From the NCBI GenBank assembly GCA_963749445.1, contig CAVVMJ010000003.1, forward strand, positions 64,715-128,714: 64,000 bases of DNA, read 5' to 3'. The DNA is from an uncultured bacterium (lineage in GTDB: Bacteria > Patescibacteriota > Doudnabacteria > UBA920). A program made the position numbers and the translations under genes. Shown piece by piece: positions 1 through 64,000 of the stretch; within the stretch, counting starts at the first letter, position 1, and each line of letters begins with the position of its first letter. The notes below the pieces were generated by a model. The model had not been told where the DNA came from, did no database searches, and saw nothing but the letters and a program-made list of their open reading frames with translations.

Positions 1-727
1 CAGATAGTTCTGGACAGAACTTTTAGGAATACCTGCTTTCTTGGCTGCCGTAAAAATCTTGGCGCCTAGTTCTATCTGCCGGATGAACTCCTGCTTGACT
101 TGCGTGGCCAAACGAGCTTTGTTCTTTATCGTCTGTTTGACCAACTCCCGTATTTTCATCTGCGTTTCGTCAAACACAACAACTTGTACTTGTTCGTTTT
201 TCCCGCCATCCGCCTTTTTAACTTTCTCTAGGCAATGATAGATGACTGTGTTGGAAATCCCTGCGTTTCTGGCCGCCGCCAAAAGCTTTCTGTGCGGCGT
301 CAAGTATCTGGGCCCTTGCTCCATCTGCCGTACGAATCTATTTTTGGCTTTCGGAGTCAGGTACCCGTTGTCCGCTATCAGCCGTTTAACCCCTTCCAGA
401 ATCCGCCCCTGCTCTTCATCAGGTACACAAACTTCATGTACCCTGCGCAAACAACGGTAGACCGAAGATCTGGAAATACCCGTTCCTTTGGCAGTTTTTA
501 GCAGAACCCCAGAAGCATCAAAAACATCTACGGACGCCCCCGAAAAAACAGCTCTTTTCTTCATCTGCCGGGCGAAACTCCGCTTGGCTTCCCGAGGCAG
601 ATAATTGTTTTGTGAAATCAGCCATACGGCTTCCCGCAGAATCTGGCCCTCGGTCAGGGTCTCGCTCTCACCGCCGGCCTTGCGGTTACTAACGCTATTC
701 ATATCTCCTTCGTAGTCTCTTAACTCC
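1..727 (-). CDS. partial CDS (first 242 aa, runs off the window start) made of three tandem ~65-aa helix-turn-helix-like repeats; possibly a transposase/IS-related or other DNA-binding protein
   Basis: Own reverse-strand translation from ATG at 727 (MELRDYEGDMNS...) with no stop before the window edge, so it is absent from the ORF track. Each of the three repeats carries L..R.F.RQM...AGIS.SSVY.CL. Confidence 0.4.
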
Positions 728-788
728 ATTTCCACCCCCTTATAATTGCCGCGTCTTAAAAGCGCGGAAACTGCGCTTTTCTCACATT

Positions 789-817
789 ATATTAGTGTTC
801 TAAGGAATGATTGTCAA
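789..817 (-). promoter_or_regulatory. sigma70-like promoter for the partial CDS at 1..727
   Basis: Reverse strand reads TTGACA, 17 nt, TAATAT, about 60 nt upstream of the ATG at 727. Confidence 0.4.
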
Positions 818-839
818 TAACGGAACTTTCCGAAAACCA

Positions 840-867
840 AAAACCCCTCCAACTTGGAGGGGTTTTA
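840..867. terminator. hairpin terminator downstream of the Big_2 surface protein gene
   Basis: aaaacccctccaacttggaggggtttt is a perfect stem with A/T runs on both sides, 47 nt past the stop at 915. Confidence 0.6.
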
Positions 868-914
868 AAAATCCGTGTTTATCCGTTTACCTTGATCCGT
901 GTCAATCTGTTTTT

Positions 915-3893
915 TTATTGCAAGCGCGAGTCGCCAACTGTCATGGGCGACATTATGGGTAGGGAAAAATCGTAATGGTTGGCCGGCACTATCCAGGCGG
1001 CTTGGCCGCCGTTGCTGGCAAACGTGTTCATATTCGGCACCGGAATCAGCCCGCTGTCGTGCACAAAATAGACTGTCTGCCCGCTTTTTATCCAACTGCC
1101 CCACGGATGCGAAGCCGCGGCTGTGCGCACGGTGTATCCGGAATCGGCCAGGCCGCTGCTGCCGACTTCCGCCACGTTCCCGAACTTAAAACCCAAAGCG
1201 CGGAATACGGCAGCCGAAACAAACCCGGTTTTGGTGTTTTGGTAAACAATGTACACCGTGCCGTTTTCCGAGATCAGCTGGCCATTGGCATAAATGGAAA
1301 CGCCGAGCACGCTGCTGCCGCTGCCGGAAGGATAAGTCAGATTGCCATTGGTTCCGACCGTGACATAAACGTTGGCGCAGCCGTTACTGCCGCCATAGTT
1401 CGAGCCGCTTTGGCAAATCACCACCGTGCTGTTGCCCGAAGCCAACCCTAACAAAACAATCTGGCTGCCGGAAACCGAGGCCGAAACCACATTGACATTG
1501 CTGTTACTGGAAACGCTCAAACCGTATCCGCTACCGTTGTAAGCGGTAACGTAAGCCGTTTGGCCGGCGCTTAAGCTGACGCTGGTCTGGCTTAAGGACA
1601 ACGTGCCGTTGCCGTAATTGTAACCGCCATTATAGCCGTAGCCATTGTTAACCGTCACGCCCAAACTACCGCACTGGCTGACGCCGTTTTGGCAAATGTT
1701 AAAAGTCGTATAGCCGGAGTTGGTGCCGGTAACAGTCAAGACGTTGCCCTGCATTACGGCCGAAGCCACGGTCGGCGCGGAATTTCCGGAAATGGAAAAA
1801 TTATAGCTGTACGGGCCGGTTACCGTTACATTGTTACTTTGACCAATTGTCAAATTCAAACTGGATGGGGTAAAAAAGATGTTGCTGCCATAATTGTATC
1901 CGCCGGACCCGGACACCGTCACATACAAAGTGCCACACTGGGCACTGCCGCTGGTGCAAACGGTAATATTGGATGTGCCAGAGCTGTTGGCATAAAGCGT
2001 CAGGGTATTTCCGGAAATGCTGGCCGAAACCACATTGGGACTGGTATTGGCGGAAATAAACAAACCGTAAGCGGCAAAATTATTATACACGGATACGCTC
2101 AGGCTTTGGCCGGCGTAAAGCGTGGGGTTACTTGGGCTGAAACTCAAAGTACCGCCCCCGCCGCCGTTTACCGTAACGTAAACCGTGCCGCAATTGCCGC
2201 TATAGCCGCTGGCGCAAATCGTAATGGTGCTGCTGCCGGCTGCCACGGAATTCAAATACACCACATTGCCGCTAATGGACGTGGACACGGCCGAAGGATT
2301 GGTGTTGTTGGATACATAAACCGTGCTGCCGTAGGAATTGTAAGCGGTAACCGTGGTATTTTGGCCGAGCGTCAGGCTAATGTTGGTCTGGCTCAAAGAC
2401 AGATTGCCGCTAACTCCTCCACCGCCCACGGTCGCGGTCAATGTCCCGCAAAATCCCAAAGAGCTGCTGCAAACGGTAATGTTGCTTGTACCGCTTTGAT
2501 TGGCGTAAAGGTTTAACACCGTGCCGGAAATGCTGGCCGAAACCGCGCCGGAATTGCTGTTGGAAGAGATATTATAATACTGTGCGGCGGTGCTGCCATA
2601 ATTATTGTAAGAGCTACTGTTAATGGACACGGCCAGGCTTTGTCCCACGTAAAGGCTCGGGTTTCCCGGGCTGAACCACAGGTTGGTATTGGTGCCCAAA
2701 ACGCCGCTGACTGTAACGTACACCGTGCCGCAAGTACTGCCGCCGGACGTACAAATTGTAACCGTGCTGGAGCCGGCCGCTAGACCGTATAAGCTGACTT
2801 GGCTGCCCGAAACGTTGGCCGAGACCGCGCCGCTGTTGCTGTTGCTGGAAACATAAAAACTCGGATTATAAATCGGCATGGAAGCGGTAACGGTAGTGGT
2901 TTGGCCAACATTCAGGCTCACGCTGGTCTGGCTTAAGGTTAAACCGCCCACGCTGCAGCCGTAAATCCCGCAGCCGCTACCGCTGCCGGAGACCGTAACA
3001 TAAACCGAGCCGCAGGTGCTGCCGCCGGACGTACAAATTGTAACCGTGCTGCTGCCTGAAGCCAAACCATATAAACTAATCTGGCTACCGGAAATGCTGG
3101 CCGAAACCGCGCCGCTATTGCTGTTGCTGGAAACATAAAAACTCGGATTGTAAATCGGCATTGAAGCCGTCACATAAGAAGTCTGCCCAACGTTCAAACT
3201 CACGCTGGTTTGGCTTAAGGTCAAGCCGCCGACTGAACAGCCGTAAAGCCCGCAGCCGCCACCGCTGCCGGAAACCGTCACATACACCGTACCGCAGGCG
3301 CTGCCGCTGGCGCAAATAGAAATCGTAGTGCTGCCCGAAGCCAAACCGTAAATATTGACCTGACTCCCGGAAACCGAAGCGCTGGCAACCGCGGAATTGG
3401 AGTTACTGGAAACATAAATAGTGTTGCTGTATCCATAAACGGGATAAGTCGCGGTCACCGCGGCGCTTTGACCCACGGACAAAGACAAACTGGACTGGCT
3501 CAAAGTCAATCCGCCCACGCTACAGCCGTAGTAGCCGCAGCCGCCGATGACAGGACCCGATCCGCTGCCCGAGACTGTATTGGATTGCTGTCCTCCCACG
3601 GTAACATAAATCTGCGACGCGCCGGAAAGGCCGTATGAACTGCTGCTGACATTGGTGGTAAAGTTGCCGCTGCCATCGGTATAGCCAAAATTGCTCACCG
3701 TGGTCGCCAGACTGCTGCCCGATGGCGTATAGCTTAGCTGAACGGAAGAATTAGGAGCGGCATTGCTCACGGTGAGTATTGAATTGCCGCCGTTGTTATT
3801 AACGGACAGAGTCGGATAATAAGCCGAGGCGCTCGGGGCCAAACCGAATACACTTAAGGCTCCAACAATGGCTAAAACCTTCAAATATTTCAT
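915..3893 (-). CDS. large secreted/surface protein of 992 aa with a signal peptide and about eight tandem Big_2-like repeats; C-terminal domain of unknown function
   Basis: N-terminus MKYLKVLAIVGALSVFGLAPSASA. Repeats of the form LSQTSVSL.VGQT..VTA...YVSSNSNS.V.....G.....GLA.GS.T..IC.SG..CG.VYVTV match the Big_2 consensus. Composition is Ser/Gly/Thr/Asn-rich. Confidence 0.8.
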   Translation of the reverse strand: MKYLKVLAIVGALSVFGLAPSASAYYPTLSVNNNGGNSILTVSNAAPNSSVQLSYTPSGSSLATTVSNFGYTDGSGNFTTNVSSSSYGLSGASQIYVTVGGQQSNTVSGSGSGPVIGGCGYYGCSVGGLTLSQSSLSLSVGQSAAVTATYPVYGYSNTIYVSSNSNSAVASASVSGSQVNIYGLASGSTTISICASGSACGTVYVTVSGSGGGCGLYGCSVGGLTLSQTSVSLNVGQTSYVTASMPIYNPSFYVSSNSNSGAVSASISGSQISLYGLASGSSTVTICTSGGSTCGSVYVTVSGSGSGCGIYGCSVGGLTLSQTSVSLNVGQTTTVTASMPIYNPSFYVSSNSNSGAVSANVSGSQVSLYGLAAGSSTVTICTSGGSTCGTVYVTVSGVLGTNTNLWFSPGNPSLYVGQSLAVSINSSSYNNYGSTAAQYYNISSNSNSGAVSASISGTVLNLYANQSGTSNITVCSSSLGFCGTLTATVGGGGVSGNLSLSQTNISLTLGQNTTVTAYNSYGSTVYVSNNTNPSAVSTSISGNVVYLNSVAAGSSTITICASGYSGNCGTVYVTVNGGGGGTLSFSPSNPTLYAGQSLSVSVYNNFAAYGLFISANTSPNVVSASISGNTLTLYANSSGTSNITVCTSGSAQCGTLYVTVSGSGGYNYGSNIFFTPSSLNLTIGQSNNVTVTGPYSYNFSISGNSAPTVASAVMQGNVLTVTGTNSGYTTFNICQNGVSQCGSLGVTVNNGYGYNGGYNYGNGTLSLSQTSVSLSAGQTAYVTAYNGSGYGLSVSSNSNVNVVSASVSGSQIVLLGLASGNSTVVICQSGSNYGGSNGCANVYVTVGTNGNLTYPSGSGSSVLGVSIYANGQLISENGTVYIVYQNTKTGFVSAAVFRALGFKFGNVAEVGSSGLADSGYTVRTAAASHPWGSWIKSGQTVYFVHDSGLIPVPNMNTFASNGGQAAWIVPANHYDFSLPIMSPMTVGDSRLQ
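1450..3560. repeat. tandem coding repeats with a 282-bp period; units at about 2590-3155 are near-identical at the DNA level
   Basis: Example near-identity: 2821 gagaccgcgccgctgttgctgttgctggaaacataaaaactcggatt versus 3103 gaaaccgcgccgctattgctgttgctggaaacataaaaactcggatt. Confidence 0.7.
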
Positions 3894-4114
3894 AGGGATG
3901 AGGATTAATTCTTAGGTTCTCTATTTTAAGCGGTTTTTTGATGTTTGTCAAGGTTAAATTTTGACCGTTTTTCGTCTTAAATACAACAAAAAATCAGGCT
4001 TTCCCCTCCTGATTTTTGGATTAAATAATCGACTACTTAATCCGAAATTCCCTTCTTTATTTGATTCTACACCTTTTCGGCAAAATAAAAAAATACACTA
4101 AAACCATCAAAAAA

Positions 4115-4140
4115 GGGACGGTTTAAAACCGTCCCCTACG
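4115..4140 (-). terminator. rho-independent terminator of gdhA
   Basis: Minus strand reads gggacggttttaaaccgtccc followed by a T-run. Confidence 0.6.
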
Positions 4141-4220
4141 ATGGCAGGCCGAGGGCCTGCGCTACATCTCAAGTTTATTTTTGCCGATGAATAGGCCCCC
4201 ACTCAGCGTCATATCAGCGA

Positions 4221-5450
4221 CTATTTCTCACCCGCGTCCAATATCCGCTTGGTGGCCAAAATGTAGGCCGCGTTGCGGAAGGTGGTTTTATATTTTTCTT
4301 TGACCTCTAACACATCGGTAAAAGCTTGCTTAATCTGCTTTTCCAATTTTCCCAAAACCTGGGCCTTGTCCCAGGACTCATCATGCATATTCTGATACCA
4401 CTCATAATAAGAAGTACAAACGCCGCCGCTGTTGGCTAAAATGTCCGGAATTACCGTGACGCCTTTTTTGGCAAAAACTTCGTCGGCTTCCGGTGTGGTC
4501 GGACCATTAGCCATTTCCACGATTAATTTTGCCTTGATTTTGCCGGCATTTTTTTCGGTTAAAACGTTTTCCAAAGCGGCCGGAACCAGGACATCGGCCT
4601 CCAGCTCCAACAATTGTTCGTTACTGATATTCTTTGAACCGATAAAGTCCTTAAGGCCGCCCGTGGATTTTTTGTGCGCGAAAACTTTATCCATATCCAA
4701 ACCTTCCGCATTGTAAATGCCACCCTTAGAATCCGACAGCGCGACAATTTTGTACCCAGCTTCAAAAGCTTTTTTGGCGAAAAACGTGGCCACGTTGCCA
4801 AAACCCTGGACCGCGATTCTCGCGCCCTTAGGCACGTCCATAATTTTTGATTCAACGAAACTTTCAAACACCCAATAGCCGCCAAAGCCCGTAGCCTCTT
4901 CACGGCCTTGGCTCCCGCCTTTGCCAATTGGTTTGCCCGTAAAAGTCGCCAGCGACTTACTGCCGGACATTTTTTGGTATTCCTCGGTCATCCAGGTCAT
5001 AATCTGGCCGTTGGTATTGACGTCGGGAGCGGGCACATCCACTTCCGGGCCGAGCAGTCGCCACATTTTTTGCACCCAGCCGCGCGACATTTTTTCCAGT
5101 TCCGTTTCGGACAGTTCTTTGGGGTTAACGATAATTCCGCCTTTGCCGCCGCCAAACGGCACGTTAACCACCGCGTTTTTAAAGCTCATCCAAAAACTCA
5201 GCGCCCGCACTTCGTCAAGGTTTACATCTTGATGATAGCGGATACCGCCCTTGTAAGGCCCGCGATTGTTGTTGTGCTGGCTCCGAAAACCCGTAAAAAT
5301 TTTCTGCCTGCCGTTGTCCATCATTACCGGAATGGAAACTTCCACGTACCGGTCGGGAACTTTTAACTGCTCAATTTTATTCTTGTCAAAGCCGGCAATC
5401 TGCGCCGCCTGCTCAAGCTGCTTTTTTGCGCTGTCAAAAGGATTATTCAT
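4221..5450 (-). CDS. gdhA: NAD(P)-dependent glutamate dehydrogenase
   Basis: GGGKGG motif and KGGIRYH...FWMSFKNA, typical of Glu/Leu/Phe/Val dehydrogenases; 409 aa. Confidence 0.9.
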   Translation of the reverse strand: MNNPFDSAKKQLEQAAQIAGFDKNKIEQLKVPDRYVEVSIPVMMDNGRQKIFTGFRSQHNNNRGPYKGGIRYHQDVNLDEVRALSFWMSFKNAVVNVPFGGGKGGIIVNPKELSETELEKMSRGWVQKMWRLLGPEVDVPAPDVNTNGQIMTWMTEEYQKMSGSKSLATFTGKPIGKGGSQGREEATGFGGYWVFESFVESKIMDVPKGARIAVQGFGNVATFFAKKAFEAGYKIVALSDSKGGIYNAEGLDMDKVFAHKKSTGGLKDFIGSKNISNEQLLELEADVLVPAALENVLTEKNAGKIKAKLIVEMANGPTTPEADEVFAKKGVTVIPDILANSGGVCTSYYEWYQNMHDESWDKAQVLGKLEKQIKQAFTDVLEVKEKYKTTFRNAAYILATKRILDAGEK

Positions 5451-5464
5451 TTTTTTTGAATTAA

Positions 5465-5488
5465 GAATTATGAATTATGAATTATGAA
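5465..5488. repeat. heptanucleotide tandem repeat (gaattat)x3.5 in the spacer between the DMT transporter gene and gdhA
   Basis: gaattatgaattatgaattatgaat; the flanks pair with cccataattcctaattcc to form a hairpin. Confidence 0.6.
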
Positions 5489-5510
5489 TGGGGACAAAAA
5501 CCCATAATTC

Positions 5511-6455
5511 CTAATTCCTGCTTCCTAATTCATCAGCCTGATTTTCTTTAGCTGATGATAAAACCAATAGTGTTACTGACCCTAATAATATCAAAGCTCC
5601 GACAATCTGCCAAGCCGACAGGGTAATGCCTAAAAATTTCCAGTTGACAACCGTTAAGGCCAAAGGATAGCCGAGCTCCATCAGCGTGGCCACCGAGGCT
5701 TTAGTATTGCGCAAACCGTAATAGTAGAGCAGCAGGGAGAAAAAGCCGGTGACCAGGGCAATAATAATTACGTTACGCCAAAAAAATGGCGTCATCTGAT
5801 GAAATTGGAAATGGTAGCCCACGGCTACGTAAACCGTTAAAAACAGCAGGCCAAAAACAAAGCGCATACCATTAACCAACTGCAAATCAACATCTGACAT
5901 CAAAGAGCGCCCGACCACGGTGCCGCCGGCCCACAAAATCGCGGCGCCCACGGCCAAAGCCGGGCCAAGCAGATGCAAATGGCCGGCGCTGGTCCATAGC
6001 CCGGCCGGTCCGGCCCAACCGAATGTTACCAAATAGGCGCCAATTAAAGCCGGAGCCGCAAACAGCCAAAATTTCGGAGAAAGCTTCTCTTTTAAAAATA
6101 TCACGGCCAAGCTTATTGCGAACAACGGCTGGAGTTTTTGCAAAAGCGCGGCTACGGTAAAATTATAATTCATAGCCACCGCGGCCTGCACGTACAAGAT
6201 CGCGCCCAAAGCCGAAGCCCCGGCGCCGATATAAAACAGCGCGGCCCATTGTTTTAAGGTCAATTTTTTAAAACCCGCACGCTTGGCAATTAGTCCGGGC
6301 AAACAAACAATACTGTTAATCAAATGCTCCAAAAAACCCACGAACGGCACGCTCAATCCGCCCAGCAGTAGCGGCTCGCGGAACGGCGCGTCCCCGGCCC
6401 ACAGCAGGGAGGATAAAAAAACAATCAGCGGCCCGGATTTTTTTTTGTCCATCAT
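5511..6455 (-). CDS. DMT/EamA-family membrane transporter
   Basis: 314 aa; two EamA-like halves of about five TM helices each. Confidence 0.55.
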   Translation of the reverse strand: MMDKKKSGPLIVFLSSLLWAGDAPFREPLLLGGLSVPFVGFLEHLINSIVCLPGLIAKRAGFKKLTLKQWAALFYIGAGASALGAILYVQAAVAMNYNFTVAALLQKLQPLFAISLAVIFLKEKLSPKFWLFAAPALIGAYLVTFGWAGPAGLWTSAGHLHLLGPALAVGAAILWAGGTVVGRSLMSDVDLQLVNGMRFVFGLLFLTVYVAVGYHFQFHQMTPFFWRNVIIIALVTGFFSLLLYYYGLRNTKASVATLMELGYPLALTVVNWKFLGITLSAWQIVGALILLGSVTLLVLSSAKENQADELGSRN

Positions 6456-6853
6456 AACGTTTTAACTGATTTAATGTCTTTTCTGATTTGCCTCTTTAGC
6501 TCGGCTTCGGATTTAAATTTTTTAAACGTCCTTATATATTTCTCCAGGCTGATGACAATTTTTTTACCGTACAAATCGCCTTTAAAATTTATCAGGTGGG
6601 CTTCAATTTTCGGCAGGCCGGTTTTATCAATTGGTCCGATGACAATAGCGGCGCGAAGCCTTCGATTCGGGCGGCCAATGGCCGCCCCTACAATCTCAGC
6701 AACTCCCCCGTAGACACCTAATTTGGTCTTCATTTTGTCCCTGATGAATTGCCGACGATCGATATTCGCCGTGGGAAAACCTAAAATCCTGCCGTATTGT
6801 TGTCCCTTGGTTACCCTGCCGCTGATTCTTATTGCGTTTTTCTTGATGGGCAT
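6452..6853 (-). CDS. riboflavin kinase (stand-alone RibF C-terminal-type domain)
   Basis: GRILGFPTANI matches the riboflavin kinase GRxLGFPTAN motif. The start codon and first four codons (MPIK) are encoded by the terminal inverted repeat of the MITE-like element. Confidence 0.7.
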   Translation of the reverse strand: MPIKKNAIRISGRVTKGQQYGRILGFPTANIDRRQFIRDKMKTKLGVYGGVAEIVGAAIGRPNRRLRAAIVIGPIDKTGLPKIEAHLINFKGDLYGKKIVISLEKYIRTFKKFKSEAELKRQIRKDIKSVKTL

Positions 6854-6941
6854 CTTCGTGGTTGTTCTATCCTCGACCGATATTTATCATTGGTCGATAA
6901 TTATTAGTCGGAGTTTGTGGAATTTCGAAGATGCCCATCAA
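6843..6941. mobile_element. MITE-like 99-bp element, copy 1 of 3, with 18-bp terminal inverted repeats
   Basis: Ends are TTGATGGGCATCTTCGTG ... CGAAGATGCCCATCAA; the interior carries CCGATATTTATC. Confidence 0.55.
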
Positions 6942-6956
6942 CTAATCAACCCTTAA

Positions 6957-7370
6957 TTACTTTATAGGCTCTCCGCGGTAAGCTATTCCAAAAAAATCCT
7001 TGCCCAAAATTTTTTCCGTCTCAGTTTTGGCCGCGCGGCTGTTGTACGTTAATACCACGTCGCCCTTGATAAATTCCGTACCACCGTCAAAAATCTTGCA
7101 TTTCAATTCTTCGGGCGCAAATCCCATTACGCCGGAAACCGCCTTCACCTTATTGACAATGCCTTGATGTTGACTGAAAGCTTTATCCACCTGGGGATAG
7201 AACGGCAGTTCTTCGCAGTCCAAAAAAGTTTCGCGGCGGTTGTGAATTAAATCTGCCCAGGCGATTTTAACCGGCCGCCAATTAGCAAAAAAATAAATAC
7301 CGGCAACGATCGCAGCGATAATTAGAATAACTGATATAATTTTTCCTATCCTTAACCAAGAAAAATCCAT
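6957..7370 (-). CDS. hypothetical membrane-anchored protein (137 aa)
   Basis: One N-terminal TM helix; no family recognised. Confidence 0.4.
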   Translation of the reverse strand: MDFSWLRIGKIISVILIIAAIVAGIYFFANWRPVKIAWADLIHNRRETFLDCEELPFYPQVDKAFSQHQGIVNKVKAVSGVMGFAPEELKCKIFDGGTEFIKGDVVLTYNSRAAKTETEKILGKDFFGIAYRGEPIK

Positions 7371-7378
7371 AGCTCCAC

Positions 7379-8462
<1,084 letters not shown>

Positions 8463-8487
8463 ATATTGTACCAGAACCGTCAAGGAC

Positions 8488-8516
8488 TTGACAAACTCCT
8501 TAAATATCATTATAAT
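8488..8516 (+). promoter_or_regulatory. consensus sigma70 promoter TTGACA-17-TATAAT
   Basis: cTTGACAaactccttaaatatcatTATAATgg. Confidence 0.65.
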
Positions 8517-8618
8517 GGCCGGTCCTCCGGAAGCGGTCCACACAAGACGTGGCGGGCCAAGTCGAGGCCCATATCCGGAAGACAAAGATCAATAAGGAGG
8601 AAAAAGAAAGGAGACTTT

Positions 8619-8891
8619 ATGTCCCCGACCTTGTTCCTATTGGTAGGACTGGCAACGGTAATGTTGTTTGGCGCCAAGTTTGACACCACACAACTGAAGG
8701 CAAAGCTGAAAAAGCGAGTGCCTCCCGTTAAATTCCTGCCAAGGGCGATAGGTTTAGCTCTCATAGCAGCCCAATGTTCGGAGCTGCTTAAGATGGTAGA
8801 GCAAACCTCACTCGTCCACCTGGTGGCCGCGCTGCTGTTGTTAGCAGTCATACTGGCCACCCGATCGGGAACAGAAGTCGGGACAGAGTAG
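8619..8891 (+). CDS. small membrane protein of about 90 aa with two predicted TM helices
   Basis: ATG at 8619 follows RBS aaggagg. The track ORF 8466..8891 begins inside the promoter, so its N-terminal extension is rejected. A GC-rich leader of about 100 nt precedes the gene. Confidence 0.5.
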   Translation: MSPTLFLLVGLATVMLFGAKFDTTQLKAKLKKRVPPVKFLPRAIGLALIAAQCSELLKMVEQTSLVHLVAALLLLAVILATRSGTEVGTE

Positions 8892-8939
8892 TCTCCTAGC
8901 GGGAGACTTTCTGCCTGTCAGAAGTTTCCTGATCAAAGA

Positions 8940-8975
8940 GCACCCAAATCCAATTGCGGATTTCGGGTGCTTTTT
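8940..8975 (+). terminator. rho-independent terminator
   Basis: gcacccaaatcc-aattgc-ggatttcgggtgc followed by ttttt. Confidence 0.7.
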
Positions 8976-8982
8976 AAAACGT

Positions 8983-9050
8983 CTACGGAGTACGGATAGA
9001 TTACGGATATACGGATCCGTAGTTCCGTATTCCATCCATACTCCGTAGAA
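8983..9050. terminator. nested palindrome / hairpin between convergent genes; probable htrA terminator
   Basis: ctacggagta...tactccgtag encloses tacggat...atccgta. Confidence 0.4.
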
Positions 9051-9055
9051 GAGAA

Positions 9056-10156
9056 TTACTGAAACTCCCCCAAAATCACCACGGCGTCATAACTTTGGCC
9101 ATCCCTGATATAAGTCAGCAAAATCTGCTGCCCCGCGGAATACTGCGCCAAAGCAGTGTCCAACTCGTTAAGCGCGTTAAGTTTTTGCCCGTTAACCGCC
9201 ACGATAACATCCCCGGCTTTAAGCCCCGCAGCGTCAGCGGGACTGCCGGCCGCGACTGATGATACGTACGCCCCCTGCGAAACCTTAACCGAAGACGGCG
9301 GAATTACGAATTGGCTCAAAGTGATAAATTGTACCCCCAAATAAGGACGCGAGGCCTTGCCAAAAGTCTGCAGCTGATGAACTACGTCTTTAATAGTATT
9401 TATGGGGATGGCAAAACCCAAAGCCTCGCCTTCGGTATCAATTAAAGTATTCATGCCCACGACTTCACCGGCCAAATTTATCAGCGGCCCGCCGCTGTTG
9501 CCCGGATTAATCGCCGCGTCGGTTTGGATTAAACCCTCCATGCGCGGCTGGGGTCCTGAGCTGGTGTCGGCAGAGTCCACGCTGCGCCCGAGGCCGGAAA
9601 CCACGCCGCGGGTCACGGTATTTTGGTATCGTCCCAAAGTATTGCCTATGGCAAACACGCTCTGGCCGGTTTCCAAACTCCCCGAATCGCCGAGCTTGGC
9701 CACGGGTAAATTACTGGCATCAATTTTCAGCAAAGCCACGTCGTCATATTTGTCATGACCCAAAATTTTAGCCGGATATTCGCTGCCGTCGTTAAACATT
9801 ACGGTATATTGCAAACCCGGGTCTTCCACCACATGGTTATTGGTCACAATCAAACCGTCAGCGTTAATGACAAACCCGGTGCCTTTGTCCCCCTGGGGCT
9901 GGGACTGGATAGTCGGCGCGCTGTCGTCCAAATTAACAGCCGTAGACGTACTGACTCCCAAAATGTCCACGACCGAGGCCTTAACCGTCCGCACCGCCAA
10001 AATCCCCTGCTGTTCGTCGGTCAGCGGCTGGTTTGCCGCAGGCTTAATGGGATTAAGATTAATTTTTTGCGCGATGCCGGAGTTAACAGTTAAAAATCCC
10101 GCCGCGATGAAAACTGCCGCTATTAAAATTAAATGGTACTTTTTTTTATGAGTCAT
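9056..10156 (-). CDS. htrA: HtrA/DegP-family serine protease (S1C) with PDZ domain
   Basis: GTGFVINADGLIVTNNHVV (His), D, and GNSGGPLINLAGEVVGMN (Ser); N-terminal TM/signal; C-terminal PDZ. Confidence 0.9.
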   Translation of the reverse strand: MTHKKKYHLILIAAVFIAAGFLTVNSGIAQKINLNPIKPAANQPLTDEQQGILAVRTVKASVVDILGVSTSTAVNLDDSAPTIQSQPQGDKGTGFVINADGLIVTNNHVVEDPGLQYTVMFNDGSEYPAKILGHDKYDDVALLKIDASNLPVAKLGDSGSLETGQSVFAIGNTLGRYQNTVTRGVVSGLGRSVDSADTSSGPQPRMEGLIQTDAAINPGNSGGPLINLAGEVVGMNTLIDTEGEALGFAIPINTIKDVVHQLQTFGKASRPYLGVQFITLSQFVIPPSSVKVSQGAYVSSVAAGSPADAAGLKAGDVIVAVNGQKLNALNELDTALAQYSAGQQILLTYIRDGQSYDAVVILGEFQ

Positions 10157-10302
10157 TTTATTAAAATTTAAAGATTTAAAAACGACATTTATGTCGTCCC
10201 GAGTCTGACGAGGGATCTCTCACTCGGATGCTACTGCTCGGGATGACAGCTATACAATAAATAATGATTTGTCAATTTTTATATTTTTCTATTTTTAAAT
10301 TA

Positions 10303-11172
10303 TTACTCGATGTTCGCTTGGTCCAGCGCCGTCAATATCTGCTTGGTCGCCATCAGCCAGTTGGAAGTGCAGGGTTGGACGTAAACGCCGCACATTTGCT
10401 CCAGGGTTTTGTCCTTATACCGGTTTTCCAGCAGACGGTCAAAATCCAAAATCCAGTTATCAAAAGACTTATAGGCGCGCAACTGGCTGCCGCCGATGCC
10501 ACTGCAATTTTTCCACTGGCAGTGTTCGCCCAAAGTGCTCTCGGCAAAGGAAATCGCCAAAATCAATTTCCAATGTTCCTGCTCGGCAATGAAGTCGGCT
10601 TCAGGCTCCAGGGGGGAATTTTTATCTTTCAGAAATTGATGCAGCTTGGCCTTGCGGTCAGCCATCTGATCTTGGGCGGCGGAACTGGCTAAATAATCTT
10701 TCAGCATGGCCAGCGGCGTATTGAACAACATATCATTGGAAACGGCCGGGTCGGAACTGGCCGGCACATTGCCCATAACAATAGGCGCGGAAACTTCGGC
10801 GGATTCAACCTGCGGCGCGGGCTGCAGATTTTCGGCCGCGCTCTGCGGCGTCCTTAAGGCATACCACATCCCGCCGCCAAAAGCCAATATCAGGGCTAAA
10901 ACCAGCGGCGCCAACTGGGGAATACGCCTGTAAATTCCGGAAAAATTAAATCCGCGTCTAAAAACCGGATCCGACCGGAACGGGACGTTAAAAGTTTGGG
11001 CAATATGCACGCTGACCGGCACCCCCCGCTTGGGCCTCTTCATCAGCCTAATGCCGTCCATCACCAATTTACTTGCCGGTATCGGCGGTTCATTTCGCTT
11101 GATCCTTACCAGTTTCGCGCAACGCGCCGCCGAATTTTTTATGCCGTCAAAATTTTGTTTTTTGTTAGCCAC
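10303..11172 (-). CDS. membrane-anchored hypothetical protein; the C-terminal domain may be a cell-wall hydrolase (glucosaminidase-like)
   Basis: TM helix at about aa 95-115; C-terminal LAISFAESTLGEHCQWKNCSGIGG resembles the AQAALESGWG-type lysozyme-like fold. Weak. Confidence 0.35.
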   Translation of the reverse strand: MANKKQNFDGIKNSAARCAKLVRIKRNEPPIPASKLVMDGIRLMKRPKRGVPVSVHIAQTFNVPFRSDPVFRRGFNFSGIYRRIPQLAPLVLALILAFGGGMWYALRTPQSAAENLQPAPQVESAEVSAPIVMGNVPASSDPAVSNDMLFNTPLAMLKDYLASSAAQDQMADRKAKLHQFLKDKNSPLEPEADFIAEQEHWKLILAISFAESTLGEHCQWKNCSGIGGSQLRAYKSFDNWILDFDRLLENRYKDKTLEQMCGVYVQPCTSNWLMATKQILTALDQANIE

Positions 11173-11268
11173 GCTGTCATTATAGCACCTTTCATAAAAT
11201 CAAAAAATTCCCACGCCGGTGGGAATTTTTTTGTTGGCAAACCAAGTTAAGGCAGGCAGAAAACTCAT

Positions 11269-12918
11269 TTATTGTATTTTTAAAATTCTTTTTATTTCAT
11301 CTACCAAAGACTTAATTCTAGGATTTGCCTGGCTCTGTCTTTCCAATTTAGCTAACGCCAGGTTCCTTCTGCTTTCATTAAGTTCTTTAGGGCCTATTCC
11401 TAATTGTAAGCTATCAATTAGCTCTCTCTTATCGCCGGTCTTGCCTTTTAAATTATTTTCCAAAAATGCTTCCATCTTAACCAGCTTTCGTCTGGCACTA
11501 TGTCTCCTGTACCAATAAGCGCCCGCTCCAACTGCCCCCGTTCCTATTGCATAAGGCGCAATATCTTTAGCCAGCCGTTCGTACTTTACCGGCTCGCGGA
11601 ATAAATGGGTGGTTGGCAGTTTCATGGTGTAATCTATTTCTTTCTTGAAAATTGTAAATACTTGCTCCGCCAACGAATTTAATTGGGTAGGCCTATCTAT
11701 TAAATCCGCCATCTGCATAATTATTTGACTCTCCGGTGAAATATTACTATTCCGATCAATTTTCATGCCGTAACTTTCCGGTTTAACTAATACCAAACTT
11801 ACCATCTTTTCTAAAACCCATTCGTAAGCCAAGGTATGCTTATCGCTTGCGTCAGAGGCGGTATTTTGAACCAACATCTCTGATAAAAGGTTGGATAAAG
11901 CGCTGGCCCTAAACTCTGAATACCTCAACTCAGTGAGCATGGCTACCGCTTCCGAACGGAAACTGGCTTTTATTCTAAAGTTTGTAATGCTTGCGGGGTC
12001 TTTTTTGTCTGCAATATTTGGCTGTAAATTCAACCCGTTCTTTAAAGCATAAATATGGCCTGATTCATGCGTAATTGCGCTCTGCTCAATTCTATCCGCG
12101 CTCACATCCTGATTTTTTATTTTTGATTTACACTTCGCGAACGCCACGCTTGCGGCAATCTTGGCTTCGGGTCCGGAGGAATTTTGTTTTATGGCGTTGA
12201 AGATAAACTCATCTGAATAATTAGATAAATCTTTTGTAGAACTGTCAGCTTCGCGAGATTCTGCCAACCTCTTCTCAAATATACCGGAAAAATATATGGC
12301 GTTGCCTCCATCGGTAAATACCGGCTCTTTTTCTGGGGGGACAGGGGCTTTGCCTAATAAATTTTCGTCAATCTCTACAACCGGAATATCTAAATCTTCC
12401 CCCCAATAATTTACCCTTTTGTGGCTGACACTTTTAATTCTAAAAAAGTTAACAATATTATCATTATATCGTTTTAAATTTTTATCGTTCGGTTGCCAAT
12501 CCACATGAAGGACACCGGCATAAACACCGTTATCACCTAAAAACTTTGGCATTTCGTAAGCAAACATCCGATCATAGTTTTCAGGTGAAAATTCCCCAAG
12601 TGTTGGCATATATTTTTTTATAGAATCAAAAAGCTTCTTTTTAAAAGCAAGAATTTTTTGTCGGGGTGCATCTGTATTAAGATACCTTTCAAAGTAGTCG
12701 TTTTGCCAATTAACAAATAAGCTAATAAGTTCTTGGACTCGAGGTGATATTTCCGGCCGACTTTCAAGCTCAAGGGTTCGTAGGTAATGAGCCGAATACT
12801 CTTCAATATAGGAAGAATAATTTTGGGATCCTGATTCTTGGGCGCTTAATTCTGGGCCAAAAACGTCAGATCCCGCGGCTAAAATTTTTAGAAAATCTCT
12901 TCGGTCAAATTCTGGCAT
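11269..12918 (-). CDS. hypothetical protein with twin-arginine signal and HExxH motif; putative secreted zinc metallopeptidase
   Basis: N-terminus MPEFDRRDFLKILAAGS is Tat-like (RRxFLK). THESGH at about aa 300. C-terminal TM and coiled coil. The gene is AT-rich. Confidence 0.4.
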   Translation of the reverse strand: MPEFDRRDFLKILAAGSDVFGPELSAQESGSQNYSSYIEEYSAHYLRTLELESRPEISPRVQELISLFVNWQNDYFERYLNTDAPRQKILAFKKKLFDSIKKYMPTLGEFSPENYDRMFAYEMPKFLGDNGVYAGVLHVDWQPNDKNLKRYNDNIVNFFRIKSVSHKRVNYWGEDLDIPVVEIDENLLGKAPVPPEKEPVFTDGGNAIYFSGIFEKRLAESREADSSTKDLSNYSDEFIFNAIKQNSSGPEAKIAASVAFAKCKSKIKNQDVSADRIEQSAITHESGHIYALKNGLNLQPNIADKKDPASITNFRIKASFRSEAVAMLTELRYSEFRASALSNLLSEMLVQNTASDASDKHTLAYEWVLEKMVSLVLVKPESYGMKIDRNSNISPESQIIMQMADLIDRPTQLNSLAEQVFTIFKKEIDYTMKLPTTHLFREPVKYERLAKDIAPYAIGTGAVGAGAYWYRRHSARRKLVKMEAFLENNLKGKTGDKRELIDSLQLGIGPKELNESRRNLALAKLERQSQANPRIKSLVDEIKRILKIQ

Positions 12919-13027
12919 AATACAATGCTAATGTTTTTTATATTATACAGCAATTTAGCTATATATAAAACATAAAATTCTTTACCTGCCTGCTTAAAAA
13001 ATCCAAAACCGCCCGAAAAAGGGCGGC

Positions 13028-13276
13028 CTAAGGTTTTATTCTGTTGATTAAATTTTCTTTCTTAATACGTGACCATTTCTTGACTTGGGTTTCCCGGCGT
13101 ATTGCTTCGGTTAAAGTATTAAAATTCTCGAAATAGACAATTGCCCTGCCACCGTGGACTTCAGTGTATCGTGCTCCTCGACCGGTATTATGTCGGCTTT
13201 CTCTTTGAGAAAGTTCGTTAGTACTGCCGCAGTATAAAGTTCCGTCAGAGCAACGAAAGATGTAGAAGTAAAACAT
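13028..13276 (-). CDS. GIY-YIG nuclease-family protein (UPF0213/YhbQ-like)
   Basis: MFYFYIFRCSDGTLYCGSTNEL..R...H...GARYT...IVYFENF...A..RE.Q.KKWSRIKKENLI. Start taken at the internal Met; the longer track ORF overlaps a structured spacer. Confidence 0.7.
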   Translation of the reverse strand: MFYFYIFRCSDGTLYCGSTNELSQRESRHNTGRGARYTEVHGGRAIVYFENFNTLTEAIRRETQVKKWSRIKKENLINRIKP

Positions 13277-13407
13277 ATTAGTTTCTCGACTCGTCTCTTC
13301 GCTCCTCACTCGAAACACTCGACTCGCTTCGAAGTTGGTGGATGGGTTGAGGCTCCAGCAGAACCGAAACCACGAGCGAGCTTTGACGTCAGTCAAAGCG
13401 AGTCGAG

Positions 13408-13482
13408 TGGTAGCGCTACAGGGAGTCGGACCCTGATTCTCAGCTTGAAAAGCTGATGTCCTAACCGTTAGACGATAGCGCC
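13408..13482 (-). tRNA. tRNA-Glu (anticodon UUC) with encoded CCA
   Basis: Reverse strand: GGCGCTA T C GTCT AACGGTTA GGAC A TCAGC TTTTCAA GCTGA GAAT CAGGG TCCGACT CCCTG TAGCGCT A CCA. The cloverleaf folds fully and the anticodon is TTC. The T-loop TCCGACT is atypical, with C at position 55. Confidence 0.8.
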
Positions 13483-13615
13483 GTATAAGTCATAAGTTGA
13501 AAGTATAAAGTTTCAAGTTGTCGGAACTTTTGATATTTTAACATAAATGTCTGATTTTTTCAAGGGTTTTCCCGGGGTGGCTAAACCTGTTATAATTACC
13601 GTGTAAGGACTGTTT

Positions 13616-14212
13616 ATGCTCAAAACCATATTTTTTGACTGCGACGGGGTGGTGATCTTAAGTAGGCAAAGATTTACGGACAAATTTGCCAAGGAATTTG
13701 ACGTGCCGTCCCAAAAAATCAAGCCGTTTTTTGAAGGCGAGTTTTTGCATTGCAAACTCGGGCGGGCGGACTTAAAGCAGGAACTGCAAAAATATCTGCC
13801 GGCCTGGGGATGGACAAAATCCGCGGACGAACTGCTCGCGTACTGGTTTGCCAACGAAAATTCAGCCGACAGACAACTGGTGGATTACATAAGGGGGCTG
13901 CGTGCCCGGGGCATCCGCTGCTTTTTGGCCGCCAACCAGGAAAAATACCGCTCGGAATATCTTTATTACCATTTGGCCTTAAGCACTATTTTTGATGATT
14001 TTTTCCCTTCCTACCGTGTCGGGTTTTTAAAGACCCAGCGGGAATTTTGGCAGGCGGTTTACAATTTTAACATGGGCAACAGCCGGCAAGTGCTGGCCGT
14101 GGATGACGATCCCGATGCCGTGGACGCCGCCAGGAAATTCGGCTTTTACGGCCATGCCTATACTACTTTTGACGGCCTGCAGGCTGAGGTGGAAAACCTG
14201 CTCAGGCTCTGA
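13616..14212 (+). CDS. HAD-superfamily hydrolase (subfamily IA)
   Basis: IFFDCDGVV motif I and downstream D/K motifs; 198 aa. Confidence 0.8.
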   Translation: MLKTIFFDCDGVVILSRQRFTDKFAKEFDVPSQKIKPFFEGEFLHCKLGRADLKQELQKYLPAWGWTKSADELLAYWFANENSADRQLVDYIRGLRARGIRCFLAANQEKYRSEYLYYHLALSTIFDDFFPSYRVGFLKTQREFWQAVYNFNMGNSRQVLAVDDDPDAVDAARKFGFYGHAYTTFDGLQAEVENLLRL

Positions 14213-14221
14213 TATAATGCT

Positions 14222-15295
14222 TTGATGCAACAAGCGCCGGGTAAAATTATTTTAGCTATTGAAACCAGCTGCGACGAAACGGCCGCGGCTGTTTTAAGCT
14301 TGCGCAACAATAAACATTGGCCAAGAATAAAAACCCTGTCTTCAATCGTTAAATCCCAAATCTCCATTCATAAATCATTCGGCGGCGTGGTGCCGGAAGC
14401 GGCCGCGCGGGCGCATGTTAAATATATCCGGTCGGTGGCAGAAAAAACGATTAACGATGCACAGTTAACGATTAACGACGTTGATTATATTGCCGTAACG
14501 GCCGGACCCGGCTTAGTTCCCTCGCTGATTGTGGGCGTGGAGTTTGCCAAAGGCCTGTCTTTCGCGCTCAATAAACCCATTATCCCGGTTAACCATATGC
14601 TCGGCCACTTGTATTCGCCGTTTGGTCGGCTAAACGCTAAACGCTATCCGCTAAACGCTAATTTATTTCCGATAATATCCCTGATAGTTTCCGGCGGCCA
14701 CACTATGCTGGTGTTGCAAAAAAATATCCGCGATTATAAAATTATTGGCCAAACCGTGGACGACGCGGCCGGCGAAGCGTTTGATAAAGTGGCCAAACTT
14801 TTAGGCCTGCCCTATCCGGGCGGGCCGGAAGTAAGCAAACTGGCGGAAAAAGGAAATCCTTTAGCCATTAATTTTCCGCGACCGATGATAAACGCGAAAA
14901 ATTATAATTTTTCTTTTTCCGGTTTAAAAACCGCGGTGCTGTATTATGTGCAGTCACTTAGCCCTAAACCCTTAGCCCTTAGCCCTAAAACAGACATTTG
15001 CGCCAGCTTCCAGCAGGCCGCGGTTGACGTGCTGGTATCCAAAACCCTGCGCGCCGCTAAAGAATTCAAAGCGCAATCAATATCCCTGTCCGGCGGCGTT
15101 TCCGCCAACCAGTTGCTTCGCAAGGAGTTAAAGGCCAAATGTCAAAAGTCAAATGTCAATTTCTTCGCCCCTCCCCGGCATCTAACCACGGACAACGCCG
15201 AAATGATAGGCCTGGCCGCCTGCTTTATGCTGCATAACGGCTACCGGCCCAGATCTTACAAAAACATTAAAGCCGACCCGAATTTGACATTGTAA
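14222..15295 (+). CDS. tsaD: tRNA N6-adenosine threonylcarbamoyltransferase TsaD (Kae1/Gcp), carrying three in-frame heptamer-repeat insertions
   Basis: ILAIETSCDETAAAV and a GH..GH metal site; 357 aa. Confidence 0.9.
   Translation: MMQQAPGKIILAIETSCDETAAAVLSLRNNKHWPRIKTLSSIVKSQISIHKSFGGVVPEAAARAHVKYIRSVAEKTINDAQLTINDVDYIAVTAGPGLVPSLIVGVEFAKGLSFALNKPIIPVNHMLGHLYSPFGRLNAKRYPLNANLFPIISLIVSGGHTMLVLQKNIRDYKIIGQTVDDAAGEAFDKVAKLLGLPYPGGPEVSKLAEKGNPLAINFPRPMINAKNYNFSFSGLKTAVLYYVQSLSPKPLALSPKTDICASFQQAAVDVLVSKTLRAAKEFKAQSISLSGGVSANQLLRKELKAKCQKSNVNFFAPPRHLTTDNAEMIGLAACFMLHNGYRPRSYKNIKADPNLTL
14630..14664. repeat. heptanucleotide repeat array (ctaaacg-like, 5 units) inside tsaD
   Basis: ctaaacgctaaacgctatccgctaaacgctaattt encodes LNAKRYPLNANL. 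Confidence 0.6.
14957..14991. repeat. heptanucleotide repeat array (cttagcc/ctaaacc, 5 units) inside tsaD
   Basis: cttagccctaaacccttagcccttagccctaaaac encodes SLSPKPLALSPKT. Confidence 0.6.
15136..15163. repeat. heptanucleotide repeat array (caaatgt-like, 4 units) inside tsaD
   Basis: caaatgtcaaaagtcaaatgtcaatttc. Confidence 0.55.
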
Positions 15296-15476
15296 ATAAA
15301 TTTGCTACACTTAATTTATGATCAAGTCCCGCTTACATTTTTTGGTTAATTTTTCTTCCTCCTCTACCAACCTCGGCTGCTGGCTTGGTTAATTTTTGAT
15401 TTTACAAAAATTACCTCGGCGAGCAGCCGAGGTTTTTGTTTATGGCCAGCTCGAAATTTCCATGGAGGAAATAATA

Positions 15477-16664
15477 GTGAGAATTCTTCTGTTAGAAGAC
15501 ATTGATCGTGTTGCCCGGCAAATGTTCCAAAAGGCTGGACACGAGGTCGTAGAGATCCGTCACGCTCTCGCACCCGGAGAGCTCGCGAAATATAAAGCGG
15601 ATGTCATAGGAGTCCGCTCTGGAACGCAGGTTACCGAGGAGGTTTTCCGCCATCATCCGCGGCTGGTTGTGGCCGCGTATTGCATCGGCACGGATAAAAT
15701 CGACTTGCAAGCCTGTGAAAACAATGGCTGCGTCACATTCCACGACCGATACAGCAACGGCCGAAGCGTTACCGAGCTTTGTATGTTCTACATCGGCATA
15801 CTGCTCCGCCAGCTGCTGATCAAGAACCGGCAAACACACGAAGGAATTTGGGACAAAAGGGCGAAGGATGCCCATGAGGTACGCGGCAAAAGGCTGGGAA
15901 TTATAGGCTATGGCAACATCGGCCAGCAGGTCGGCAGCCTTGCCGAAGCAATGGGAATGAAAGTGGGATTCTTTGACCTTGCGGAACGGCCAGCGTTGGG
16001 CAACGCGCGCAAATATTCCACCATGGACAAATTGCTCGCAAACTCCGACGTGGTAACCATTCACGTCGACGGTAGGGACGGAAACCGCAACCGGTTCGGG
16101 GTCGCCGAAATAGAAAAAATGAGGAAAAGAGCGTACTTCATAAACCTAAGCAGGGGCTTTGTAGTACACGAAGACGCTCTGGCGAAAGCGATCACCTCCG
16201 GGCATTTAGCCGGCGCCGCATTAGATGTACACCGCAACGAACCAAAGAATGGGGAAAAATTCCATAGCCCCCTACAGGGTTTGGACAATGTTATCCTCAC
16301 TTCCCATATCGGCGGCAGTACCAGAGAAGCTCAGCGCGCGATCGGAAAAGGCACGACCCAACGGGTATTGGACTATCTGGATAAAGGGTTCGTTCAGTTA
16401 AGCCCTAGTTTCCCGCAAAAGAGTTTTACCGACTCCTTGCTTCCAGGTACGGCCAGGATCATCTATATCCATTGGAACGAACCCGGCCAGATTGGCGCAG
16501 CCGGGAAAGTCCTGGCAAATCACCAGGCAAATATAGTTAATCCGCGTCTGTTGGTCAACGAACGAATTGGTTTTGCCGTCTTTGATGTCCAGGTATTAAA
16601 GACGGGCGGTATTGTGAGGGACCTGGAAAAACTGCCCGGCGCCATCCGGGCCAGGATTCTCTAA
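15477..16664 (+). CDS. serA: D-3-phosphoglycerate dehydrogenase-like 2-hydroxyacid dehydrogenase with a C-terminal ACT-like domain
   Basis: GKRLGIIGYGNIGQQVG NAD-binding motif and SHIGGST. GTG at 15477 follows RBS ggagga; the exact start is uncertain (the track ORF begins at 15396). Confidence 0.75.
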   Translation: MRILLLEDIDRVARQMFQKAGHEVVEIRHALAPGELAKYKADVIGVRSGTQVTEEVFRHHPRLVVAAYCIGTDKIDLQACENNGCVTFHDRYSNGRSVTELCMFYIGILLRQLLIKNRQTHEGIWDKRAKDAHEVRGKRLGIIGYGNIGQQVGSLAEAMGMKVGFFDLAERPALGNARKYSTMDKLLANSDVVTIHVDGRDGNRNRFGVAEIEKMRKRAYFINLSRGFVVHEDALAKAITSGHLAGAALDVHRNEPKNGEKFHSPLQGLDNVILTSHIGGSTREAQRAIGKGTTQRVLDYLDKGFVQLSPSFPQKSFTDSLLPGTARIIYIHWNEPGQIGAAGKVLANHQANIVNPRLLVNERIGFAVFDVQVLKTGGIVRDLEKLPGAIRARIL

Positions 16665-16684
16665 CCCGCAATGAATGGGGAGAC

Positions 16685-16830
16685 AGAGCCACGCGCCTTG
16701 CCTCCCCATCCCCCCTTTACACTTTTCGCTTTTCGCTTTAAACTTAGCTTAAGCTTATGTTCCGGCTGTCACCCGGAGGCTACACGAAGCCTTGGCGTAG
16801 TGTAGCGGAGCGCCGGAAGAAATTCATCGG
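16685..16830. repeat. GC-rich hairpin-mosaic element, intergenic copy A
   Basis: cctccccatcccccc, ccggctgtcacccgg, and gctacacgaagccttggcgtagtgtagc. It shares the core cgaagccttggcg with copy E at 50391. Confidence 0.5.
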
Positions 16831-16914
16831 CAGATGAAAAATAGACCCGGCCGGCAATCAACCGTTATCTGATAAAATTAAGCAAATTTGAGATGGTACC
16901 GCCCGCGAGGGCTC

Positions 16915-16942
16915 TCAACACCCTTTTTTGGGTGTTTTTATT
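16915..16942 (+). terminator. rho-independent terminator
   Basis: aacaccc-tttttt-gggtgtt followed by tttatttt. Confidence 0.55.
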
Positions 16943-16944
16943 TT

Positions 16945-17253
16945 ATGAATACCAAAAGTTTTTTATTGCACTTTTTTCATTTTGCGATTATCGTCGCTTG
17001 TTGGACTTCGCCTTTCTATTTGGCCTGGCAGATTATTTTTATATTGATTGTCTTTTATTATCTGCAAAATATATTTTTGGGCGGGTGTGTAATAAGCAAA
17101 TTGCAATTTGGAAATAATGACGAAACTATGTATTCTTATTTCCTTACTAAACTGAAAATTAATTACAACAAGAAAAAATTACGGTTTATTACCGACCACA
17201 TCTTCCCTTGGCTGATTTTACTCATTGCCTTGTGGTACCAAAAAATCTTATAG
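16945..17253 (+). CDS. small membrane protein (about 102 aa; DUF2784-like?)
   Basis: MNTKSFLLHFFHFAIIVACW...; three TM helices predicted. The family assignment is tentative. Confidence 0.45.
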   Translation: MNTKSFLLHFFHFAIIVACWTSPFYLAWQIIFILIVFYYLQNIFLGGCVISKLQFGNNDETMYSYFLTKLKINYNKKKLRFITDHIFPWLILLIALWYQKIL

Positions 17254-17262
17254 CTTAATATT

Positions 17263-18087
17263 ATGGCCAATATCATCACCAACAAAATAATTAGGCAGCT
17301 CTCTTTGCCCAAACCCAACTCCCATAAGCGGGACAACGGCAGACTTTTGATTGTGGCAGGGCTGGAACAAAAATATTTTGGCGCTTTGCTCTATTCCATA
17401 ATAACCGCTTCGCGCATAGCCGATTTGGTTTATTTAGTCACCGCGCCGGAAAATAAAAAGTTAATAGAAAAACTGCGGGTTGCCACGGCTGAATTTATGC
17501 CCATCCGCACGCTGGTAAGCGGACGCGCAACCAAAGATATTGACGCGATTTTAATAGGCCCAGGCATGGGAGCAACGGCCACAACCAAAAAATTAACATC
17601 CATAATCCTAAAATCCGGGCAAAAAGCCGTGCTGGACGCGGACGCTTTAAATGTACTTGATAATAAACTAAAAAAATATTTATCGCCGCTGAATATTTTA
17701 ACTCCGCACCACAGAGAATTTTATCGGCTATTTCATATAACACCAACCGCGGAAAACGCCTCAAAAATGGCCAAAAAATATCGCTGCACTATTATATTAA
17801 AAGGGCCGGCTGATGTTGTCGCCTCGCCTAACGGAAAAATTGCTTTAAATAAAACCGGAAACGCGGGGATGACCAAAGGCGGTACCGGCGATGTACTGGC
17901 CGGATTAATCGCCGCCATTTATACTACCAATGACGCATTTACATCCGCCGCGGCCGGAGTTTACCTCAACGGTGCGGCCGGCGATGATTTGCATAAAAAA
18001 GTCGGCACGTTTTATAACGCCGAGGATTTGGCGAATCAAATTCCCCACACTTTACATCAATTGATAAAAAAATCCCATATTTCTTAA
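17263..18087 (+). CDS. nnrD: ADP-dependent NAD(P)H-hydrate dehydratase (YjeF C-terminal / carbohydrate kinase-like)
   Basis: SHKRDNGRLLIVAG, IGPGMG, DADALN, GNAGMTKGGTGDVLAGLIAA. Confidence 0.8.
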   Translation: MANIITNKIIRQLSLPKPNSHKRDNGRLLIVAGLEQKYFGALLYSIITASRIADLVYLVTAPENKKLIEKLRVATAEFMPIRTLVSGRATKDIDAILIGPGMGATATTKKLTSIILKSGQKAVLDADALNVLDNKLKKYLSPLNILTPHHREFYRLFHITPTAENASKMAKKYRCTIILKGPADVVASPNGKIALNKTGNAGMTKGGTGDVLAGLIAAIYTTNDAFTSAAAGVYLNGAAGDDLHKKVGTFYNAEDLANQIPHTLHQLIKKSHIS

Positions 18088-18110
18088 AATCACGGCCGTG
18101 ATTTTAAGAA
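18087..18110 (+). terminator. terminator hairpin after nnrD
   Basis: aaaatcacggccgtgatttt. Confidence 0.5.
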
Positions 18111-18137
18111 ATAACGTAATTTTATGATTGAAATTTT

Positions 18138-20330
18138 ATGATTGAACTCGAAAAAACCTACGACCACAGCAAAGTCGAAGATAAAATTTACAAACAGTGG
18201 ACGGACTCGGGATTTTTTAATCCCGACAATTTACCAGATGCGGACAAGCGCGAACCGTACAGCATTTCCCTGCCGCCGCCGAACGTGACCGGCGTTTTGC
18301 ATATGGGGCACGCATTTGAAAATACCATCCAAGACAGCATAATCCGCTACCAACGGATGAAGGGTAAACGCGCGCTTTGGCTGCCCGGCACCGACCACGC
18401 GGCCATTGCCACGCAGGCTAAATTTGAAAAAGAGCATTACAAAAAACATGAAAAGTCGCGCCATGACTATTCACGCGAAGAATTTTTCAACATGATCCAA
18501 AAATTTGCCCTGGCAAACCAACAGGGAATTTTATCACAACTCCATAAGCTGGGACTGTCTTTGGATTGGAGCAGGCTGGCTTTTACCTTGGACAAAGACC
18601 GCGAATTGGCCGTACGAACTGCTTTTAAAAAAATGTACGAAACCGGGCTGATTTACCGCGGCCACCGCCTGGTCAACTGGGATCCCAAAGCCCAGACTAC
18701 GGTTTCGGATGACGAGATTGAATGGCAGGAAGAAAAAGCGCCGCTTTATTATCTAAAGTATGGCCCGTTCACCATTGCCACGGCCCGGCCGGAAACCAAA
18801 TTTGGCGACAAGTACGTGGTCATGCATCCGGACGACAAGCGCTATAAACAATACAAGCAAGGCGACAAATTGGAACTGGAATGGATTAACGGGCCCGTCA
18901 CCGCGACCATTATCAAAGATAAAGTTATCGATATGGAATTCGGCTCAGGTTGTATGACTATTACACCCTGGCACGATGCCGTAGACTTTGAACTTGCCCA
19001 GCGCCATAAGTTGGATAGCGAACAAATTATTGACGAGCGCGGCATTTTGCTGCCTATTGCCGGGGAATTTGCGGGGGAACACATTAAAAAAGCCAGGCCG
19101 AAAGTCGTAGAAAAACTGCGGGCTAAAGGCCTAATAGAAAAAATAGAAGAGAGTTACGTTCACCGTATCGCCACCAATATGCGCGGCGGCGGGATTATAG
19201 AGCCTCAAATAAAATTGCAGTGGTTTATTGACGTCAACAAAAAATTTATTTTGGAAAATTCCAAAATTTCCGGCATTCCCTCCGGCAGCAAAACCACGTT
19301 AAAGGACATAATGAAAAAAACCGTGGGAAGCGGCCAAATAAAAATTATGCCGGAACGGTTTGAAAAAATATATTTCCATTGGATAGACAACTTGCGCGAT
19401 TGGTGCATTAGCCGGCAAATAATTTACGGCCACCAAATCCCGGTATGGTATAAAAATGAGGAAATTTACTGCGGAACAGAAGTTCCAAAAGGCAAAGGCT
19501 GGATCCAAGATACCGACACGCTTGATACATGGTTTTCTTCGGGCCTGTGGACTTTTTCCACCCTCGGGTGGCCCAATAATACCCAAGACATGCGTCTATA
19601 TCACCCAACTTCCGTAATGATGCCGGGATACGAAATCTTATTCTTTTGGGTTGCGCGCATGATTTTAATGAGCGGGTTTCTGCTTGGCGACATTCCGTTC
19701 CGCCAAGTCTATCTGCACGGCATAGTGCGCGACAGTAAAGGTCAAAAATTCAGCAAGTCCTTAAACAACGGCATTGACCCGCTGGAAATGACCGCCAAAT
19801 ACGGCACCGACGCTTTACGTATGGCTATGGTTTTCGGCGCGGCGCCGGGCAATGACGTAATTTTTGACGAGCAAAAAGTCAAAGGCATGAAGCACTTTGG
19901 CAATAAGCTTTGGAATATTGCGCGGTTTATTTTAGTAAATGATGTTCCCTCCTCCCCTGGCGAGGGGAGGATGTCCGCCGGAGGCGGACAGGAGAGGTTG
20001 CAGCCAATGACTGACGCTGACCGTGCTATTCTTGCCAAGCTCGACGCCACTATCAAGAATGTAACCGATCATTTGGACAACTTCCTCTTGCATGAAGCCG
20101 CTCAGGAAATTTACCAGTTTACCTGGCACGAATTCGCGGATATTTACATTGAGGCCAGCAAAAAACAGTTGGCCGATGAAAAGTTAAGAAAATCCACACT
20201 TTCCACTTTACGCTTTTCACTTTTAACTATCCTTAAACTTCTTCATCCGTTCATGCCCTTTGTCACCGAGGAAATCTGGTCAAAATTAAAGCAAAAAGGA
20301 TTATTAATCGTGGCCGATTGGCCAAAATAA
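18138..20330 (+). CDS. valS: valyl-tRNA synthetase, carrying an in-frame GC-rich element insertion
   Basis: HMGH (PNVTGVLHMGHAF), KMSKS-like KFSKSLNNG, and the editing domain; 730 aa. Confidence 0.9.
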   Translation: MIELEKTYDHSKVEDKIYKQWTDSGFFNPDNLPDADKREPYSISLPPPNVTGVLHMGHAFENTIQDSIIRYQRMKGKRALWLPGTDHAAIATQAKFEKEHYKKHEKSRHDYSREEFFNMIQKFALANQQGILSQLHKLGLSLDWSRLAFTLDKDRELAVRTAFKKMYETGLIYRGHRLVNWDPKAQTTVSDDEIEWQEEKAPLYYLKYGPFTIATARPETKFGDKYVVMHPDDKRYKQYKQGDKLELEWINGPVTATIIKDKVIDMEFGSGCMTITPWHDAVDFELAQRHKLDSEQIIDERGILLPIAGEFAGEHIKKARPKVVEKLRAKGLIEKIEESYVHRIATNMRGGGIIEPQIKLQWFIDVNKKFILENSKISGIPSGSKTTLKDIMKKTVGSGQIKIMPERFEKIYFHWIDNLRDWCISRQIIYGHQIPVWYKNEEIYCGTEVPKGKGWIQDTDTLDTWFSSGLWTFSTLGWPNNTQDMRLYHPTSVMMPGYEILFFWVARMILMSGFLLGDIPFRQVYLHGIVRDSKGQKFSKSLNNGIDPLEMTAKYGTDALRMAMVFGAAPGNDVIFDEQKVKGMKHFGNKLWNIARFILVNDVPSSPGEGRMSAGGGQERLQPMTDADRAILAKLDATIKNVTDHLDNFLLHEAAQEIYQFTWHEFADIYIEASKKQLADEKLRKSTLSTLRFSLLTILKLLHPFMPFVTEEIWSKLKQKGLLIVADWPK
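19944..20012. repeat. GC-rich hairpin-mosaic element copy B, in frame within valS
   Basis: tcctcccc-tggcg-aggggagga and gtccgcc-gga-ggcggac encode SSPGEGRMSAGGGQER. Confidence 0.6.
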
Positions 20331-20334
20331 ATTT

Positions 20335-20592
20335 ATGAAATATAGCGAGCAACATTTCCTCTCAATAGAAAAAGACATTCCAAGGGAAACCAAACACCCT
20401 GATTTTCAAGAAGGAGATCTAATTATTTGCCCTTCGGATCTTACAAGCATCAAATGGCGGATTGTTCATGTCGGACCAAAAAGAAATTACTTTGCCCAAG
20501 TCGCAGAAGGTCAAGTGTACCCAAGCACAAATTACCCAGAAGAGATTGAAATTACTCACCGCGCCGCAAAAAAATGGAAAAAAGTTCAATAA
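20335..20592 (+). CDS. hypothetical protein (85 aa)
   Basis: ORF with an RBS; no motif recognised. Confidence 0.4.
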   Translation: MKYSEQHFLSIEKDIPRETKHPDFQEGDLIICPSDLTSIKWRIVHVGPKRNYFAQVAEGQVYPSTNYPEEIEITHRAAKKWKKVQ

Positions 20593-20602
20593 TTTTAAAA
20601 CA

Positions 20603-20629
20603 TCCCGACACTGTCGGGACGTTTTTTAT
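20603..20629. terminator. bidirectional terminator between convergent genes
   Basis: tcccgacactgtcggga followed by cgtttttta. Confidence 0.7.
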
Positions 20630-20640
20630 TCTTTTTTCCA

Positions 20641-21846
20641 TTATTTCTTTTTGCTTTTTTGGTACGCCACCAATCCCTTTTTCAGCAAATCCATGGAAAC
20701 TTTTAGATCTTTAATGTTAAGAACATAGGCGATTCTGATTTCGTTTTTGCCCCGGCCTGGGGTAATGTAAAAATCCCGCATCGGCGTGACCATGACGGTT
20801 CGGCCCTTGTAGGAAAACTTACCAATCATAAATTTTACAAAGTCTTCCGAATCTTTAACCGGCAAACCCACGGCCTGGTAAAACGCGCCCTGGGCCGGCT
20901 TGAACACCGCGCCCGGAATTTTGCTTAAACCTTGCGCCACCACCTTTTGCCGAAGTTTGTATTCTTTGACAATGGTCCGAACGTATGGGCGGCTGTTCCG
21001 CAGCAGCGGCACCAAACCCAACTGCTCCAAAGTGCCGGTGGACAGCCTGGCCTGGGCGAACTTAAGCACGGAAGACATCACCTCGTTGTTAAAACTGGCC
21101 ACGCAGCCGATTCTCGCCCCGGGCATGGTAAAGCGCTTGGACGCGCTGTCCGTGACAATCACGTAGGCCCGGGCGTCTTTGCGGGCCAGCAAACAGGAAG
21201 GCTTGCCTTTAAACCTAATTTCGCGGTAAGTTTCGTCCGCAATAATGAACAGCTTGTGCTTTTTGGCGATTTTGACAATAATGTCCAGCTCTTTGTCGCT
21301 CCACAGCTTGCCCGTGGGGTTGTCGGGATTAATGACGACAATGGCTTTGGTCTTTTTGCCGATCTTTTTTTCCACGGCGGAAATGTCCGGCAAAGCGAAA
21401 TTCTTTTCTATGGGCAGCAGTACCGGCACCAGTTTGATGCCGGTCATCACCGCGAAAGACTTGTAACTGCTGTAGAGCGGCTCAAATACCAACAGCTCGT
21501 CGCCCGGGTCGCAAACAGCCTGCATGGCCAGCATAATCGCCTCAGCGCAGCCCACGGTCGGGATAATATTTTTCTGCGGCAGTTTAACGCCGTACTGTTC
21601 GTAATATTTTTGCCAAGCCTGTGTGTGCTCAGGGACTCCCGGGGAAGGCGTGTAGCCCAAACTGCGGTCGGAATAATTCCGGATGATCTTAAAAAATTCC
21701 CGCGGCGGCCGCAGGTCCGGATCGCCGACATTGACTTTATAAACCTTAATCCCTTTTTTCTCCGCGGCCTGCACAAAGGGCAAAAATTTTCTGATGGGCG
21801 AAGCAATTACGTTTTGCGCGCGTTTGGACACTTGCAATTTTGGCAT
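20641..21846 (-). CDS. PLP-dependent class I/II aminotransferase
   Basis: 401 aa; NPDNPTG and a SASKRF-like region with the PLP-binding Lys. Confidence 0.8.
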   Translation of the reverse strand: MPKLQVSKRAQNVIASPIRKFLPFVQAAEKKGIKVYKVNVGDPDLRPPREFFKIIRNYSDRSLGYTPSPGVPEHTQAWQKYYEQYGVKLPQKNIIPTVGCAEAIMLAMQAVCDPGDELLVFEPLYSSYKSFAVMTGIKLVPVLLPIEKNFALPDISAVEKKIGKKTKAIVVINPDNPTGKLWSDKELDIIVKIAKKHKLFIIADETYREIRFKGKPSCLLARKDARAYVIVTDSASKRFTMPGARIGCVASFNNEVMSSVLKFAQARLSTGTLEQLGLVPLLRNSRPYVRTIVKEYKLRQKVVAQGLSKIPGAVFKPAQGAFYQAVGLPVKDSEDFVKFMIGKFSYKGRTVMVTPMRDFYITPGRGKNEIRIAYVLNIKDLKVSMDLLKKGLVAYQKSKKK

Positions 21847-21957
21847 ATTTTATGGGTTTAATTTTTATTCGTATGATAACCACCTACCGAAATTATATCA
21901 AAAATCCCGCCCCAAAGCCAACTGGGACGAAATTTTGATTGTGCGATAATTTTACGC

Positions 21958-22725
21958 TTATAATTTTTTTAGTTCCAAACACATAAACAAAGGAATCTCT
22001 TTGCGCGCCAAATCTTCGGCCTGTTTGCGCGGGCCTTGGTCGCTGACTTTATGCGACACCCACTCTTCCAAACGGACGACGGACAAACCGGCTTTGGCAA
22101 AAGCCTTAAAGTAAACTTGCAAAGGCCTGTGAAATGTCATTGTAAACTTCTTTTGGCTGACATTTGCCACGCCCTGCGTCATATCTACCTCTTGGAAAAT
22201 TTCCGATAGGTATTTATCAACGCGGCGATATTGGATATTGGTTTTTTCATCGTACGACCAGGAAGATGCGCCGGGTATGCGGAACGCCGGATGGTTAAGC
22301 ACTAACACGCACCTGCCGCCGGGTTTAAGGACCCGGGCTATTTCGCTAATTGCGGCTGATAAATTCTTTATGTTCTGCAAAGCCAAAACGCAAATTGCCG
22401 CGTCAAACCGGTTACTAATTAGCGACGTCATTTTTTCCGCGGATAAAACCAAATACGTCTCGTTTTTGCCGGACTCCTCTTTGGCCAGCCTTATTAACTC
22501 CCCGGCTATGTCTATGCCAACCACTTTGGCCCCCGATTGTGCAAGCGCCCGCGCAAAGAAACCCTGGCCGGAGCCCACGTCCAAAATTTCCTGTCCTTGG
22601 TGAGGGCCAATTATCCTTAACAAATTCGGTTTGATCAGTCTTTCCTGATAGGTATCTTCGCCCTCTTCTAACATCTGGTTATACCACCCGGCCACTTTAC
22701 CCCAAGATGTACTTTTTTTAAGCAT
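21958..22725 (-). CDS. class I SAM-dependent methyltransferase
   Basis: ILDVGSGQGFFARALAQSGAKVVGIDIA. Confidence 0.8.
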   Translation of the reverse strand: MLKKSTSWGKVAGWYNQMLEEGEDTYQERLIKPNLLRIIGPHQGQEILDVGSGQGFFARALAQSGAKVVGIDIAGELIRLAKEESGKNETYLVLSAEKMTSLISNRFDAAICVLALQNIKNLSAAISEIARVLKPGGRCVLVLNHPAFRIPGASSWSYDEKTNIQYRRVDKYLSEIFQEVDMTQGVANVSQKKFTMTFHRPLQVYFKAFAKAGLSVVRLEEWVSHKVSDQGPRKQAEDLARKEIPLFMCLELKKL

Positions 22726-22728
22726 AAA

Positions 22729-23130
22729 TCATTTCCTATTTAAATAAGTAACGGTCAGCTGCAAAATCGTGGCAAAACAAACCCACAACAAATACGGAAT
22801 GTTGGCATACGCCACCCAAGGCAAAAGCGGCTGAATAACAACCAGCGCCCAAACTAAAGTTATCAAAACCAGTAAAATATCAATCGCTGATAAAAAATTA
22901 TTTTTTAGCCCAAACTGCAAAGGCGTAAAAGCAAAATTAAAAACCAGATTTAAAATAAACGGCAGTGCCACTGCCCAACCTATCGCTCCGGTCAAAGTTC
23001 GATAAAATACAATGCCAAAAGTTATGACAATAATAATATACAGCACCGTCCACACCGGCCCAAACAGCCACCGCGGCGGCGCCCAGGAAGGCTTTTTTAG
23101 CTGCGAATACCAATTATAGGCGTTGTCCAT
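22729..23130 (-). CDS. tspO: TspO/MBR tryptophan-rich sensory protein
   Basis: LKKPSWAPPRWLFGPVWTVLY hallmark; 133 aa. Confidence 0.8.
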   Translation of the reverse strand: MDNAYNWYSQLKKPSWAPPRWLFGPVWTVLYIIIVITFGIVFYRTLTGAIGWAVALPFILNLVFNFAFTPLQFGLKNNFLSAIDILLVLITLVWALVVIQPLLPWVAYANIPYLLWVCFATILQLTVTYLNRK

Positions 23131-23142
23131 ATTTTGCCTCGC

Positions 23143-23544
23143 TTAAATTACGGGCTGCGCGCAGTGCGAGCAGCGCTTGGCCTCCAAAGGAATCTCGCTT
23201 AAGCACTCTTTGCATTTTTTGGTGGTGGGGTCGGCCGGCGGCTCTCTGTGGGAACGCTCGATCAGCATATTTATGGGCTTAACCACAAAGAAAAACACCG
23301 CCGCGGCCACCAGCACAAACGAAATCACCGCATTGATGAGATGGCCATACATAAACTTGCTGCCGTTTAGCGTAAACATCAAACCGCTAAAGTCCGGAAC
23401 TTTGGCTATTGCTGCGATGAACGGGGTCAGCAGGTCCGTTACCAGCGCGGTCACGACCACGCCAAAAGCCGCGCCAATGACCACGCCGACCGCCAAATCC
23501 ACCACGTTTCCCCGGAGCAAAAATTGCTTGAATTCCTTAAGCAT
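23143..23544 (-). CDS. mscL: large-conductance mechanosensitive channel MscL with a C-terminal Cys4 zinc-ribbon extension
   Basis: MLKEFKQFLLRGNVVDLAVGVVIGAAFG; C-terminal CKEC...CSHC. Confidence 0.9.
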   Translation of the reverse strand: MLKEFKQFLLRGNVVDLAVGVVIGAAFGVVVTALVTDLLTPFIAAIAKVPDFSGLMFTLNGSKFMYGHLINAVISFVLVAAAVFFFVVKPINMLIERSHREPPADPTTKKCKECLSEIPLEAKRCSHCAQPVI

Positions 23545-23617
23545 ATGTTTTTGGATTAATGTTTGTTAGTTTTTTAAATAATGATTCAAATATATAATAA
23601 TTATTTTACTCTTCCAT

Positions 23618-24202
23618 CTATTTCCGGCTAATCTCCGGGGACTGCTCAGAAAATTGTTTTAATGCTTGTGGAGTTACGTGGTAATCTGGCATATGTTTGC
23701 TTCCCCCCGATTCTATCCAACCTTTATTTACTAATTCTTTTATGGTAGCTGGGTCAAGCCCGCCAGCCTCCGCTGCAGTAAAAGGTTTGCCGCGCGTCCC
23801 ATAATACTCAACTAAAAACTTGCCCCACCCATCAATAGTCGTCGGCCTTTCAGTCCTGACGACATCAACTTTTATAGGCGATTTTTTAGACATTTTTTTA
23901 GGCGCACGCTGTCCTTTAGGCATATCCAAAAGAAGATTTCCCAATACCCTTCCGATTTCCCGACAGTGGTTGGGGGTTGGCCACATGGCAGGATCAGAAT
24001 TATTTAGCCAACTTTCTATTGTATTTCGCCCAAAACCCCGCCCGCCAAGGAGCTCAAACAACTTCTCCTCGCCGTAGCCTTTTTTTAAATCACTGAATCT
24101 TTGTAAGACTAACTTGCGCTCTACTCTATTTTTTTCCCTTTCGGTTTCCAATTCGGCCACACTTTGTATTTGCTCTGAAAAAGAGTCAAGTGTATCCGCC
24201 AT
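23618..24202 (-). CDS. hypothetical protein (194 aa)
   Basis: ORF only. Confidence 0.4.
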   Translation of the reverse strand: MADTLDSFSEQIQSVAELETEREKNRVERKLVLQRFSDLKKGYGEEKLFELLGGRGFGRNTIESWLNNSDPAMWPTPNHCREIGRVLGNLLLDMPKGQRAPKKMSKKSPIKVDVVRTERPTTIDGWGKFLVEYYGTRGKPFTAAEAGGLDPATIKELVNKGWIESGGSKHMPDYHVTPQALKQFSEQSPEISRK

Positions 24203-24238
24203 ATTTTTTGCATTTACTTATTACTGACTACTGGTAAC

Positions 24239-24622
24239 TTAAAAAGAGACAACAATACGCCGCTGACGCGGGCCGTCAAATTCCATCAACACCACGCGTT
24301 GCCATGTCCCAAGCATAAGCTCCCCGCCTGATACCGGCAAAGTCAATGACGTGCCGATTATGGATGACAAAATATGGTCCGGCATGTGGCTTGGGTCGTG
24401 CGGGTGGCGGAATTGGATTTTGGGGATTATCTTTTCCAAAGCGTCCAGATAATCCAAGTCCGTGCCGCCTTCGTCCAAATCCGCCGTGGTCAGCGCGGCC
24501 GTGGTATGGGTAACAAACAAATTCACCAGGCCGTCTTTTTTGCCATCTAACAACCCGTTAACCTTATCGGTAATGTCAATTACCTCCCTTTTCTTTGTGG
24601 TTTTGATGATTAGTTCTTTCAT
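24239..24622 (-). CDS. YjbQ/UPF0047-family protein
   Basis: FVTHTTAALT...LGTWQRVVLMEFDGPRQRRIVV. Confidence 0.8.
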   Translation of the reverse strand: MKELIIKTTKKREVIDITDKVNGLLDGKKDGLVNLFVTHTTAALTTADLDEGGTDLDYLDALEKIIPKIQFRHPHDPSHMPDHILSSIIGTSLTLPVSGGELMLGTWQRVVLMEFDGPRQRRIVVSF

Positions 24623-24688
24623 AAAAGCCGTAATTAAGTGTGAGGTTATATTCTAACTATAGCAAATAACCGGCAAAATATCTAAAAA

Positions 24689-24711
24689 ATCGGACACTTG
24701 TCCGATTTTTA
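24689..24711. terminator. bidirectional terminator
   Basis: aaaaaatcggacacttgtccgattttt. Confidence 0.6.
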
Positions 24712-24721
24712 CTGTTCTCTT

Positions 24722-24733
24722 ATTCGCGCGAAT
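24722..24733. promoter_or_regulatory. perfect palindrome ATTCGCGCGAAT, site 1 of 6, embedded in a 28-bp extended palindrome
   Basis: gttctcttattcgcgcgaatataagaac. Confidence 0.5.
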
Positions 24734-24750
24734 ATAAGAACGCCAGATAA

Positions 24751-25203
24751 TTATTTATTTTGCAATTTATTCAAAATTTCCAGCATTAGCCTATTTTGGT
24801 TTTCCAGGTGGCGCAAAATGGTTTCTATTTCCAGTTCCGCCTTGGTGTTAACTTCAAAATCGGCTTCCGCGCGCAGTTCAGCGTGCCGCCCCTGGAGGTT
24901 TTGGCCTATCATAATCAACGGCATTAAAAATATCTGGATCATGTTGGAAATAAACAGCCACAACACAAACGCCGGAAACGGGTCAAACCGCTCCCCTTTT
25001 GGCGCCAGCGTGTTCCAGGACAGCCAAGATATAGTCCAAACAAAAATAATCAGGAAAAAACCCATGGTACCAATATGCTCGGTAATCCACACCGCCAATT
25101 TTTCCAGCTTGCTTAAATGCTGGCGGTGTTCAAGGTTAACATTACGCAGAGGTCTCTGCATTTTTTCCAGCCCCTCGGGGCTTTTTGGTTGCGTGTTGTC
25201 CAT
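24751..25203 (-). CDS. DUF1003-family membrane protein
   Basis: FDPFPAFVLWLFISNMIQIFLMPLIMIGQNLQGRHAELRAEADFEVN. Confidence 0.6.
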   Translation of the reverse strand: MDNTQPKSPEGLEKMQRPLRNVNLEHRQHLSKLEKLAVWITEHIGTMGFFLIIFVWTISWLSWNTLAPKGERFDPFPAFVLWLFISNMIQIFLMPLIMIGQNLQGRHAELRAEADFEVNTKAELEIETILRHLENQNRLMLEILNKLQNK

Positions 25204-25270
25204 AAATTTATGATTCTACTATAAAATATATACTTTGGAATATACTTTTTTAATTACTAAATTTTTATTT

Positions 25271-25816
25271 CTAACGGATTCCGGTATCGCAGGAAATATC
25301 AACGCTCACAAAGTTATTTGCCGCAACTTCTACTTGCTTTTGTTCGCAGCGCGGCAAAATATTGACCGGATTCACTTTTAAGGTATAAATGCCGACCGGA
25401 ACCATCAAACTAAACTTACCAGATGAGTCAGTCTGTCCTTGATATTCCTTGCCGGCCTGATTGATGGCCGCCACTTTCGCATTGATGTACGGCTTGTCGG
25501 CGCAATTAGGATCCGGCGGAATTCTTTGGACCGGACACGAAGGGCCGGTATGAACATAACCATTAATACCGCCGATTGGGGCGGGCGGGGGCGGCACAAG
25601 GGCGGGCGGAGTTGATGTAGCTTTCGCGGATGGTTGCGGACAAACGGCAAACTCGCACTTGGGCCCGGTTCTGCCCACGTAACTGCCATCCGGACACAGC
25701 TTAGCCTCCTGGGTGCAGGCAATAGGCTCTGGGGTTGGATTCGGATTAACTTTGGCCTGCTGGCATCCGGCCGCGAGCAAAAATATTATCGCAAACAAAA
25801 ATAAAGTTCTTTTCAT
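25271..25816 (-). CDS. Cys-rich lipoprotein with a carboxypeptidase-regulatory-like beta domain; possibly metal-binding
   Basis: Lipobox LLAAGC; about ten Cys; SGKFSLMVPVGIYTLKV. The palindromic operator lies directly upstream. Confidence 0.5.
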   Translation of the reverse strand: MKRTLFLFAIIFLLAAGCQQAKVNPNPTPEPIACTQEAKLCPDGSYVGRTGPKCEFAVCPQPSAKATSTPPALVPPPPAPIGGINGYVHTGPSCPVQRIPPDPNCADKPYINAKVAAINQAGKEYQGQTDSSGKFSLMVPVGIYTLKVNPVNILPRCEQKQVEVAANNFVSVDISCDTGIR

Positions 25817-25847
25817 AAATCACAACTTTAATTTTAACTATTCGCCT

Positions 25848-25859
25848 ATTCGCGCGAAT
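25848..25859. promoter_or_regulatory. palindrome ATTCGCGCGAAT site 2, between ArsR-1 and the lipoprotein gene
   Basis: ctattcgcctattcgcgcgaattagagaat. Confidence 0.55.
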
Positions 25860-26119
25860 TAGAGAATATCCAGAACCGATTTAAGTACGCGGCCAAACGG
25901 CCGGTTTAAAGAATAAAACATGCTCAAATTGATTTGTTCACGATCAACAATATCGGCCGTGCGTAAAATCCCCAAATGCTTGGACGTAGCTTTAAACGAC
26001 AGCTTAATTTCTTTGGCAATATCCCCCACCGCGGCCTTATGGTATTGGTGGAGATATCTAACAATGGCCAGCCGGCGGCGGTTAGCCAGAGCTTTTAAGG
26101 TTTTTTCCGTTTGTTTCAT
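25859..26119 (-). CDS. ArsR/SmtB-family transcriptional regulator, paralog 1
   Basis: LANRRRLAIVRYL...VGDIAKEIKLSFKATSKHLGILR. Start taken at MKQTEKT. Confidence 0.8.
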   Translation of the reverse strand: MKQTEKTLKALANRRRLAIVRYLHQYHKAAVGDIAKEIKLSFKATSKHLGILRTADIVDREQINLSMFYSLNRPFGRVLKSVLDIL

Positions 26120-26159
26120 AAATCTGTACCTATAATACCACAAAATCAACTGTTCGCCT

Positions 26160-26171
26160 ATTCGCGCGAAT
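26160..26171. promoter_or_regulatory. palindrome site 3, overlapping the ArsR-1 promoter (autoregulatory operator)
   Basis: Reverse strand reads ATTCGCGCGAATAGGCGAACAGTTGATTTTGTGGTATTATAGG...ATG. Confidence 0.55.
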
Positions 26172-26222
26172 TAGAGAACAATAAAAAAAATTGTTAAAAT
26201 GTAAACTTTTTAATAATACTGT

Positions 26223-28291
26223 TCAATTACTTAAACTCTGCAAAAATTTCACAATTCTGTTATCCAGCATAATGTCGGCGCCTACGACCGGACATTTTAA
26301 GTACAGTCCTTCCAGGGTGCGGCAGCGGGAGAGAGCGACATAAAGCTGGCCGTGCGCGAATGTGCCGGTGGAAAGGTCTACGCAGACTTTGTCAAATGTT
26401 TTGCCCTGGGCTTTGTGGATGGTTACGGCCCAGGCCAATTTAAACGGATACTGGGTAAAGGTGCCTACGGTCCGGCTATCAATTTTTTGCGTGTCTTTGT
26501 CCAGGTAATATTGGTACATTTCCCAGGTATAAGGCGTGACGTATTCGGTTTCGCCGGTTTCCAGTTCGATGACGATGCTGTCGGATGATGGGGTTTGGTC
26601 TTCGTATTCATCAGAGGTCCCACCTCTCTGCCCCTCATGGGGGCTAGTGAGGGCATCTCCCCTCGCCCCGCCGTCGCCAAGGCTTTGGCGGGCAGGCAGG
26701 GGAGAAGGGAACACTGAATCATCACACGGCACGCCACGGCGTGCCGCTACATCGCCGTTATCGTTATTGTCATCGTTGTTGCCCTTTTCTATCCCCACAA
26801 TCTTGCCCATAGTGCCGTTGACCCAGCGTTTTTGCCTGTCGTTGTTAAGCATCATTATTTGCGCGCCGATTTTTACGCGCAGGTCCAAATCGGTGGGCAA
26901 TTCGCGGTCTTCAAATTTGCCGGACGCGCTGCCGTTATAAATTTTCGCAGGGGATAATATTTTTTCCAGGAAAAATCGTTAACCTTGCGCGCCCGCGCAT
27001 TGGTAGGCGTTAAATAAATCGCGAATTTTTCAAAAGTGAACGTTGCCCCGGCCTCCTGCGAGCGTTGGTTTAATATTATAAGATGTTCCTCGGTGGCCGC
27101 GTTGTTGCGCACGGCGTTCAAAACGTCCAAAAATACCTGATCCTTTTGCCTGTACACCTGTTGCAATTGGATATAATTAAATTTTGCGGTTTTAAAACTC
27201 CGGGAATCAAAAAAATACGGGCTTTGATATTCCTGCATCAGCACGCTTTCGCTGCCGAAATCTTTATCTACCGGCGGCAGCTGATACAAATCGCCGATGA
27301 ATATCATCTGCAATCCGCCAAAGGGCTCATGCGGAGCCGGGCCGTTTAAGCGCAAAAACTTTTCCAAACAATCCAGCAAGTCCGCGCGCACCATGGAGAT
27401 TTCATCGATAATTATCACATTAAGTTTTTGCAGCAACTCAAACTTTGCCGATCCCGGCTTTAACTTCTTTACCCTGTGGACGGTAATGTCCGGCCCAAAG
27501 GCGCAAAAACTGTGGATAGTCTGGCCTTCCACGTTCAAGGCAGCCACGCCCGTGGGCGCCAGCACCACGAGATTCTTTTTGGTGTGGTAACGGAAATATT
27601 GCAGCAAGGTGGATTTGCCCGTGCCCGCCTCGCCGGTTAAAAATAAATTTTGATTTGAATTTTCCAGCAACTCCAGCGCTTTTAGGGCTTCGGGATTTCC
27701 GTTAAAATCCAAGGGCGGGAGTTCCGGCTCATGACGACGAGCCTCTAATCGCGGACGGCCAAAATCCGCCCCTACATCCTCACGTCTATATTTAACCAAC
27801 TCCCCCGCCAGTTGCTCCAGGCGGTTGCGGATAAATTCGCCTTTTACTTTTCCCAACGCATCCGATATCCGTTTAATAAACGCCAAATAAGTTTCGCGCT
27901 TGCCCTGTAAATACTTTTGGTATTCCGCCCGCAAAAAATCGTTTTGGCCTTGCGGGATGGCCTCTTCGGTTTGTTTGTCCAGCTCTTTTTTACGGAACTC
28001 GCCCTGGGCGTAATCCCAACCCGGGACGTCTTGGAAACTTGCAGCCAGCCGCGCCTTGAGCCCGCCGGCCGCGCGGCCAAAATCCAAAATTATTTTGTCT
28101 AAAAACGCGTCAAAATCCCCTGGCTCACCCGCCACGTCGTTTCGCGAACGACTGTGGCCCGCGCAAAAATCCCGGTACAATTTCTTTAGCTTTTCGTCCT
28201 CTTCGGCGTCCCACTTCTTGCCCATGCGCGGATGCTTTTTGCGCAGTTCTTCGAGGTTGGATATTTTATTTTGGCTGATTGTATCTTGCAT
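26223..28291 (-). CDS. Pif1/RecD-like SF1 helicase, interrupted by a +1 frameshift near 26915-26925 and carrying GC element C in frame
   Basis: GEAGTGKST (Walker A), IIIDEISMV, and C-terminal [15 protein letters not shown]. The ORFs 26873..28291 and 26223..26900 overlap; removing one base in gcagcgcgtccggc restores ...[17 protein letters not shown]. Confidence 0.65.
26615..26750. repeat. GC-rich hairpin-mosaic element copy C, in frame within the helicase
   Basis: gcccctcatgggggc, cgccaaggctttggcg, cggcacgccacggcgtgccg. Confidence 0.55.
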
Positions 28292-28407
28292 TTATTTTTG
28301 ATTATCAGGCAGCTTCGGAACTGTAGCGTGCCCAATTTATTGGGCTGCAGCCGATAAATCGGCACGCTACACTACGAAAATCGGATCTCACGAAAAAACT
28401 CAAACTA

Positions 28408-29217
28408 CTATTTAACCGGCTTGGTGACCTTAACCGTAAAAGCGTTAATCTTGACACTGCCGGACACGTGCTCGCCGTGGACGGACAAAACGTCGCCGAT
28501 GTTCAGCTGCGCCGGCAGCACAGTCTTGCCGCTTTTATCCTGCAACTTGGCCTTACTTAAATCCACGCCGTAAATGACGTTGCCATTGCCAATAACAGTT
28601 ATGCTGTTGCCGTTTACGGCATAAAGCGCACCGCTAAAATCTATATTCACCAGCCGCAACATGCCCTGGACCTGGCCAGCTAAAACGTTTGCCTTGCTCC
28701 TGTCCCACTCCCCTTTAACCGTAACGCTCATCCCCAATTCCAAATCATTAAAAGTCGCGGCGGCTTTATTTTTGGTAAATGATGTAAAATTATTGGTGGT
28801 GATGGCCTGGCTGCCATTGGCCGTGCCTTGCATGGTAAAACTTAAACTTTGGGGATTAATGCCGGTAATTTTGCCGCTAAAGGTGCCGGTGTGCGCGTAT
28901 AAAGATAGATCCCTGGCCGCGGTGGCGCTGATGCTGTTGTCGTTCCAAAGCGTACCGGTAACCTGCATTTTATCACCAACCAGAATTTCCGAAAAGGCCA
29001 TGCTGGCGCCGTTCTTGCGCGTTAAAGCCGCATGGGACAATTCCGCGAGATAACTGGCTGCCGTGCCGTTGGTAATAACCACCCCGCTGCCCGCAAACCT
29101 TACCACCGTGCCGGATATGGTTTTTGGCCCCGCAGCCAAAACCACGGCCGGAGCCAGCAGGCAGACGGCAAAAAATACCCCCAAACCCAAACATATTTTC
29201 TTCACCCCGTTAGACAT
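28408..29217 (-). CDS. secreted beta-rich repeat protein (hypothetical)
   Basis: Signal peptide MSNGVKKICLGLGVFFAVCLLAPAVVLAAG; internal repeated beta-domain pattern. Confidence 0.55.
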   Translation of the reverse strand: MSNGVKKICLGLGVFFAVCLLAPAVVLAAGPKTISGTVVRFAGSGVVITNGTAASYLAELSHAALTRKNGASMAFSEILVGDKMQVTGTLWNDNSISATAARDLSLYAHTGTFSGKITGINPQSLSFTMQGTANGSQAITTNNFTSFTKNKAAATFNDLELGMSVTVKGEWDRSKANVLAGQVQGMLRLVNIDFSGALYAVNGNSITVIGNGNVIYGVDLSKAKLQDKSGKTVLPAQLNIGDVLSVHGEHVSGSVKINAFTVKVTKPVK

Positions 29218-29370
29218 ATTTGTAAATTTAATTTTAATTATTTTTTTAGTTTTGATAAAATTTTTGACAGCCATAAAAATTGAAGGTGCCTAACGGGGTA
29301 AATATTTTTGTTTCCTTATTTTTGAGGCGCTTAAGGCTAACTTTAGCACCCGGATAGTGATTTCCCCATT

Positions 29371-29399
29371 ATGGTATACTATCGTTCACCTATTGTCAA
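29371..29399 (-). promoter_or_regulatory. conserved promoter/operator motif, copy 1, upstream of the secreted-protein gene
   Basis: Reverse strand reads TTGACAATAGGTGAACGATAGTATACCAT; nearly identical to 60499..60527. Confidence 0.5.
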
Positions 29400-29492
29400 C
29401 CCCCACCAAATCGCCCAAAAACCGCATATAAAAAGACTTATCCACAGGTATTTATCCGGGATAAGCCAAGTCTGATTTTTTACCGTTCCCCT

Positions 29493-29504
29493 ATTCGCGC
29501 GAAT
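29493..29504. promoter_or_regulatory. palindrome ATTCGCGCGAAT site 4
   Basis: ccctattcgcgcgaattagaaaac. Confidence 0.5.
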
Positions 29505-29547
29505 TAGAAAACGTTGAAGCAGATACTTTATTTTTTACTTTTTTTCG

Positions 29548-30258
29548 TTATAATTTTTTTACAAATTTTGCGGTCTTGTTCCGCAATTTTAAAAGCCAAG
29601 TCATTAGATAGTTAACCAATTTGTCTTTTTCTTCCATTTTTCCGCGCCTAATGTGGTCAACGGTGCCAAAGGCCACGGCGTGGACCTCGGAAAGTAGGCG
29701 CTTGATTTGCGGCGACGAGCTGTTAAACCTCTTTTCGATTTCTCTTTTAACTTCCGAGGCTAACAAAGCATTGGCGACCCACACTTGATCGGCCAGATTT
29801 TCGTATTCTTCCTGCCTCATTTTAACAAGCTGGCGCATGAGCTTGGCGTTAGAGCCGTCAATCCCAAAACCGGTTAAGATTTTCTGGTATTGCCTCGGGA
29901 GCTCTTCTTCTACGCCGCTCCAAAAATGAAAATCGCCGTCTTTGACATATTGTTTTGCTTCGCCCAGGGCATATTCTGCTACCGACATCCCGGCAACCTG
30001 GAGCTCGTTAAAAATCCGGTCATGCTCCGAAACCGGAAGTTTTTCAAAATGCGCCAACCGGCGGAACTCGCTTTCATGGAAAATCCTGAATACCGACGGC
30101 AAAACATACTCCTCTATTATATGTCCCGCCGTGGCAATATACGGCCGCCTGTCTCTGGAATTGCCCATGGCTTTCATGAGCTTTAAAGCGCCGTACCTAA
30201 TAACCTTAACAAACGGCCGTAGAATAAAAGCCAGGATGTTTAAAAATGTTTGCTTCAT
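29548..30258 (-). CDS. hypothetical protein (236 aa), cotranscribed with ArsR-2
   Basis: ORF; an operator site lies directly upstream. Confidence 0.4.
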   Translation of the reverse strand: MKQTFLNILAFILRPFVKVIRYGALKLMKAMGNSRDRRPYIATAGHIIEEYVLPSVFRIFHESEFRRLAHFEKLPVSEHDRIFNELQVAGMSVAEYALGEAKQYVKDGDFHFWSGVEEELPRQYQKILTGFGIDGSNAKLMRQLVKMRQEEYENLADQVWVANALLASEVKREIEKRFNSSSPQIKRLLSEVHAVAFGTVDHIRRGKMEEKDKLVNYLMTWLLKLRNKTAKFVKKL

Positions 30259-30276
30259 AGCTTAAATCTAGCGCCT

Positions 30277-30288
30277 ATTCGCGCGAAT
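30277..30288. promoter_or_regulatory. palindrome ATTCGCGCGAAT site 5
   Basis: gcgcctattcgcgcgaatggttacc. Confidence 0.5.
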
Positions 30289-30298
30289 GGTTACCGAC

Positions 30299-30559
30299 TT
30301 ACAACAGGGTTAAAGTTTGCCTCAGGAGCGTGGGTTTATTTTCGGGCAAAAAATAGAACACGTGCAAACTCTGCTGCTCGTGATCCACAAAGTTTACCGC
30401 GTCCAAAACCCGCAGATGTTTAGAGGTAGATTTAATCCGCAATTTGATTTCCTTGGCAATATCTCCCACCGAAGCTTTGCCACGACTTTTAAGATACTTG
30501 ATTATTGCCAGTCTCCGGCGGTTTCCCAGGGCTTTATATTGTCTTTCAAGTTCTTTCAT
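30299..30559 (-). CDS. ArsR/SmtB-family transcriptional regulator, paralog 2
   Basis: LGNRRRLAIIKYL...VGDIAKEIKLRIKSTSKHLRVL. Start taken at MKELERQ. Confidence 0.8.
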   Translation of the reverse strand: MKELERQYKALGNRRRLAIIKYLKSRGKASVGDIAKEIKLRIKSTSKHLRVLDAVNFVDHEQQSLHVFYFLPENKPTLLRQTLTLL

Positions 30560-30568
30560 ACTGCTAAA

Positions 30569-30608
30569 ATTATACCACATTTTATATCTGGCGCCTATTC
30601 GCACGAAT
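30569..30608 (-). promoter_or_regulatory. ArsR-2 promoter (extended -10 TGGTATAAT) with operator variant ATTCGCACGAAT, site 6
   Basis: Reverse strand reads ATTCGTGCGAATAGGCGCCAGATATAAAATGTGGTATAATTTTAGCAGTATG. Confidence 0.55.
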
Positions 30609-30626
30609 GGTTACCAAATACCAAAC

Positions 30627-30660
30627 CGACATAAACCGTCCGGCCAAGTTATGCTGGGGA
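30627..30660. repeat. direct repeat i of three (gcccaagttatgct...gggaattaa)
   Basis: ccgtccggccaagttatgctggggaattaaagagg. Confidence 0.5.
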
Positions 30661-30713
30661 ATTAAAGAGGCGCTTTTTAAATTCTAGTGGCTGGCGATAG
30701 GTATTTTCCCTTA

Positions 30714-31046
30714 CTACTTTTCGGCAGAAGGAGCCAGTTCAATTTCAATCTCCGTCGCTTTGTTTTTTCCCGCAGCCAAACCTTTGGGAAGGCCGGTTAC
30801 TTTTGCCTGGACAGTTTCATATTCAGCGGTAAGAACAACAGTTTCCCCAGCAACCAACGTCTGTCCGCGTAGATATTTTTTTAAAGTTCCCTTGCCACCA
30901 TTGGCCCGTAATTTTTTTAACTCACTCTCGTGAACCAAAATGGAGCGGGGTTGGCCGGTTTCAGCCGCGGGCTTTGAATGCCTGTCTTCCAGAGGGTTGG
31001 AAGGAAGTATAGGATTTCCGCGTTCCGGGCCTTTTGGTTTAAACAT
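30714..31046 (-). CDS. hypothetical small protein (110 aa)
   Basis: ORF; overlaps the 3' end of the Smr ORF in another frame, so frame ambiguity is possible. Confidence 0.3.
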   Translation of the reverse strand: MFKPKGPERGNPILPSNPLEDRHSKPAAETGQPRSILVHESELKKLRANGGKGTLKKYLRGQTLVAGETVVLTAEYETVQAKVTGLPKGLAAGKNKATEIEIELAPSAEK

Positions 31047-31489
31047 AAATTTTGCAACTTAAAAATATTAATTATTATAAATATTCCCGCCCAAGTTATG
31101 CTAAAAATGATTCGGTAACAAAGGACGTCTGTGCATACTATGGGCGAAAGACAACTACAATGGCCGCGGCGGGGGCTTGGGGAGAGGGGAAGCGATGTTT
31201 CTATTATCCCCTCCCTGGTTAACTCCGCAATTTTGCGCGCGACCGCGGGCGCCAAAATATTTTTGCCCACTCCATGGACAATCCGGCAGCAAGGCTGCCC
31301 GGCGGCATTCATGCCCGCAACAAAACTTTCAAGCTCAACCAAAGCTTCCGCCGCCGTCTTCCCGTGCAAATCCAATTCCGGCAGCTGGCCGGACCCGTCG
31401 GCAAGCTCCGCATGACTCCGCCTCACCTGAGCCTCGCTGACCCTTTCCACCGGCGGCAAGCCTTTATTTGGATATTTATCCCTGCGCAT
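30917..31489 (-). CDS. Smr-domain protein; the C-terminal extension reads through a GC-rich element and is uncertain
   Basis: LDLHGKTAAEALVELESFVAGMNAAGQPCCRIVHGVGKNILAPAV. Confidence 0.5.
   Translation of the reverse strand: MRRDKYPNKGLPPVERVSEAQVRRSHAELADGSGQLPELDLHGKTAAEALVELESFVAGMNAAGQPCCRIVHGVGKNILAPAVARKIAELTREGIIETSLPLSPSPRRGHCSCLSPIVCTDVLCYRIIFSITWAGIFIIINIFKLQNLCLNQKARNAEILYFLPTLWKTGIQSPRLKPANPAPFWFTRVS
31085..31112. repeat. direct repeat ii
   Basis: cccgcccaagttatgctaaaaatgattcgg. Confidence 0.45.
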
Positions 31490-31530
31490 AATAAAATATT
31501 CTAAATCTTAATAACACCGCCTTAACCCGC

Positions 31531-31565
31531 CCGCCCAAGTTATGCTAGGGAATTAATGGGTTATG
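31531..31565. repeat. direct repeat iii
   Basis: cccgcccgcccaagttatgctagggaattaatggg. Confidence 0.5.
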
Positions 31566-31601
31566 TCCCCATTTTCATCCAAAAATAGTTATTCCATAAA
31601 A

Positions 31602-32270
31602 CTAAACGCTATCAATATCAAATTCATCAGAAAATTCCTCTCCACCCAGTCGTTTCTTCTCCTTTATAGCAATATTAAATAATTTTATCAATTCGTTTTT
31701 TGCTTCCGTGGAATTTGGCTTTAAAAATCCAGAAGCGATTAAATCTATATTCTGCTCAACATAATTTTTCGAATATTTATAGCCCACACCTGACCCGGTT
31801 ATTATTCCCTTATGGTGACAAAGAGTCAGATCAGGTGACCAGAATAATTCATAAACTGAGTACTTGCTATCATAGGCTGTTTTACCACACAAAACAAAAC
31901 CTGCGGCATGAACATCCATTAGATTGGACATTTCTTGTTTATTTCTTTCAAGTTGAAGCAATACATCACTTTCAATAAGGTTTTTGAAATCATTGACGAT
32001 CTTTTTTAGATTCTTCCCCTTATATCCCTTAGACCTCTCAAAGTCTGAACAATATACATTCCAAAATTTGCCGTTAAACTGATTTAAACCATGATTATAA
32101 ATAATTAATGGAATATTTTTAAATTTATATATTTTGTTAAAATTATCCTGATTTTCCACCAAACTATTCGTACGTTTGATTTGTCTTCTTCGATCAGCGC
32201 AAACATATATTCCATTTTTACATAATGCGGTTAAAATTAAAGTCATATTTTTTTGTTGACCACTATACAA
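31602..32270 (-). CDS. HslV/proteasome-beta-like Ntn-hydrolase peptidase
   Basis: N-terminus MTLILTALCKNGIYVCADRRR (Thr right after Met, as in TTIV...GVVLAADRR). Later GIITGSGVGY resembles the HslV GSGG loop. The gene is AT-rich. Confidence 0.5.
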   Translation of the reverse strand: MYSGQQKNMTLILTALCKNGIYVCADRRRQIKRTNSLVENQDNFNKIYKFKNIPLIIYNHGLNQFNGKFWNVYCSDFERSKGYKGKNLKKIVNDFKNLIESDVLLQLERNKQEMSNLMDVHAAGFVLCGKTAYDSKYSVYELFWSPDLTLCHHKGIITGSGVGYKYSKNYVEQNIDLIASGFLKPNSTEAKNELIKLFNIAIKEKKRLGGEEFSDEFDIDSV

Positions 32271-32327
32271 ATTTTAGTATTAAGCAACCCTACACTTAAA
32301 GTAATGGGGCAATTTAATATACGATTT

Positions 32328-32858
32328 TTAATTAACAATATCTCTTATTCTTCTCTTAAACTCCTTTTCAATATCGTTAGAATTAATTTGTTTCCCAAAA
32401 AAGAAACATTTAGCCCTATTTTCTTTTGGAACAACATAGTCAATTAAACTTTTGCCGTAAGACGTTCCGCAATGCACTTGATGAACAAACTCCTTGCCAT
32501 ATTTGACAGGATCGTTAAAATCACAATAATATAAAACCTTGTCGCCTTTTAATTTGAAACTGTGCGAGTCTCCGTGACCAACAAAATACACTTCTTTTAT
32601 ATCTTTATCAACCATTATTTTTTCTATGTCCTCAAAACTTGCTTTTGGATAAAAAGAAAAATTTTGCTTTTTAACATTCAAGTGTTCTACAATCGCCTTG
32701 ATATCACTTTTTAAGAAGTTGTATTTAAACCAAGTTTTAAGTTTGGACCAATCAGATCGTCCTAAAACGATTACTGTCTCTGCAGGTACATTTTGATTGA
32801 ATTTTTTTAAATACCTGTTTACGAAAAAGTTATCGACTAAGCGTATCAATACAAACAA
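32328..32858 (-). CDS. membrane-anchored protein with a possible caspase-like (CHAT/C14) His-Cys dyad; the 5' end appears truncated by the IS
   Basis: EVYFVGHGDSHS followed about 37 aa later by EFVHQVHCGTSYG. The ORF has only a TTG start, and its reading frame continues up to the left end of the IS. Confidence 0.35.
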   Translation of the reverse strand: MFVLIRLVDNFFVNRYLKKFNQNVPAETVIVLGRSDWSKLKTWFKYNFLKSDIKAIVEHLNVKKQNFSFYPKASFEDIEKIMVDKDIKEVYFVGHGDSHSFKLKGDKVLYYCDFNDPVKYGKEFVHQVHCGTSYGKSLIDYVVPKENRAKCFFFGKQINSNDIEKEFKRRIRDIVN

Positions 32859-32880
32859 AAGTGCAACAATGAACGTAATA

Positions 32881-33600
32881 ACTAAGGCTCTAGACTAGAA
32901 GATTTGTTCTGTTGTAGTCTAAAGATGTGATTAAATGGTCAAAACTGACAAAATTTCAATGGGTCAAAGTAAAACACGGTTTTTGTGATGATTTAACTGC
33001 GACCCAAACAGCTAAACTTACAGGAATTAATCGCAACACAGTTAACAAGTACTACAAACTTTTTAGGGAGAAAATCGCCAAACATCAGGAGTCGGTCAGC
33101 AATGGGTTCAGCGGCCAGGTAGAGCTGGATAAAAGTTACTTCGGTGGCAGGAATAAAGGCAGGCGGGGCAGGGGTACAGAGAAGATTCCGGTCTTTGGCA
33201 TTAAAAGGCGTAACGGTAGAGTCTACACCCAAATTATTAAGAATGCCAGTAGCGCCGAAATCAGGCCAATTATCAGGGAGTTTGTGAGGAGAGGCAGTAT
33301 TGTGTATACCGATGGTTGGCGGGCTTACGACGGATTGGTTCTGGATGGCTACAAACATTTTCGGATTAATCATCGAATTTTTCAGTACTCCGACCGTAAA
33401 GGGGCCCACGTTAACGGCATCGAAAACTTTTGGAGCTTTTCCAAACGGCGGTTGGCAAAGTTTAACGGCATTAATCCTAAAAATTTTTACCTACACCTAA
33501 AGGAATGCGAATGGCGCTACAATGAGAAGCCCGATTTGTACAAAAAACTATCATTAATTCTTAAAATCTTCTAGGCAAGAGCCTAACTAATTCAAACATT
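32881..33600 (+). mobile_element. IS1595-family insertion sequence of about 720 bp
   Basis: Single transposase ORF; imperfect terminal inverted repeats aactaaggctct... and ...agagcctaactaatt. Confidence 0.65.
32927..33574 (+). CDS. IS1595-family (ISXO2-like DDE) transposase
   Basis: VELDKSYFGGRNKGRRGRG...VYTDGWRAYDGL...HFRINH. Confidence 0.8.
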   Translation: MIKWSKLTKFQWVKVKHGFCDDLTATQTAKLTGINRNTVNKYYKLFREKIAKHQESVSNGFSGQVELDKSYFGGRNKGRRGRGTEKIPVFGIKRRNGRVYTQIIKNASSAEIRPIIREFVRRGSIVYTDGWRAYDGLVLDGYKHFRINHRIFQYSDRKGAHVNGIENFWSFSKRRLAKFNGINPKNFYLHLKECEWRYNEKPDLYKKLSLILKIF

Positions 33601-33777
33601 ATTACAATTAATATTAATCCAATTGTTTGCATATCTAAAAATTACGTAATAAAATATATAACTATATAAGCCGTCTTTATTCTTTATTATAACAAAAAAC
33701 CGGGCTAATGTCCGATTTTTTGATAATTCTGGTTTCGGTCTCAACAGGGCAATACCCAGATCCGACCTCTGACAAAA

Positions 33778-33951
33778 TTATTTATGCTTGCGGACACCTT
33801 TAAAAAATTTGTTCCGTTTGGAATATTGATCCATGAACAAGTGAGTTTCTGTATCAATCTTAGTATACCGTTTTATTTTTGGATTCCAGACCTGAATCCT
33901 CTTTTTTACCGCACCAATTCGTCCTTTTCCCGGAGGAGGATTTATAGCCAT
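33778..33951 (-). CDS. possible small basic protein (57 aa); not in the track because it is under 60 aa
   Basis: MAINPPPGKGRIGAVKKRIQVWNPKIKRY... with RBS agaggg. Confidence 0.2.
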   Translation of the reverse strand: MAINPPPGKGRIGAVKKRIQVWNPKIKRYTKIDTETHLFMDQYSKRNKFFKGVRKHK

Positions 33952-34092
33952 ATTTATTCACCCTCTTTCCCTATCAATTTTTCGACCTTTAACTTAAATT
34001 TAAGACAGACTCTGTGGATAAACTCGTTTGACTCACTAAGTCATGTCCCCCTATAATAATAGTATAGTCGAAAATAAATCGAAAGTCAAGTT

Positions 34093-35952
34093 ATGATCAC
34101 TAAACGCCAAAAACAAACCCTAGACTTTATAATGGCTTTCAGTAAAAAGCATGGTTTTGCGCCGTCTTTGGAAGAAATAAAAAAACACTTAAGGTTGTCC
34201 TCTGTTTCAACTGCCCATCATCATGTTAAAAAGCTAGAGGAATCCGGCCTTATTTACAAACAAAGCAATCAACCCCGAGCCGTCAATCCGAAAAAACAGG
34301 CTCATAATATTGAAGTCCCGATAGTCGGCACTATCGCTGCCGGCCAACCTATAGAAGCTATTGAAGTACCGGGTGAGACAATAACTATTACCAAGGACGA
34401 AATTAGCAAACAAGGCAAACATTACGCTTTGCGCGTACAAGGTAACAGCATGATTGAGGAGGGCATTTTTGATGGCGATATTGTTGTTATTCGCAAACAA
34501 GAAATGGCTGACAATGGACAAACAGTGGTTGCTATTATTGATGATAACGAGGCGACACTAAAAAAACTATATCGGGAAAAAGATAAATTTAGACTTCAAC
34601 CAGCAAACCCAACCCTATTCCCGATTTATCGAAAAGAGGTAGAAATTCGCGGTATAGTTGTAAAAATAATCCGAACCCTTGAATCACAAATTGAGAAAGA
34701 CAAACCAAATGAAAAATATACACGACGAATAGATTACTCGTGGGATTATCGAGGGGAAAATACCAAAACATATACCCATGGAATTCATTCTTATCCTGCA
34801 ATGTTCATACCCCAAGTAGCACGTAGGTTATTGGAAACTTATAGTAAAGAAGGCGACACAATTTGTGATATTTTTTGCGGTTCCGGCTCGGCCCTTGTAG
34901 AAAGCAAAATTTTAAATAGGAATGCATATGGCATAGATTTAAACCCATTGGCAATTTTTCTTGCAAAAGCAAAAACTACCCCGATCAATCCTCAAAAATT
35001 GATGAACGAATATATTACATTGCTTGATGCAATTCCAAAAATAAAAGACACCGAAATAAAAAAACCTAATTTTAAAAATATTGATTTTTGGTTCAAAAAC
35101 AATGTTATAATAAAACTTTGTAAATTAAAAATGGCGATTCACAAAATAAAAAATGTCGCGGTGCGTAATTTTATGCTAATTGCTTTTAGCGAAACTGTGC
35201 GCTATTCCTCAAATACAAAAACTGGTGAATTCAAACTTGTGAGAATTAAAAACGGCAAATTAGAAAATCATGATCCAGATGTAATAGGCATTTTCCGTAA
35301 AAAAATAGAGACTAGTATTGCTGGGATGGGCGAATTTTATAAAGACGCGAAAAAAGACGCTTGGACAAAAATTATTTATGGGGATTCTTCAACGGATAAC
35401 GGCATAAAAGCATCTTCCATTGACTGTATCATTACCTCTCCGCCTTATGGAGACAGCCGTACGACTGTCGCTTATGGTCAATTTTCTCGGCTTTCCGCAC
35501 AATGGATAGACATTTTCGACGACCCTAATGAGGCTTCCGGTGTAGATAATGAATTGCTTGGGGGTAGGGCCACCAAAACACTAATCCATACTCTTTCATC
35601 AAATTATCTAAACGATTCGTTAGGCAAAATTACTAAACAAGACGAAACTAGGGCTAAAGATGTGCTAAGTTTTTATATCGGACTTAACGATTGCTTAAGG
35701 CAAGCTTACAAATTACTAAAGCCTAAAAAATATTTTTGCCTTGTTGTTGGCAATAGGCTTGTAAAACAGGTTCGAATTCCTACAGATTTTATTATTGCCG
35801 AGCTGGGAGAAAAAATTGGCTTTACCTGTGAAGATATTTTTGTCCGTAATATTCCAGGTAAAAGAATGCCAATAAAAAACTCCCCCACCAATATTGTAGG
35901 GGCATTAGAAGAGACAATGAACAAAGAAAGCATAGTTATTCTTAGAAAATAA
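34093..35952 (+). CDS. fusion protein: full LexA-like repressor (wHTH plus S24 autopeptidase) joined to an SPPY-type DNA methyltransferase; the modification subunit of a Type II R-M system
   Basis: aa 1-200: HTH, the cleavage-site motif VGTIAAGQP, Ser in GNSM and Lys in TLKKL, aligning to E. coli LexA (VGRVAAGEP / GMSM / VKRL). aa 200-619: DIFCGSGS (motif I) and IITSPPYGD (motif IV). One uninterrupted ORF. Confidence 0.75.
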   Translation: MITKRQKQTLDFIMAFSKKHGFAPSLEEIKKHLRLSSVSTAHHHVKKLEESGLIYKQSNQPRAVNPKKQAHNIEVPIVGTIAAGQPIEAIEVPGETITITKDEISKQGKHYALRVQGNSMIEEGIFDGDIVVIRKQEMADNGQTVVAIIDDNEATLKKLYREKDKFRLQPANPTLFPIYRKEVEIRGIVVKIIRTLESQIEKDKPNEKYTRRIDYSWDYRGENTKTYTHGIHSYPAMFIPQVARRLLETYSKEGDTICDIFCGSGSALVESKILNRNAYGIDLNPLAIFLAKAKTTPINPQKLMNEYITLLDAIPKIKDTEIKKPNFKNIDFWFKNNVIIKLCKLKMAIHKIKNVAVRNFMLIAFSETVRYSSNTKTGEFKLVRIKNGKLENHDPDVIGIFRKKIETSIAGMGEFYKDAKKDAWTKIIYGDSSTDNGIKASSIDCIITSPPYGDSRTTVAYGQFSRLSAQWIDIFDDPNEASGVDNELLGGRATKTLIHTLSSNYLNDSLGKITKQDETRAKDVLSFYIGLNDCLRQAYKLLKPKKYFCLVVGNRLVKQVRIPTDFIIAELGEKIGFTCEDIFVRNIPGKRMPIKNSPTNIVGALEETMNKESIVILRK

Positions 35953-35967
35953 CAGCACAATCAAATT

Positions 35968-36654
35968 TTAGCTAACTATATCTCTAATAGTTTTAAAAAG
36001 GACGGGTAACTTATTTTCGTATACTCTAAATCCAGTCCCGTGGTTTCGAGCCATGGTGACTTTATCATGGAGCCTTAGGTCAACCAAAATATTTTCGGCT
36101 CTGAATTGATCGGCAAGCAAATCTGGAGATGTCCCTTTCATCAATTGAGCTCTAAAAAAATGAAAATACTCTTTACCGGCTCGTTCCTCAGAAAAAGCCG
36201 AAGCATACAATAAGGCAGGCAATTTTTGAATGAACCTTTCGGTCAATTGTTTCAACTGCCATACAGCGACGATTTCCCCGGAGATATGTCGTACGGATAT
36301 TTCACGATTTGTTACATTTAAAAACAGTCCAGCGCTGTTTGGCTTTAACGACATTGTATAATAAAGTCCAATTCTACCATTTGCATCTTTGCTGCCAAAT
36401 TTTTTTACCGCCTTTAACGGCGGCATTTTCCAAACTTTATTATTAAAAGTAAATAAGGTAATCAAATTCTGAGAATTCGATCGATGGGCTTTAAGCTCAA
36501 CCTTGTGCAAATCCGGCATGGCAATATTATTCTCTTTTAAACCCAAACTTTTTTCCAAGGTGTGTCCTATTCCAGTCGGTCCGTTTCTTTTTGAAGGAAC
36601 AAAACCTTTAGCTTTCAACAATTTGAATTTTTTGATAAATTCTGGTAATTTCAT
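35968..36654 (-). CDS. MvaI/BcnI-family Type II restriction endonuclease
   Basis: KRNGPTGIGHTLEKSLGL..NN...PDLHKVELKAH...LITLFT and C-terminal GTGFRV match the MvaI/BcnI hallmark (GNTGIGKTFEDLL...PDF..IEIK...LTLFT...AFRI). Confidence 0.65.
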   Translation of the reverse strand: MKLPEFIKKFKLLKAKGFVPSKRNGPTGIGHTLEKSLGLKENNIAMPDLHKVELKAHRSNSQNLITLFTFNNKVWKMPPLKAVKKFGSKDANGRIGLYYTMSLKPNSAGLFLNVTNREISVRHISGEIVAVWQLKQLTERFIQKLPALLYASAFSEERAGKEYFHFFRAQLMKGTSPDLLADQFRAENILVDLRLHDKVTMARNHGTGFRVYENKLPVLFKTIRDIVS

Positions 36655-36655
36655 A

Positions 36656-36829
36656 TTATTTCTTATTCCTAAAATCGCGAATAACAATCCCGCCGTTAAT
36701 CTTTTTTATTACAACTCTCTGCTTTTCCCTCCAGCCGAGCGCCTCGGTCATTTCTTTGGGTAGAGTGGTGGCCAGGCTGGTTTTGCCGATTTTGAGGAGT
36801 TTTCTGACGTTTTTTTGCTTGAGTTTCAT
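36656..36829 (-). CDS. AbrB/MazE/SpoVT-like swapped-hairpin DNA-binding protein (57 aa), translationally coupled to the endonuclease; candidate controller protein
   Basis: MKLKQKNVRKLLKIGKTSLATTLPKEMTEALGWREKQRVVIKKINGGIVIRDFRNKK. Its stop TAA sits one base before the endonuclease ATG (taatATG). Under 60 aa, so absent from the track. Confidence 0.5.
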   Translation of the reverse strand: MKLKQKNVRKLLKIGKTSLATTLPKEMTEALGWREKQRVVIKKINGGIVIRDFRNKK

Positions 36830-36880
36830 AGGTTTATTATTAGTAGTTAGTAGATAGCAGTTAGCATATAGGGCGCTGGA

Positions 36881-36933
36881 TCCCGGCTCCCAGGCCGGGA
36901 TGACCCCGTTAAATCAAAAACAATTTAACGGGG
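36881..36933 (-). terminator. two consecutive hairpins downstream of gene 37076..37852
   Basis: tcccggc-tcccag-gccggga and ccccgttaaat...atttaacgggg. Confidence 0.5.
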
Positions 36934-36945
36934 CAAGCACAATAT

Positions 36946-36981
36946 AAGTATATACCTAAGTATATACCCGAGTATATACTT
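36946..36981. repeat. three tandem 12-bp repeats, each containing the palindrome GTATATAC
   Basis: taagtatatacc taagtatatacc cgagtatatact. Two more copies lie at 37864..37883 in the promoter of gene 37076..37852. Confidence 0.6.
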
Positions 36982-37075
36982 TTTCCATTACGCCGCGGCG
37001 ACAAAAGGGGCTTCCTGGAAACTGAATCGCTCCAGTTGGGCTTTGACTATTTGCATGCTGGGGTGCTTGTCCAGC

Positions 37076-37852
37076 TCAGCCAACTCTTCGGGCCTGGCCA
37101 TTTCTGCCAACAGGGCGGCAACTGTTGCGGCGGGCGGCTTCAAAAAACCGCGAAATCACAAAACGCTTTTTATTCGCCAACTCCAACTGTTTGGCGTAAG
37201 CCTTATAAGTTTCCAGTTGCAGTTCCAGCTGCCGCAAAATAACTTTTTTATACAAATCCCCGCCGTCCTGCGCGTTTTGTTCCCAATCGCGCACCACGCG
37301 CGTGGCATCGGCCGCGTTTAACACCACAATTGCGTGCGGCAAATTTGGCAAAACGTCTTCGAAGCTTCCGTCAGAACTGCGAAAATATTTTACCCCCGAC
37401 AAATTACCGCCACGTATCTCCTCTTCGATTCCCTCAAACTTTTTTCCCGGGTCATGGTTATAAGTCACGTCTATAGCCAAACCCAAATGTGACATTTCCC
37501 CTTGTCCTTCCTGGATTTCCAACACGCCATCGGTATGATTTTCGTCATCGTCATAATCACTGCACATTACCATATTTACGCGATCGCCAAACCAACGGCT
37601 GTTATTTATCCGCTCAAACAACGCCGCCTCAAAGGATTCAGCCAACTTATACTCATCGGTTTCCAGGCGCTCATACCCGCTTTTCTTTTTTGCTATCTTT
37701 ACGATGTCCCTTTCCACCATCTCCCTGGAAAAACCTTTTTTACCAATAAAAGACTCCGGCTTTAAGGCATGCTCGGCGGTTACGCGGCTGGCCCTAAAAT
37801 AGGCGGATTCCAAATTTGCCGGCATTTCCGGACTATGTCTAGCTTCCTTCAT
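37076..37852 (-). CDS. hypothetical protein (258 aa)
   Basis: ORF bracketed by GTATATAC repeats; no family recognised. Confidence 0.4.
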   Translation of the reverse strand: MKEARHSPEMPANLESAYFRASRVTAEHALKPESFIGKKGFSREMVERDIVKIAKKKSGYERLETDEYKLAESFEAALFERINNSRWFGDRVNMVMCSDYDDDENHTDGVLEIQEGQGEMSHLGLAIDVTYNHDPGKKFEGIEEEIRGGNLSGVKYFRSSDGSFEDVLPNLPHAIVVLNAADATRVVRDWEQNAQDGGDLYKKVILRQLELQLETYKAYAKQLELANKKRFVISRFFEAARRNSCRPVGRNGQARRVG

Positions 37853-37863
37853 AATTTTTGTTA

Positions 37864-37883
37864 TGTATACCTAAGTATATACT
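37864..37883. promoter_or_regulatory. GTATATAC-type sites overlapping the promoter of gene 37076..37852
   Basis: Reverse strand reads TTGATATTTAAAAAGTATATACTTAGGTATACAT. Confidence 0.45.
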
Positions 37884-37926
37884 TTTTAAATATCAATAAA
37901 AAAGCCCTGTATAAGCTTATTTTGGC

Positions 37927-38187
37927 CTAATCTCTTTCCCGCGGCAGCCCTTTGTCGGAAACCGGCTTTGCGTGTCTATGTGAAGTTATAGGCTCGTCGC
38001 TTTCTGTTGGCAAACTGCCCTCCAGCGGCAGGTCAAGCTGCTCGGGCTCTGATTCCATCCCGGGCAAAACCCCGGTTGATTGGTCATCGGCTTCTACATG
38101 ATGATGTTTTGCCCTTCGGCCATGGCCCACAGGGTCCACAGAATATATAGGAGGCAGCTCGCTTGATGTCTCTGGCATAAAATTCAA
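37927..38187 (-). CDS. hypothetical acidic protein (86 aa)
   Basis: ORF. Confidence 0.3.
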   Translation of the reverse strand: MNFMPETSSELPPIYSVDPVGHGRRAKHHHVEADDQSTGVLPGMESEPEQLDLPLEGSLPTESDEPITSHRHAKPVSDKGLPRERD

Positions 38188-38216
38188 ATTAATTTAAGAT
38201 TATAATTCCGGCCGGC

Positions 38217-38480
38217 CTATTTTACCAGCGCGTTCCAGAGGGCGGCCAGGACCCAGCCGGCAATATAGCCGACCACAAAGGTGACAGCAACCAAAACCAA
38301 GGCCGTGCCAAAGGCAAACGGCTGGAAGGTCAATGGCATCTCCACAAAGTGCAGGTGGAGTATCCATTCCATCAGCGGCTTGGCCCAGTTTAGGGCGACC
38401 AAGATTGTCCAAGCCAAATGCGCGAGGCCGAAAAACAGCCCGACCGCCAGTCCGGCGGAATTTTTGCCGATTGTTTGCAT
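38217..38480 (-). CDS. small membrane protein (87 aa, two TM)
   Basis: Hydrophobic helices. Confidence 0.4.
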   Translation of the reverse strand: MQTIGKNSAGLAVGLFFGLAHLAWTILVALNWAKPLMEWILHLHFVEMPLTFQPFAFGTALVLVAVTFVVGYIAGWVLAALWNALVK

Positions 38481-38487
38481 AATTTTT

Positions 38488-38850
38488 TTAACGGTTAATT
38501 TTTAATTTTAGATATTCAAAATCCAGGGCCACGCAAGGCTCATTGCCGACTACCCAGGCGTCGTGGCCGGGGTCGGCCTCAAAGCCCTGGTTTGGGCCCA
38601 CAATAATTTGCGTACCGGCGGCCGCTTTTACGGCCATTTGGCCGGAAAGGACAAAACCGATGTGAGCCTGGGAACTTTTGCCGGTTTGCGGCTTTGCATG
38701 CTTAGACCATTGCCAACCCGGCAGATATTCTCCCCGGCCGATTGTCATCGTCCGCAAAACTATTACTGCCCTCTTGCTACCGTCCAAAAAAATCCGCGGC
38801 TGGGCATTGTCGCTAAAATTTTTGGCTATGATGTCTAACATAAAAATCAA
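38488..38850 (-). CDS. cupin-domain protein
   Basis: HIGFVLSGQMAV...PGHDAWVVGNEP beta-barrel motifs. Confidence 0.5.
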   Translation of the reverse strand: MIFMLDIIAKNFSDNAQPRIFLDGSKRAVIVLRTMTIGRGEYLPGWQWSKHAKPQTGKSSQAHIGFVLSGQMAVKAAAGTQIIVGPNQGFEADPGHDAWVVGNEPCVALDFEYLKLKINR

Positions 38851-39176
38851 TCTTCCTGTCCCTCAATCATAGTACTTATTCTTTTAGCTGGCTTCATTTG
38901 TGGCTGGGTTTGCATTTGTTCTTGCGGTTCATGAATAGTGGGTGTCTTTTTTGGTCTTTCCGTTGGCAGGTCGCGCCAATCTACCAGTTCCGGCTCACGG
39001 CCACGGTGCGATTGGTCAGCCTCGACAAACATTCGAGCGCGGGCATCTGGACCAATAGGTTTTTCAGGCTCAGCTACCATTGCGGCTTCCAGATCGGCCC
39101 TAGCTTTTGCTGCCCGCTCTTCCCAATACTCTTCTTCTTGCTTAAACACACTGGATTGTTCTCTGGTTGGCATATA
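38847..39176 (-). CDS. hypothetical protein (start MPTREQS)
   Basis: Preceded by TATTTTTAATTGCAAATAT. Confidence 0.4.
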   Translation of the reverse strand, partial: YMPTREQSSVFKQEEEYWEERAAKARADLEAAMVAEPEKPIGPDARARMFVEADQSHRGREPELVDWRDLPTERPKKTPTIHEPQEQMQTQPQMKPAKRISTMIEGQED

Positions 39177-39195
39177 TTTGCAATTAAAAATAAAC

Positions 39196-39525
39196 CTAAT
39201 TAACCCGCGTTTCGGCAGGACCCATGTCAAGCGCTTCGCGGCACTTATCGCGATAATATCTTATCTGCTGGTCGAGAAAAATAATATGGGCCGGGTTACG
39301 GTCCGGCACCCAGTTATTTACCCAAACGTTAATATCTTGGTCCTTAACCCGCGCCATTGACCTTAATAACTGCAGTTGTTTAGGGTCATTGTTAATGGCA
39401 GTATCTCCGCCTTTATCTACCAACTGCCTCAATTTCTCCATGGCCTCCATAGGGCTAAGGTCTTCGAACAAATTGTCCGCATCGTGGGCCCAATCTATAC
39501 CCATAACTTCTCTGGTTTCCTTCAT
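39196..39525 (-). CDS. hypothetical protein (start MKETRE)
   Basis: Preceded by the same leader TATTTTTAATTGCAAATTT and a TAAAAT -10. Confidence 0.4.
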   Translation of the reverse strand: MKETREVMGIDWAHDADNLFEDLSPMEAMEKLRQLVDKGGDTAINNDPKQLQLLRSMARVKDQDINVWVNNWVPDRNPAHIIFLDQQIRYYRDKCREALDMGPAETRVN

Positions 39526-39595
39526 AAATTTGCAATTAAAAATAGCCTCACTCTTAAGGCTATTTTACCCCCAAATTAAAATTTTGGCTAATAGT

Positions 39596-39937
39596 TTACG
39601 CCGCTTTTGGCTCTTCCCAAAGTTCCCGGGTAGACACCTTTTTTATCTCAAGTTGTTTGATTCTAAAAAAATTTTCAAGACTGCCGGTCATATCTTCTGT
39701 GGCACCAGGAAAATACAAATACAAGCCGCATCTATTGACTGGATCGTAATCATCACTAGCGCCTCCGTAAGCCGAGGGGCTAAAAATACTCCCACGATTT
39801 TGTTGCTCGATCTTAACCGCGTCGTAAGCCTTTTCCTTTTCCGCCTCGCTATTGAATATTACCCAATACTCCTTAGGGACATGTTCCCGATATTCCCCCG
39901 AAGCCCGAGTTCCGGGCATTTCATGGACTTGCGCCAT
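39596..39937 (-). CDS. hypothetical protein (113 aa)
   Basis: ORF. Confidence 0.35.
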   Translation of the reverse strand: MAQVHEMPGTRASGEYREHVPKEYWVIFNSEAEKEKAYDAVKIEQQNRGSIFSPSAYGGASDDYDPVNRCGLYLYFPGATEDMTGSLENFFRIKQLEIKKVSTRELWEEPKAA

Positions 39938-39952
39938 AAATTTTGTGATTAG

Positions 39953-40222
39953 TTACTCTTCTTTTTTCCATCTTTCTAATTTTGGAATACCCATAGTCAT
40001 CCAACCGGCCAAAAATCCCGGAAAACCCATTTCCTGTAACTTCTGCTTGCAAAAAATTTGCATTTGCTCCGCGGTCCAATCCGGATTTTTAAACGCGCCG
40101 TTAACGTAGCAGTAGGAACAATACATGGCCGATTTAGTGCCGTCGGCATTAGTTCCTCCGCCGGCCGGATCTTTTTTTAGCGGCATGCCGCAGCTTTGGC
40201 AGTTTTTGTAGATTTGACTCAT
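39953..40222 (-). CDS. zinc-ribbon domain protein
   Basis: CQSCGMPL...CSYCYVNG. Start taken at MSQIYK. Confidence 0.45.
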   Translation of the reverse strand: MSQIYKNCQSCGMPLKKDPAGGGTNADGTKSAMYCSYCYVNGAFKNPDWTAEQMQIFCKQKLQEMGFPGFLAGWMTMGIPKLERWKKEE

Positions 40223-40269
40223 AGATTTCCGATAAAAATTGGCCTTACTTTGTTTTTTCCCGCAAATTT

Positions 40270-40497
40270 TTAATTTTTTCCTCCAGGTGGGCTTTTCTTG
40301 TCTGCCACACATCTAAAATAAGCTCCGCCCGTTCGAGGTTCCAAAGAGTCAAAGGAGTCGAAAGGTTTGACTTCTCTCAAAGCGGGAATCTTGCCGGTTA
40401 ATTCGGCAATCCGGGCTTCTACCTGCTGTAATTTATGTTCCGCGGCTTCCAGCGGAGTAAACCGCCCGATATCCCGCGCTATTTCGCCTTTGCTCAT
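40270..40497 (-). CDS. hypothetical protein (75 aa) with its own promoter
   Basis: Upstream on the reverse strand: TTGAAA, 17 nt, TAAAAT. Confidence 0.4.
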   Translation of the reverse strand: MSKGEIARDIGRFTPLEAAEHKLQQVEARIAELTGKIPALREVKPFDSFDSLEPRTGGAYFRCVADKKSPPGGKN

Positions 40498-40612
40498 AAA
40501 ATAAATCCCTCTTCTAAGGCTATTTTACGCCGATTAAGCATAAATTTCAACCATCGTCCATCATCGGGCGGATAATATCCGCCCCTACACCCCAATAATT
40601 CTAAACAGTTTA

Positions 40613-40645
40613 AATCCCGTCCCGATTTTATCGGGACGGGATAAA
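40613..40645 (-). terminator. rpoC terminator
   Basis: atcccgtcccgat-tttatcgggacgggat. Confidence 0.6.
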
Positions 40646-40663
40646 TTATCTACTATTTATATT

Positions 40664-44583
<3,920 letters not shown>

Positions 44584-44639
44584 TTGGGTTATTTAAAGAT
44601 TAAAAGATTTAATGATTGAAAGATTGATAATAATAAATT

Positions 44640-44770
44640 TCTAATTGCCCTGATTATTCTAATTATTCCTAAATAAATCCCAATATCCAAGTTCCAAGTT
44701 CCAAGTTAGGCATTAGTCATTGGTGCTTATTTAGGTCAATTAGGTTAATTAAAACAATTAGAATAATTTT
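44640..44770. repeat. second copy of the ~125-bp AT-rich upstream element, here before rpoC
   Basis: ...ttattcctaaataaatcccaatatccaagttccaagttccaagttaggcattagtcattggtgcttatttaggtcaattagg...caattagaataatt; it includes (ccaagtt)x3. Confidence 0.55.
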
Positions 44771-44859
44771 TTAATGCTCTTTACAACTCTCTCTCTGTGC
44801 TATTTTTAGCTGTCCATCATCCGAGAACTTTTCGGAAATAGGACAGGAATGGAGGAACT

Positions 44860-45141
44860 ATGTGCAATTGTGATTTACAGATCACTATCGCAACAGGTCT
44901 GGGGCGGACAGATGTAGTGACCGTTCGAGTTGCAAAGACGGTCAAATTCCAGGCTCAAGTTGGAGAAAAACCCATACCAGCCCCTGCTGCGGAAACTGAG
45001 TCAGGCTCTTTTCCAGGCTCTTTGGGGAGAGCTGCGGCAGAAGCCATGATCGCGGCTATAGACTATGGAAAATTCATAAGCCGCAGGGAGATCGCCATCA
45101 ACTTCACCTTCTGCCCCGCCTGCGGGCAAAAGCTTGACTGA
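44860..45141 (+). CDS. small Cys-containing protein (93 aa; N-terminal CNC, C-terminal CPAC), lying between rpoB and rpoC on the opposite strand
   Basis: RBS ggagg 5 nt before ATG; MCNCDL...CPACGQKLD. Confidence 0.4.
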   Translation: MCNCDLQITIATGLGRTDVVTVRVAKTVKFQAQVGEKPIPAPAAETESGSFPGSLGRAAAEAMIAAIDYGKFISRREIAINFTFCPACGQKLD

Positions 45142-45400
45142 ACCGCGCACCACCACTCGCCGCCTCGCCACCCGCGTCCGGTTCTGCCCCTCCGATGCTT
45201 ATCGGAGACTCGACAGAACCGGTCCGTTTTTTTTATGTAAAAGTTCTCTCGGGCTTTTTGCGGAGCTCCCCTCCCCTTCTGAGGGGAGGGTTAGGGAGAG
45301 GTTGTGCCCGACATCGGCTACTGCACCCTCTCTGTCCCGCTCCGCGGGACATCTCCCCCAGAGGGGGAGAAGGCTCCGCGGTTGTCCTTATTTCGGGCGG
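45142..45400. repeat. GC-rich hairpin-mosaic element copy D (intergenic, about 260 bp)
   Basis: ccggttctg...cagaaccgg then T8; ctcccctcccc-ttctg-aggggaggg; gtcccgc-tcc-gcgggac; tctccccc-agag-ggggaga; gctccgcggttgtcctt. Confidence 0.6.
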
Positions 45401-45458
45401 CCGATAAATTGGCACACTACGTCCGTTTTAGTCCGTTCCCTGTCCGATTAAGTCAGCG

Positions 45459-48400
45459 TTACTTGCTCTTTTTCTCCTTCTTCGGCTTCTTTTTGACTTC
45501 ATCCGCAAACAGCGATATATCGGGAACCGTGACCGGCATTACCGGCGCGCCCGGCACCACGATTTCCTGTTCCTGCGCCGCCGTGGTAATGCTGCCGTCG
45601 GCTCCCAGCAGTTCTACATCAAGACCAAGTGATTGTAATTCTTTGACCAAAACCCTAAAACTTTCCGGAATGTTTGGCTTTTTAATCGGTTCGCCTTTGA
45701 CTATCGCCTCATAAGTTTTTGACCGGCCAACCACGTCGTCGGACTTAATCGTGAGCATTTCCTGCAAAGTGTGCGCCGCGCCATAGCCTTCCAAAGCCCA
45801 GACTTCCATTTCCCCAAAGCGCTGTCCGCCGAACTGGGCCTTGCCGCCGAGCGGCTGCTGCGTGATTAAGCTGTACGGACCCGTGGAGCGCGCGTGCATT
45901 TTATCATCAACCAAATGGTGGAGCTTTAAAAAATACATAATGCCGACCGTAACTTTTTCGTCAAACGGTTCGCCGGTTTTGCCGTCGTACAAAACCACTT
46001 TGCCGTCTTCGGGAACGCCGGCCTTTTTTAATTCTTCCTTGATTTGCGCTTCGGTCACCCCGTCCAAAACCGGTGTGGCCACTTTATAACCTAATTTATA
46101 GGCAGCCATGCCCAAATGGGTTTCCAAAATTTGACCGAGGTTCATACGGGACACCACGCCAAGCGGGTTTAAAATAATGTCCACGGCGCGGCCGTCCTTC
46201 ATAAACGGCAAGTCTTCCACCGGAATAATTTTACTGATGACGCCTTTGTTGCCGTGGCGGCCGGCCATTTTGTCGCCGACCTGGATTTTTCTTAACACTG
46301 CCACCGACACTTGGATAGAGCGGATAACGCCCGACGGCAATTTGTCGCCGGCTTCGCGCGTAAATTCGCGGATATTGACGACTTTGCCGTATTCGCCGTG
46401 CGGCAGGGTCAAGGAGGTGTCTTTGACGTCACGGGATTTTTCGCCGAAAATCACGCGCAAAAGTTTTTCTTCCGCGGTCAAATCGGTTTCGCCTTTGGGC
46501 GTAATTTTGCCGACCAAAATGTCGCCGGCTTTAATTTGCGCGCCGATGCGGATGACGCCGTTCTCGTCCAAATCCTTGAGTTTTTCCTCGCCGACGTTGG
46601 GAATATCGCGCGTAACCTGCTCGGGGCCCAATTTAGTGTCGCGCACGTCAATTTTAAAATCGTCTATGTGGATGCTGCTGTAACGGTCGGCCTGCACCAC
46701 GCGCTCGGAAACCAAAACCGCGTCTTCGTAGTTACCGCCTTCCCAGGACATAAACGCTACCAAAACATTTTGGCCCAAAGCCAACTCTCCCCCTTCGGTG
46801 GAGGCGCCGTCCGCCAAAAGCTCGCCTTTTTTGACATGCTGGCCTTTGTCTACGCGCGGAATTTGGTTTATGGACGTAGCCGAATTGGTACGCAAAAATT
46901 TGAGCAGATGGTATTCCCGTTTTTTACCCTTGTCGCCGACTACGACAATTTTGTCGCCGCTGACCGAAGTGACGTCGCCGTCTTCCTCGGCCACTACAAT
47001 GGTGCCGCTGTCGCGGGCCGCTTTTTGTTCCATACCCGTGCCCACGAACGGCGCCTCGGGCTTAATGCAGGACACGGCCTGCCGCTGCATGTTACTGCCC
47101 ATAAGCGCGCGGTTGGCGTCATCGTGCTCCAAAAACGGGATCAGCGAAGTGGTCACGGAAATAATCTGTTTGGGCGAAACATCCACACAGTCAATGTCGT
47201 CCGTGCTAGCCACGCTGGGCACGGTGTGCAGCCTAACAGCGGCGCGCGGCTGGACAAAATAACCGTTGTCCGCGATCTCAATGCCGGCCTCGCCGATAAT
47301 CAAACCTTCCTCTTCAAACGCGTCCAAATAGCGGACCTCGTCGGTCACGCGGGGCTTGATGCGGAACTCCGCCGCTTGGCTGTTTTTGGCCGCCTCTTTG
47401 GCTTTGGCGGCGGTGACGGTTTCGCCGGCCGCGATGGCGACATTGCCTTTGCCATCTTTAATATCATAAAGGGAAATTTCGCCCACTAAATCTTTGCCGT
47501 CGTTTTTGGCGATTTTTTTGGCAAAACGGTAGGGGGTTTCAATAAAACCAAAATCATTCACTCTGGCATAAGTGGCCAAGTGGGCTACCAGGCCGATGTT
47601 CGGGCCTTCGGGCGTGGTAATGGGGCAAAGCCGGCCGTAGTGGCTGTGGTGCACGTCGCGCACTTCAAAACCGGCGCGCTCGCGGGACAGTCCGCCGGGA
47701 CCCATGGCGGACAGCCTTCTCTTGTGTTCCAGCTCGGCCAAAGGGTTAGTCTGGTCCATAAATTGCGACAGTTGCGAGGAGGAAAAAACTCCTGCATGGT
47801 GGCGACTATGGGCCGCACGTGGATAAGCTGGGCCGGAGTCACGGTTTCCAAATCGGCCAAGGACATGCGGTCTTTGGCAATGCGCGCCATACGGGCCAGA
47901 CCCACGCGGAACCGGGTCTGAATGAGCTCCCCAACCGCGCGCACGCGGCGGTTGGCCAAATGGTCAATGTCGTCCGGCGCTTCCTGGGTATTGTTCAGGC
48001 GGATGACTTCGCGCACCACGGCCACTAAATCTTCCAACAGCAACAGCGGATTGTCGCGCTTAACGTCTATGTGCAGGCGCTGGTTGAACTTGTAGCGGCC
48101 AACCGGGGAAAAATCGTATCTTTCAAAATTAAAAAACATGCCGCTGATGAGGGACTTGGCGTTGTCCACGGTGGCCAAATCGCCGGGGCGGATTCTTTTA
48201 TAAACTTCCTTAAAACCTTCGTCACTGTTGGTGGATGCGTCTTTGGCCAAAGTTGACTCTATATATTTGGTGTCCGGGTCAGTGTCAATGTCGGCAAAAG
48301 CCTGCAAAATTTGGTCGTTGGATGAAAGACCGAACACGCGCATCAGCGCGGTAATCGGAATGCGGCGCTTTCTGTCTATTTTTACGCCGATGACGCCGGC

Positions 48401-48940
48401 CAAATCGGTATCCAGCTCCAGCCAGGCGCCGCGGTTGGGGATAATTTTGGCGCCGTAGCAGTTTTTGCCGCGCAAATTCTCAGTAGTAAAAAATACGCCC
48501 GGTGATTTAATGAGCTGGTTGACCACCACGCGCTCCACGCCGTTGATGATGAACGTGCCGCGCGGGGTCATTAACGGAAAATCGCCGAAATAAACGTCCT
48601 GGGTCTTGGTTTTGCCCGTGACTTTGTTGACCAGGCGGGCAGCCACGTACAACGGCGCTTCGTAAGTGGTGTTGCGCTCACGGGATGTGAACTCGTCGTA
48701 CTTGGCTTTGTCAAAAAAATAGTCGCCGAAAAACAGCTCCAGATTTTTGCCGGTGAAGTCGCGAATCGGCGTGACTTCGCCGAGCAGTTCCTTGAGCCCT
48801 TTTTCCAAGAACCACTTATAAGAATCCAGCTGCACCTCTATGAGGTTGGGCAGCAGTTTGGTTTCGTGGTGCTTGGTAAAAAATTTCCGGCCGGCTTTGG
48901 CCGGAGTTTTTACTAAAGTGTGGGCTGAGGATTTAGGCAT
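45459..48940 (-). CDS. rpoB: DNA-directed RNA polymerase beta subunit, split by a one-base deletion in a homopolymer run at about 47785-47790
   Basis: The ORFs 47585..48940 and 45459..47759 overlap. Reverse strand reads gagttttttcctcctcg; adding one T restores [18 protein letters not shown]. Confidence 0.9.
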
Positions 48941-48988
48941 GATGGATGATAATTTAATAAATAAAAAATTAAAATTGTTAACTTATGC

Positions 48989-49088
48989 TTGATGGGCATC
49001 TTCGTGCGGCTAAAAGAGTTGGCCGATATTTATCGATCGATGCGTCCACCATCGCCTGCTATACTATATTCTCGAAGATGCCCATCAA
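48989..49088. mobile_element. MITE-like element, copy 2, upstream of rpoB
   Basis: TTGATGGGCATCTTCGTG...ccgatatttatcgatcg...CGAAGATGCCCATCAA. Confidence 0.55.
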
Positions 49089-49485
49089 CTGCGCTGTCCC
49101 GGAATAATAAATCGCGTGCACTAAAAACCCACCCTTTTTGTCAAATTTAAAAGGTTTTATTAATGTTGCTACGCGTTAATTAAATTTTTCGCCATCAAAA
49201 AATTAAAATGACCGCAAAACAATCTGCCGAAAATCCGGTTTTCGGCTGGTGGTCTTTATGAATTTGCCCCGGTTTTACGCCTAAAGCGGGTTAACCGGAG
49301 TTACACACGCATCCCCAAATCGTGTAATGTGTATAGCTACTATATATAAGTATTATACTTTTGTCAAGGTTTTGGGGCAAATATTCTTTGGCTTATCTTA
49401 AATGGTTTTGTCTGATTATAAAACGAAAAGAGCAGGATCATGGGCTTGGTAAAGCCTCCCCTGCTCCGTGTTGTCCGATCTCGGA

Positions 49486-49908
49486 TCACTGTTCCGGCAT
49501 GCTTCCTTGGTTGGCTTCGCCGACCTCTTGCCAGACCTGTTCGTACGTGGCCAACTCGGGTTTCCACACCCGCGTCAACAGATTGGCGCAGGCATAAAAC
49601 CCGATTTGGTCGTCCCGGCTGGCAAAGTCCACACCGCTCAGGCCCAGCATCTCCTGGCGCGGCCAACCGTTCAATGACATCCAAGCGCTGGCAAGCGTAC
49701 CTTGGGTGGTGAGCTGGCAACCATCCACCCGCAGTTCGGGATCGTTGGCCAAAAGAGCTTTGCCATTCCATTGCAATTTTGCGATCAGCTCCTGCGCAGC
49801 GGGGAGGTTGCTCCGGAAGAATTCTCCAAAGCTTTCACCTTCCCAGCGGATAATTTTCTCGGATAAGTGCTGGACCAACTGGACCAGCAACATTGGATAA
49901 TCGATCAT
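49486..49908 (-). CDS. hypothetical protein (about 140 aa) in a GC-rich stretch
   Basis: Start at MIDYPM is uncertain; local GC is about 58%. Confidence 0.35.
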   Translation of the reverse strand: MIDYPMLLVQLVQHLSEKIIRWEGESFGEFFRSNLPAAQELIAKLQWNGKALLANDPELRVDGCQLTTQGTLASAWMSLNGWPRQEMLGLSGVDFASRDDQIGFYACANLLTRVWKPELATYEQVWQEVGEANQGSMPEQ

Positions 49909-50004
49909 ATACTCCCCCTTTGGAGTACTAATGTTATATACAAATATCTTAATTCCGTCAACCGGTAGAAAATTAACCTGATTACTGCTAAAATAGTCCC
50001 AGAT

Positions 50005-51141
50005 ATGCCAAACGTAATCCAAGTACAAAACTTAAAGAAAACCTACAAACTGGCCAAAGGCAAAGAGCTGGAGGCGGTGCGCGGGATAGGGTTTGAGGTG
50101 TTTAAGGGCGAGATTTTTGGGATTTTGGGGCCGAACGGAGCCGGGAAGACCACCACGTTGGAAATCATCGAGTGCCTAAAACCGCAGACTGACGGTGTGG
50201 TTACGGTTTTGGAATTTGATAATTTAAAATCGCCTGACGAAATAAAAAAACGCATTGGCGTGCAGTTGCAGTCCAGCCAGTATTTACACCATCTGAGTTT
50301 GGGGGAATTGTTGGATTTGTTCGCGTCGTTGTATCCAAGGACAGAGGCGGAGCCTCTCCCCCTGTCAGGGGGGAGTACCTCGCGACTTGCCCGACGAAGC
50401 CTTGGCGAAGTCGGGAGCGAGGGGAGGGGGTTGGATATAAATCAGCCGACTCCAACCACCCCGTCCCGCCAAAGCGGGACACCCCTCCTTAAAAAGGAGG
50501 GGAATGCTCCGCGGTTATCCTTTGATTCCAGGATGGGCAAAAAAACGGAATTGTTAAAACTCGTAGGATTAGAAGACAAAATTCACGAAGAATTTGCCAA
50601 CCTCTCCGGCGGGCAGAAACAGAGGTTTACCATTGCCACATCACTTGTCCACGAGCCGCAAATTTTATTCCTTGATGAACCAACCACCGGCCTTGACCCC
50701 AAAGCCCGGCGCGATATGTGGGGGCTGATAAAAACCATCAACGCGCGCGGCATTACCATTGTCTTAACCACCCATTACATGGAAGAAGCGGAGTTTTTAT
50801 GCCACCGCGTAGCCATTATGGATGAGGGCAAAATTTTGGAAATTGACGAGCCTAAAAAATTAATTGACCGTTTGTCCGACACCACGCAAATATCCTTTTT
50901 TACCGACACAAAAATCGACCCCAAGTTATTCTCCGGCATTTCGGAAGTAAAAAAAGTCCACGCTGCTTATCCCAAAGTTGTTTTGGAAATTACCAGTCTG
51001 GATAAAATTTCCGCGGTGGTCAACCTGCTGCGGCAGCATCAAATTATTTTTTACGGTTTTACCGTTAAAACCGCAGCCCTAGAAGACGTTTATTTAGACT
51101 TAACCGGCCGCGCCTACGACGAAGGAGAAAACGATGAATAG
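50005..51141 (+). CDS. ABC transporter ATP-binding protein with an in-frame GC-element insertion of about 60 aa
   Basis: GPNGAGKTT (Walker A), LSGGQKQR signature, ILFLDEPTTGLD (Walker B). Confidence 0.9.
   Translation: MPNVIQVQNLKKTYKLAKGKELEAVRGIGFEVFKGEIFGILGPNGAGKTTTLEIIECLKPQTDGVVTVLEFDNLKSPDEIKKRIGVQLQSSQYLHHLSLGELLDLFASLYPRTEAEPLPLSGGSTSRLARRSLGEVGSEGRGLDINQPTPTTPSRQSGTPLLKKEGNAPRLSFDSRMGKKTELLKLVGLEDKIHEEFANLSGGQKQRFTIATSLVHEPQILFLDEPTTGLDPKARRDMWGLIKTINARGITIVLTTHYMEEAEFLCHRVAIMDEGKILEIDEPKKLIDRLSDTTQISFFTDTKIDPKLFSGISEVKKVHAAYPKVVLEITSLDKISAVVNLLRQHQIIFYGFTVKTAALEDVYLDLTGRAYDEGENDE
50345..50525. repeat. GC-rich hairpin-mosaic element copy E, in frame within the ABC ATPase
   Basis: ctccccc-tgtca-gggggag; cccgacgaagccttggcgaagtcggg; gtcccgcc-aaa-gcgggac; cccctcctt-aaaa-aggagggg; gctccgcggttatccttt. 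Confidence 0.6.
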
Positions 51142-51877
51142 CTTTTGGCAATTGTTCAAAGCCAATTTTAAAATGTTTTACCGCGAAAAGGAAGGCTTTT
51201 ACTGGACCGTGCTGATGCCCGCCCTGATTTACGTCGCCCTGTCGGTTTTGCCCATCAGCAAAGCCCTTGGCAACAATCTAAAATATTCCAATTACGTTTT
51301 GCCCGGAATTATTGCCATGACCATTATGCAGGGCGGCATTTATTCTTTAGCTTATTGGATGGTGGACTTAAAATCCCGCGGCATCATTAAGCGCCTGCTG
51401 GCCACCCCGCTCAAACAATGGCAACTGGCCTTAAGCCTGGTCAGCGCCAGGCTGGTGGTGGTAATTGTCCAGGTGATTCTGTTGACTCTTTTGGGCATTT
51501 TGGTTTTTGGCGCCCAATTTGCCGGCAATGTTTTTTCCACTTTGATTTTGGTGCTTTTAGGCGGCGCGATTTTTTTATTAATGGGTTTGCTAATTTCCAC
51601 CTTTGCCAAAAGCTACGATGCGGCCGCGCCGATTACTTCGGCTATCGGCTTGCCGTTGACTTTTTTAGGGAACATTTTTTACCCGGTTGACGCTCTGCCG
51701 CACGGTTTGCAGGTTTTGGCGCGCCTTTTGCCCATTACCTATTTGGCCGACGGCCTGCGCCAGGCGTATTTGTATCCGTTTGATTTTGCCAAAATCGGTT
51801 TTGATGTTTTGATTTTGACAGTTTGGCTGGCAGCGATGTTGATTATCACTTTGCTATTATTCAGACTAAAAGAATAA
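51134..51877 (+). CDS. ABC-2 type transporter permease
   Basis: Six TM helices; the ABC2 membrane signature. Confidence 0.75.
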   Translation: MNSFWQLFKANFKMFYREKEGFYWTVLMPALIYVALSVLPISKALGNNLKYSNYVLPGIIAMTIMQGGIYSLAYWMVDLKSRGIIKRLLATPLKQWQLALSLVSARLVVVIVQVILLTLLGILVFGAQFAGNVFSTLILVLLGGAIFLLMGLLISTFAKSYDAAAPITSAIGLPLTFLGNIFYPVDALPHGLQVLARLLPITYLADGLRQAYLYPFDFAKIGFDVLILTVWLAAMLIITLLLFRLKE

Positions 51878-51934
51878 AAAGACCGCTGATCGGTGATTGG
51901 TACGCTGAGAAAACGCTGAAATCGGGATTCAGCG

Positions 51935-52294
51935 TTATTTCAGCGTTGCTATCCGCGTATAATCAGCGGCCCCCAAAGCACTTACCTTAACACCCCATGC
52001 AAACCCTAAAGCTTGAGAGATGGTCACGCCAACCCGCACGCCGGTGTAGCTACCAGGGCCTTTGTTGACATAGATCTTCCTTATTCCCCTCCCCAAGACA
52101 TGGGGAGGGTACCTCGAAGGGGCGGGAAAGGTTGATTTAATCTTTACCGATCGCAAAAACTCATCAAGTTTGGCCAATGTCTCATGCGACTTGTGCGGAT
52201 CAATTTTAAAAACGCGCCAGATGATTTTTTTGCCATCGGCAATTCCAAAAGTCGCCTCATTAAAATCCGTGGTGTCTATATATAGGATCATTGA
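51935..52294 (-). CDS. tsaB: TsaB (YeaZ)-like N-terminal-domain protein with an in-frame GC-element insertion
   Basis: MILYIDTT...GPGSYTGVRVGVTISQALGFAWGVKVSALGA. Confidence 0.55.
   Translation of the reverse strand, partial: SMILYIDTTDFNEATFGIADGKKIIWRVFKIDPHKSHETLAKLDEFLRSVKIKSTFPAPSRYPPHVLGRGIRKIYVNKGPGSYTGVRVGVTISQALGFAWGVKVSALGAADYTRIATLK
52078..52135. repeat. GC-rich hairpin-mosaic element copy F, in frame within tsaB
   Basis: cccctcccc-aagacat-ggggaggg...gaaggggcggg. Confidence 0.55.
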
Positions 52295-52362
52295 CATAAA
52301 TGACATGATTGACAAAATTGACATAATTAACCTGCAATCAGAAATTCTAATTATGTCAATTA
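52283..52362. promoter_or_regulatory. iteron-like array of four or five ATTGACA(T/A)AA sites, three direct and one inverted, upstream of tsaB
   Basis: cattgacataaatgacatgattgacaaaattgacataatta ... attatgtcaatta. Confidence 0.4.
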
Positions 52363-53687
52363 TTTAAATTATGACCAATTTTGCTCAATTCTTCTCGCAC
52401 AACTCCGCAATCATCCCACTCAATCCGTTTATTTCCCGGCAAGACCAAAAACTGCTCGCTGCCTTTGCCGGTTATGAGCACAATATCATTCGGTTGGGCA
52501 ATTGATAATGCGCGATAAATAGCTTGTCTCCTATCAAGAATGATTTCATACGGAGGTTTCCTTAATTCATAATTCCTGATTCCTGACTCAATATTCCGCC
52601 CGATTTCCGCCGGGTCAGAGTCGTAAATATCATCGTTGGTTATTATGATTTGATCCGTGAATTTGGCACTGGTTTGCCCGAACTCAAACCTTTTGGCCAC
52701 ATCACGGTGCCCTCCGGTGCTGCCAAAGACGTGGATCAGCCGGTTATGCGGCAGCAGCACGGTCGCCTCCAAAGCCGCGAGGAAACTTGCCGGCTCGCAG
52801 CCGTAATCCACGATTATTTTAAAACCCTGGGAGTTCGGCACGCTTTCCATACGGCCGCGCACTCCGGAAAAACTTTTAAGCGCGGCCGCAGAGTCAGCCA
52901 AACTAACGCCCAAACTGCAAGCGCAGGATACGGCCAAAGCGGCATTTTGCGCGTTAAACGCTCCGAGCATGTTGAAAGAAAAATTTACTCCATCAAGACT
53001 AAATTCCGTCGGCGGACCGGGCTTTATCAGTCGTCCGTAAAAAACTTTTTGCGCCGGAGCCACCTTAATATTGGTAAAAGTCACGCCGAATTTCCGATCA
53101 GCCGGAAAACTGAAAAAATATCCGGACTGGGGGTCGTCAAAATTCATGCCGATCATTTTTTGCGGAAAAAAACTTTTGCGCCGGCCGCCCATCAGCGTCT
53201 TAAACAGTTTACCCTTGGCCGCCTGATAGTTCCCGTAGCTGCCGTGCGCCTGCAAATGCGCGCGCGACAAATTTGTAAATACCGCCACGTCAAAATTTAT
53301 GCCCCAATGCCGGTTTTGCGCTAAACCTTCGGACGTGCATTCCACAATGGCATACTTACAGCGCCTTTGCACCATAGTCCTAAGCTGTTTCTGTAATTTA
53401 ACTTCGCCGGGCATGGACAGCCCATGTTTGTTGATAAAAATATTCTGGCCGTCAAAAAAATCCACAGTGGTAATGTAGCCGGTCTTTTTACCGCAACTGT
53501 TTAAAATATGCGCCAACAGCTGGATAGTAGTGGATTTCCCCGCCGTACCGGTAACGCCGATAACCATCAGTTTTTCGCTCGGCCGCTCATAATAAATATT
53601 GGCGTCCCAAGCCAAAATGCCGTGATAGTAAGGCCTTATCCAGTTAAGCAGCGGCTCGGGAATTAACTTTTTTAAAAAATCTTTCAT
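52356..53687 (-). CDS. murE: Mur ligase family protein (MurE-like)
   Basis: VIGVTGTAGKSTT and VFTNLSRAHLQAHGSYGNY. Start taken at MKDFLKK. Confidence 0.6.
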   Translation of the reverse strand: MKDFLKKLIPEPLLNWIRPYYHGILAWDANIYYERPSEKLMVIGVTGTAGKSTTIQLLAHILNSCGKKTGYITTVDFFDGQNIFINKHGLSMPGEVKLQKQLRTMVQRRCKYAIVECTSEGLAQNRHWGINFDVAVFTNLSRAHLQAHGSYGNYQAAKGKLFKTLMGGRRKSFFPQKMIGMNFDDPQSGYFFSFPADRKFGVTFTNIKVAPAQKVFYGRLIKPGPPTEFSLDGVNFSFNMLGAFNAQNAALAVSCACSLGVSLADSAAALKSFSGVRGRMESVPNSQGFKIIVDYGCEPASFLAALEATVLLPHNRLIHVFGSTGGHRDVAKRFEFGQTSAKFTDQIIITNDDIYDSDPAEIGRNIESGIRNYELRKPPYEIILDRRQAIYRALSIAQPNDIVLITGKGSEQFLVLPGNKRIEWDDCGVVREELSKIGHNLNN

Positions 53688-53860
53688 TTGCAGAATTTCT
53701 TCATTGAACTTTATGCCAACTATACAAGCACTTCCATTTCGAGCCCGAATGCATCTGAGGGCGAGAAATCTGTTAATCCTAGGAATAACAGATCCCTCCA
53801 CTCCTCGGCTGCACTCGTCGGTCGGGATGGGGCACCCCAGGAGCATAAACCCCAATTAGG

Positions 53861-54946
53861 TTATTTTAGCTTGCGCGGCAATGACTTAACAAAAATCCAG
53901 GTGCGGTTAACCTGCCGCAAAGCCTTATAGCCATGATACCACAATTTTTGCCGCGGAATGTCATAAGCCCCGGCGTACTCTTTGATGCTTCCCCCCGCAA
54001 GCCCCGAATCCGATTGAGGGGCAAAACCCATTTTAAACCGCACAAACCCCGGCATATCACCCGAAGCTGTCTCAATTCCCCAAAAATCATAACTGCTAAG
54101 GCCCAAATTTTTGGCATCCCGCATGGCCGTAAAATGAAGAGCGTAAGGAGCCATGACTTCACGATGGTGCTGGCTTGAGCCGCCGAACAAATAAGTCCGC
54201 GTTAATCCAAAATCCACCATAATAGCCGTAGATAACAACTCCCGCTCCAAAAGGGCTTTATAAATATAGAGTCTAACCGCACTGTCTGGATTCTGCACCG
54301 CGAAAAAATTCAGCAGCCCGTCATAATAGGAAAATGGAAAAGTTTGGAAACTCTGCCTGTCCGCTGTATTGATAATTAAATCCAGCGCTTCTTTAACATA
54401 TAAACCATGTCCGGGCACCGCGATTAATTCGCCACTGATTTGCACGCCATGCCTTTGGGCCAATTTAATATTATAGCGGGTTTTGGGGTGCATTTCGGCC
54501 AAAAGCTCATCTTCCGTTTTTTTCAAATCCACAACCAAAGTTTTTCCCGGCTGGATGTTGACCGATTTGTAAATCGGCAGGTGGAAAGTGGAAAGTGGAA
54601 AGTGGAAAGTGACTTTTGGCTCAATTCGAATAAATATTGCCGATGGGAATCTTTTTTGCAACTCTTGCACTAACTTTTTACTTTCTACTTTTAACTTTTC
54701 ACTCACTACTGGGCCATAAGGCGCATACAAATAAAACCGACCCAAAGGCAAAGGGCTTTGGATTAGCTGAATGGACGCGACGGTATTGCCGCCATCATCA
54801 TCAATAAAAAACCGGAAAGCTTTTTTCCCTAAGCGTTCCTGCCATTGCCCCCACTCCCAGGACTGCAAGAAAGAGCCACTCTCTTGAGCGGCTACAAAAG
54901 CGTTATAGTGGTCTTTATCGACTGATGATAATTCTACAAGTTTCAT
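53861..54946 (-). CDS. FemAB-family peptidoglycan-bridge aminoacyltransferase, containing a (gtggaaa)x4 heptamer array
   Basis: Overall FemAB-like GNAT duplication; 361 aa. Confidence 0.65.
   Translation of the reverse strand: MKLVELSSVDKDHYNAFVAAQESGSFLQSWEWGQWQERLGKKAFRFFIDDDGGNTVASIQLIQSPLPLGRFYLYAPYGPVVSEKLKVESKKLVQELQKRFPSAIFIRIEPKVTFHFPLSTFHLPIYKSVNIQPGKTLVVDLKKTEDELLAEMHPKTRYNIKLAQRHGVQISGELIAVPGHGLYVKEALDLIINTADRQSFQTFPFSYYDGLLNFFAVQNPDSAVRLYIYKALLERELLSTAIMVDFGLTRTYLFGGSSQHHREVMAPYALHFTAMRDAKNLGLSSYDFWGIETASGDMPGFVRFKMGFAPQSDSGLAGGSIKEYAGAYDIPRQKLWYHGYKALRQVNRTWIFVKSLPRKLK
54581..54608. repeat. heptanucleotide tandem repeat (gtggaaa)x4 inside the FemAB-family gene
   Basis: gtggaaagtggaaagtggaaagtggaaa. 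Confidence 0.7.
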
Positions 54947-55017
54947 TTTATCATTCTAACATCCTAACATTTTATCATTTTGGTTATGCTAAGATGTTAA
55001 AATGATAAAATGAATTT

Positions 55018-55575
55018 TTATCTTTTCCCCAACATTTGTAGAGCCTGTTTTAATTGCTGCTGGCTCGGCAATGTAGCGTCAAGCCTCTTTAACGCCTCCC
55101 GCACCTCGCGACTGTTATAACCAAGCGCGATTAACGCCTCAAACACGTCGCCGCTGGCCACGCCGCCGGCCGATTCAAACGCGCCGACCTTGGATTTTAA
55201 TTCCACAATAATTTTTTCCGCGGTCTTAAGGCCGATGCCGGAAATCCTGGTAAACACGGCCGCGTCTTGGTTAGCTATGGCCTGTCTGACCGCATCCACC
55301 CGCGCGGCGGAAAGTATCGCCAAAGCCACTTTTGGTCCCACGCCGGAAACCGTAATCAGCAGTTCAAAAAACTGCAAAGCCGCAAAATCCAGCAGGCCGT
55401 ACAAAGCCTGCCCGTCATCGCTGACCTTCATATAGGTGTAAAGCGCGGCCGAATCGCCAACCTTGAATTCCAAAGTCTCCGGCGTCACAAACACTTTATA
55501 GCCAACCCCGTTATTTTCCAAAATAATGTAGGTCAGCCCCTTTTCCAAAATTGTGCCTTTTAAATACGCTATCAT
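55018..55575 (-). CDS. ruvA: Holliday junction branch-migration protein RuvA
   Basis: MIAYLKGTILEKG...GVGYKVFV and helix-hairpin-helix motifs; 185 aa. Confidence 0.9.
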   Translation of the reverse strand: MIAYLKGTILEKGLTYIILENNGVGYKVFVTPETLEFKVGDSAALYTYMKVSDDGQALYGLLDFAALQFFELLITVSGVGPKVALAILSAARVDAVRQAIANQDAAVFTRISGIGLKTAEKIIVELKSKVGAFESAGGVASGDVFEALIALGYNSREVREALKRLDATLPSQQQLKQALQMLGKR

Positions 55576-55707
55576 TTACTCGCCAAAATTTTGCCCAAAC
55601 CGGTTGGGCGAATTTAATTATCAAAATAAAGATTAACAACTTAACTTTTTCAGACTACCCACGCAAAATTTCGGTAGATAAACTCATTTTACCACTATAA
55701 AACCCCG

Positions 55708-55736
55708 TTGACAAAGGCAATTTTTAGGCATAGAAT
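55708..55736 (+). promoter_or_regulatory. sigma70 promoter TTGACA-17-TAGAAT driving the ncRNA candidate
   Basis: gTTGACAaaggcaatttttaggcaTAGAATcc. Confidence 0.55.
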
Positions 55737-55743
55737 CCTATTA

Positions 55744-56138
55744 CTTTGGGTGAGTGCGGGCCGCTGGCAGGTCATAGTTGAGCAGCAGCTTGCCAGCGGC
55801 CTTGATCATACCGCCCTTACAGAAGGGTCTGGTGGCCACCCTGCGACCTCGGGGGTACAACCGAGCCCCGCCTGTGATGATGGTCTCCGAACCCCGGGAA
55901 TCGCCAACGCATCGCGGCAAATCGCAAGGCCCACCAGGGCATAATATTTTTCCCTCAGTTCTCGGGGACCGGATCTGAGGTTCGTGTCGGCGGGCTTCAG
56001 CGGATGGCGAAGCATCCAGACGGTCCCCGTCCAGCTTTCAGTAGGAGGAATTTTTACTTTTTTATTAGGAAGCAACTAATCAATGTCTGCTTCCCCCAGA
56101 CGCTGGTTACCCTGAGCAGCCCTGGGTCTTTTTTTTGT
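55744..56138 (+). ncRNA. candidate structured ncRNA of about 395 nt (identity unknown) between ruvA and uvrB
   Basis: Bounded by the consensus promoter and a terminator (cccag...ctggg followed by T8 at 56095..56138). GC-rich with several stable hairpins (gccgctggca...tgccagcggc; ggggaccg...cggtcccc); no credible ORF. Confidence 0.4.
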
Positions 56139-56344
56139 TCTACGATGATGCTAAAATTATACTGTCATTCCCGCGGAAGCGGGAATCTGTTTTCTGGATT
56201 CCGGATATTTTTGACTGATAATAATCTTTGGCAAAAATTCCGGAATGACATAGCGCTATGAATGAATTCACCCTAAAATCCAAATTCAAACCCGCCCTCC
56301 TTCGCTAAAGCTACGGCGGGCCTAATTCCTTTTATAAAATTTTA

Positions 56345-58450
56345 TTGATATTTATTATCATGGGAAAATTTAAACTAAAATCTAAATTCGCTCCGGCCGG
56401 CGACCAGCCGCAGGCGATTGACGGACTGATGAAATCCATTACCGCAGGCCGCCGCTACCAAACCCTTTTGGGCGTAACGGGCAGCGGCAAGACTTTTACC
56501 ATGGCCAACATTATAGAAAAAATCCAAAAACCCACGCTCGTCATTAGCCACAACAAAACTTTAGCCGCGCAATTAGCCGCCGAGTTCCAAGGATATTTTC
56601 CGGACAACGCGGTGCACTATTTTGTTTCCTACTACGATTACTACCAGCCCGAAGCCTACATTCCGCGGACCGACACTTACATAGAAAAGGACACGCAAAT
56701 CAACGAAGAAATCGACCGTTTGCGCAACGCCGCCACCCAATCCTTGCTGTCGCGGCAGGACGTGTTGATAGTGGCCAGTGTTTCCTGCATTTACGGCTTG
56801 GGCAATCCGGCCAATTATTTGGAACTGTCGCTAAAAATCAAGCAGGGCGAAAGCCTAAAACGGGACAAACTGCTGCGGCGGCTGACGGATTTGCAATATC
56901 ACAGAAACGACATAGATTTGCAGCGCGGCACTTTCCGCGCTCGCGGCGACGTGCTGGAAATTATCCTCTCTTCCGAAGACACCATAATCCGCATGGATTT
57001 TTTTGGCGATATTTTGGAAAAGATTGAACGCCTGGACGCGGTCTCCGGGCACAAAATCGAAGATTTGGACGAGTTTACCATTTTCCCGGCCAAGCACTTT
57101 GTCACGCCCGAGGACAAAATTAAGGAAGCCGCGGAAAATATCCGACTGGAGCTGACCGGCCGGCTTGCCGAACTTAAATCGCAGGGAAAAATTTTGGAAG
57201 CGGCGCGGCTTTTGCAGCGCACCAATTTTGATTTGGAAATGCTCACCAACACCGGTTTTGTGGCCGGCATAGAAAACTACTCCCGCCATATGGAAGGCCG
57301 CGAAGCCGGCAGTCCGCCTTCCACGTTAATAGATTATTTTCCGGATGATTTTTTGCTGTTTATTGATGAATCCCACCAGAGCGTACCGCAAATCGGCGCC
57401 ATGTACGAAGGCGACCGCTCGCGCAAAACCACGCTGGTGGATTACGGTTTCCGCCTGCCTTCCGCTTTGGACAACCGGCCGCTGAAGTTTGAGGAATTTG
57501 AAAAAAAGATCCATCAGGTAGTGTTTGTGTCCGCCACTCCCGCGGAATTTGAAATAGAAAGATCGCTGACCCAAAAAGACACCAAATTTACAACCAAATC
57601 CCGGCGCACCGAAGTCGAGCAAAGCATAATTGACGCCAGACCAAAATTAAAACAAATGGGCCCGCCTTCCATCGTAGAACAAATCATCCGCCCTACCGGC
57701 CTTATTGACCCCACGATTGAGATTAAGCCCATAAAAAACCAAGTGGATGATTTAATTGAGCGCATCAAAGAGCGCATGGAAAATCACCAAAGAGTTTTGG
57801 TGGCAACCCTGACCAAGCGCATGGCCGAAGAGCTGACCGAATATTTAAAGGAAGACGGGATTAAAGTGCAGTACGTGCACAGCGATGTGGACACGTTTGA
57901 ACGTTTGGAAATTTTGCGCGATTTACGTTTGGGAATTTATGACGTTTTGGTCGGAATAAATTTGCTTCGCGAGGGTTTGGACTTGCCCGAAGTCTCTCTT
58001 GTGACAATTCTTGACGCGGATAAAGAAGGTTTTTTGCGCTCTGAAACCTTCTTTATGCAAATGATGGGCCGCGCCGCGCGCCACCAGGAAGGCCACGTGG
58101 TTATGTACGCGGACAAAATCACCGGCTCAATGCAGCGCGCCATTGACGAAACCACCCGCCGCCGCAAACTGCAGGAAGCCTACAACAAAAAACACGGCAT
58201 CACGCCGCAAAGCATCCAAAAAGCCATCGGCGATTCCCGCATGGCCGGCAGCAAGGTAGAAATTGAGCTGGCTGATGATGAAGCCAAACGCCGCGACCCC
58301 GGCAAAATGGATAAACAGGAATTAAAATTTTATCTGGACGAACTGGGAGAACAAATGGACTTAGCCGCCAAGAACCTCGAGTTTGAGCTCGCCGCCCGCC
58401 TGCGCGATAGAATATCAGGAATTAAAAAAGTTAAAAAATTAAAAAAGTAG
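56345..58450 (+). CDS. uvrB: excinuclease ABC subunit B
   Basis: [10 protein letters not shown], helicase motifs, C-terminal UVR domain; 701 aa. Confidence 0.95.
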
Positions 58451-58544
58451 CATCTTGCTTTTTTTATCCAATTTTGCTAAACTCCCTATACGTACAAAAA
58501 ACTTTACACTTTTAACTTTAAACTTTTCATCAACCGATAATAAC

Positions 58545-58600
58545 CTCTCTGTCCCGCCAAAGACGGGACATCTCCCCATTAAATGGGGAGAGTAAGACAC
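58545..58600. repeat. GC-rich hairpin-mosaic element copy G in the rpsT 5' UTR
   Basis: cctctctgtcccgcc-aaaga-cgggac and tctcccc-attaaa-tggggaga. Confidence 0.55.
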
Positions 58601-58613
58601 CTAAGTTCACACT

Positions 58614-58877
58614 ATGCCAAATACGAAATCGGCCGCAAAGGCCATGAGACAGAGTTTGCGCCGCAAAGTCCATAACATCAAGGTCAAAAACAGCTTTAAG
58701 GCCGCGGTCAAGGAAGTCAAAAAACTCATAGCCGTCGGCAAAAAAAGCGACGCCGTAGAAGCCATGAAAAAGGCCATGTCCGCGCTGGACAAAGCCGCCA
58801 AAAAGCACGTCATCAAAAAAGGCGCGGCTTCCCGCAAAAAGAGCCGCTTGGCCAAAGCCTTGGCGAAACTTAAATAA
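58614..58877 (+). CDS. rpsT: 30S ribosomal protein S20
   Basis: MPNTKSAAKAMRQSLRRKVHN...; 87 aa and basic. Confidence 0.9.
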   Translation: MPNTKSAAKAMRQSLRRKVHNIKVKNSFKAAVKEVKKLIAVGKKSDAVEAMKKAMSALDKAAKKHVIKKGAASRKKSRLAKALAKLK

Positions 58878-58880
58878 CAA

Positions 58881-58906
58881 AAGCCCTCCGTTTGGAGGGC
58901 TTTTTA
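58881..58906. terminator. bidirectional terminator
   Basis: aagccctccg-tttg-gagggctt followed by ttt. Confidence 0.7.
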
Positions 58907-58922
58907 TTTACCGGCTGGTGAC

Positions 58923-59153
58923 TTAAGCTTGGACCTTATCCTGAACTTCAGCCATTACCTTAAGAAATTCCTGCATATCGTTCTGGAATACGGTTATGGT
59001 TCCGCGATGGCCTTGTCCGTCCTTTATCCAACTTTGACTTATATTTAGGTACTTGTTGCCGTTCTTGGCGGCTTTGACGTCAAAGAAATAGGTCTGCCCC
59101 TTAGTTTTAAGGTTTTGCGAATATATCGCCGGCGTATGTAATTCTTGTGGCAT
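58923..59153 (-). CDS. DUF3276-like (Pur-alpha-like) small protein
   Basis: IYSQNLKTKGQTYFFDVKAAKNGNKYLNISQS. Confidence 0.45.
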   Translation of the reverse strand: MPQELHTPAIYSQNLKTKGQTYFFDVKAAKNGNKYLNISQSWIKDGQGHRGTITVFQNDMQEFLKVMAEVQDKVQA

Positions 59154-59329
59154 ATATTACTAAGTTGATTTACCCGCCAAAACTTTGCCGTGGAGGTTTA
59201 AAAAACCTGACTAATTAGGATTATTCAAATTTTTAAACCACTCCAATACATTGAGCAAAGTTTAGGTGGGTTAATTGATTACGACCTTTGATTAATAACT
59301 CCCGCAGCTGTCGGAAGTAATTATAAAAA

Positions 59330-60457
59330 TCATCTGCGATTAATCAGATTCACTATTAGTTTGACCATTACATCCTTTTGCGTGGGCTTGCTTTCCGCGA
59401 TCAAAAGCGCCAAGGCCACCAAAGCCGTGTCGTTGACCTTGCGCTCGCCTCTTTTGTTGTTGAGATGATTGTTTTCTATCAAAAACAGCAAAAACAGCAA
59501 ACAGCCGATGCGCTTGTTGCCGTCCACGAACGGGTGATCCTTAATGGCAAAGTACAACAGGTGCGCGGCCTTTTCTTCCACGGACGGATAAAGTTCTTTG
59601 CCCGCATAGGTTTGGTAAATTGACCCCAATACCGCCTCCAGTTTGCCACCAACTTCCTGACCGAATAAATCAGACGCCTGCTTTTTGGCCATTAAACGAT
59701 TTTTAAAACGCTCAATGGACTTTTGGATTTCCGGATGACTCAACGGCCGCGAAACTTTTTTGCTGACATTCTCTATCTTAAGTTTATCTTCATCGTACTC
59801 GTGCAAGACCGTCCAAGTATTGGCATAATCCACGATAATATTCAACAAATCCTTTTCATAACCTTCTGTCCGGTCTGCCTCAATAACATTCTGAAATAGC
59901 TTAACCGTTTGCTGTAATTCTTTCAGCTGGCTGTTGTGTTCCTGCTTTAACTGATCCAATCGGTTTTTGTTAACCGCATAACCTTGCAGCAAATAATCAC
60001 GCAGCCTTTGTGTGGCCCAAATGCGGAATTGGGTGCCACGTTTGGAATTTACACGATAGCCGACAGATATAATCATATCCAAACTATAGAAAGTTATATT
60101 TCTTTCTACCTGTTTTTTCCCTTCAAATTGAACTGCCCGGAAATTCCGGGTAGTTTGATTTTGGCTTAATTCAGCCTCTTTATAGACATTCTGAATATGC
60201 TCAGAGATAGTATCCCTATCTTTTTGGAACAAATCCGCCATTTGAGTCTGATTCAACCAAACTGTTTCGCTTTCCAGTTTTACCCGGATTTCCGGTCCTT
60301 CCGGAGCTTTGTAAATGATAATCTCACCTTTTTTTGTTTCTTCTGGCATAAAACTCCTTTTGTTTAAGCCAATTCTGGAATTTCCCATATGGCTTATTTT
60401 TAGCAGACTCAAGTTATTCGGAAATTCCGAATAACTCAGCATGTGCATTTTTTGCAC
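59330..60457 (-). CDS. RhuM-family N-terminal domain fused to a Fic/DOC domain
   Basis: N-terminal VWLNQTQMADLFQKDRDTISEHI...IISVGYRVNSKRGTQFRIWAT (RhuM); C-terminal HPFVDGNKRIG (Fic motif). Confidence 0.7.
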   Translation of the reverse strand: MQKMHMLSYSEFPNNLSLLKISHMGNSRIGLNKRSFMPEETKKGEIIIYKAPEGPEIRVKLESETVWLNQTQMADLFQKDRDTISEHIQNVYKEAELSQNQTTRNFRAVQFEGKKQVERNITFYSLDMIISVGYRVNSKRGTQFRIWATQRLRDYLLQGYAVNKNRLDQLKQEHNSQLKELQQTVKLFQNVIEADRTEGYEKDLLNIIVDYANTWTVLHEYDEDKLKIENVSKKVSRPLSHPEIQKSIERFKNRLMAKKQASDLFGQEVGGKLEAVLGSIYQTYAGKELYPSVEEKAAHLLYFAIKDHPFVDGNKRIGCLLFLLFLIENNHLNNKRGERKVNDTALVALALLIAESKPTQKDVMVKLIVNLINRR

Positions 60458-60498
60458 TAACTTAAATCTTAAATCCTTAATCTTATATCTATCACCTA

Positions 60499-60527
60499 TA
60501 TAGTATACAATCGTTCACCTTACGTCA
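60499..60527 (-). promoter_or_regulatory. conserved promoter/operator motif, copy 2, upstream of the RhuM-Fic gene
   Basis: Reverse strand reads TTGACGTAAGGTGAACGATTGTATACTAT. Confidence 0.5.
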
Positions 60528-60623
60528 AGGCCCTTAAAAATAAAGATAAATTAAATTCTTACCTTAGTTATCCACACTGCTTCGTCCCGATAAATCAGGA
60601 CTTCGCAGTGCAAGCACACACGC

Positions 60624-61355
60624 TCAAACCTCAAAGCTTTTAAGCTTTTCTCTTATATCCGCAATCGCCGTTTCCGTAATGTCTTCTGGTTTGATATTGC
60701 AATGTTCAAATATTTGCCGCTCAATTTTTCTCAAAGCTTCCTCAAACACTTTTCTCTCTTCTTCCTGAGCGCCTTCCTTATGGTCCCGATAACGCGCTTT
60801 AAAATCCTCCATTCTCCGGGACATGCTGCATACGCCATGCGGCATAACGCGCATATCGCAATACGCACAAATCTTTTTGCCAAAATCGCCGCTCTCAGCA
60901 TTATCAACGCCCTGTTCAAACCCCACGCAATCTACCAACTCAAAAATTCTGGGGCTGACCCCAATTTCTTTTATTATTTTTACCGTGGCGTTATGGCTGT
61001 TGGCTCCGTATTTGCCGATAAATTCCTGTTTTACCTTTTCCCAATGCGCCATCGACCCGTCTTTAAAATCATCGGGAAATAATTTTTCCGTTACCCGCAA
61101 ATCAAACTTCACTATGTTCCCCATATCATGCAGCAAACACGCCGCCACGATATTTTCTCGGTCAATATCCAAATTAGTTTCCGCGACAGTCCGCGCATCG
61201 CCCGCCGTAGCCTTTGGCGAAGGCTGGGTTAAATTCTGTGACAGTCCGCGTTCCCAATGCTCACAAATGAACTCCGCCACCGCCGCCACCCTTAACTGGT
61301 GTTCCCCAAGCCGCGGCATAATTTGGTATTTCTTGTAAATGTCTAGAATGCTCAT
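60624..61355 (-). CDS. HD-domain phosphohydrolase
   Basis: HQLRVAAVAEFI...LLHDMGN. Confidence 0.7.
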   Translation of the reverse strand: MSILDIYKKYQIMPRLGEHQLRVAAVAEFICEHWERGLSQNLTQPSPKATAGDARTVAETNLDIDRENIVAACLLHDMGNIVKFDLRVTEKLFPDDFKDGSMAHWEKVKQEFIGKYGANSHNATVKIIKEIGVSPRIFELVDCVGFEQGVDNAESGDFGKKICAYCDMRVMPHGVCSMSRRMEDFKARYRDHKEGAQEEERKVFEEALRKIERQIFEHCNIKPEDITETAIADIREKLKSFEV

Positions 61356-61356
61356 G

Positions 61357-62229
61357 TTAACTTAATTTAATTGCCGCCCAAATAATCAGCGCAATACCGG
61401 CAAACCGGGCCGCGTAAACTTTTGCCGTATGCTTTTCTAAAAGCTTGGGATAAATCAAAGCCAAAATAAAAGCAAATACCGCCGATAACGGCAGGGCAAT
61501 AATGCTGGAAGAAATACTCACGTTAGTCTGATACGCCTTGTTGCCCGCCAGCGTGCCTAAAAAATCCAGCACACCAATTAAAAATATCATCCAGCCCTGT
61601 TTGCTTGTAATAACTTTTACTTCCCGCGCGAATCTCGGCAAGGTCAGGCAGAATAAAATTTGTGCGATTACGGGCATCCATAAAGTCACTGTCCAATAAC
61701 CGTTTTGCCCGATGGCTTTTTTTATAAAAACCGCATCAAGGCTAAAACCCAGCCACATCGCCAGCAAAATCAAAAACGATTTCCAGTCTTGCATGGACCG
61801 CCACGATATTCTTTCGTCCGCAGTAACCAAAAAACCGCCAACAAACATTGAACCGATAAAAACAAACTGCAGGGCGCTTAATTTTTCCGCCAGCAACAGT
61901 GCGCTTAAAATAACAGTAAAAACAATACGGATGTTGAACAGCGGGCTTAAGCTTGTCACGTCAAACCGATAGAGGGCAAAAATGTAACAAATATTGGCTA
62001 TGGCCCAAAAAATGCCGGCCCAAATTACATTGCCCCAATGTAAAGGCAGTCCGGCATGGAAGTAAAGCGCCAGCGGTATGGTAAAAACCATAACCAAACC
62101 AGAATAACCAAAATTCAAAAGCCAGGGATTTTTTATTTCATGCTTGCTTAACAATTTTGTGCCTACTACCTCTACGGCGTAAACTATTGAGGCAAACCAG
62201 GCGAAAATTTGGAATGGCAGGTTTAACAT
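61357..62229 (-). CDS. EamA/DMT-family transporter
   Basis: Ten TM helices; 290 aa. Confidence 0.65.
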   Translation of the reverse strand: MLNLPFQIFAWFASIVYAVEVVGTKLLSKHEIKNPWLLNFGYSGLVMVFTIPLALYFHAGLPLHWGNVIWAGIFWAIANICYIFALYRFDVTSLSPLFNIRIVFTVILSALLLAEKLSALQFVFIGSMFVGGFLVTADERISWRSMQDWKSFLILLAMWLGFSLDAVFIKKAIGQNGYWTVTLWMPVIAQILFCLTLPRFAREVKVITSKQGWMIFLIGVLDFLGTLAGNKAYQTNVSISSSIIALPLSAVFAFILALIYPKLLEKHTAKVYAARFAGIALIIWAAIKLS

Positions 62230-62284
62230 GGATGAATTATAACAAAAAAACCAGCCCTGCCCAATGGCAGCGGCCGATTTGAAG

Positions 62285-62383
62285 TTGATGGGCGTCTTCG
62301 TGGTCCCACAAAATTCAATTGATGATTATCGGCTGGCGATAAATAATGGTCGTGGAATGAATTGGCATGAAGACGCCCATCAA
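62285..62383. mobile_element. MITE-like element, copy 3 (variant with G in place of A in the inverted repeats)
   Basis: TTGATGGGCGTCTTCGTG...GAAGACGCCCATCAA. Confidence 0.5.
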
Positions 62384-62388
62384 GCCAG

Positions 62389-62784
62389 TTACCCAATCGC
62401 CTGCTTGATTTTGGCAGCCCAGGTTTTGAGCTCATTAAGGTTGGCCAGTTTGGCGCGGTGCGGATCAAGCTCGCCGCCGGCGTTAACAGGTACCAGATGC
62501 ACGTGCGCGTGGTTTACGCCAAAACCTTCCACGGCCAAACCCACGCGCTTGGCCACCGTAATGTCACGCAACGGCCCGGCGATTTTTTTAACAATCTCAA
62601 ACAGCTTCCGGTATGTCTCGTGCGGCAAATCAAACACATATGCATAATGTTTCTTGGGAATAATCACCACATGGCCGGGGTTTATCGGCCTAATATCCAT
62701 AAACGCCAAAAATTCCGCGTCCTCGTAAACCGGATAATTCAGCGGCTGGCCTTCCACAATTTGACAAAATACGCATTGGTTCAT
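62389..62784 (-). CDS. HIT-family hydrolase
   Basis: HAHVHLVP histidine triad. Confidence 0.9.
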   Translation of the reverse strand: MNQCVFCQIVEGQPLNYPVYEDAEFLAFMDIRPINPGHVVIIPKKHYAYVFDLPHETYRKLFEIVKKIAGPLRDITVAKRVGLAVEGFGVNHAHVHLVPVNAGGELDPHRAKLANLNELKTWAAKIKQAIG

Positions 62785-62886
62785 ATGTTTTCATTTATCA
62801 ATATTACTCCTTAAGTATAGCAGATTTTTCTCTGCTTCCAAATTCTTTCACCGGGGTTTTTTAATCTTGTCAATCTTTTAAATCAT

Positions 62887-64000
62887 TTAAATCTTGCTCA
62901 ATGGGCTCATCTCTCCCCAATTGTCCCCGACTTTGGCTTCCACGCTCACGGGTACGGAAAGTTTGATGGCATTTTCCATCATAGGTATGAGCTTTTTTAC
63001 CCATTCCCCAACTTTATTTTCCTTTACTTCAAATACCAACTCGTCATGTACTTGCAGTAACATTCGAATTTCCGAATTCTGATTTTCCGATTTATCCGAT
63101 TTTCCGATCATCCGATGGATATTAATCATCGCCACTTTAATCACATCCGCAGCCAGCGATTGAATAGGAAAATTCACGGCCGCGCGTTCGGCCGCGGCGC
63201 GGACAAAAAACTGGCTAGACCTGATTTCCGGAAACTTGCGCATCCGACCCAGCTCGTTGCGCACAAAACCTTCCTCGTTGACCTGTAGTTTGATTTGTTC
63301 TATATATTCTTCCACTTTCGGGTAGGCGGCAAAATATTTTTGGCAATAAATTCCTTGGCCTCGGCGCGGCGAGACTTCCCCAATCCTCGATGATAATCCA
63401 AAACGACGACAGCCCGTACAAAATCCCAAAATTTATGGTCTTGGCGTCGCGCCGCATATCGGGCGTAACTTCATTTGCCTTTACCCCAAAAATGCTGACC
63501 GCGGTGTTGGTATGAATGTCCTCTTCGTTTTTAAACACCGCAATCATTTTTTCATCCCGCGCCAAATGCGCCACAATGCGCAGTTCAATTTGCCTATAAT
63601 CAATCGATAAAAGTTTAAAACCTTTTTCAGCCACAAAAGCCTGGCGGATTTTACTGCCCAAGCCCTGCCCGCGCACAGGAATATTTTGCAAGTTTGGATC
63701 GGTGGAACTAAGCCTTCCGGTAGCCGCAATGGTTTGGTTGTAGCTGGTGTGGATCCGACCGGTTTTTTTATTCACCAGCAGCGGCAAAGCCAACAAATAA
63801 GTTGATTGCAGTTTGGCCAGTTCGCGGTATTCCAAAATCTTGTCTATTGCCGGATGTTGGCCTTTCATTTTTTCCAGTTCTCCTGCCGCAGTAGAAAGTC
63901 CGGTTTTGGTTTTGCGGTTGTTTATGGCTTCCAATTTTAGCTTATCAAACAAAACTTCCTTCATCTGCTTGGGAGAATTTATGTTAAATTCCTGCCCGGT
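62887..64000 (-). CDS. polA: DNA polymerase I polymerase domain (partial, continues past the window end), with at least three frame shifts in 63330-63420
   Basis: DYRQIELRIVAHLA, RRDAKTINFGILYG, FPIQSLAADVIK, LLQVHDELVFE. A third frame encodes SRRAEAKEFIAK between the two track ORFs. Confidence 0.8.

Follow-up and report, generated by a model that had tools for sequence, protein, structure and literature searches.

We identified, in a 64-kb window (the whole stretch of DNA analysed here, part of a 197.8-kb contig from a small-genome member of the Patescibacteria close to Doudnabacteria), a non-random family of short GC-rich hairpin mosaics, which are lineage-specific in their presence, keep the reading frame and occupy loops where they lie inside genes, extend across phyla, and are physically associated with DUF559 genes. 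Taken as a whole, these sequences are probably non-autonomous selfish DNA. Their modules form hairpin rosettes that can be circularly permuted, with neither TIRs as boundaries nor a single fixed order, and complete forms bracket DUF559 endonuclease genes.

Hairpin modules in the window

An earlier note on this DNA had described a family of shared hairpin modules, and its existence is confirmed by counts far above those of shuffles. On both strands of the window, GTCCCG-N3-9-CGGGAC matched 4 times (0.02 expected from shuffles) and CTCCCC-N2-10-GGGGAG 6 times (0.01 expected), and four tandem perfect GC-rich double hairpins were observed, where 30 dinucleotide shuffles gave 0.03 on average (Table 1). 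The sequence GCTCCGCGGTTRTCCTT is present at 45373 and 50506, with a degenerate inverted copy at 50337, and CGAAGCCTTGGCG at 16785 and 50395, with its reverse complement (one mismatch) at 26675. An nhmmer profile built from only five elements, all from other Patescibacteria genomes, matched three window copies (E = 8e-17 to 5e-3): element E in two parts whose order is permuted relative to the model (50455-50530, E=8.4e-17; 50332-50384, E=4.7e-4), element D (45330-45390, E=6.6e-4) and element G (58544-58590, E=5e-3). The valS copy was weak by sequence (E=2.1).

Table 1. Elements, loci and their component modules in the window
Feature	Position	Strand	Description
Terminator-like hairpin	844-862		Same hairpin type, with T-run
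Locus A	16675..16818	+	Intergenic
A, purine-first hairpin	16675-16709		ATGGGGAG..CTCCCCAT
A, outer stem	16760-16818		TTCCGGC..GCCGGAA, encloses M3
A, M3	16780-16805		CTACAC-GAAGCCTTGGCGTA-GTGTAG
Element B	19946..20012	-	In frame, valS; linker between catalytic and anticodon-binding domains
B, core motif		-	CCTCTCCT, H1 variant GTCCGCC-TCC-GGCGGAC, AT, H2 CCTCCCC..GGGGAGG
Element C	26586..26774	-	63-aa in-frame insert, 2B domain, Pif1-like helicase
C, hairpins	26614-26626, 26630-26644, 26727-26746
C, CTCCCCT..AGGGGAG	26657-26704		Encloses M3 (26668-26691)
Locus H	31163..31220	-	Smr-domain gene; imperfect purine/pyrimidine hairpin, 16-nt loop (rejected)
Element D	45258..45389	+	Intergenic, between 93-aa ORF and rpoB 3' end
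D, H3 3' arm	45260-45266		GCGGAGC
D, H4	45268-45290
D, P1 3' strand	45293-45301		Followed by 24-nt spacer
D, P1 5' strand	45326-45333
D, H1	45334-45350
D, H2	45352-45370
D, H3 5' arm	45373-45389		GCTCCGCGGTTGTCCTT
Element E	50337..50522	+	186 nt, in frame, ABC-transporter ATPase gene
E, H3 3' arm	50337-50353
E, H4	50356-50375		CTCCCCC..GGGGGGAG
E, H5	50379-50421		Encloses M3 (50390-50415)
E, P1 3' strand	50421-50435
E, spacer	50436-50449		14 nt
E, P1 5' strand	50450-50462		CTCCAACCACCCC
E, H1	50463-50480		GTCCCGC-CAAA-GCGGGAC
E, H2	50482-50502		CCCCTCC..GGAGGGG
E, H3 5' arm	50506-50522		GCTCCGCGGTTATCCTT
Element F	52085..52126	-	14-16-aa in-frame insert, tsaB
F, 9-bp hairpin	52087-52109		Perfect, CCCTCCCC-N7-GGGGAGGG; remainder degenerate
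Element G	58544..58591	+	Intergenic, 22 nt upstream of rpsT; core only
G, parts			Pyrimidine tract CCTCTCT, H1 GTCCCGCC..GACGGGAC, H2 TCTCCCC..GGGGAGA
Tandem double hairpins	19951-19990, 45334-45370, 50463-50502, 58551-58591

Folding as ssDNA favoured D (closing stem plus four hairpins, z -7.0), E (-53.9 kcal/mol, z -6.6, closed by its terminal arms), C (-6.4), G (-6.0) and B (-4.8); the z-scores were weaker for A (-1.8), F (whole segment, -1.2, not significant) and H (-0.6). The window copies are diverged mosaics, with identical blocks of 14-39 nt, so that recent activity is at most conjectural. Element C matches E over 39 nt (87%) on the opposite strand; locus A shares with E the M3 module only (14-nt identity), and its overall fold is weak. 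The region 45142-45400 does contain an element, with a narrower defined extent (45258-45389). Its permuted module order is that of E. The family shows two circular permutations, one ending at P1 and the other at H3. Each element has three or four reading frames, out of six, that contain no stop codon.

The copy previously called likely, in the Smr-domain gene (locus H), was rejected both as an insertion and as a family member: the Smr C-terminus is of native length with no extra segment, and the locus folds no better than shuffles. A frame change lies inside its C-runs.

Insertions within genes

Comparison with relatives or with a solved structure bore out all four proposed coding inserts (ABC, ValRS, TsaB and Pif1-like), their in-frame status being read from an imperfect assembly with indel errors. 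The contig has frameshifts in the essential genes rpoB, rpoC, polA and pif1, none of which falls inside an element. In close relatives, these sites either have no insert or are occupied by palindromic elements of an unrelated kind. First, the ABC insert, estimated earlier at about 60 aa, measures 62 codons; orthologues of close relatives lack it or have other inserts in its place, and the aligned inserts differ. The base length of these orthologues is 310-320 aa; among the best 120 hits, about 31 are at least 330 aa long. In the AlphaFold model, insert residues 114-174 have pLDDT below 50 and lie between two confident helices, so the insert is a predicted disordered surface loop, as had been expected. 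Second, element B encodes the peptide SSPGEGRMSAGGGQER in a segment that is a variable hot spot of the ValRS alignment, and in a relative with 85% identity the same nucleotide boundaries, sharp in the DNA alignment, enclose another palindromic insert. Third, residues 43-105 of the Pif1-like query have no counterpart in the solved homologue 8bns_A, where the flanks are contiguous. Fourth, the tsaB insert is missing from three syntenic orthologues; it consists of one perfect 9-bp hairpin in otherwise degenerate sequence. Outside these genes, the rpsT upstream regions of two other genomes (L001 and L003) lack element G, and FemAB of L001 carries an in-frame insert.

Distribution and association with DUF559 genes

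The family is not confined to this genome: its core (pyrimidine tract, GTCCCGC hairpin and pyrimidine/purine hairpin) was found in over 100 species, which belong to 10 phyla or more. H1 is identical in sequence across phyla, and 101 of the 115 matches include the H2 3' arm as well, although the search did not require it. The elements are multi-copy within genomes, with conserved stems and variable loops. In other Doudnabacteria, the same full element lies in frame and in sense orientation inside long ORFs; on visual inspection alone, these were read as gatB-like, murF-like and, at one shared site in two species, nfo-like genes.

Among ORF clusters near the motif (114 loci), DUF559 was the sole recurrent neighbour, with five ORFs, all within 270 nt of the motif. 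A pyrimidine/purine hairpin lay within 150 nt of the gene in 68 of 80 metagenome DUF559 loci, a 20-30-fold enrichment, and hairpins flanked it on both sides in 47; their density was 4.6-7.3 per kb near DUF559 versus 0.1-0.4 per kb beyond 400 nt. Inverted repeats of at least 12 nt joined a gene's own flanks in 33% of cases, versus 0.6% of mismatched flank pairs. In another Doudnabacteria genome, one locus (L053) has the order H3b-M3-H4-H5-P1b, DUF559 ORF, P1a-H1-H2-H3a, which is element E with 360 nt replacing the 14-nt spacer, the arms being 86-87% identical (58/67 and 60/70). Elements D and E have this module order with a 14-24-nt spacer instead of the ORF, and look like ORF-less derivatives of such units. 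Three DUF559 paralogues occur on one 372-kb contig, and DUF559 proteins of CPR and Bacteroidota are about 60% identical. Because DNA similarity between DUF559 loci fades 30-100 nt from the ORF, comparison does not set the unit boundaries. The 64-kb window contains no DUF559 gene. The build-up of hairpins beside DUF559 may also have another cause, such as preferred targets or terminators.

How might these elements have spread?

We propose that a complete unit would comprise a closing stem P1, the conserved H1 (GTCCCGC..GCGGGAC) and the hairpins H2-H5, each with a 5' pyrimidine arm and a 3' purine arm, all folding into a closed rosette that sometimes nests M3, a module with a variable stem and a constant GAAGCCTTGGCG centre. 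Complete units may hold a DUF559 (Vsr-like PD-(D/E)xK) endonuclease gene in the P1 loop. It is possible, and we suggest it only tentatively, that this nuclease would work on hairpins or cruciforms in DNA and so drive the mobility or upkeep of complete units and of ORF-less copies such as D and E alike. The Vsr/DUF559 clade offers a precedent in a homing endonuclease of a group I intron (PMC3424549). Copies would land in genes and intergenic DNA alike; survival in a gene would need a frame-keeping length, no stop codon and a surface-loop or linker site, and the copy would presumably be translated as a disordered Pro/Ser/Gly/Arg-rich peptide. The ABC site after LFASxY and the ValRS linker are repeat targets of different element families. 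We saw no transposition event, target-site duplication or near-identical empty/filled pair.

We considered whether the elements might instead be of the REP/REPIN type, moved by a RAYT (IS200/IS605-like Y1 transposase) or another classical transposase, with DUF559 incidental, for example as a landing site. This is unlikely: no Y1/RAYT domain was found in the 30 window ORFs scanned or in the recurrent ORF clusters at the 114 motif loci, and although the window contains an IS1595 transposase, its TIR (AATAACTAAGGCTCT...) is unrelated to the elements. REP-type elements do reach the same sites, since a TGTC-tagged REP dimer forms the ABC insert of one relative (L002), and GTAG/CGTC REPs are typically short GC-rich palindromes with mosaic clustering and occasional intragenic copies (PMC3733652), but H1 has none of the sequence hallmarks of those families.

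A native origin, in which hairpins were born in place within variable linkers when replication slipped or switched template in GC-rich coding sequence of low complexity, is disfavoured, and we regard it as very unlikely. It would give locus-specific sequences, neither a common family nor the 163:5 pyrimidine-first polarity of the hairpins; an ordered module set with 86-87% identity recurs from genome to genome, both between genes and in genes unrelated to one another, and H1 does not vary among phyla. What speaks for it is that the ABC and ValRS sites vary in length in nearly all relatives, that the window copies have only short blocks in common and that target-site duplications were not identified.

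It is also highly improbable that the elements are functional structured RNAs or terminators under selection (mRNA stabilisers, attenuators or pyrimidine-motif triplex RNA), with in-gene copies a side effect. Some hairpins of the same type with T-runs do resemble terminators, stems are kept while loops vary, and the 5' pyrimidine tract and H2 co-vary as the mirror repeat that a triplex requires (only 4-5 subfamilies). However, six consecutive C+.G-C triples are unlikely at neutral pH. No Rfam family matches the elements, coding-region copies occur in both orientations, and 60 intergenic copies in other genomes showed no preferred orientation relative to neighbouring genes (17/14/10/8), which argues against a cis-regulatory RNA.

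CPR bacteria are known to carry intervening sequences in rRNA genes. We give very little credence to the elements being intron- or intein-like sequences removed after transcription or translation to leave mature proteins without inserts: the Vsr/DUF559 clade does contain a group I intron homing endonuclease (PMC3424549), but the elements are simple hairpins of 42-190 nt with neither a group I/II core (no Rfam match) nor intein blocks or Cys/Ser-Asn junction residues, and excision would not demand the frame-keeping, stop-free character of the in-gene copies.

Comparison with known systems

As hairpin mosaics, the elements recall REP/BIME and GTAG/CGTC REPs, palindromic units of 20-40 bp that form mosaics in several phyla (Di Nocera et al. 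2013, PMC3733652) and of which some are intragenic, including in tRNA synthetase and repair genes; intragenic REPs outside Rickettsia have thus already been described (PMC3733652). In contrast, H1/H2 have no unpaired GTAG/CGTC tag, no 8-9-bp stem beginning with AT and no CCA tail. REPs also show a placement bias, most of them lying downstream of genes; the present elements show none. The small gene bracketed by dispersed repeats resembles REPtrons and MITE-parent pairs, L053 and E having the look of an internal deletion; unlike in these, the gene between the repeats encodes a DUF559/Vsr-like PD-(D/E)xK nuclease, not a Y1 or DDE transposase, and no TSDs or defined termini were found. Fungal mitochondrial GC clusters or double-hairpin elements are also short, GC-rich, palindromic and mobile in AT-richer genomes, sometimes in frame, but are organellar, unrelated in sequence and without an associated DUF559-family nuclease gene. 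Vsr-fold homing endonucleases, whether free-standing or encoded in introns (I-Bth0305I class, PMC3424549), belong to the same structural clade and are likewise small selfish nuclease genes, and DUF559 genes share their multi-copy, horizontally spread character; the present genes are not set in an intron or intein, and the many unrelated sites are not those of classical homing.

The earlier note had likened the elements to RPEs (Ogata et al. 2000, cited in PMC10969869 and PMC3733652), and this selfish-element reading is supported by the lineage-specific inserts, the lack of orientation bias and the lack of an Rfam match. RPE-1, about 150 bp long, encodes a conserved peptide; RPE-4 and RPE-6 belong to the CGTC-tagged REPs, and their host is AT-rich. 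We found no sequence relationship between the present elements and RPEs, and ours differ as GC-rich pyrimidine/purine rosettes with a GTCCCGC core that are circularly permutable, spread over many phyla and DUF559-linked. Both are palindromic repeats lying in frame in unrelated housekeeping genes of a small-genome bacterium, both add fold-compatible peptide segments that are translated (assumed here), and in both several families coexist.

Results

The hairpin modules that an earlier note had named from the sequence alone are real and occur far above chance. The window holds four copies of GTCCCG-N-CGGGAC, where 0.02 are expected, and six of CTCCCC-N-GGGGAG, where 0.01 are expected, and a descriptor scan found four perfect, GC-rich tandem double hairpins against 0.03 in dinucleotide shuffles. 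Perfect hairpins with a homopyrimidine and a homopurine arm have the pyrimidine arm first in all nine cases in the window. The label "mosaic" is apt because the pairwise similarity between the window copies is patchy: C and E have 39 nt in common at 87% identity, D and G two 14-mers, D and E 17 nt, and A and E 14 nt. The proposal of a family depended on formal similarity between copies, and this was found with an nhmmer profile built from five elements of other genomes only and no window copy, which matched E (E = 8.4e-17 and 4.7e-4), D (6.6e-4) and G (5e-3). When each copy was folded as single-stranded DNA, five of them (E, D, C, G and B) formed much more stable structures than shuffles (z -6.6, -7.0, -6.4, -6.0 and -4.8, respectively), whereas A, F and H did not (z -1.8, -1.2 and -0.6).

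Because coding DNA here often has 65-70% GC, a GC-island scan of the window was too noisy as a detector and was replaced with the hairpin and descriptor scans. The hairpin family was absent from the 20 largest families of a generic repeat finder run on the window, which missed it because the copies are mosaic. A MAFFT alignment of 55 core motifs left the 3′ arms of hairpin H2 out of register; therefore, instead of a covariance model, the descriptor scan with shuffles and nhmmer were used.

Positions of the hairpin elements and other features in the window
Feature	Position	Description
Element A	16675-16818	
Element B	19946-20012	valS; core on antisense strand; H1 co-varied, GTCCGCC/GGCGGAC
Element C	26586-26774	Pif1-like helicase gene
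Element D	45258-45389	
Element E	50337-50522	ABC ATPase gene; 62 extra codons between LFASLYP and the helix preceding the signature motif
Element F	52085-52126	tsaB
Element G	58544-58591	bare core
Locus H	31163-31220	smr
Pyrimidine tract/H2 mirror repeat	45326-45370, 50456-50502, 58544-58591	
Low-GC island	32200-37000	30-39% GC
IS1595-family transposase	32927-33574	own terminal inverted repeat (TIR) 32877-32905/33564-33592
LexA-S24 peptidase fused to N4/N6 DNA methylase	34093-35952	
MvaI/BcnI-type restriction endonuclease	35968-36687	
Palindromic box TTATTCGCGCGAATTAG	24706, 25832, 26144, 29477	four copies
ArsR-like HTH ORFs	25859-26149, 30299-30604	first flanked by boxes 25832 and 26144
AT-rich direct repeat ACTTTyCACTTTTAACTTTTCACT	10284, 16714, 20198, 54680, 58501	
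AT-rich ~115-nt repeat	8336-8449, 44635-44763	intergenic; two copies, 76-88% identical
992-aa ORF	915-3893	282-nt tandem repeat units; weak pilus-N-terminal-like Pfam matches
Terminator-like hairpin CCCCTCC-AACTT-GGAGGGG with T-run	844-862	after the 992-aa ORF

By the names that homologues of its ABC ATPase and ValRS carry, the window belongs in Patescibacteria, near Candidatus Doudnabacteria. Three loci of relatives (L001, L002 and L003) are syntenic with the window, in the common order rpoC-rpoB...ABC ATPase-permease-tsaB-mur ligase-femAB-ruvA-uvrB-rpsT, and a fourth (L202) is syntenic around valS. Comparison with relatives, or with the solved helicase homologue 8bns_A, confirmed the in-frame inserts that had been proposed in valS, the ABC ATPase gene, tsaB and the Pif1-like helicase gene. 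First, the window ABC ATPase has 378 aa against a base length of 304-321 aa in its orthologues; about 31 of the best 120 matches reach at least 330 aa, and in the aligned subset the relatives have their extra residues at the same site as the window insert, with different sequences. At this site, the L001 gene carries two CCCTCCCC/GGGGAGGG-type hairpins, the L002 gene (10338-10450) carries a GTGTCATTGCGAG...CTCGCAATGACAC palindrome, which is a TGTC-tagged REP dimer, and the L003 gene has no insert; the insert of a further ABC protein (P0013) is homologous to that of the window, with modules gained and lost. An AlphaFold2 model built on the same alignment has a confident ABC fold in which residues 114-174 are predicted to form an unstructured loop (pLDDT <50), in agreement with the expectation that insertion sites lie in surface loops. 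Second, the ValRS insert lies in the linker preceding the anticodon-binding domain, where relatives have several different hairpin-derived peptides; when valS was aligned as DNA between the window and L202 (85% identical), the flanks were conserved and the insert was a wholly different palindrome of similar length, with AGCCCATTTATGGGCT/AGCCGATAAATCGGCT hairpins in L202 (~4960-5020). The predicted peptides read ...TPLLKKEGNAPR... at the ABC ATPase junction and ...SSPGEGR... in ValRS. Third, the TsaB insert of 14-16 aa is missing from the three syntenic orthologues, and L002 TsaB has a different insert elsewhere in the protein. Fourth, residues 43-105 of the C-terminal ORF of the Pif1-like helicase have no counterpart in 8bns_A; there, the residues on either side directly adjoin each other. 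The suggestion of a likely copy in smr did not survive: there is no insertion, the Smr domain is as long as it natively is, and the seeming change of frame falls within C-runs.

In L001, FemAB (14891-16156) contains a 36-aa insert with the peptide EGEALAKAD, of the type encoded by the nested module M3. Palindromes of other families lie in frame in genes of relatives as well, either at the sites used in the window or elsewhere (L002 ABC ATPase gene, L202 valS, L001 femAB). Separately, single-base frame changes split essential genes of the window, namely rpoB (~47740), rpoC (~43030 and ~42790), pif1 (~26950), polA (62887-63964) and smr (~31170-31190), most of them at homopolymers (T6 in rpoB, T5 in pif1 and, in rpoC, a run of G). 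Because the ORFs of the relatives are single and intact, these changes look like assembly indel errors; none lies inside any hairpin element.

The complete element was seen in Doudnabacteria and other Patescibacteria loci found via the core motif. From 5′ to 3′ it comprises CTCCAACCACCCC (P1a, the 5′ strand of the closing stem), H1 (GTCCCGC-N4-GCGGGAC), A, H2 (CCCCTCC-N5-GGAGGGG), H3 (GCTCCGC..GCGGAGC), H4 (CTCTCCTCC..GGAGGAG), H5 and GGGAGGTGGTTGGAG (P1b, the 3′ strand). Several complete copies in other genomes lie inside long ORFs in the sense orientation. Judged by eye from the flanking translations, the host genes resemble nfo (in two species, at one and the same site), gatB and murF. Those full-length in-gene copies that were inspected are suggestive of a single sense and entry frame, (P)TTPSR...GTPLL.KEG (n = 4 independent). 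Each element is free of stop codons in 3 or 4 of the 6 frames, and frame-preserving copies would therefore be easily tolerated. Elements D and E are circularly permuted versions of this module order, H3b-H4-(H5/M3)-P1b-spacer-P1a-H1-H2-H3a, in which the H3 arms form a terminal inverted repeat and closing stem. The ends of E, AAGGACAGAGGCGGAGC / GCTCCGCGGTTATCCTT, pair as the closing stem when E is folded and are terminal inverted repeats of the kind that mark MITEs; those in other genomes read CTCCAACCACC / GGTGGTTGGAG. The centre of M3 is constant (GAAGCCTTGGCG, or GAAGCTTTAGCG in L001 and in the Doudnabacteria locus L053), and its stems differ in every copy (CTACAC, CCCGAC, CCCGCC, GTCCGAC). 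No direct repeat indicating target-site duplication was evident flanking E, B or the L016-L094 copies, as judged without an exact empty site.

An exact-pattern scan for GTCCCGC-N2-7-CGGGACAYCYCYCC, with one genome per species, returned at least 114 loci against ~13 chance matches expected from a uniform-composition estimate. The matches listed come from Bacteroidales, Flavobacteriales, Anaerolineales, Armatimonadia, Terriglobia, Verrucomicrobia, Phycisphaerales, Ignavibacteria, Nitrospinota, Alpha- and Gammaproteobacteria and many Patescibacteria lineages, and the 3′ arm of H2, which the pattern did not demand, is present in 101 of 115. Among these matches (L004-L117), the 7-nt stretch preceding H1 and the 5′ arm of H2 co-vary as a mirror repeat, with the pairs CCCCTCT/TCTCCCC (24 times), CCCCTCC/CCTCCCC (15) and CCACCCC/CCCCTCC (14); by position, u7-h1 is TT in 38, CC in 50 and other in 10, u5-h3 is TT in 63, CC in 22 and other in 13, and u3-h5 is CC in 43 and AT in 29. 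This covariation has the geometry of a parallel pyrimidine-motif triplex, with only 4-5 subfamilies behind it. We did not adopt the triplex reading, given the few independent subfamilies and an A where the U.A-U triple needs U. In Bacteroidales (L116, ~840-1010; L031, ~2480-2600), the core motif lies within a longer intergenic repeat, ttctgtttcgggagaaaaCCCCTCTGTCCCGC..., sometimes in head-to-tail arrays of ~57-nt units with no spacers. Among 2.9 million viral contigs there was only one convincing copy, and phage was rejected as the vector on this ground.

When the ORFs in the motif loci (at least 114) were clustered, one recurrent neighbour emerged apart from orthologous Mesorhizobium loci: a ~115-aa protein of the DUF559 family (PF04480; E = 1e-33 to 1e-37), a family of small Vsr-like PD-(D/E)xK nucleases. 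All five DUF559 ORFs in the motif loci listed are no more than 270 nt away from the motif, which brackets them as [..hairpins-P1b]-ORF-[P1a-H1-H2..]. For the reciprocal test, 80 DUF559 loci (L118-L197) were taken from metagenomes by protein similarity. A pyrimidine/purine hairpin lies within 150 nt of the gene in 68 of the 80, and hairpins occur on both flanks in 47; there are 4.6-7.3 hairpins per kb up to 150 nt from the gene, compared with 0.1-0.4 per kb at distances above 400 nt. The pyrimidine arm comes first in 163 hairpins and the purine arm in 5, a polarity shared by both DNA strands. Exact inverted repeats of at least 12 nt, typically GGGGTGGTGGTGT...ORF...ACACCACCCCC, join the gene's own flanks in 33% of cases against 0.6% of mismatched flank pairs. 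In L053, the arms around the DUF559 ORF match element E at 58/67 and 60/70 positions, with 360 nt of ORF in place of the 14-nt spacer of E. One 372-kb contig has three DUF559 paralogues, and the proteins of Patescibacteria are ~60% identical to those of Bacteroidota, Nitrospirota or Opitutaceae. In blastn comparisons between the 80 loci, aimed at the unit boundaries, similarity tapers off at a distance of 30-100 nt to the ORF; many of the DUF559 matches are on contigs of 0.6-2 kb. The window has no DUF559 ORF; as related loci do have one beside the hairpin arms, the window copies are at most ORF-less relatives.

Of the other features of the window, the low-GC island is probably a horizontally acquired restriction-modification island; its IS1595 element was rejected as a mobiliser of the hairpin elements, its TIR being unrelated. 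The TTATTCGCGCGAATTAG boxes look like putative operator sites. Of the AT-rich direct repeat, two copies adjoin loci A and G; another two fall within the valS and femAB coding sequences and add no length. The 992-aa ORF probably encodes a repetitive surface protein.

Discussion

What are these elements, and what might move them? The best-supported reading is that the window elements are selfish, non-autonomous hairpin mosaics whose in-frame presence in loops and linkers is tolerated. We considered that they might be REPs driven by a RAYT (Y1 transposase). A Pfam scan of 30 window ORFs found no RAYT, and none recurs beside the motif among the loci listed (at least 114). Formation of the hairpins in place was also weighed; the repeat core is near-identical in sequence in Bacteroidales, Anaerolineales and Patescibacteria, which suggests either that a factor acting in trans is shared or that horizontal transfer is frequent. 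For a functional RNA, no Rfam 15 family reached or approached its gathering score at the elements, the window and 18 loci yielding tRNA, rRNA and T-box only (best sub-threshold score, 18-19 bits for the serC leader, whose gathering score is 35), and among the matches listed the intergenic copies stand in all four arrangements to their neighbouring genes (17/14/10/8). An excised intervening sequence was the remaining alternative weighed.

On the reading of the elements as selfish mosaics, the architecture of the bracketed units and the reciprocal association suggest that DUF559 nucleases mobilise or maintain them, the window copies being ORF-less derivatives. We tentatively propose a hitherto undescribed class of mobile cassette that spans phyla, a possibility that we rate at somewhat below even. 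In such a cassette, a GC-rich scaffold of several hairpins, all with the pyrimidine arm first, would hold a DUF559 gene in its loop; the nuclease would act on folded hairpin or cruciform DNA; circular permutations would arise because the unit can open at different loops; and derivatives without the ORF would disperse, to be translated inside essential proteins in streamlined Patescibacteria genomes. This extension is plausible and would be considerably more novel than the elements alone. If true, it would provide the first function for DUF559, a very large family without an assigned function for which the reciprocal association already offers a testable hypothesis, and would suggest an answer to a question of the REP literature, namely which enzyme moves tag-less REP-like repeats without a RAYT.

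Even Patescibacteria, whose genomes are the most reduced of the free-living type, tolerate selfish DNA in valS, tsaB, an ABC ATPase gene and a helicase gene, which bears on the origin of new disordered protein segments and on the annotation of such genomes. Many "lineage-specific insertions" in Patescibacteria proteins may be repeat-derived, and the hairpin elements probably break short-read assemblies. In the literature library searched, we found no paper on such elements in Patescibacteria or tying DUF559 to dispersed repeats, an absence that is no proof of novelty, and a literature search with the motif sequence itself gave nothing relevant.

Among known systems, MITEs call for a longer parent element with identical ends that encodes the enzyme moving them. 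In L053, a DUF559 ORF is enclosed by the arms also seen in element E, but DUF559 is not known as a transposase. The Vsr/DUF559 clade has a homing endonuclease among its members (PMC3424549). REPs with GTAG or CGTC tags have an unpaired end tag (GTAG, or CGTC/TGTC/CCTC), an 8-9-bp stem starting with A-T, a 4-5-nt loop and a CCA tail, and no transposase is known for the CGTC class (PMC3733652). In contrast, H1 here is (C/T)GTCCCGC-N3-6-GCGGGACA, in which the GTC is base-paired and both the AT-starting stem and the CCA tail are lacking, which sets it apart from these REPs; the tagged form, TGTC-ATTGCGAG, was seen in the ABC ATPase insert of the relative L002, not in the window. Intragenic REPs have been documented in several phyla, including in tRNA-synthetase and repair genes (PMC3733652). 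RPEs are palindromic repeats lying in frame in protein genes whose orthologues lack them, and this is also true of the ABC ATPase, ValRS, TsaB and Pif1 inserts. No homology to RPEs was demonstrated, and compared by description, RPE-4 and RPE-6 are CGTC REPs, whereas the window elements lack the CGTC/TGTC tag and the AT-starting stem. The earlier proposal of RPE-like selfish elements is nevertheless supported by inserts that are missing or replaced in relatives and, for the ABC ATPase, by the predicted loop site; in their behaviour, the elements are both RPE-like and REP/BIME-like.

Follow-up and report, generated by a model that had tools for sequence, protein, structure and literature searches.

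Related systems

The MEROPS family T1 of threonine hydrolases includes HslV, the proteasome beta subunit, Anbu, and BPH. The canonical T1 active site comprises the triad Thr1, Asp17, and Lys33, together with Gly47 (PMC8665760). A survey by Fuchs, Alva and Lupas in 2021 added 22 new subfamilies of proteasome homologues, and no informative genomic context was found for them (PMC8665760). Assembly into self-compartmentalising hexameric or heptameric double rings is a hallmark of the T1 family. Proteasome-family members can be monomeric, as Connectase shows (PMC7980362).

Among toxin-antitoxin systems, RosmerTA (RmrT/RmrA) has a hub antitoxin with a protease domain, which is paired with toxins of many kinds, PIN-like nucleases among them (PMC10440598). 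Panacea likewise has a conserved antitoxin partner that is combined with many unrelated toxins (PMC8832971).

The low-GC island

The window (the whole 64-kb stretch of DNA analysed here) contains a low-GC island at 31550..36850, with a GC content of 0.27–0.43 compared to 0.45–0.56 in its flanks. Its left edge lies just past the stop codon of P1, an intact minus-strand gene (31602..32246) for a 214-aa protein that is predicted, from its ORF, homologues, AF2 model, and Foldseek matches, to be a Thr1 (Ntn) hydrolase of the proteasome fold. Upstream of it lies P2 (32328..32879, minus strand), a 5′-truncated gene for a putative membrane-anchored His/Cys protein with clan-CD-like features, delimited by tblastn, HMM, AF2, and Foldseek. 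The GC content is 0.31 in P1, 0.305 in P2, and 0.468 in the whole window. The spacer between the two genes (32247..32327, minus strand) comprises 81 bp. No promoter-like site with 16–18-nt spacing is found in it, and the scan for promoters and terminators is uninformative given the AT-rich DNA.

The same island carries a type II restriction-modification (R-M) unit at 34093..36829. It consists of a plus-strand gene (34093..35952) whose product joins a LexA DNA-binding and S24 peptidase domain to an N6/N4 methyltransferase, a minus-strand MvaI/BcnI endonuclease (35968..36687), and a small minus-strand AbrB/MazE-like protein (36656..36829). The methyltransferase matches PADLOC at 1.4e-129, and the endonuclease match is at 1.6e-39. 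The preliminary description, made from the sequence alone, had placed P1 and P2 in a low-GC island beside an R-M system and had called them accessory rather than housekeeping genes. The GC drop and the R-M genes confirm the first statement, and the second is supported by the low GC content, the island position, and the occurrence of relatives of both genes in defence or mobile contexts. For the sequence features described there, the conservation and the E-values far exceed what chance would give.

The region would be the margin of a low-GC island gained by horizontal transfer, probably in the chromosome of a member of the Patescibacteria (CPR). The island would hold an R-M system, an IS1595-family element, and two unrelated accessory genes, P1 and P2, whose adjacency would be a product of island assembly rather than of functional pairing. 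As a whole, with all its parts taken jointly, this account is likely to be correct. The fold assignments, the truncation of P2, and the lack of pairing, taken together, are very probable.

The proteasome-like gene P1

The start of P1 is assigned to the ATG at 32246, because all homologues begin with MTLIL. The minus-strand reading frame first proposed (31602..32270) is therefore retained, but not its TTG start at 32270. The N-terminus reads M-T-L-I-L-T, and the threonine follows the initiator methionine directly, without a propeptide, as in HslV. Homologues form 75 clusters among 5.8 billion, all with the MTLIL start, and only 8 loci occur among 185,579 species representatives. The residues M1, T2, L3, I4, L5, A17, D18, K38, N51, H52, G53, G121, W136, and G153 are invariant in an alignment of 38 sequences, and M1-T2 is also kept in all 32 locus-derived sequences.

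In mature numbering the relevant positions of P1 are Thr1, Asp17, Lys37, Gly52, and Ser151-Gly152, the last site being Ser/Thr-Gly across the family. D18 corresponds to mature Asp17, in exact register with the proteasome triad. K38 corresponds to mature Lys37 and lies just before strand E39-41, a shift of four residues from the Lys33 of known T1 members. The invariant G53 is at the end of strand E47-53 in the AF2 model. As in T1 members, a lysine precedes S3, a glycine closes S4, and Ser/Thr-Gly comes ahead of helix H3; this register is judged from the alignment and the model strands. The glycine- and serine-rich loop reported at the outset is present as I-T-G-S-G-V-G and includes the invariant G153.

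The AF2 model of P1 (pLDDT 91.4, pTM 0.87) is a predicted alpha-beta-beta-alpha sandwich like that of T1 members. Foldseek against the PDB gives 397 matches at E ≤ 1e-3. Each of the best 50 is a chain of a proteasome, Anbu, or HslV, with E-values from 8e-8 to 1e-6, a probability of 1.0, and TMq values up to 0.65. In BFVD the top match is to a phage protein named 'proteasome beta', at E 7.8e-10 and TMq 0.70. A scan of IMG/VR viral contigs for the P1 and P2 families shows no relatives and no sign of phage-borne copies.

At the sequence level P1 has no Pfam match at E ≤ 1, including Proteasome (PF00227), and its family profile finds nothing relevant among PDB sequences. An hhalign comparison of this profile with a single E. 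coli HslV gives no alignment, but the comparison is too insensitive. The relationship of P1 to T1 members is visible only at the level of fold and active site. The fold and the conserved catalytic residues bear out the early assignment of P1 to the Thr1 hydrolases like HslV and the proteasome beta subunit. The structural half of the check then suggested came out positive, whereas the profile half did not.

These data support a proteasome/HslV-type Ntn fold for P1, with predicted catalytic residues in register. The initiator methionine would be removed to leave Thr1 as the nucleophile. Thr1 would be assisted by Asp17, Lys37, and the oxyanion position Gly52, as in HslV and the proteasome beta subunit, giving a putative peptidase.

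The search of defence databases proposed for both proteins did not place either of them in a known system. P1 and P2 match no family of PADLOC-DB v2 at E ≤ 1, and only genes in their neighbourhoods do so, namely R-M, AbiV, HNH effectors, HEC-05/GmrSD, and PDC candidates. PHROGs and NCBIfam likewise give no meaningful match for P1 or P2.

Compared to known T1 members, P1 is distinguished by the lack of a sequence-level match to Pfam Proteasome or any PDB chain, and by the lysine at 37 instead of 33. The P1 family is small, rare, and unannotated. It is almost confined to Patescibacteria MAGs and occurs in defence and mobile islands. Like most of the 22 new subfamilies, P1 has no AAA+ partner. 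Whereas the survey reported no informative context for those families (PMC8665760), P1 recurs in operons whose other members vary; P1 and the published subfamilies are compared here by description.

The insertion element and the truncated gene P2

The IS1595-family element (32877..33592, plus strand) is 716 bp long and occurs as a single copy in the window. Its ends, 32877-32905 and 33564-33592, are inverted repeats of 29 nt with 83% complementarity. Its DDE transposase (32927..33574) matches DDE_Tnp_IS1595 (PF12762) at 1.1e-33 over model positions 3-153 of 153. By its length the element probably belongs to the IS1016 subgroup. The domain, the terminal repeats, and the size are those of the IS1595 family.

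The homology of P2 ends exactly at the left inverted repeat, and tblastn alignments stop at 32879. The open reading frame at 32328..32858 (minus strand) stays open as far as 32894, with a TAG at 32897-32895. The Logan contig L001, an independent assembly, has the identical junction of P2 and the element. The sequences bordering the element, ATGAACGT and CAAACATT, are not alike, so there is no target-site duplication, and the lost 5′ part of P2 turns up neither past the element nor anywhere else in the window. In contrast to a simple IS1595 insertion, the interrupted gene is thus not resumed on the far side. These two features indicate a secondary deletion or recombination at the element rather than a simple insertion. 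The earlier proposal that the element inserted into the 5′ end of P2 holds for the position of the truncation, exactly at the end of the element, but not for a simple insertion.

What is left of P2 is the 3′ two-thirds of a gene whose full-length homologues have about 245 aa. It covers positions 59-238 of the 241 positions of the family profile, and the first ~58 codons are gone. In the homologues these codons encode two of three hydrophobic segments. The hydrophobic segment described earlier as an N-terminal TM helix is just what is left of the third one. No ATG occurs before residue ~81, and the reported absence of an ATG in a frame reaching the element is accordingly upheld. Because the promoter, the start codon, and the first ~58 codons would have been lost through a rearrangement associated with the IS1595 element, the P2 copy is most likely a pseudogene.

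An intact P2 would be a membrane protein of about 245 aa that combines three hydrophobic segments with a small caspase-like His/Cys domain. Both reported motifs, GHGDSH and HQVHCG, occur in the remnant, and the His-Cys spacing is 35 residues rather than the roughly 37 first given. Only three columns, H165, G166, and C200, are invariant across 87 relatives, which are 16-48% identical to the reference. At 50% identity the P2 superfamily resolves into 260 representative clusters, and the P2 family is rare, unannotated, and mostly found in Patescibacteria. Elsewhere it is a stand-alone gene beside R-M systems, CBASS-like genes, serine recombinases, and terminases. As compact, unannotated membrane proteins with catalytic-looking His and Cys residues, recurring near R-M and CBASS-like genes, the members of this superfamily merit characterisation.

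P2 and the clan CD peptidases

In the caspase p20 topology, a histidine and then a cysteine each follow a hydrophobic beta-strand. The AF2 model of the full-length P2 homologue P0039 (pLDDT 94.2) has strand E159-163 followed by GHG, and strand E194-197 followed by V-H-C-G. The predicted secondary-structure order therefore matches caspase p20, and the invariant His-Gly and Cys are at the C-terminal ends of core strands, as in clan CD (C14, C13, CHAT). The best 50 Foldseek matches are mostly clan CD structures (caspase-3, -6, -8, -11, SAVED-CHAT, and legumain), with a probability up to 0.97 and E-values of 0.02-0.1. A wide P2 profile finds the caspase-3 chain 6wi4_A as the best non-membrane match among PDB sequences, at a marginal E of 0.05, in an alignment that spans the first strand, helix, strand, and helix. 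The profile of the close family finds nothing among the same sequences.

P2 also differs from the clan CD examples. Its domain of about 155 aa is much smaller than that of caspases and has no obvious p10-like half, an N-terminal region with three hydrophobic segments is fused to it, and its motif is H-C-G instead of the Q-A-C-x-G of caspases. Neither Pfam nor PADLOC models match, and all similarity scores are below conventional significance. No Pfam C14, C13, or CHAT match, and no bridge to a named family, is found in P0039 or the 87 relatives. The preliminary description of a caspase/CHAT-like dyad is thus matched by the invariant residues and the kind of structures found, but not by a Pfam family, and the E-values are weak. 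A caspase-like (clan CD) soluble domain is plausible at this weak level of similarity.

Upstream partners of P1

Typically, P1 closes a short operon. At 18 of 28 distinct loci (64%), the gene upstream of P1 is on the same strand at a gap of 60 bp or less, compared to 76 of 191 background pairs (40%; Fisher p = 0.013); this statistic is modest and based on crude ORF calls in gene-dense genomes. Tight coupling to the downstream gene occurs at only 3 of 25 loci (12%). The upstream enrichment and downstream depletion give the asymmetry expected for an operon-terminal gene. At 6 loci the upstream neighbour is on the opposite strand.

The upstream partners fall into about 25 mutually unrelated clusters. 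Annotated partners contain PIN (2.8e-8), an HNH effector (1.7e-24), HNH (9.5e-9), GapS1 (3.6e-13), GmrSD_N with HEPN (4e-32 for GmrSD_N), HEPN (5e-8), and DUF4145 (1.3e-8). About half of the partners are unannotated, and one is a housekeeping ABC-3 permease. Inspection by eye shows no common N- or C-terminal tag in them. Partners are also exchanged between close relatives, as P1 proteins that are 70-78% identical to each other follow unrelated partners. In one case, a 443-aa partner and P1 are co-conserved at ~70% nucleotide identity, while the downstream flanks differ.

The occurrence of one conserved gene with many unrelated partner families in a bicistronic arrangement resembles RosmerTA and Panacea, and the conserved RosmerTA partner has a protease domain, as is predicted for P1. 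In contrast, RmrA belongs to the ImmA-type zinc metallopeptidases and frequently has an HTH domain, whereas P1 is a predicted proteasome-fold threonine hydrolase without a DNA-binding domain and lies downstream of its partner. The likeness is only one of functional analogy, and P1 is not assigned to either system.

The conservation of P1 beside varied upstream genes suggests, with no more than moderate support, that one protease family serves a range of different effectors, much like the hub antitoxin of RosmerTA. P1 may neutralise, mature, or otherwise control the variable effector, by a logic that would be analogous to that of the RosmerTA protease antitoxin RmrA or the Panacea antitoxin domain. 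A functional partnership of P1 with its upstream gene is possible, but somewhat less likely than not. GmrSD-type and GapS1-type enzymes act alone elsewhere and need no antitoxin, which counts against it. The wider proposal, that the P1 family is an undescribed proteasome branch recruited in Patescibacteria as a hub partner (antitoxin, maturase, or regulator) of interchangeable nuclease effectors, is tentative and somewhat unlikely.

If such a role is true, it would give a proteasome homologue a functional context outside bulk protein degradation, and P1 would be the first one with a defined role in a toxin-antitoxin or anti-phage module. A threonine Ntn protease would join the short list of hub partners (Panacea, ImmA/RmrA) as the counterpart of the ImmA-type antitoxin of RosmerTA. 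This new class of hub partner would come from CPR bacteria, in which the defence repertoire is poorly known. The search for literature on proteasome homologues in defence or toxin-antitoxin contexts returned nothing.

The effectors concerned are of the PIN, HNH, HEPN, GmrSD, and GapS1-like types.

Alternative explanations

P1 could be the housekeeping HslV of the organism, the proteolytic core of an HslUV-type machine, and its propeptide-free Thr1 N-terminus and the HslV structures among its Foldseek matches are consistent with this. None of the inspected loci has an AAA+ or HslU gene beside P1, however, and the failure to match Pfam Proteasome even at E ≤ 1, the rarity of the family in both searches, the GC content of 0.31 in a genome of 0.47 at the edge of an island, and the defence or mobile islands around its relatives make this reading extremely improbable. 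P1 could instead be a solitary proteasome-like peptidase without a functional tie to its upstream neighbour, the tight spacing being a result of compact CPR genomes and of repeated insertion at gene ends in variable regions. Tight pairing already amounts to 40% in the background, the partners are extremely diverse, half of them are unannotated, one is a transporter permease, and the 22 other families of proteasome homologues have no informative context either (Fuchs et al., PMC8665760). Two loci, L041 and L048, moreover suggest that P1 moved without its upstream gene, as their similarity begins only 12 nt ahead of the P1 start codon. The excess of upstream over background and downstream coupling, the over-representation of nuclease and defence domains immediately upstream, the co-inheritance of the 443-aa partner, and unconserved non-coding flanks, which argue against a self-mobile cassette, speak for a tie to the upstream gene, and a stand-alone P1 is rather unlikely.

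For the pair itself, the preliminary description proposed a two-protease module, possibly for defence or abortive infection. In a dedicated module of this kind, a caspase-like membrane protein could, for instance, be the sensor or effector that works with a proteasome-like peptidase. The two genes share a strand, a similarly low GC content, and an island that also holds an R-M system, only 81 bp separate them, and P2 occupies the position in which P1 normally has a functional-looking partner. The census of other loci largely refutes this module. A P2-family gene is found within 5–6 kb of P1 in 0 of the 56 other loci fetched, and P1 is found in 0 of 7 independent P2 loci, so that the search for orthologous pairs returns no second case and the adjacency is unique to this genome. 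At most other loci the gap between P1 and its partner is −4 to +57 bp, narrower than the 81 bp here. P2 is moreover truncated in this genome, and no PADLOC match is obtained. P1 and P2 are unrelated neighbours and not a conserved pair, and a two-protease module is very unlikely. The annotation is corrected accordingly: the locus is not a two-protease system, and its upstream gene is a truncated remnant. A related question is whether the P2 family consists of peptidases at all: H165, H199, and C200 could bind metal or serve another purpose, and the likeness to caspases could reflect no more than a generic alpha/beta sandwich. Every Foldseek E-value is above 1e-3, none of the 87 members has a Pfam C14, CHAT, or C13 match, and an hhalign comparison with a single caspase-3, itself too insensitive, is empty. 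H199, which is at least 90% conserved beside C200, is atypical for clan CD and could indicate metal binding, and the close family keeps several other histidines and cysteines. The predominance of clan CD among the best 50 structural matches, the caspase-3 match of the profile, and the placement of the invariant His-Gly and Cys after hydrophobic strands in the p20 order argue for the caspase-like assignment, and a non-peptidase role is quite unlikely.

Flanking DNA of P1

If P1 were a mobile cassette, its non-coding flanks should be conserved, but no such conservation is general. A ~100-nt element is common to only three related P1 loci, and it has no Rfam match and no support for RNA structure or covariation. 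In L041 and L048, P1 is conserved together with about 100 nt of downstream DNA and not with the upstream partner.

Proteasome-like protein P1

P1 (31602..32246, minus strand) and P2 are the two minus-strand ORFs that the preliminary description took for a two-protease pair, and both are present. The P1 ORF stands, but its TTG start at 32270 does not; the gene in fact starts at the ATG at 32246, because all homologues begin M-T-L-I-L, which gives a protein of 214 aa. The AlphaFold2 model of P1 is confident (pLDDT 91.4, pTM 0.87) and has 397 Foldseek matches in the PDB at E <= 1e-3. The 50 matches listed (E 8e-8 to 1e-6, probability 1.0) consist entirely of proteasome subunits, Anbu and HslV, and in a viral library P1 best matches a phage protein of 219 aa labelled 'proteasome beta' (E 7.8e-10, TMq 0.70). 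Without the initiator Met, P1 has invariant Thr1, Asp17 and Lys37. The register of Asp17 matches that of the proteasome family exactly, whereas Lys37, directly before strand S3, is four residues off the family Lys33. Gly52 lies at the end of S4, and Ser/Thr151-Gly152 ahead of helix H3. These residues occupy the catalytic triad, oxyanion-hole and GSG positions that define the proteasome-like family (PMC8665760). The proteasome/HslV-type fold was thus correctly anticipated, and P1 is, as modelled, a proteasome-fold Ntn hydrolase; removal of its Met and enzymatic activity would be expected.

P1 has no match in Pfam, PADLOC, PHROGs, NCBIfam or PDB sequences. Its family is compact, comprising 75 clusters among 5.8 billion and only 8 loci among 185,579 species genomes. 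All members have 165-233 aa, lack fusions and are labelled 'hypothetical'; nearly every one is from a Patescibacteria MAG (Levyibacteriota, Daviesbacteria, Gottesmanbacteria, Woesebacteria, Parcubacteria). The invariant residues, counted from the Met, are M1, T2, L3, I4, L5, A17, D18, K38, N51, H52, G53, G121, W136, and G153. Fuchs, Alva and Lupas described 22 new proteasome-like subfamilies, none Patescibacteria-specific by their descriptions, and found no genomic contexts suggestive of function (PMC8665760).

Genomic context and possible role of P1

The usual gene before P1 lies on the same strand and ends -4 to +57 bp ahead of the P1 ATG. Such a tight upstream gene occurs in 18 of 28 distinct P1 loci, compared with 76 of the 191 remaining neighbouring gene pairs in these loci (Fisher p = 0.013), while P1 is tight to its downstream gene in only 3 of 25. 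P1 therefore acts like the last gene in a short operon. The upstream genes form about 25 clusters that are unrelated to one another, and the partners are unrelated even between P1 proteins 70-78% identical to each other. They include PIN (2.8e-8), a CBASS/SAVED-type HNH effector (PADLOC 1.7e-24), an 826-aa GmrSD_N/DUF262 + HEPN protein (4e-32), HEPN (5e-8), DUF4145 (1.3e-8), HNH (9.5e-9), an HNH-associated repeat protein, a GapS1-like antiphage protein (3.6e-13), and weaker PD-(D/E)xK-like and RnlA-like matches. About 10 partners are without annotation and one is an ABC-3 permease. Other genes near P1 encode AbiV, Fic, Mrr, a NucS-like nuclease, type III methyltransferases, and resolvases. The recurrent coupling of the P1 family to interchangeable nuclease-type genes is suggestive but statistically modest, and is the most interesting part left of the finding.

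The modelled folds, conserved active-site residues, truncation of P2, non-pairing, and context statistics were shown directly. Beyond these, P1 would be an active Thr1 peptidase acting on, or together with, the product of the variable upstream gene, which it could either neutralise in an antitoxin-like manner or mature and activate. Such a functional partnership is put forward tentatively. One 443-aa partner is co-conserved with P1 at about 70% nucleotide identity, and the downstream DNA differs. A counter-example is the pair of loci L041 and L048, in which similarity begins 12 nt ahead of the start codon of P1, so here P1 moved without the gene upstream of it. That P1 is simply an independent island gene is considered only slightly less likely than the partnership. 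tRNA genes flank several P1 loci at distances from a few hundred bases up to a few kb (L032, L036, L041, L048, L012, L022, L008), with tRNA-Asn(GTT) in the first four, which fits a tRNA-linked island hot spot. The closest functional analogy to P1 and its varied partners is RosmerTA, in which a conserved protease-domain antitoxin, RmrA (ImmA-type), is combined with diverse toxins including PIN-like nucleases (PMC10440598); the Panacea antitoxin domain is a similar case (PMC8832971). A full-text literature search found no paper tying proteasome homologues to toxin-antitoxin or anti-phage systems. In the window, the P2 remnant fills the partner slot 81 bp upstream, so this P1 may be an orphan that has lost its original partner or its promoter.

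Directly behind the stop codon of P1, three loci whose upstream partners differ share a conserved element of about 100 nt (L010:6668-6774, with a second copy at 8576-8653; L041:1959-2065; L048:5655-5758). It has no convincing ORF, RNA structure or covariation (-2.5 kcal/mol), or Rfam match.

Probable caspase-like membrane protein P2

The close homologues of P2 form 118 clusters, with 260 representative clusters at 50% identity; the members are nearly all about 240-260 aa long and without annotation. Full-length homologues comprise three hydrophobic segments (about residues 20-80) followed by an alpha/beta domain of about 155 aa. In 87 relatives (16-48% identity with the reference), the sole invariant columns are H165, G166, and C200, while G164, Y181, K192, and H199 are at least 90% conserved. 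None of the 87 has a match among curated family models. The confident full-length family model (pLDDT 94.2) places His-Gly after strand 159-163 and Cys after strand 194-197, separated by a beta-hairpin and short helices, with the elements in the same order as in caspase p20. Foldseek gave no match at E <= 1e-3 for this model; the best 50 matches are mostly clan CD peptidases (probability up to 0.97, about 125-145 columns), including caspase-3, -6, -8, -11, SAVED-CHAT (8tl0), and legumain (5obt). Independently, the top non-membrane match of a wide P2 profile among PDB sequences is the caspase-3 chain 6wi4_A (E 0.05), aligned over the first strand, helix, strand, and helix. The proposed caspase-like fold is plausible, and P2 is probably a clan-CD-like cysteine peptidase, although it is possible that H165, H199, and C200 bind metal.

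Truncation of P2 and its adjacency to P1

The IS element spans 716 bp (32877-33592), has 29-nt inverted repeats, occurs as a single copy within the window, and encodes a transposase matching DDE_Tnp_IS1595 at 1.1e-33. The P2 ORF (32328..32858, minus strand) has no ATG before about residue 81, and its frame is open to 32894, with a TAG at 32897-32895 inside the left inverted repeat. P2 covers profile positions 59-238 of 241 and its tblastn alignments stop at 32879, the IS terminus, which bears out the reported truncation. The missing part, about 58 codons with the start codon and two of three hydrophobic segments, was not found anywhere in the window, and the 8-bp IS flanks ATGAACGT and CAAACATT show no duplication. 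The event was therefore not the simple insertion first assumed; judged from the sequence, the 5' part appears to have been lost through deletion or recombination associated with the IS. Contig L001, which was assembled separately and is 100% identical to 31211-32914, has the same junction. P2 in the window is most likely a pseudogene.

In a census of 57 P1-family loci from genomes and metagenomes, searched with HMMs of both families, P2 occurs only in L001, the window's own sequence, and P1 occurs in none of 7 independent P2-family loci. The two genes are therefore neighbours in this genome only, and a functional two-protease module is not supported by these comparisons.

Elsewhere, P2 is usually a stand-alone gene within defence or mobile DNA. 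In L059 (1826-5738), four closely spaced same-strand genes encode a SAVED protein, SMODS/CD-NTase, an unknown 196-aa protein, and, last, P2, which raises the possibility of a CBASS-associated membrane effector in this one genome. Type I or type III R-M systems adjoin P2 in L061, L065, L068, and L069, and terminase genes are near it in the last two. In L067, P2 lies beside LexA/S24, methyltransferases, and a DUF4145 gene; the latter precedes a gene (4099-4989) for a protein of 296 aa that faintly matches Trypsin_2. This gene ends 11 bp before P2 and is a further protease-like neighbour, seen in this one locus. In the unrelated contigs L063 (3526-5747) and L065 (3007-5735), a large serine recombinase diverges from P2 at an identical distance of 134 bp, and genes for a ParB_N-methyltransferase, a protein of 141-149 aa, and a protein of 492 aa recur nearby. 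This pattern suggests a specific integrative element that carries P2 as cargo.

Island and surrounding DNA

The observation as a whole was confirmed with regard to both ORFs, the IS, the low-GC island, and the R-M unit. The island (about 31550 to 36850) encloses P1, P2, the IS, and a type II R-M unit, and the GC contents of P1 (0.313) and P2 (0.305) compare with 0.468 for the window, in line with what had been described. The R-M unit consists of a 619-aa fusion of LexA DNA-binding and S24 self-cleaving peptidase domains N-terminal to an N6/N4 DNA methyltransferase (34093-35952, plus strand), an adjoining MvaI/BcnI endonuclease (35968-36687, minus), and a small AbrB/MazE-like protein (36656-36829, minus). 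LexA/S24 adjoins methyltransferases as separate genes in L067 and L059. This suggests SOS-type control over R-M systems in these bacteria.

Two perfect direct repeats of 18 nt, CCCGCCCAAGTTATGCTA, lie at 31086-31103 and 31530-31547; the second coincides with the GC jump, 55 nt past the stop codon of P1. They exactly enclose a GC-rich segment with an Smr domain (31104-31529), and the DNA beyond either copy is AT-rich. The arrangement looks like a small inserted cassette. A PIF1-like helicase (26223-28291, minus) is broken into two overlapping ORFs, one with PIF1 and AAA_30 domains (26873..28291) and one with Pif1 2B and UvrD_C_2 domains (26223..26900), and may be a frameshift or pseudogene. The DNA of the window is chromosomal and includes rpoB- and rpoC-like genes at about 40-48 kb. 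Two separate minus-strand ORFs, 40664-42802 and 43027-44583, with a gap of about 224 bp, encode RNA polymerase beta-prime (Rpb1-type domains), and the rpoB-like ORF (45459..47759) begins inside domain 3.

Follow-up and report, generated by a model that had tools for sequence, protein, structure and literature searches.

The intergenic region between ruvA and uvrB of an uncultured bacterium very probably holds a real and independent gene for a non-coding, structured RNA, and the family to which this RNA belongs would be undescribed and lineage-specific. We studied the gene within a stretch of 64,000 nt of genomic DNA, which we refer to as the window, and the relatives of its RuvA protein indicate that the host is a member of Candidatus Doudnabacteria (Patescibacteria/CPR). 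An identical sequence is present in the Logan assembly of run ERR10755942 (locus L071 in our collection); its source sample may be the same as that of the window.

The genes on either side of the unit are ruvA, with RuvA_N, HHH_5 and RuvA_C domains, and uvrB; Pfam confirmed both and so agreed with the neighbors named in a first-pass annotation of the window. That annotation also described a self-contained unit of about 395 nt running from a near-consensus promoter to a canonical terminator (cccag...ctggg plus T8), and each of these features stood up to closer analysis (Table 1). Across both strands of the 64-kb window, no more than six sites, the promoter included, match the sigma-70 consensus at 11 or more of the 12 positions. 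The stem of the terminator is formed by CCCAG (56095-56099) and CUGGG (56122-56126), with an inner GCUG/CAGC helix; because the loop is large and branched, a simple scanner missed it. The transcript predicted from these limits, from about 55743 to 56136, is about 394 nt long. The GC content of the unit is about 60%, versus 33-51% in other intergenic stretches.

The -35 element of the RNA promoter overlaps that of the ruvA promoter, and the two form a back-to-back divergent pair that has the same layout in relatives. In most relatives ruvA is leaderless, since only 5-7 nt separate the end of its -10 from the ATG. In the window (within 55576-55707), as in loci L028 and L004, an additional spacer of about 100 nt is located there. 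On the other side, uvrB has its own extended -10 beyond the RNA, and therefore the RNA is a unit separate from uvrB.

Table 1. Features of the ruvA-uvrB region of the window, followed by the tRNAs and tRNA-shaped elements of related loci. Window positions are counted from its first letter; those in relatives are given relative to the SD-like box.
Feature	Position	Strand or locus	Description
RuvA	55018-55575	-	
ruvA promoter	55686-55714	-	TTGTCA, 17 nt, TG-TAAAAT; 10/12 match, with TG
RNA promoter	55708-55736	+	TTGACA (55708-55713), 17 nt, TAGAAT (55731-55736); 11/12 of sigma-70 consensus; predicted start A55743
Domain 1	55748-55816	+	outer stem GGGUG/CGCCC around a 13-bp hairpin (55759-55771 with 55789-55801); z -3.5
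Domain 2	55829-55937	+	multi-branch, closed by CUGGUGG/CCACCAG; z -2.3
Domain 3	55946-56053	+	three-way junction; core GGGGACCG (55964-55971) with CGGUCCCC (56021-56028), two hairpins; z -3.4
SD-like box	56042-56052	+	UAGGAGGAAUU; AU-rich context; sole sequence element common to all units
Post-box hairpin	56068-56094	+	GGAAGC(15-nt loop)GCUUCC, then CCCCC
Intrinsic terminator	56095-56136	+	branched hairpin 56095-56126, then UC and U8 (56129-56136); z -3.8
uvrB extended -10	56149-56157	+	TGcTAAAAT; outside the RNA; post-terminator sequence conserved in relatives (TGTTATGAT type)
UvrB start	56360	+	ATG; UvrB domains (Pfam)
tRNA-Ile	7 nt after box	L072, L073	
tRNA-Ile(UAU)	11 nt after box	L041	
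tRNA-Trp	27 nt after box	L046	
tRNA-Arg and tRNA-Asn	before and after box, respectively	L039	
Two odd tRNAs	before box	L010, L015	
Cloverleaf		L049, L045	GAAA or CCAAAAA replacing the anticodon loop

The DNA between the terminator and uvrB contains several other elements. An inverted-repeat (MITE-like) element, TGTCATTCC...GGAATGACA, is located at 56163-56249, between the uvrB -10 and a pseudo-start of uvrB. It contains the hairpin attcccgc-ggaa-gcgggaat, which had been reported upstream of uvrB and is indeed present at 56167-56186, and a similar element is found upstream of uvrB in L039. A sub-threshold Rfam match to FtrB (30.7 bits versus a gathering threshold of 66) is only the hairpin of this element and is outside the RNA unit. 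The pseudo-start, ATG 56257 (MNEFTLKSKFKPALLR*; 56257-56321), duplicates the real N-terminus of UvrB and is truncated by a GC-rich hairpin element (..TTCGCTAAAGCTACGGCGGGC, 56301-56321). Elements like this last one are in or next to the 5' end of uvrB in L002, L072 and L081, and two copies with three mismatches each are present elsewhere in the window, at 42218 and 50389.

The unit is non-coding. The ORFs that overlap it are chance ones, which start inside the promoter, cross the terminator or are on the opposite strand, and none of them has a Pfam match at the default cut-off; one opposite-strand ORF has a sub-threshold match to DUF4726 (E 0.07, 13.8 bits versus a cut-off of 27). The first-pass annotation, which had seen no credible ORF in the region, was thus correct on this point. 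It had also proposed that the RNA might be novel and had been unable to match it to tmRNA, RNase P RNA or SRP RNA, and searches with Rfam 15 bear this out. At the gathering threshold, the only hit in the whole window is a tRNA-Glu located elsewhere than the unit. At E<=10, no family was assigned to 55500-56400, the only hit that overlaps the unit being NsiR1 on the terminator (14.7 bits versus a gathering threshold of 39). Ten relatives searched at E<=1 gave only tRNAs and chance matches.

Individual families were also considered and rejected. For tmRNA, which has a tRNA-like domain made by its two ends, a T-arm, a 3' ACCA and a tag reading frame, ARAGORN found none in the window or in 30 loci, Rfam found none and the RNA ends in an intrinsic terminator. 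RNase P RNA (RF00010/RF00011) gave no match either, whether the window was searched at E<=10 or the 10 relatives at E<=1, and SRP RNA (4.5S/Bacteria_large_SRP), whose helix 8 has a conserved GNAR loop and symmetric-loop nucleotides, has no Rfam match. The same is true of 6S RNA; moreover, 6S RNA is a rod, about 180 nt long and with a bubble at its center, and the fold of our RNA is multi-domain with a unit length of 150-650 nt. GOLLD, ROOL, OLE, raiA, HEARO, T-box and the riboswitches of Rfam 15 gave no covariance-model match. The window RNA has two resemblances to these families: its GAGGAA is like CR-I of RNase P RNA, and the apex of domain 1 (CAGG-UCA-UAGU-UGA-GCAGC) is like SRP helix 8. 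Both failed on testing, by Rfam and by comparison of the window with L028. In a test for the P4 strands of RNase P RNA (CR-I GAGGAAAGUCC, CR-V ACAGAA..CCGG), the box is without AGUCC and has no long-range partner, and the SRP-like positions of the domain 1 loop differ between the window and L028. The suggestion in the first-pass annotation that the RNA is akin to other GC-rich elements of the window was not borne out; blastn-short with a word size of 9 found only chance 11-17-mers.

The description of the region as dense in hairpins holds for the strand that would be transcribed. The + strand folds with -167 kcal/mol and a z of -4.3, and none of 100 shuffles is as good, versus a z of -1.3 for the - strand of the same region. 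The four sub-domains have z values of -2.3 to -3.8 on the + strand (Table 1) and of -1.0 to -2.3 on the - strand. The structure that we propose for the body of the window RNA, which is without an alignable homologue, is a thermodynamic model. Domain 1 is the only part of the RNA body that is common to the window and its closest relatives, L028 and L081, and the single difference in its stem keeps the pairing (A-U in the window and L081, G-U in L028). A homologue of domain 2 was not found among the collected loci. The predicted outer helix of domain 3 includes the SD-like box, which, by thermodynamic prediction only, would pair with the U/C-rich AUUUUUCC (55946-55953); a similarly built domain, recognized by eye only, precedes the box in L036 and L046. 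Downstream of the box, the window RNA has only one hairpin and the terminator.

Relatives were gathered through RuvA from species genomes, metagenomes and exact-protein look-ups, which gave 81 loci, all of them ruvA-linked. The unit is present at the same site, between the divergent ruvA promoter and uvrB, in about 30 Doudnabacteria-type loci. These loci share a layout that consists of the divergent -35 (TTGACAAA), a -10, 150-650 nt of GC-rich and hairpin-dense sequence, a U-run terminator and the extended -10 of uvrB. The window unit has the same position, between the shared divergent -35 and the uvrB extended -10, and is on the uvrB strand. The U-run of the terminator is U6-U8 in most of the relatives and interrupted in a few. 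The unit is absent from the ruvA-uvrB site in L001 and L030, and in L030 the uvrB -10 is coupled straight to the TTGACA -35, an arrangement that resembles a clean deletion. These two loci suggest that the unit either is dispensable at the ruvA-uvrB site or is located elsewhere in their genomes. Therefore, the layout in about 30 loci and the absence in these two would make the unit a gene apart from uvrB, positionally conserved yet dispensable at the site. The ruvA-uvrB gap is also a hotspot of structural change, with duplication of the unit, insertion of a protein gene and clean loss between the two -10 boxes; for example, L032 has two units in tandem and L008 has an ATP-grasp ORF at the site.

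The position of the unit is kept and its sequence turns over rapidly. When the window RNA was compared with the 81 loci by nhmmer and blastn, the only matches, besides the identical L071, were to the promoter and first hairpin of L028 and L081. No match to the window RNA was obtained in phage or plasmid collections, and its first hairpin was not found in IMG/VR. L028 and L081 are in the same 90% RuvA cluster as the window, and their ruvA DNA is 83-88% identical to that of the window. The bodies of the three RNAs are 47-54% identical to each other, which is the random level (47-50% for the window versus L028 or L081). L028 has a 110-nt 5' domain and a post-box three-way junction in common with the more distant L006, L037 and L055 (70-85% identity), and because L028 shares these modules with them, the window and L081 lineages would have lost or replaced modules that are otherwise conserved. 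Replacement of whole cassettes from strain to strain was considered as a cause, and this idea had to be softened, since the neutral ruvA-to-promoter spacers of the window, L028 and L081 are themselves only 53-69% identical at 83-88% ruvA identity. The part of it that survives is that modules of L028 shared with the distant L006 and L037 are absent from the window and L081. Covariance models gave the same picture for the window: neither R1 (box plus three-way junction), which was found in nine loci, nor R2 (the 5' domain of L006, L028 and L037) has a match in the window RNA.

The module found with R1 consists of the box, GGGC, hairpin 1, hairpin 2 and GCCC, and its three-way junction starts 2-3 nt after the box. 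Sequences folded singly adopt the three-way-junction fold in most of the nine loci. In an alignment of seven of the sequences, which was fitted to the model and so favors the structure, 91% of the cells are paired, and eight pairs are changed on both sides versus 2.3 +/- 1.2 in shuffled alignments. None of 500 shuffles has as many such double-sided changes, and every slid register collapses. Hairpin 1 is represented by four unrelated stem sequences. The length differences between homologous hairpins in the relatives are not multiples of three. The covarying junction argues that the RNAs of the relatives are under structural selection. Structural conservation in relatives, a point on which the first-pass annotation had let its proposal depend, therefore held in part: the unit is positionally kept and one module of the relatives covaries, but the window body cannot be aligned and both R1 and R2 miss it.

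In eight loci, tRNAs or tRNA-shaped elements are located inside the unit (Table 1), and with these tRNAs the unit would be built like a stable-RNA operon. Either a tRNA or the three-way junction follows the box in about half of the members; the window unit has neither, as judged by ARAGORN and R1. Some of the tRNAs are unusual. The tRNA-shaped elements of L045 and L049, where the unit is upstream of ruvA, are without GG in the D-loop and have a UCC T-loop. The tRNAs of L010 and L015 have long D-loop insertions or odd anticodon loops, and ARAGORN either makes no call or reports tRNA-???.

The one sequence that all of the units share is the SD-like box. RGAGG in an AU context is present in 32 of the 32 RNAs, with the consensus UWAARGAGGAWUU, and the pattern [AU][AG]GAGG[AG] is present in 26 of 29 RNAs, versus 5.4 expected and a maximum of 12 in 200 dinucleotide shuffles. 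The window has an AU-flanked RGAGGRWU with no ORF after it. An AUG, GUG or UUG 3-15 nt downstream of the box is absent in 15 of the 32 units, including that of the window, and the peptides that follow the box in the remaining units are unrelated to each other, 3-60 aa long and have frame-breaking indels. The host genome is SD-poor, with a 5-nt SD core in only two of 42 ATG-start ORFs. The same strong RBS is found in front of a few genes (for ATG 8619 it reads AAUAAGGAGGAAAAAG), and because of these genes the box reads as a genuine RBS signal in this host. Since it is the only element kept in all of the units and no reading frame follows it, we infer that the box is the functional core of the RNA. 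The box was also considered as a preferentially single-stranded element, which the partition function does not support: the probability that its core is unpaired ranges from 0.01 to 0.69 across the RNAs and is 0.16 in the window. Depending on the unit, the box is located anywhere from the 5' end of the RNA to close to its 3' end, and so a simple role as a 5' stabilizer fits only some of the members.

Strong SD sequences elsewhere in the window deserve mention. The locus at 8488-8980 (+) has a perfect 12/12 promoter and a GC-rich leader, about 100 nt long, that contains UCCUCC; next come a double strong RBS (AAGGAGG..AAAGGAG), a membrane-protein-like ORF of about 90 aa (ATG 8619) and a terminator. 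The leader is possibly SD-sequestering. This locus therefore implies that a minority of genes in the host use strong SDs. Two more small ORFs with strong SD-like leads are at 40270-40513 (-) and at about 44850-45240 (+); one of them has 75 aa and no Pfam match, and the other has about 93 aa with a CPxCG-type motif at its end and is followed by a GC-rich terminator. The intergenic stretch at 33880-33960 has RBS-like boxes on both strands, and its AAUCCUC and GAGGAUU can form a 7-bp SD:anti-SD stem with a 30-nt loop.

The units are also rich in motifs that resemble the anti-SD. CCUCC occurs 41 times in them, versus 22.4 +/- 4.2 expected. Of 30 RNAs, 18 have anti-SD-like 5-mers within the 45 nt that precede the U-run, versus 8.6 +/- 2.2 expected, and none of 300 shuffles is as high. 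Their density in these 45 nt is 3.6 times that of the body, and they are mostly in unusually large terminator loops. The terminator region of the window has no CCUCC, CUCCU, CCUCU or UCCUC; only ACCCU and CUUCCCCC are present. The box is no more complementary to the remainder of the RNA than by chance (mean z 0.0; 0 of 26 RNAs at p<=0.05), and its complementarity to the terminator region is near chance (mean z -0.29, p = 0.08). A conserved intramolecular SD:anti-SD helix was dropped from consideration because the duplex energies are no better than those of shuffles.

As for how such a unit might work, we tentatively favor the following mechanism, to which, as a whole, we give somewhat less than an even chance. 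The strong promoter would drive transcription of one to several GC-rich, independently folding, fast-turnover domains, arranged like beads on a string. These would be followed by the AU-flanked SD-like box, by further modules (a tRNA, a tRNA-shaped element or a three-way junction in relatives, one hairpin only in the window) and by the intrinsic terminator. The box would dock the 3' tail of 16S rRNA, and with it the 30S subunit, without starting translation. Docking would stabilize or tether the RNA in the manner of STAB-SD elements, or else it would titrate 30S. The role of the GC-rich domains would be that of a protective, nuclease-resistant scaffold that is free to evolve, and the window member may be a reduced form. 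Transcription, the binding of 30S subunits and the consequences of binding are all read from the sequence here.

Other explanations account for some of the same patterns. It is possible, though rather unlikely, that the unit is the remnant of a decaying tRNA or stable-RNA operon, the ancestor of which had a promoter, a leader with the box, a tRNA and a terminator. The window would then have lost its tRNA or tRNA-like module, leaving a transcribed but functionless, near-neutral spacer. This would explain why tRNAs or tRNA-shaped elements are often found 7-40 nt after the box (L072, L041, L046, L039) and why the GGGC-hp1-hp2-GCCC junction of the nine loci, which begins so close to the box, is acceptor-stem-like. 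It would also explain why the window is without both of the modules that its close relative L028 shares with the distant L006 and L037, why its body is no more similar to L028 and L081 (47-50%) than the neighboring spacer is (53-69%), and why L001 and L030 can be without the unit. However, neutral decay at the observed divergence should wipe out GC content, fold, promoter, box and terminator. The window body is still about 60% GC, versus 33-51% in other intergenic DNA, its fold surpasses shuffles by a wide margin on the transcribed strand alone, and the near-consensus promoter, the box and the perfect U8 terminator have all been retained. A trans-acting regulator in the style of RNAIII or RsaE/RoxS is an unlikely explanation. 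Its C/U-rich anti-SD-like loops, especially that of the terminator, would pair with the SD of the few SD-led mRNAs, and the box would be an intramolecular mask or decoy. The enrichment of CCUCC and the anti-SD-like 5-mers near the U-run in 18 of the 30 RNAs fit this proposal, and the few strongly SD-led genes would be potential selective targets. However, the absence of any CCUCC-type 5-mer from the window terminator region makes it weak for the window member, and the chance-level complementarity of the box to the rest of the RNA and to the terminator region argues against a mask. We consider it quite unlikely that the units are CPR-specific ribosome-docking RNAs in a wider sense, in which the untranslated box recruits the 30S subunit while anti-SD-like terminator loops, in most members, capture another copy of the RNA or the rare mRNAs that are led by an SD. 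One hypervariable scaffold with both halves of the SD:anti-SD pair would then tune translation in an SD-poor genome, and the extreme turnover, like the tRNA-like decoys, would be the mark of an arms race in which the opponent could be, for instance, phage or host nucleases.

Three further explanations have less in their favor. That the unit is a long 5' leader or attenuator of uvrB, with the strong promoter feeding uvrB by regulated read-through of the terminator, is very unlikely. The unit is always directly upstream of uvrB on the same strand, and in L030 the same TTGACA -35 drives uvrB directly. However, the terminator is strong (U8), a conserved extended -10 follows every terminator, and no alternative antiterminator pairing was found above chance. 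In addition, the inverted-repeat element and the pseudo-start, more than 200 nt in all, separate the window terminator from uvrB, and tRNAs within a riboswitch-like leader would be unusual. A very divergent form of a universal RNA (RNase P RNA, tmRNA, SRP RNA or 6S RNA) is highly improbable. Size, GC-richness, strong promoter and terminator are as in rnpB or ssrA genes, and the two resemblances noted above, of GAGGAA to CR-I and of the domain 1 apex to SRP helix 8, point the same way. Against this are the failure of Rfam at E<=10 (window) and at E<=1 (10 relatives), the lack of an ARAGORN tmRNA call, the unit length of 150-650 nt and its absence in some genomes. The RNA is built from local domains in a row and has neither P1/P4 nor acceptor pairing at long range, and its SRP-like positions vary between the window and L028. 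Finally, it is barely credible that the SD-like box serves the translation of a small protein. By the standards of the host genome the box is a perfect RBS, but the window and 14 other units have no start codon 3-15 nt after it, and the remaining peptides, as described above, are short, unrelated and frame-broken, with no Pfam match.

The favored mechanism, a box that would dock 30S subunits without translation, can be compared with known systems. CPR rely on RNase J/Y-type decay, as do bacteria with STAB-SD elements. In Bacillus, ribosomes bound at a strong SD block RNase J1 (PMC5737220). STAB-SD elements (cryIIIA leader, hbs mRNA; PMC5737220) are like our units in that a strong SD-like sequence in an AU context is not, or not only, used for translation start. 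However, they are located in mRNA 5' UTRs and protect a downstream coding region, whereas the units have no ORF, the box can be anywhere and 30S binding is putative. Bacterial RNase P RNA is similarly GC-rich and about 400 nt long, with its own promoter and terminator and a GAGGAA after a hairpin domain. The units differ from it in that they lack AGUCC, the long-range ACAGAA/P4 pairing and a match to the covariance model, and their length and presence are variable.

GOLLD and ROOL are tRNA-linked large ncRNAs. They and tRNA operons are like the units in that structured RNA and tRNAs are produced from one strong promoter in a modular arrangement. However, the units have no Rfam match to GOLLD, ROOL, OLE or raiA; they are much smaller, chromosomal at a fixed housekeeping locus and without a conserved ornate fold. 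RNAIII of S. aureus and RsaE/RoxS are multi-hairpin regulatory RNAs with C-rich loops. Like the units they are long, hairpin-dense and independently transcribed, and many of the relatives show C/U-rich anti-SD-like loops, that of the terminator included. The units differ from them in having no Rfam match, an internal SD-like box, no conserved seed and a far faster turnover, and the window is without CCUCC loops. By analogy, the unit would work most like a STAB-SD element fused to a stable-RNA operon, and its relatives resemble multi-hairpin regulators that have C-rich loops. The unit belongs to none of the systems compared because every Rfam-based test of membership failed. In the literature on CPR or Doudnabacteria ncRNAs, we found no paper that describes such an RNA, and the unit clearly qualifies as a candidate for a new family of ncRNAs, one that evolves in an unusual way.

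In conclusion, CPR bacteria are uncultivated and their repertoire of non-coding RNAs is almost unexplored. The units described here have conserved their position, promoter, terminator and one RBS-like box of 11-13 nt, and the remainder has turned over as fast as neutral DNA or faster. Methods that discover families by sequence (Rfam, CMfinder-style pipelines) will consistently overlook such a pattern. If the unit is a decaying tRNA operon, it would document the erosion of stable-RNA operons in reduced genomes. If the box docks ribosomes without translation, it would provide a simple handle on how SD-poor lineages use the anti-SD that is still present in them.
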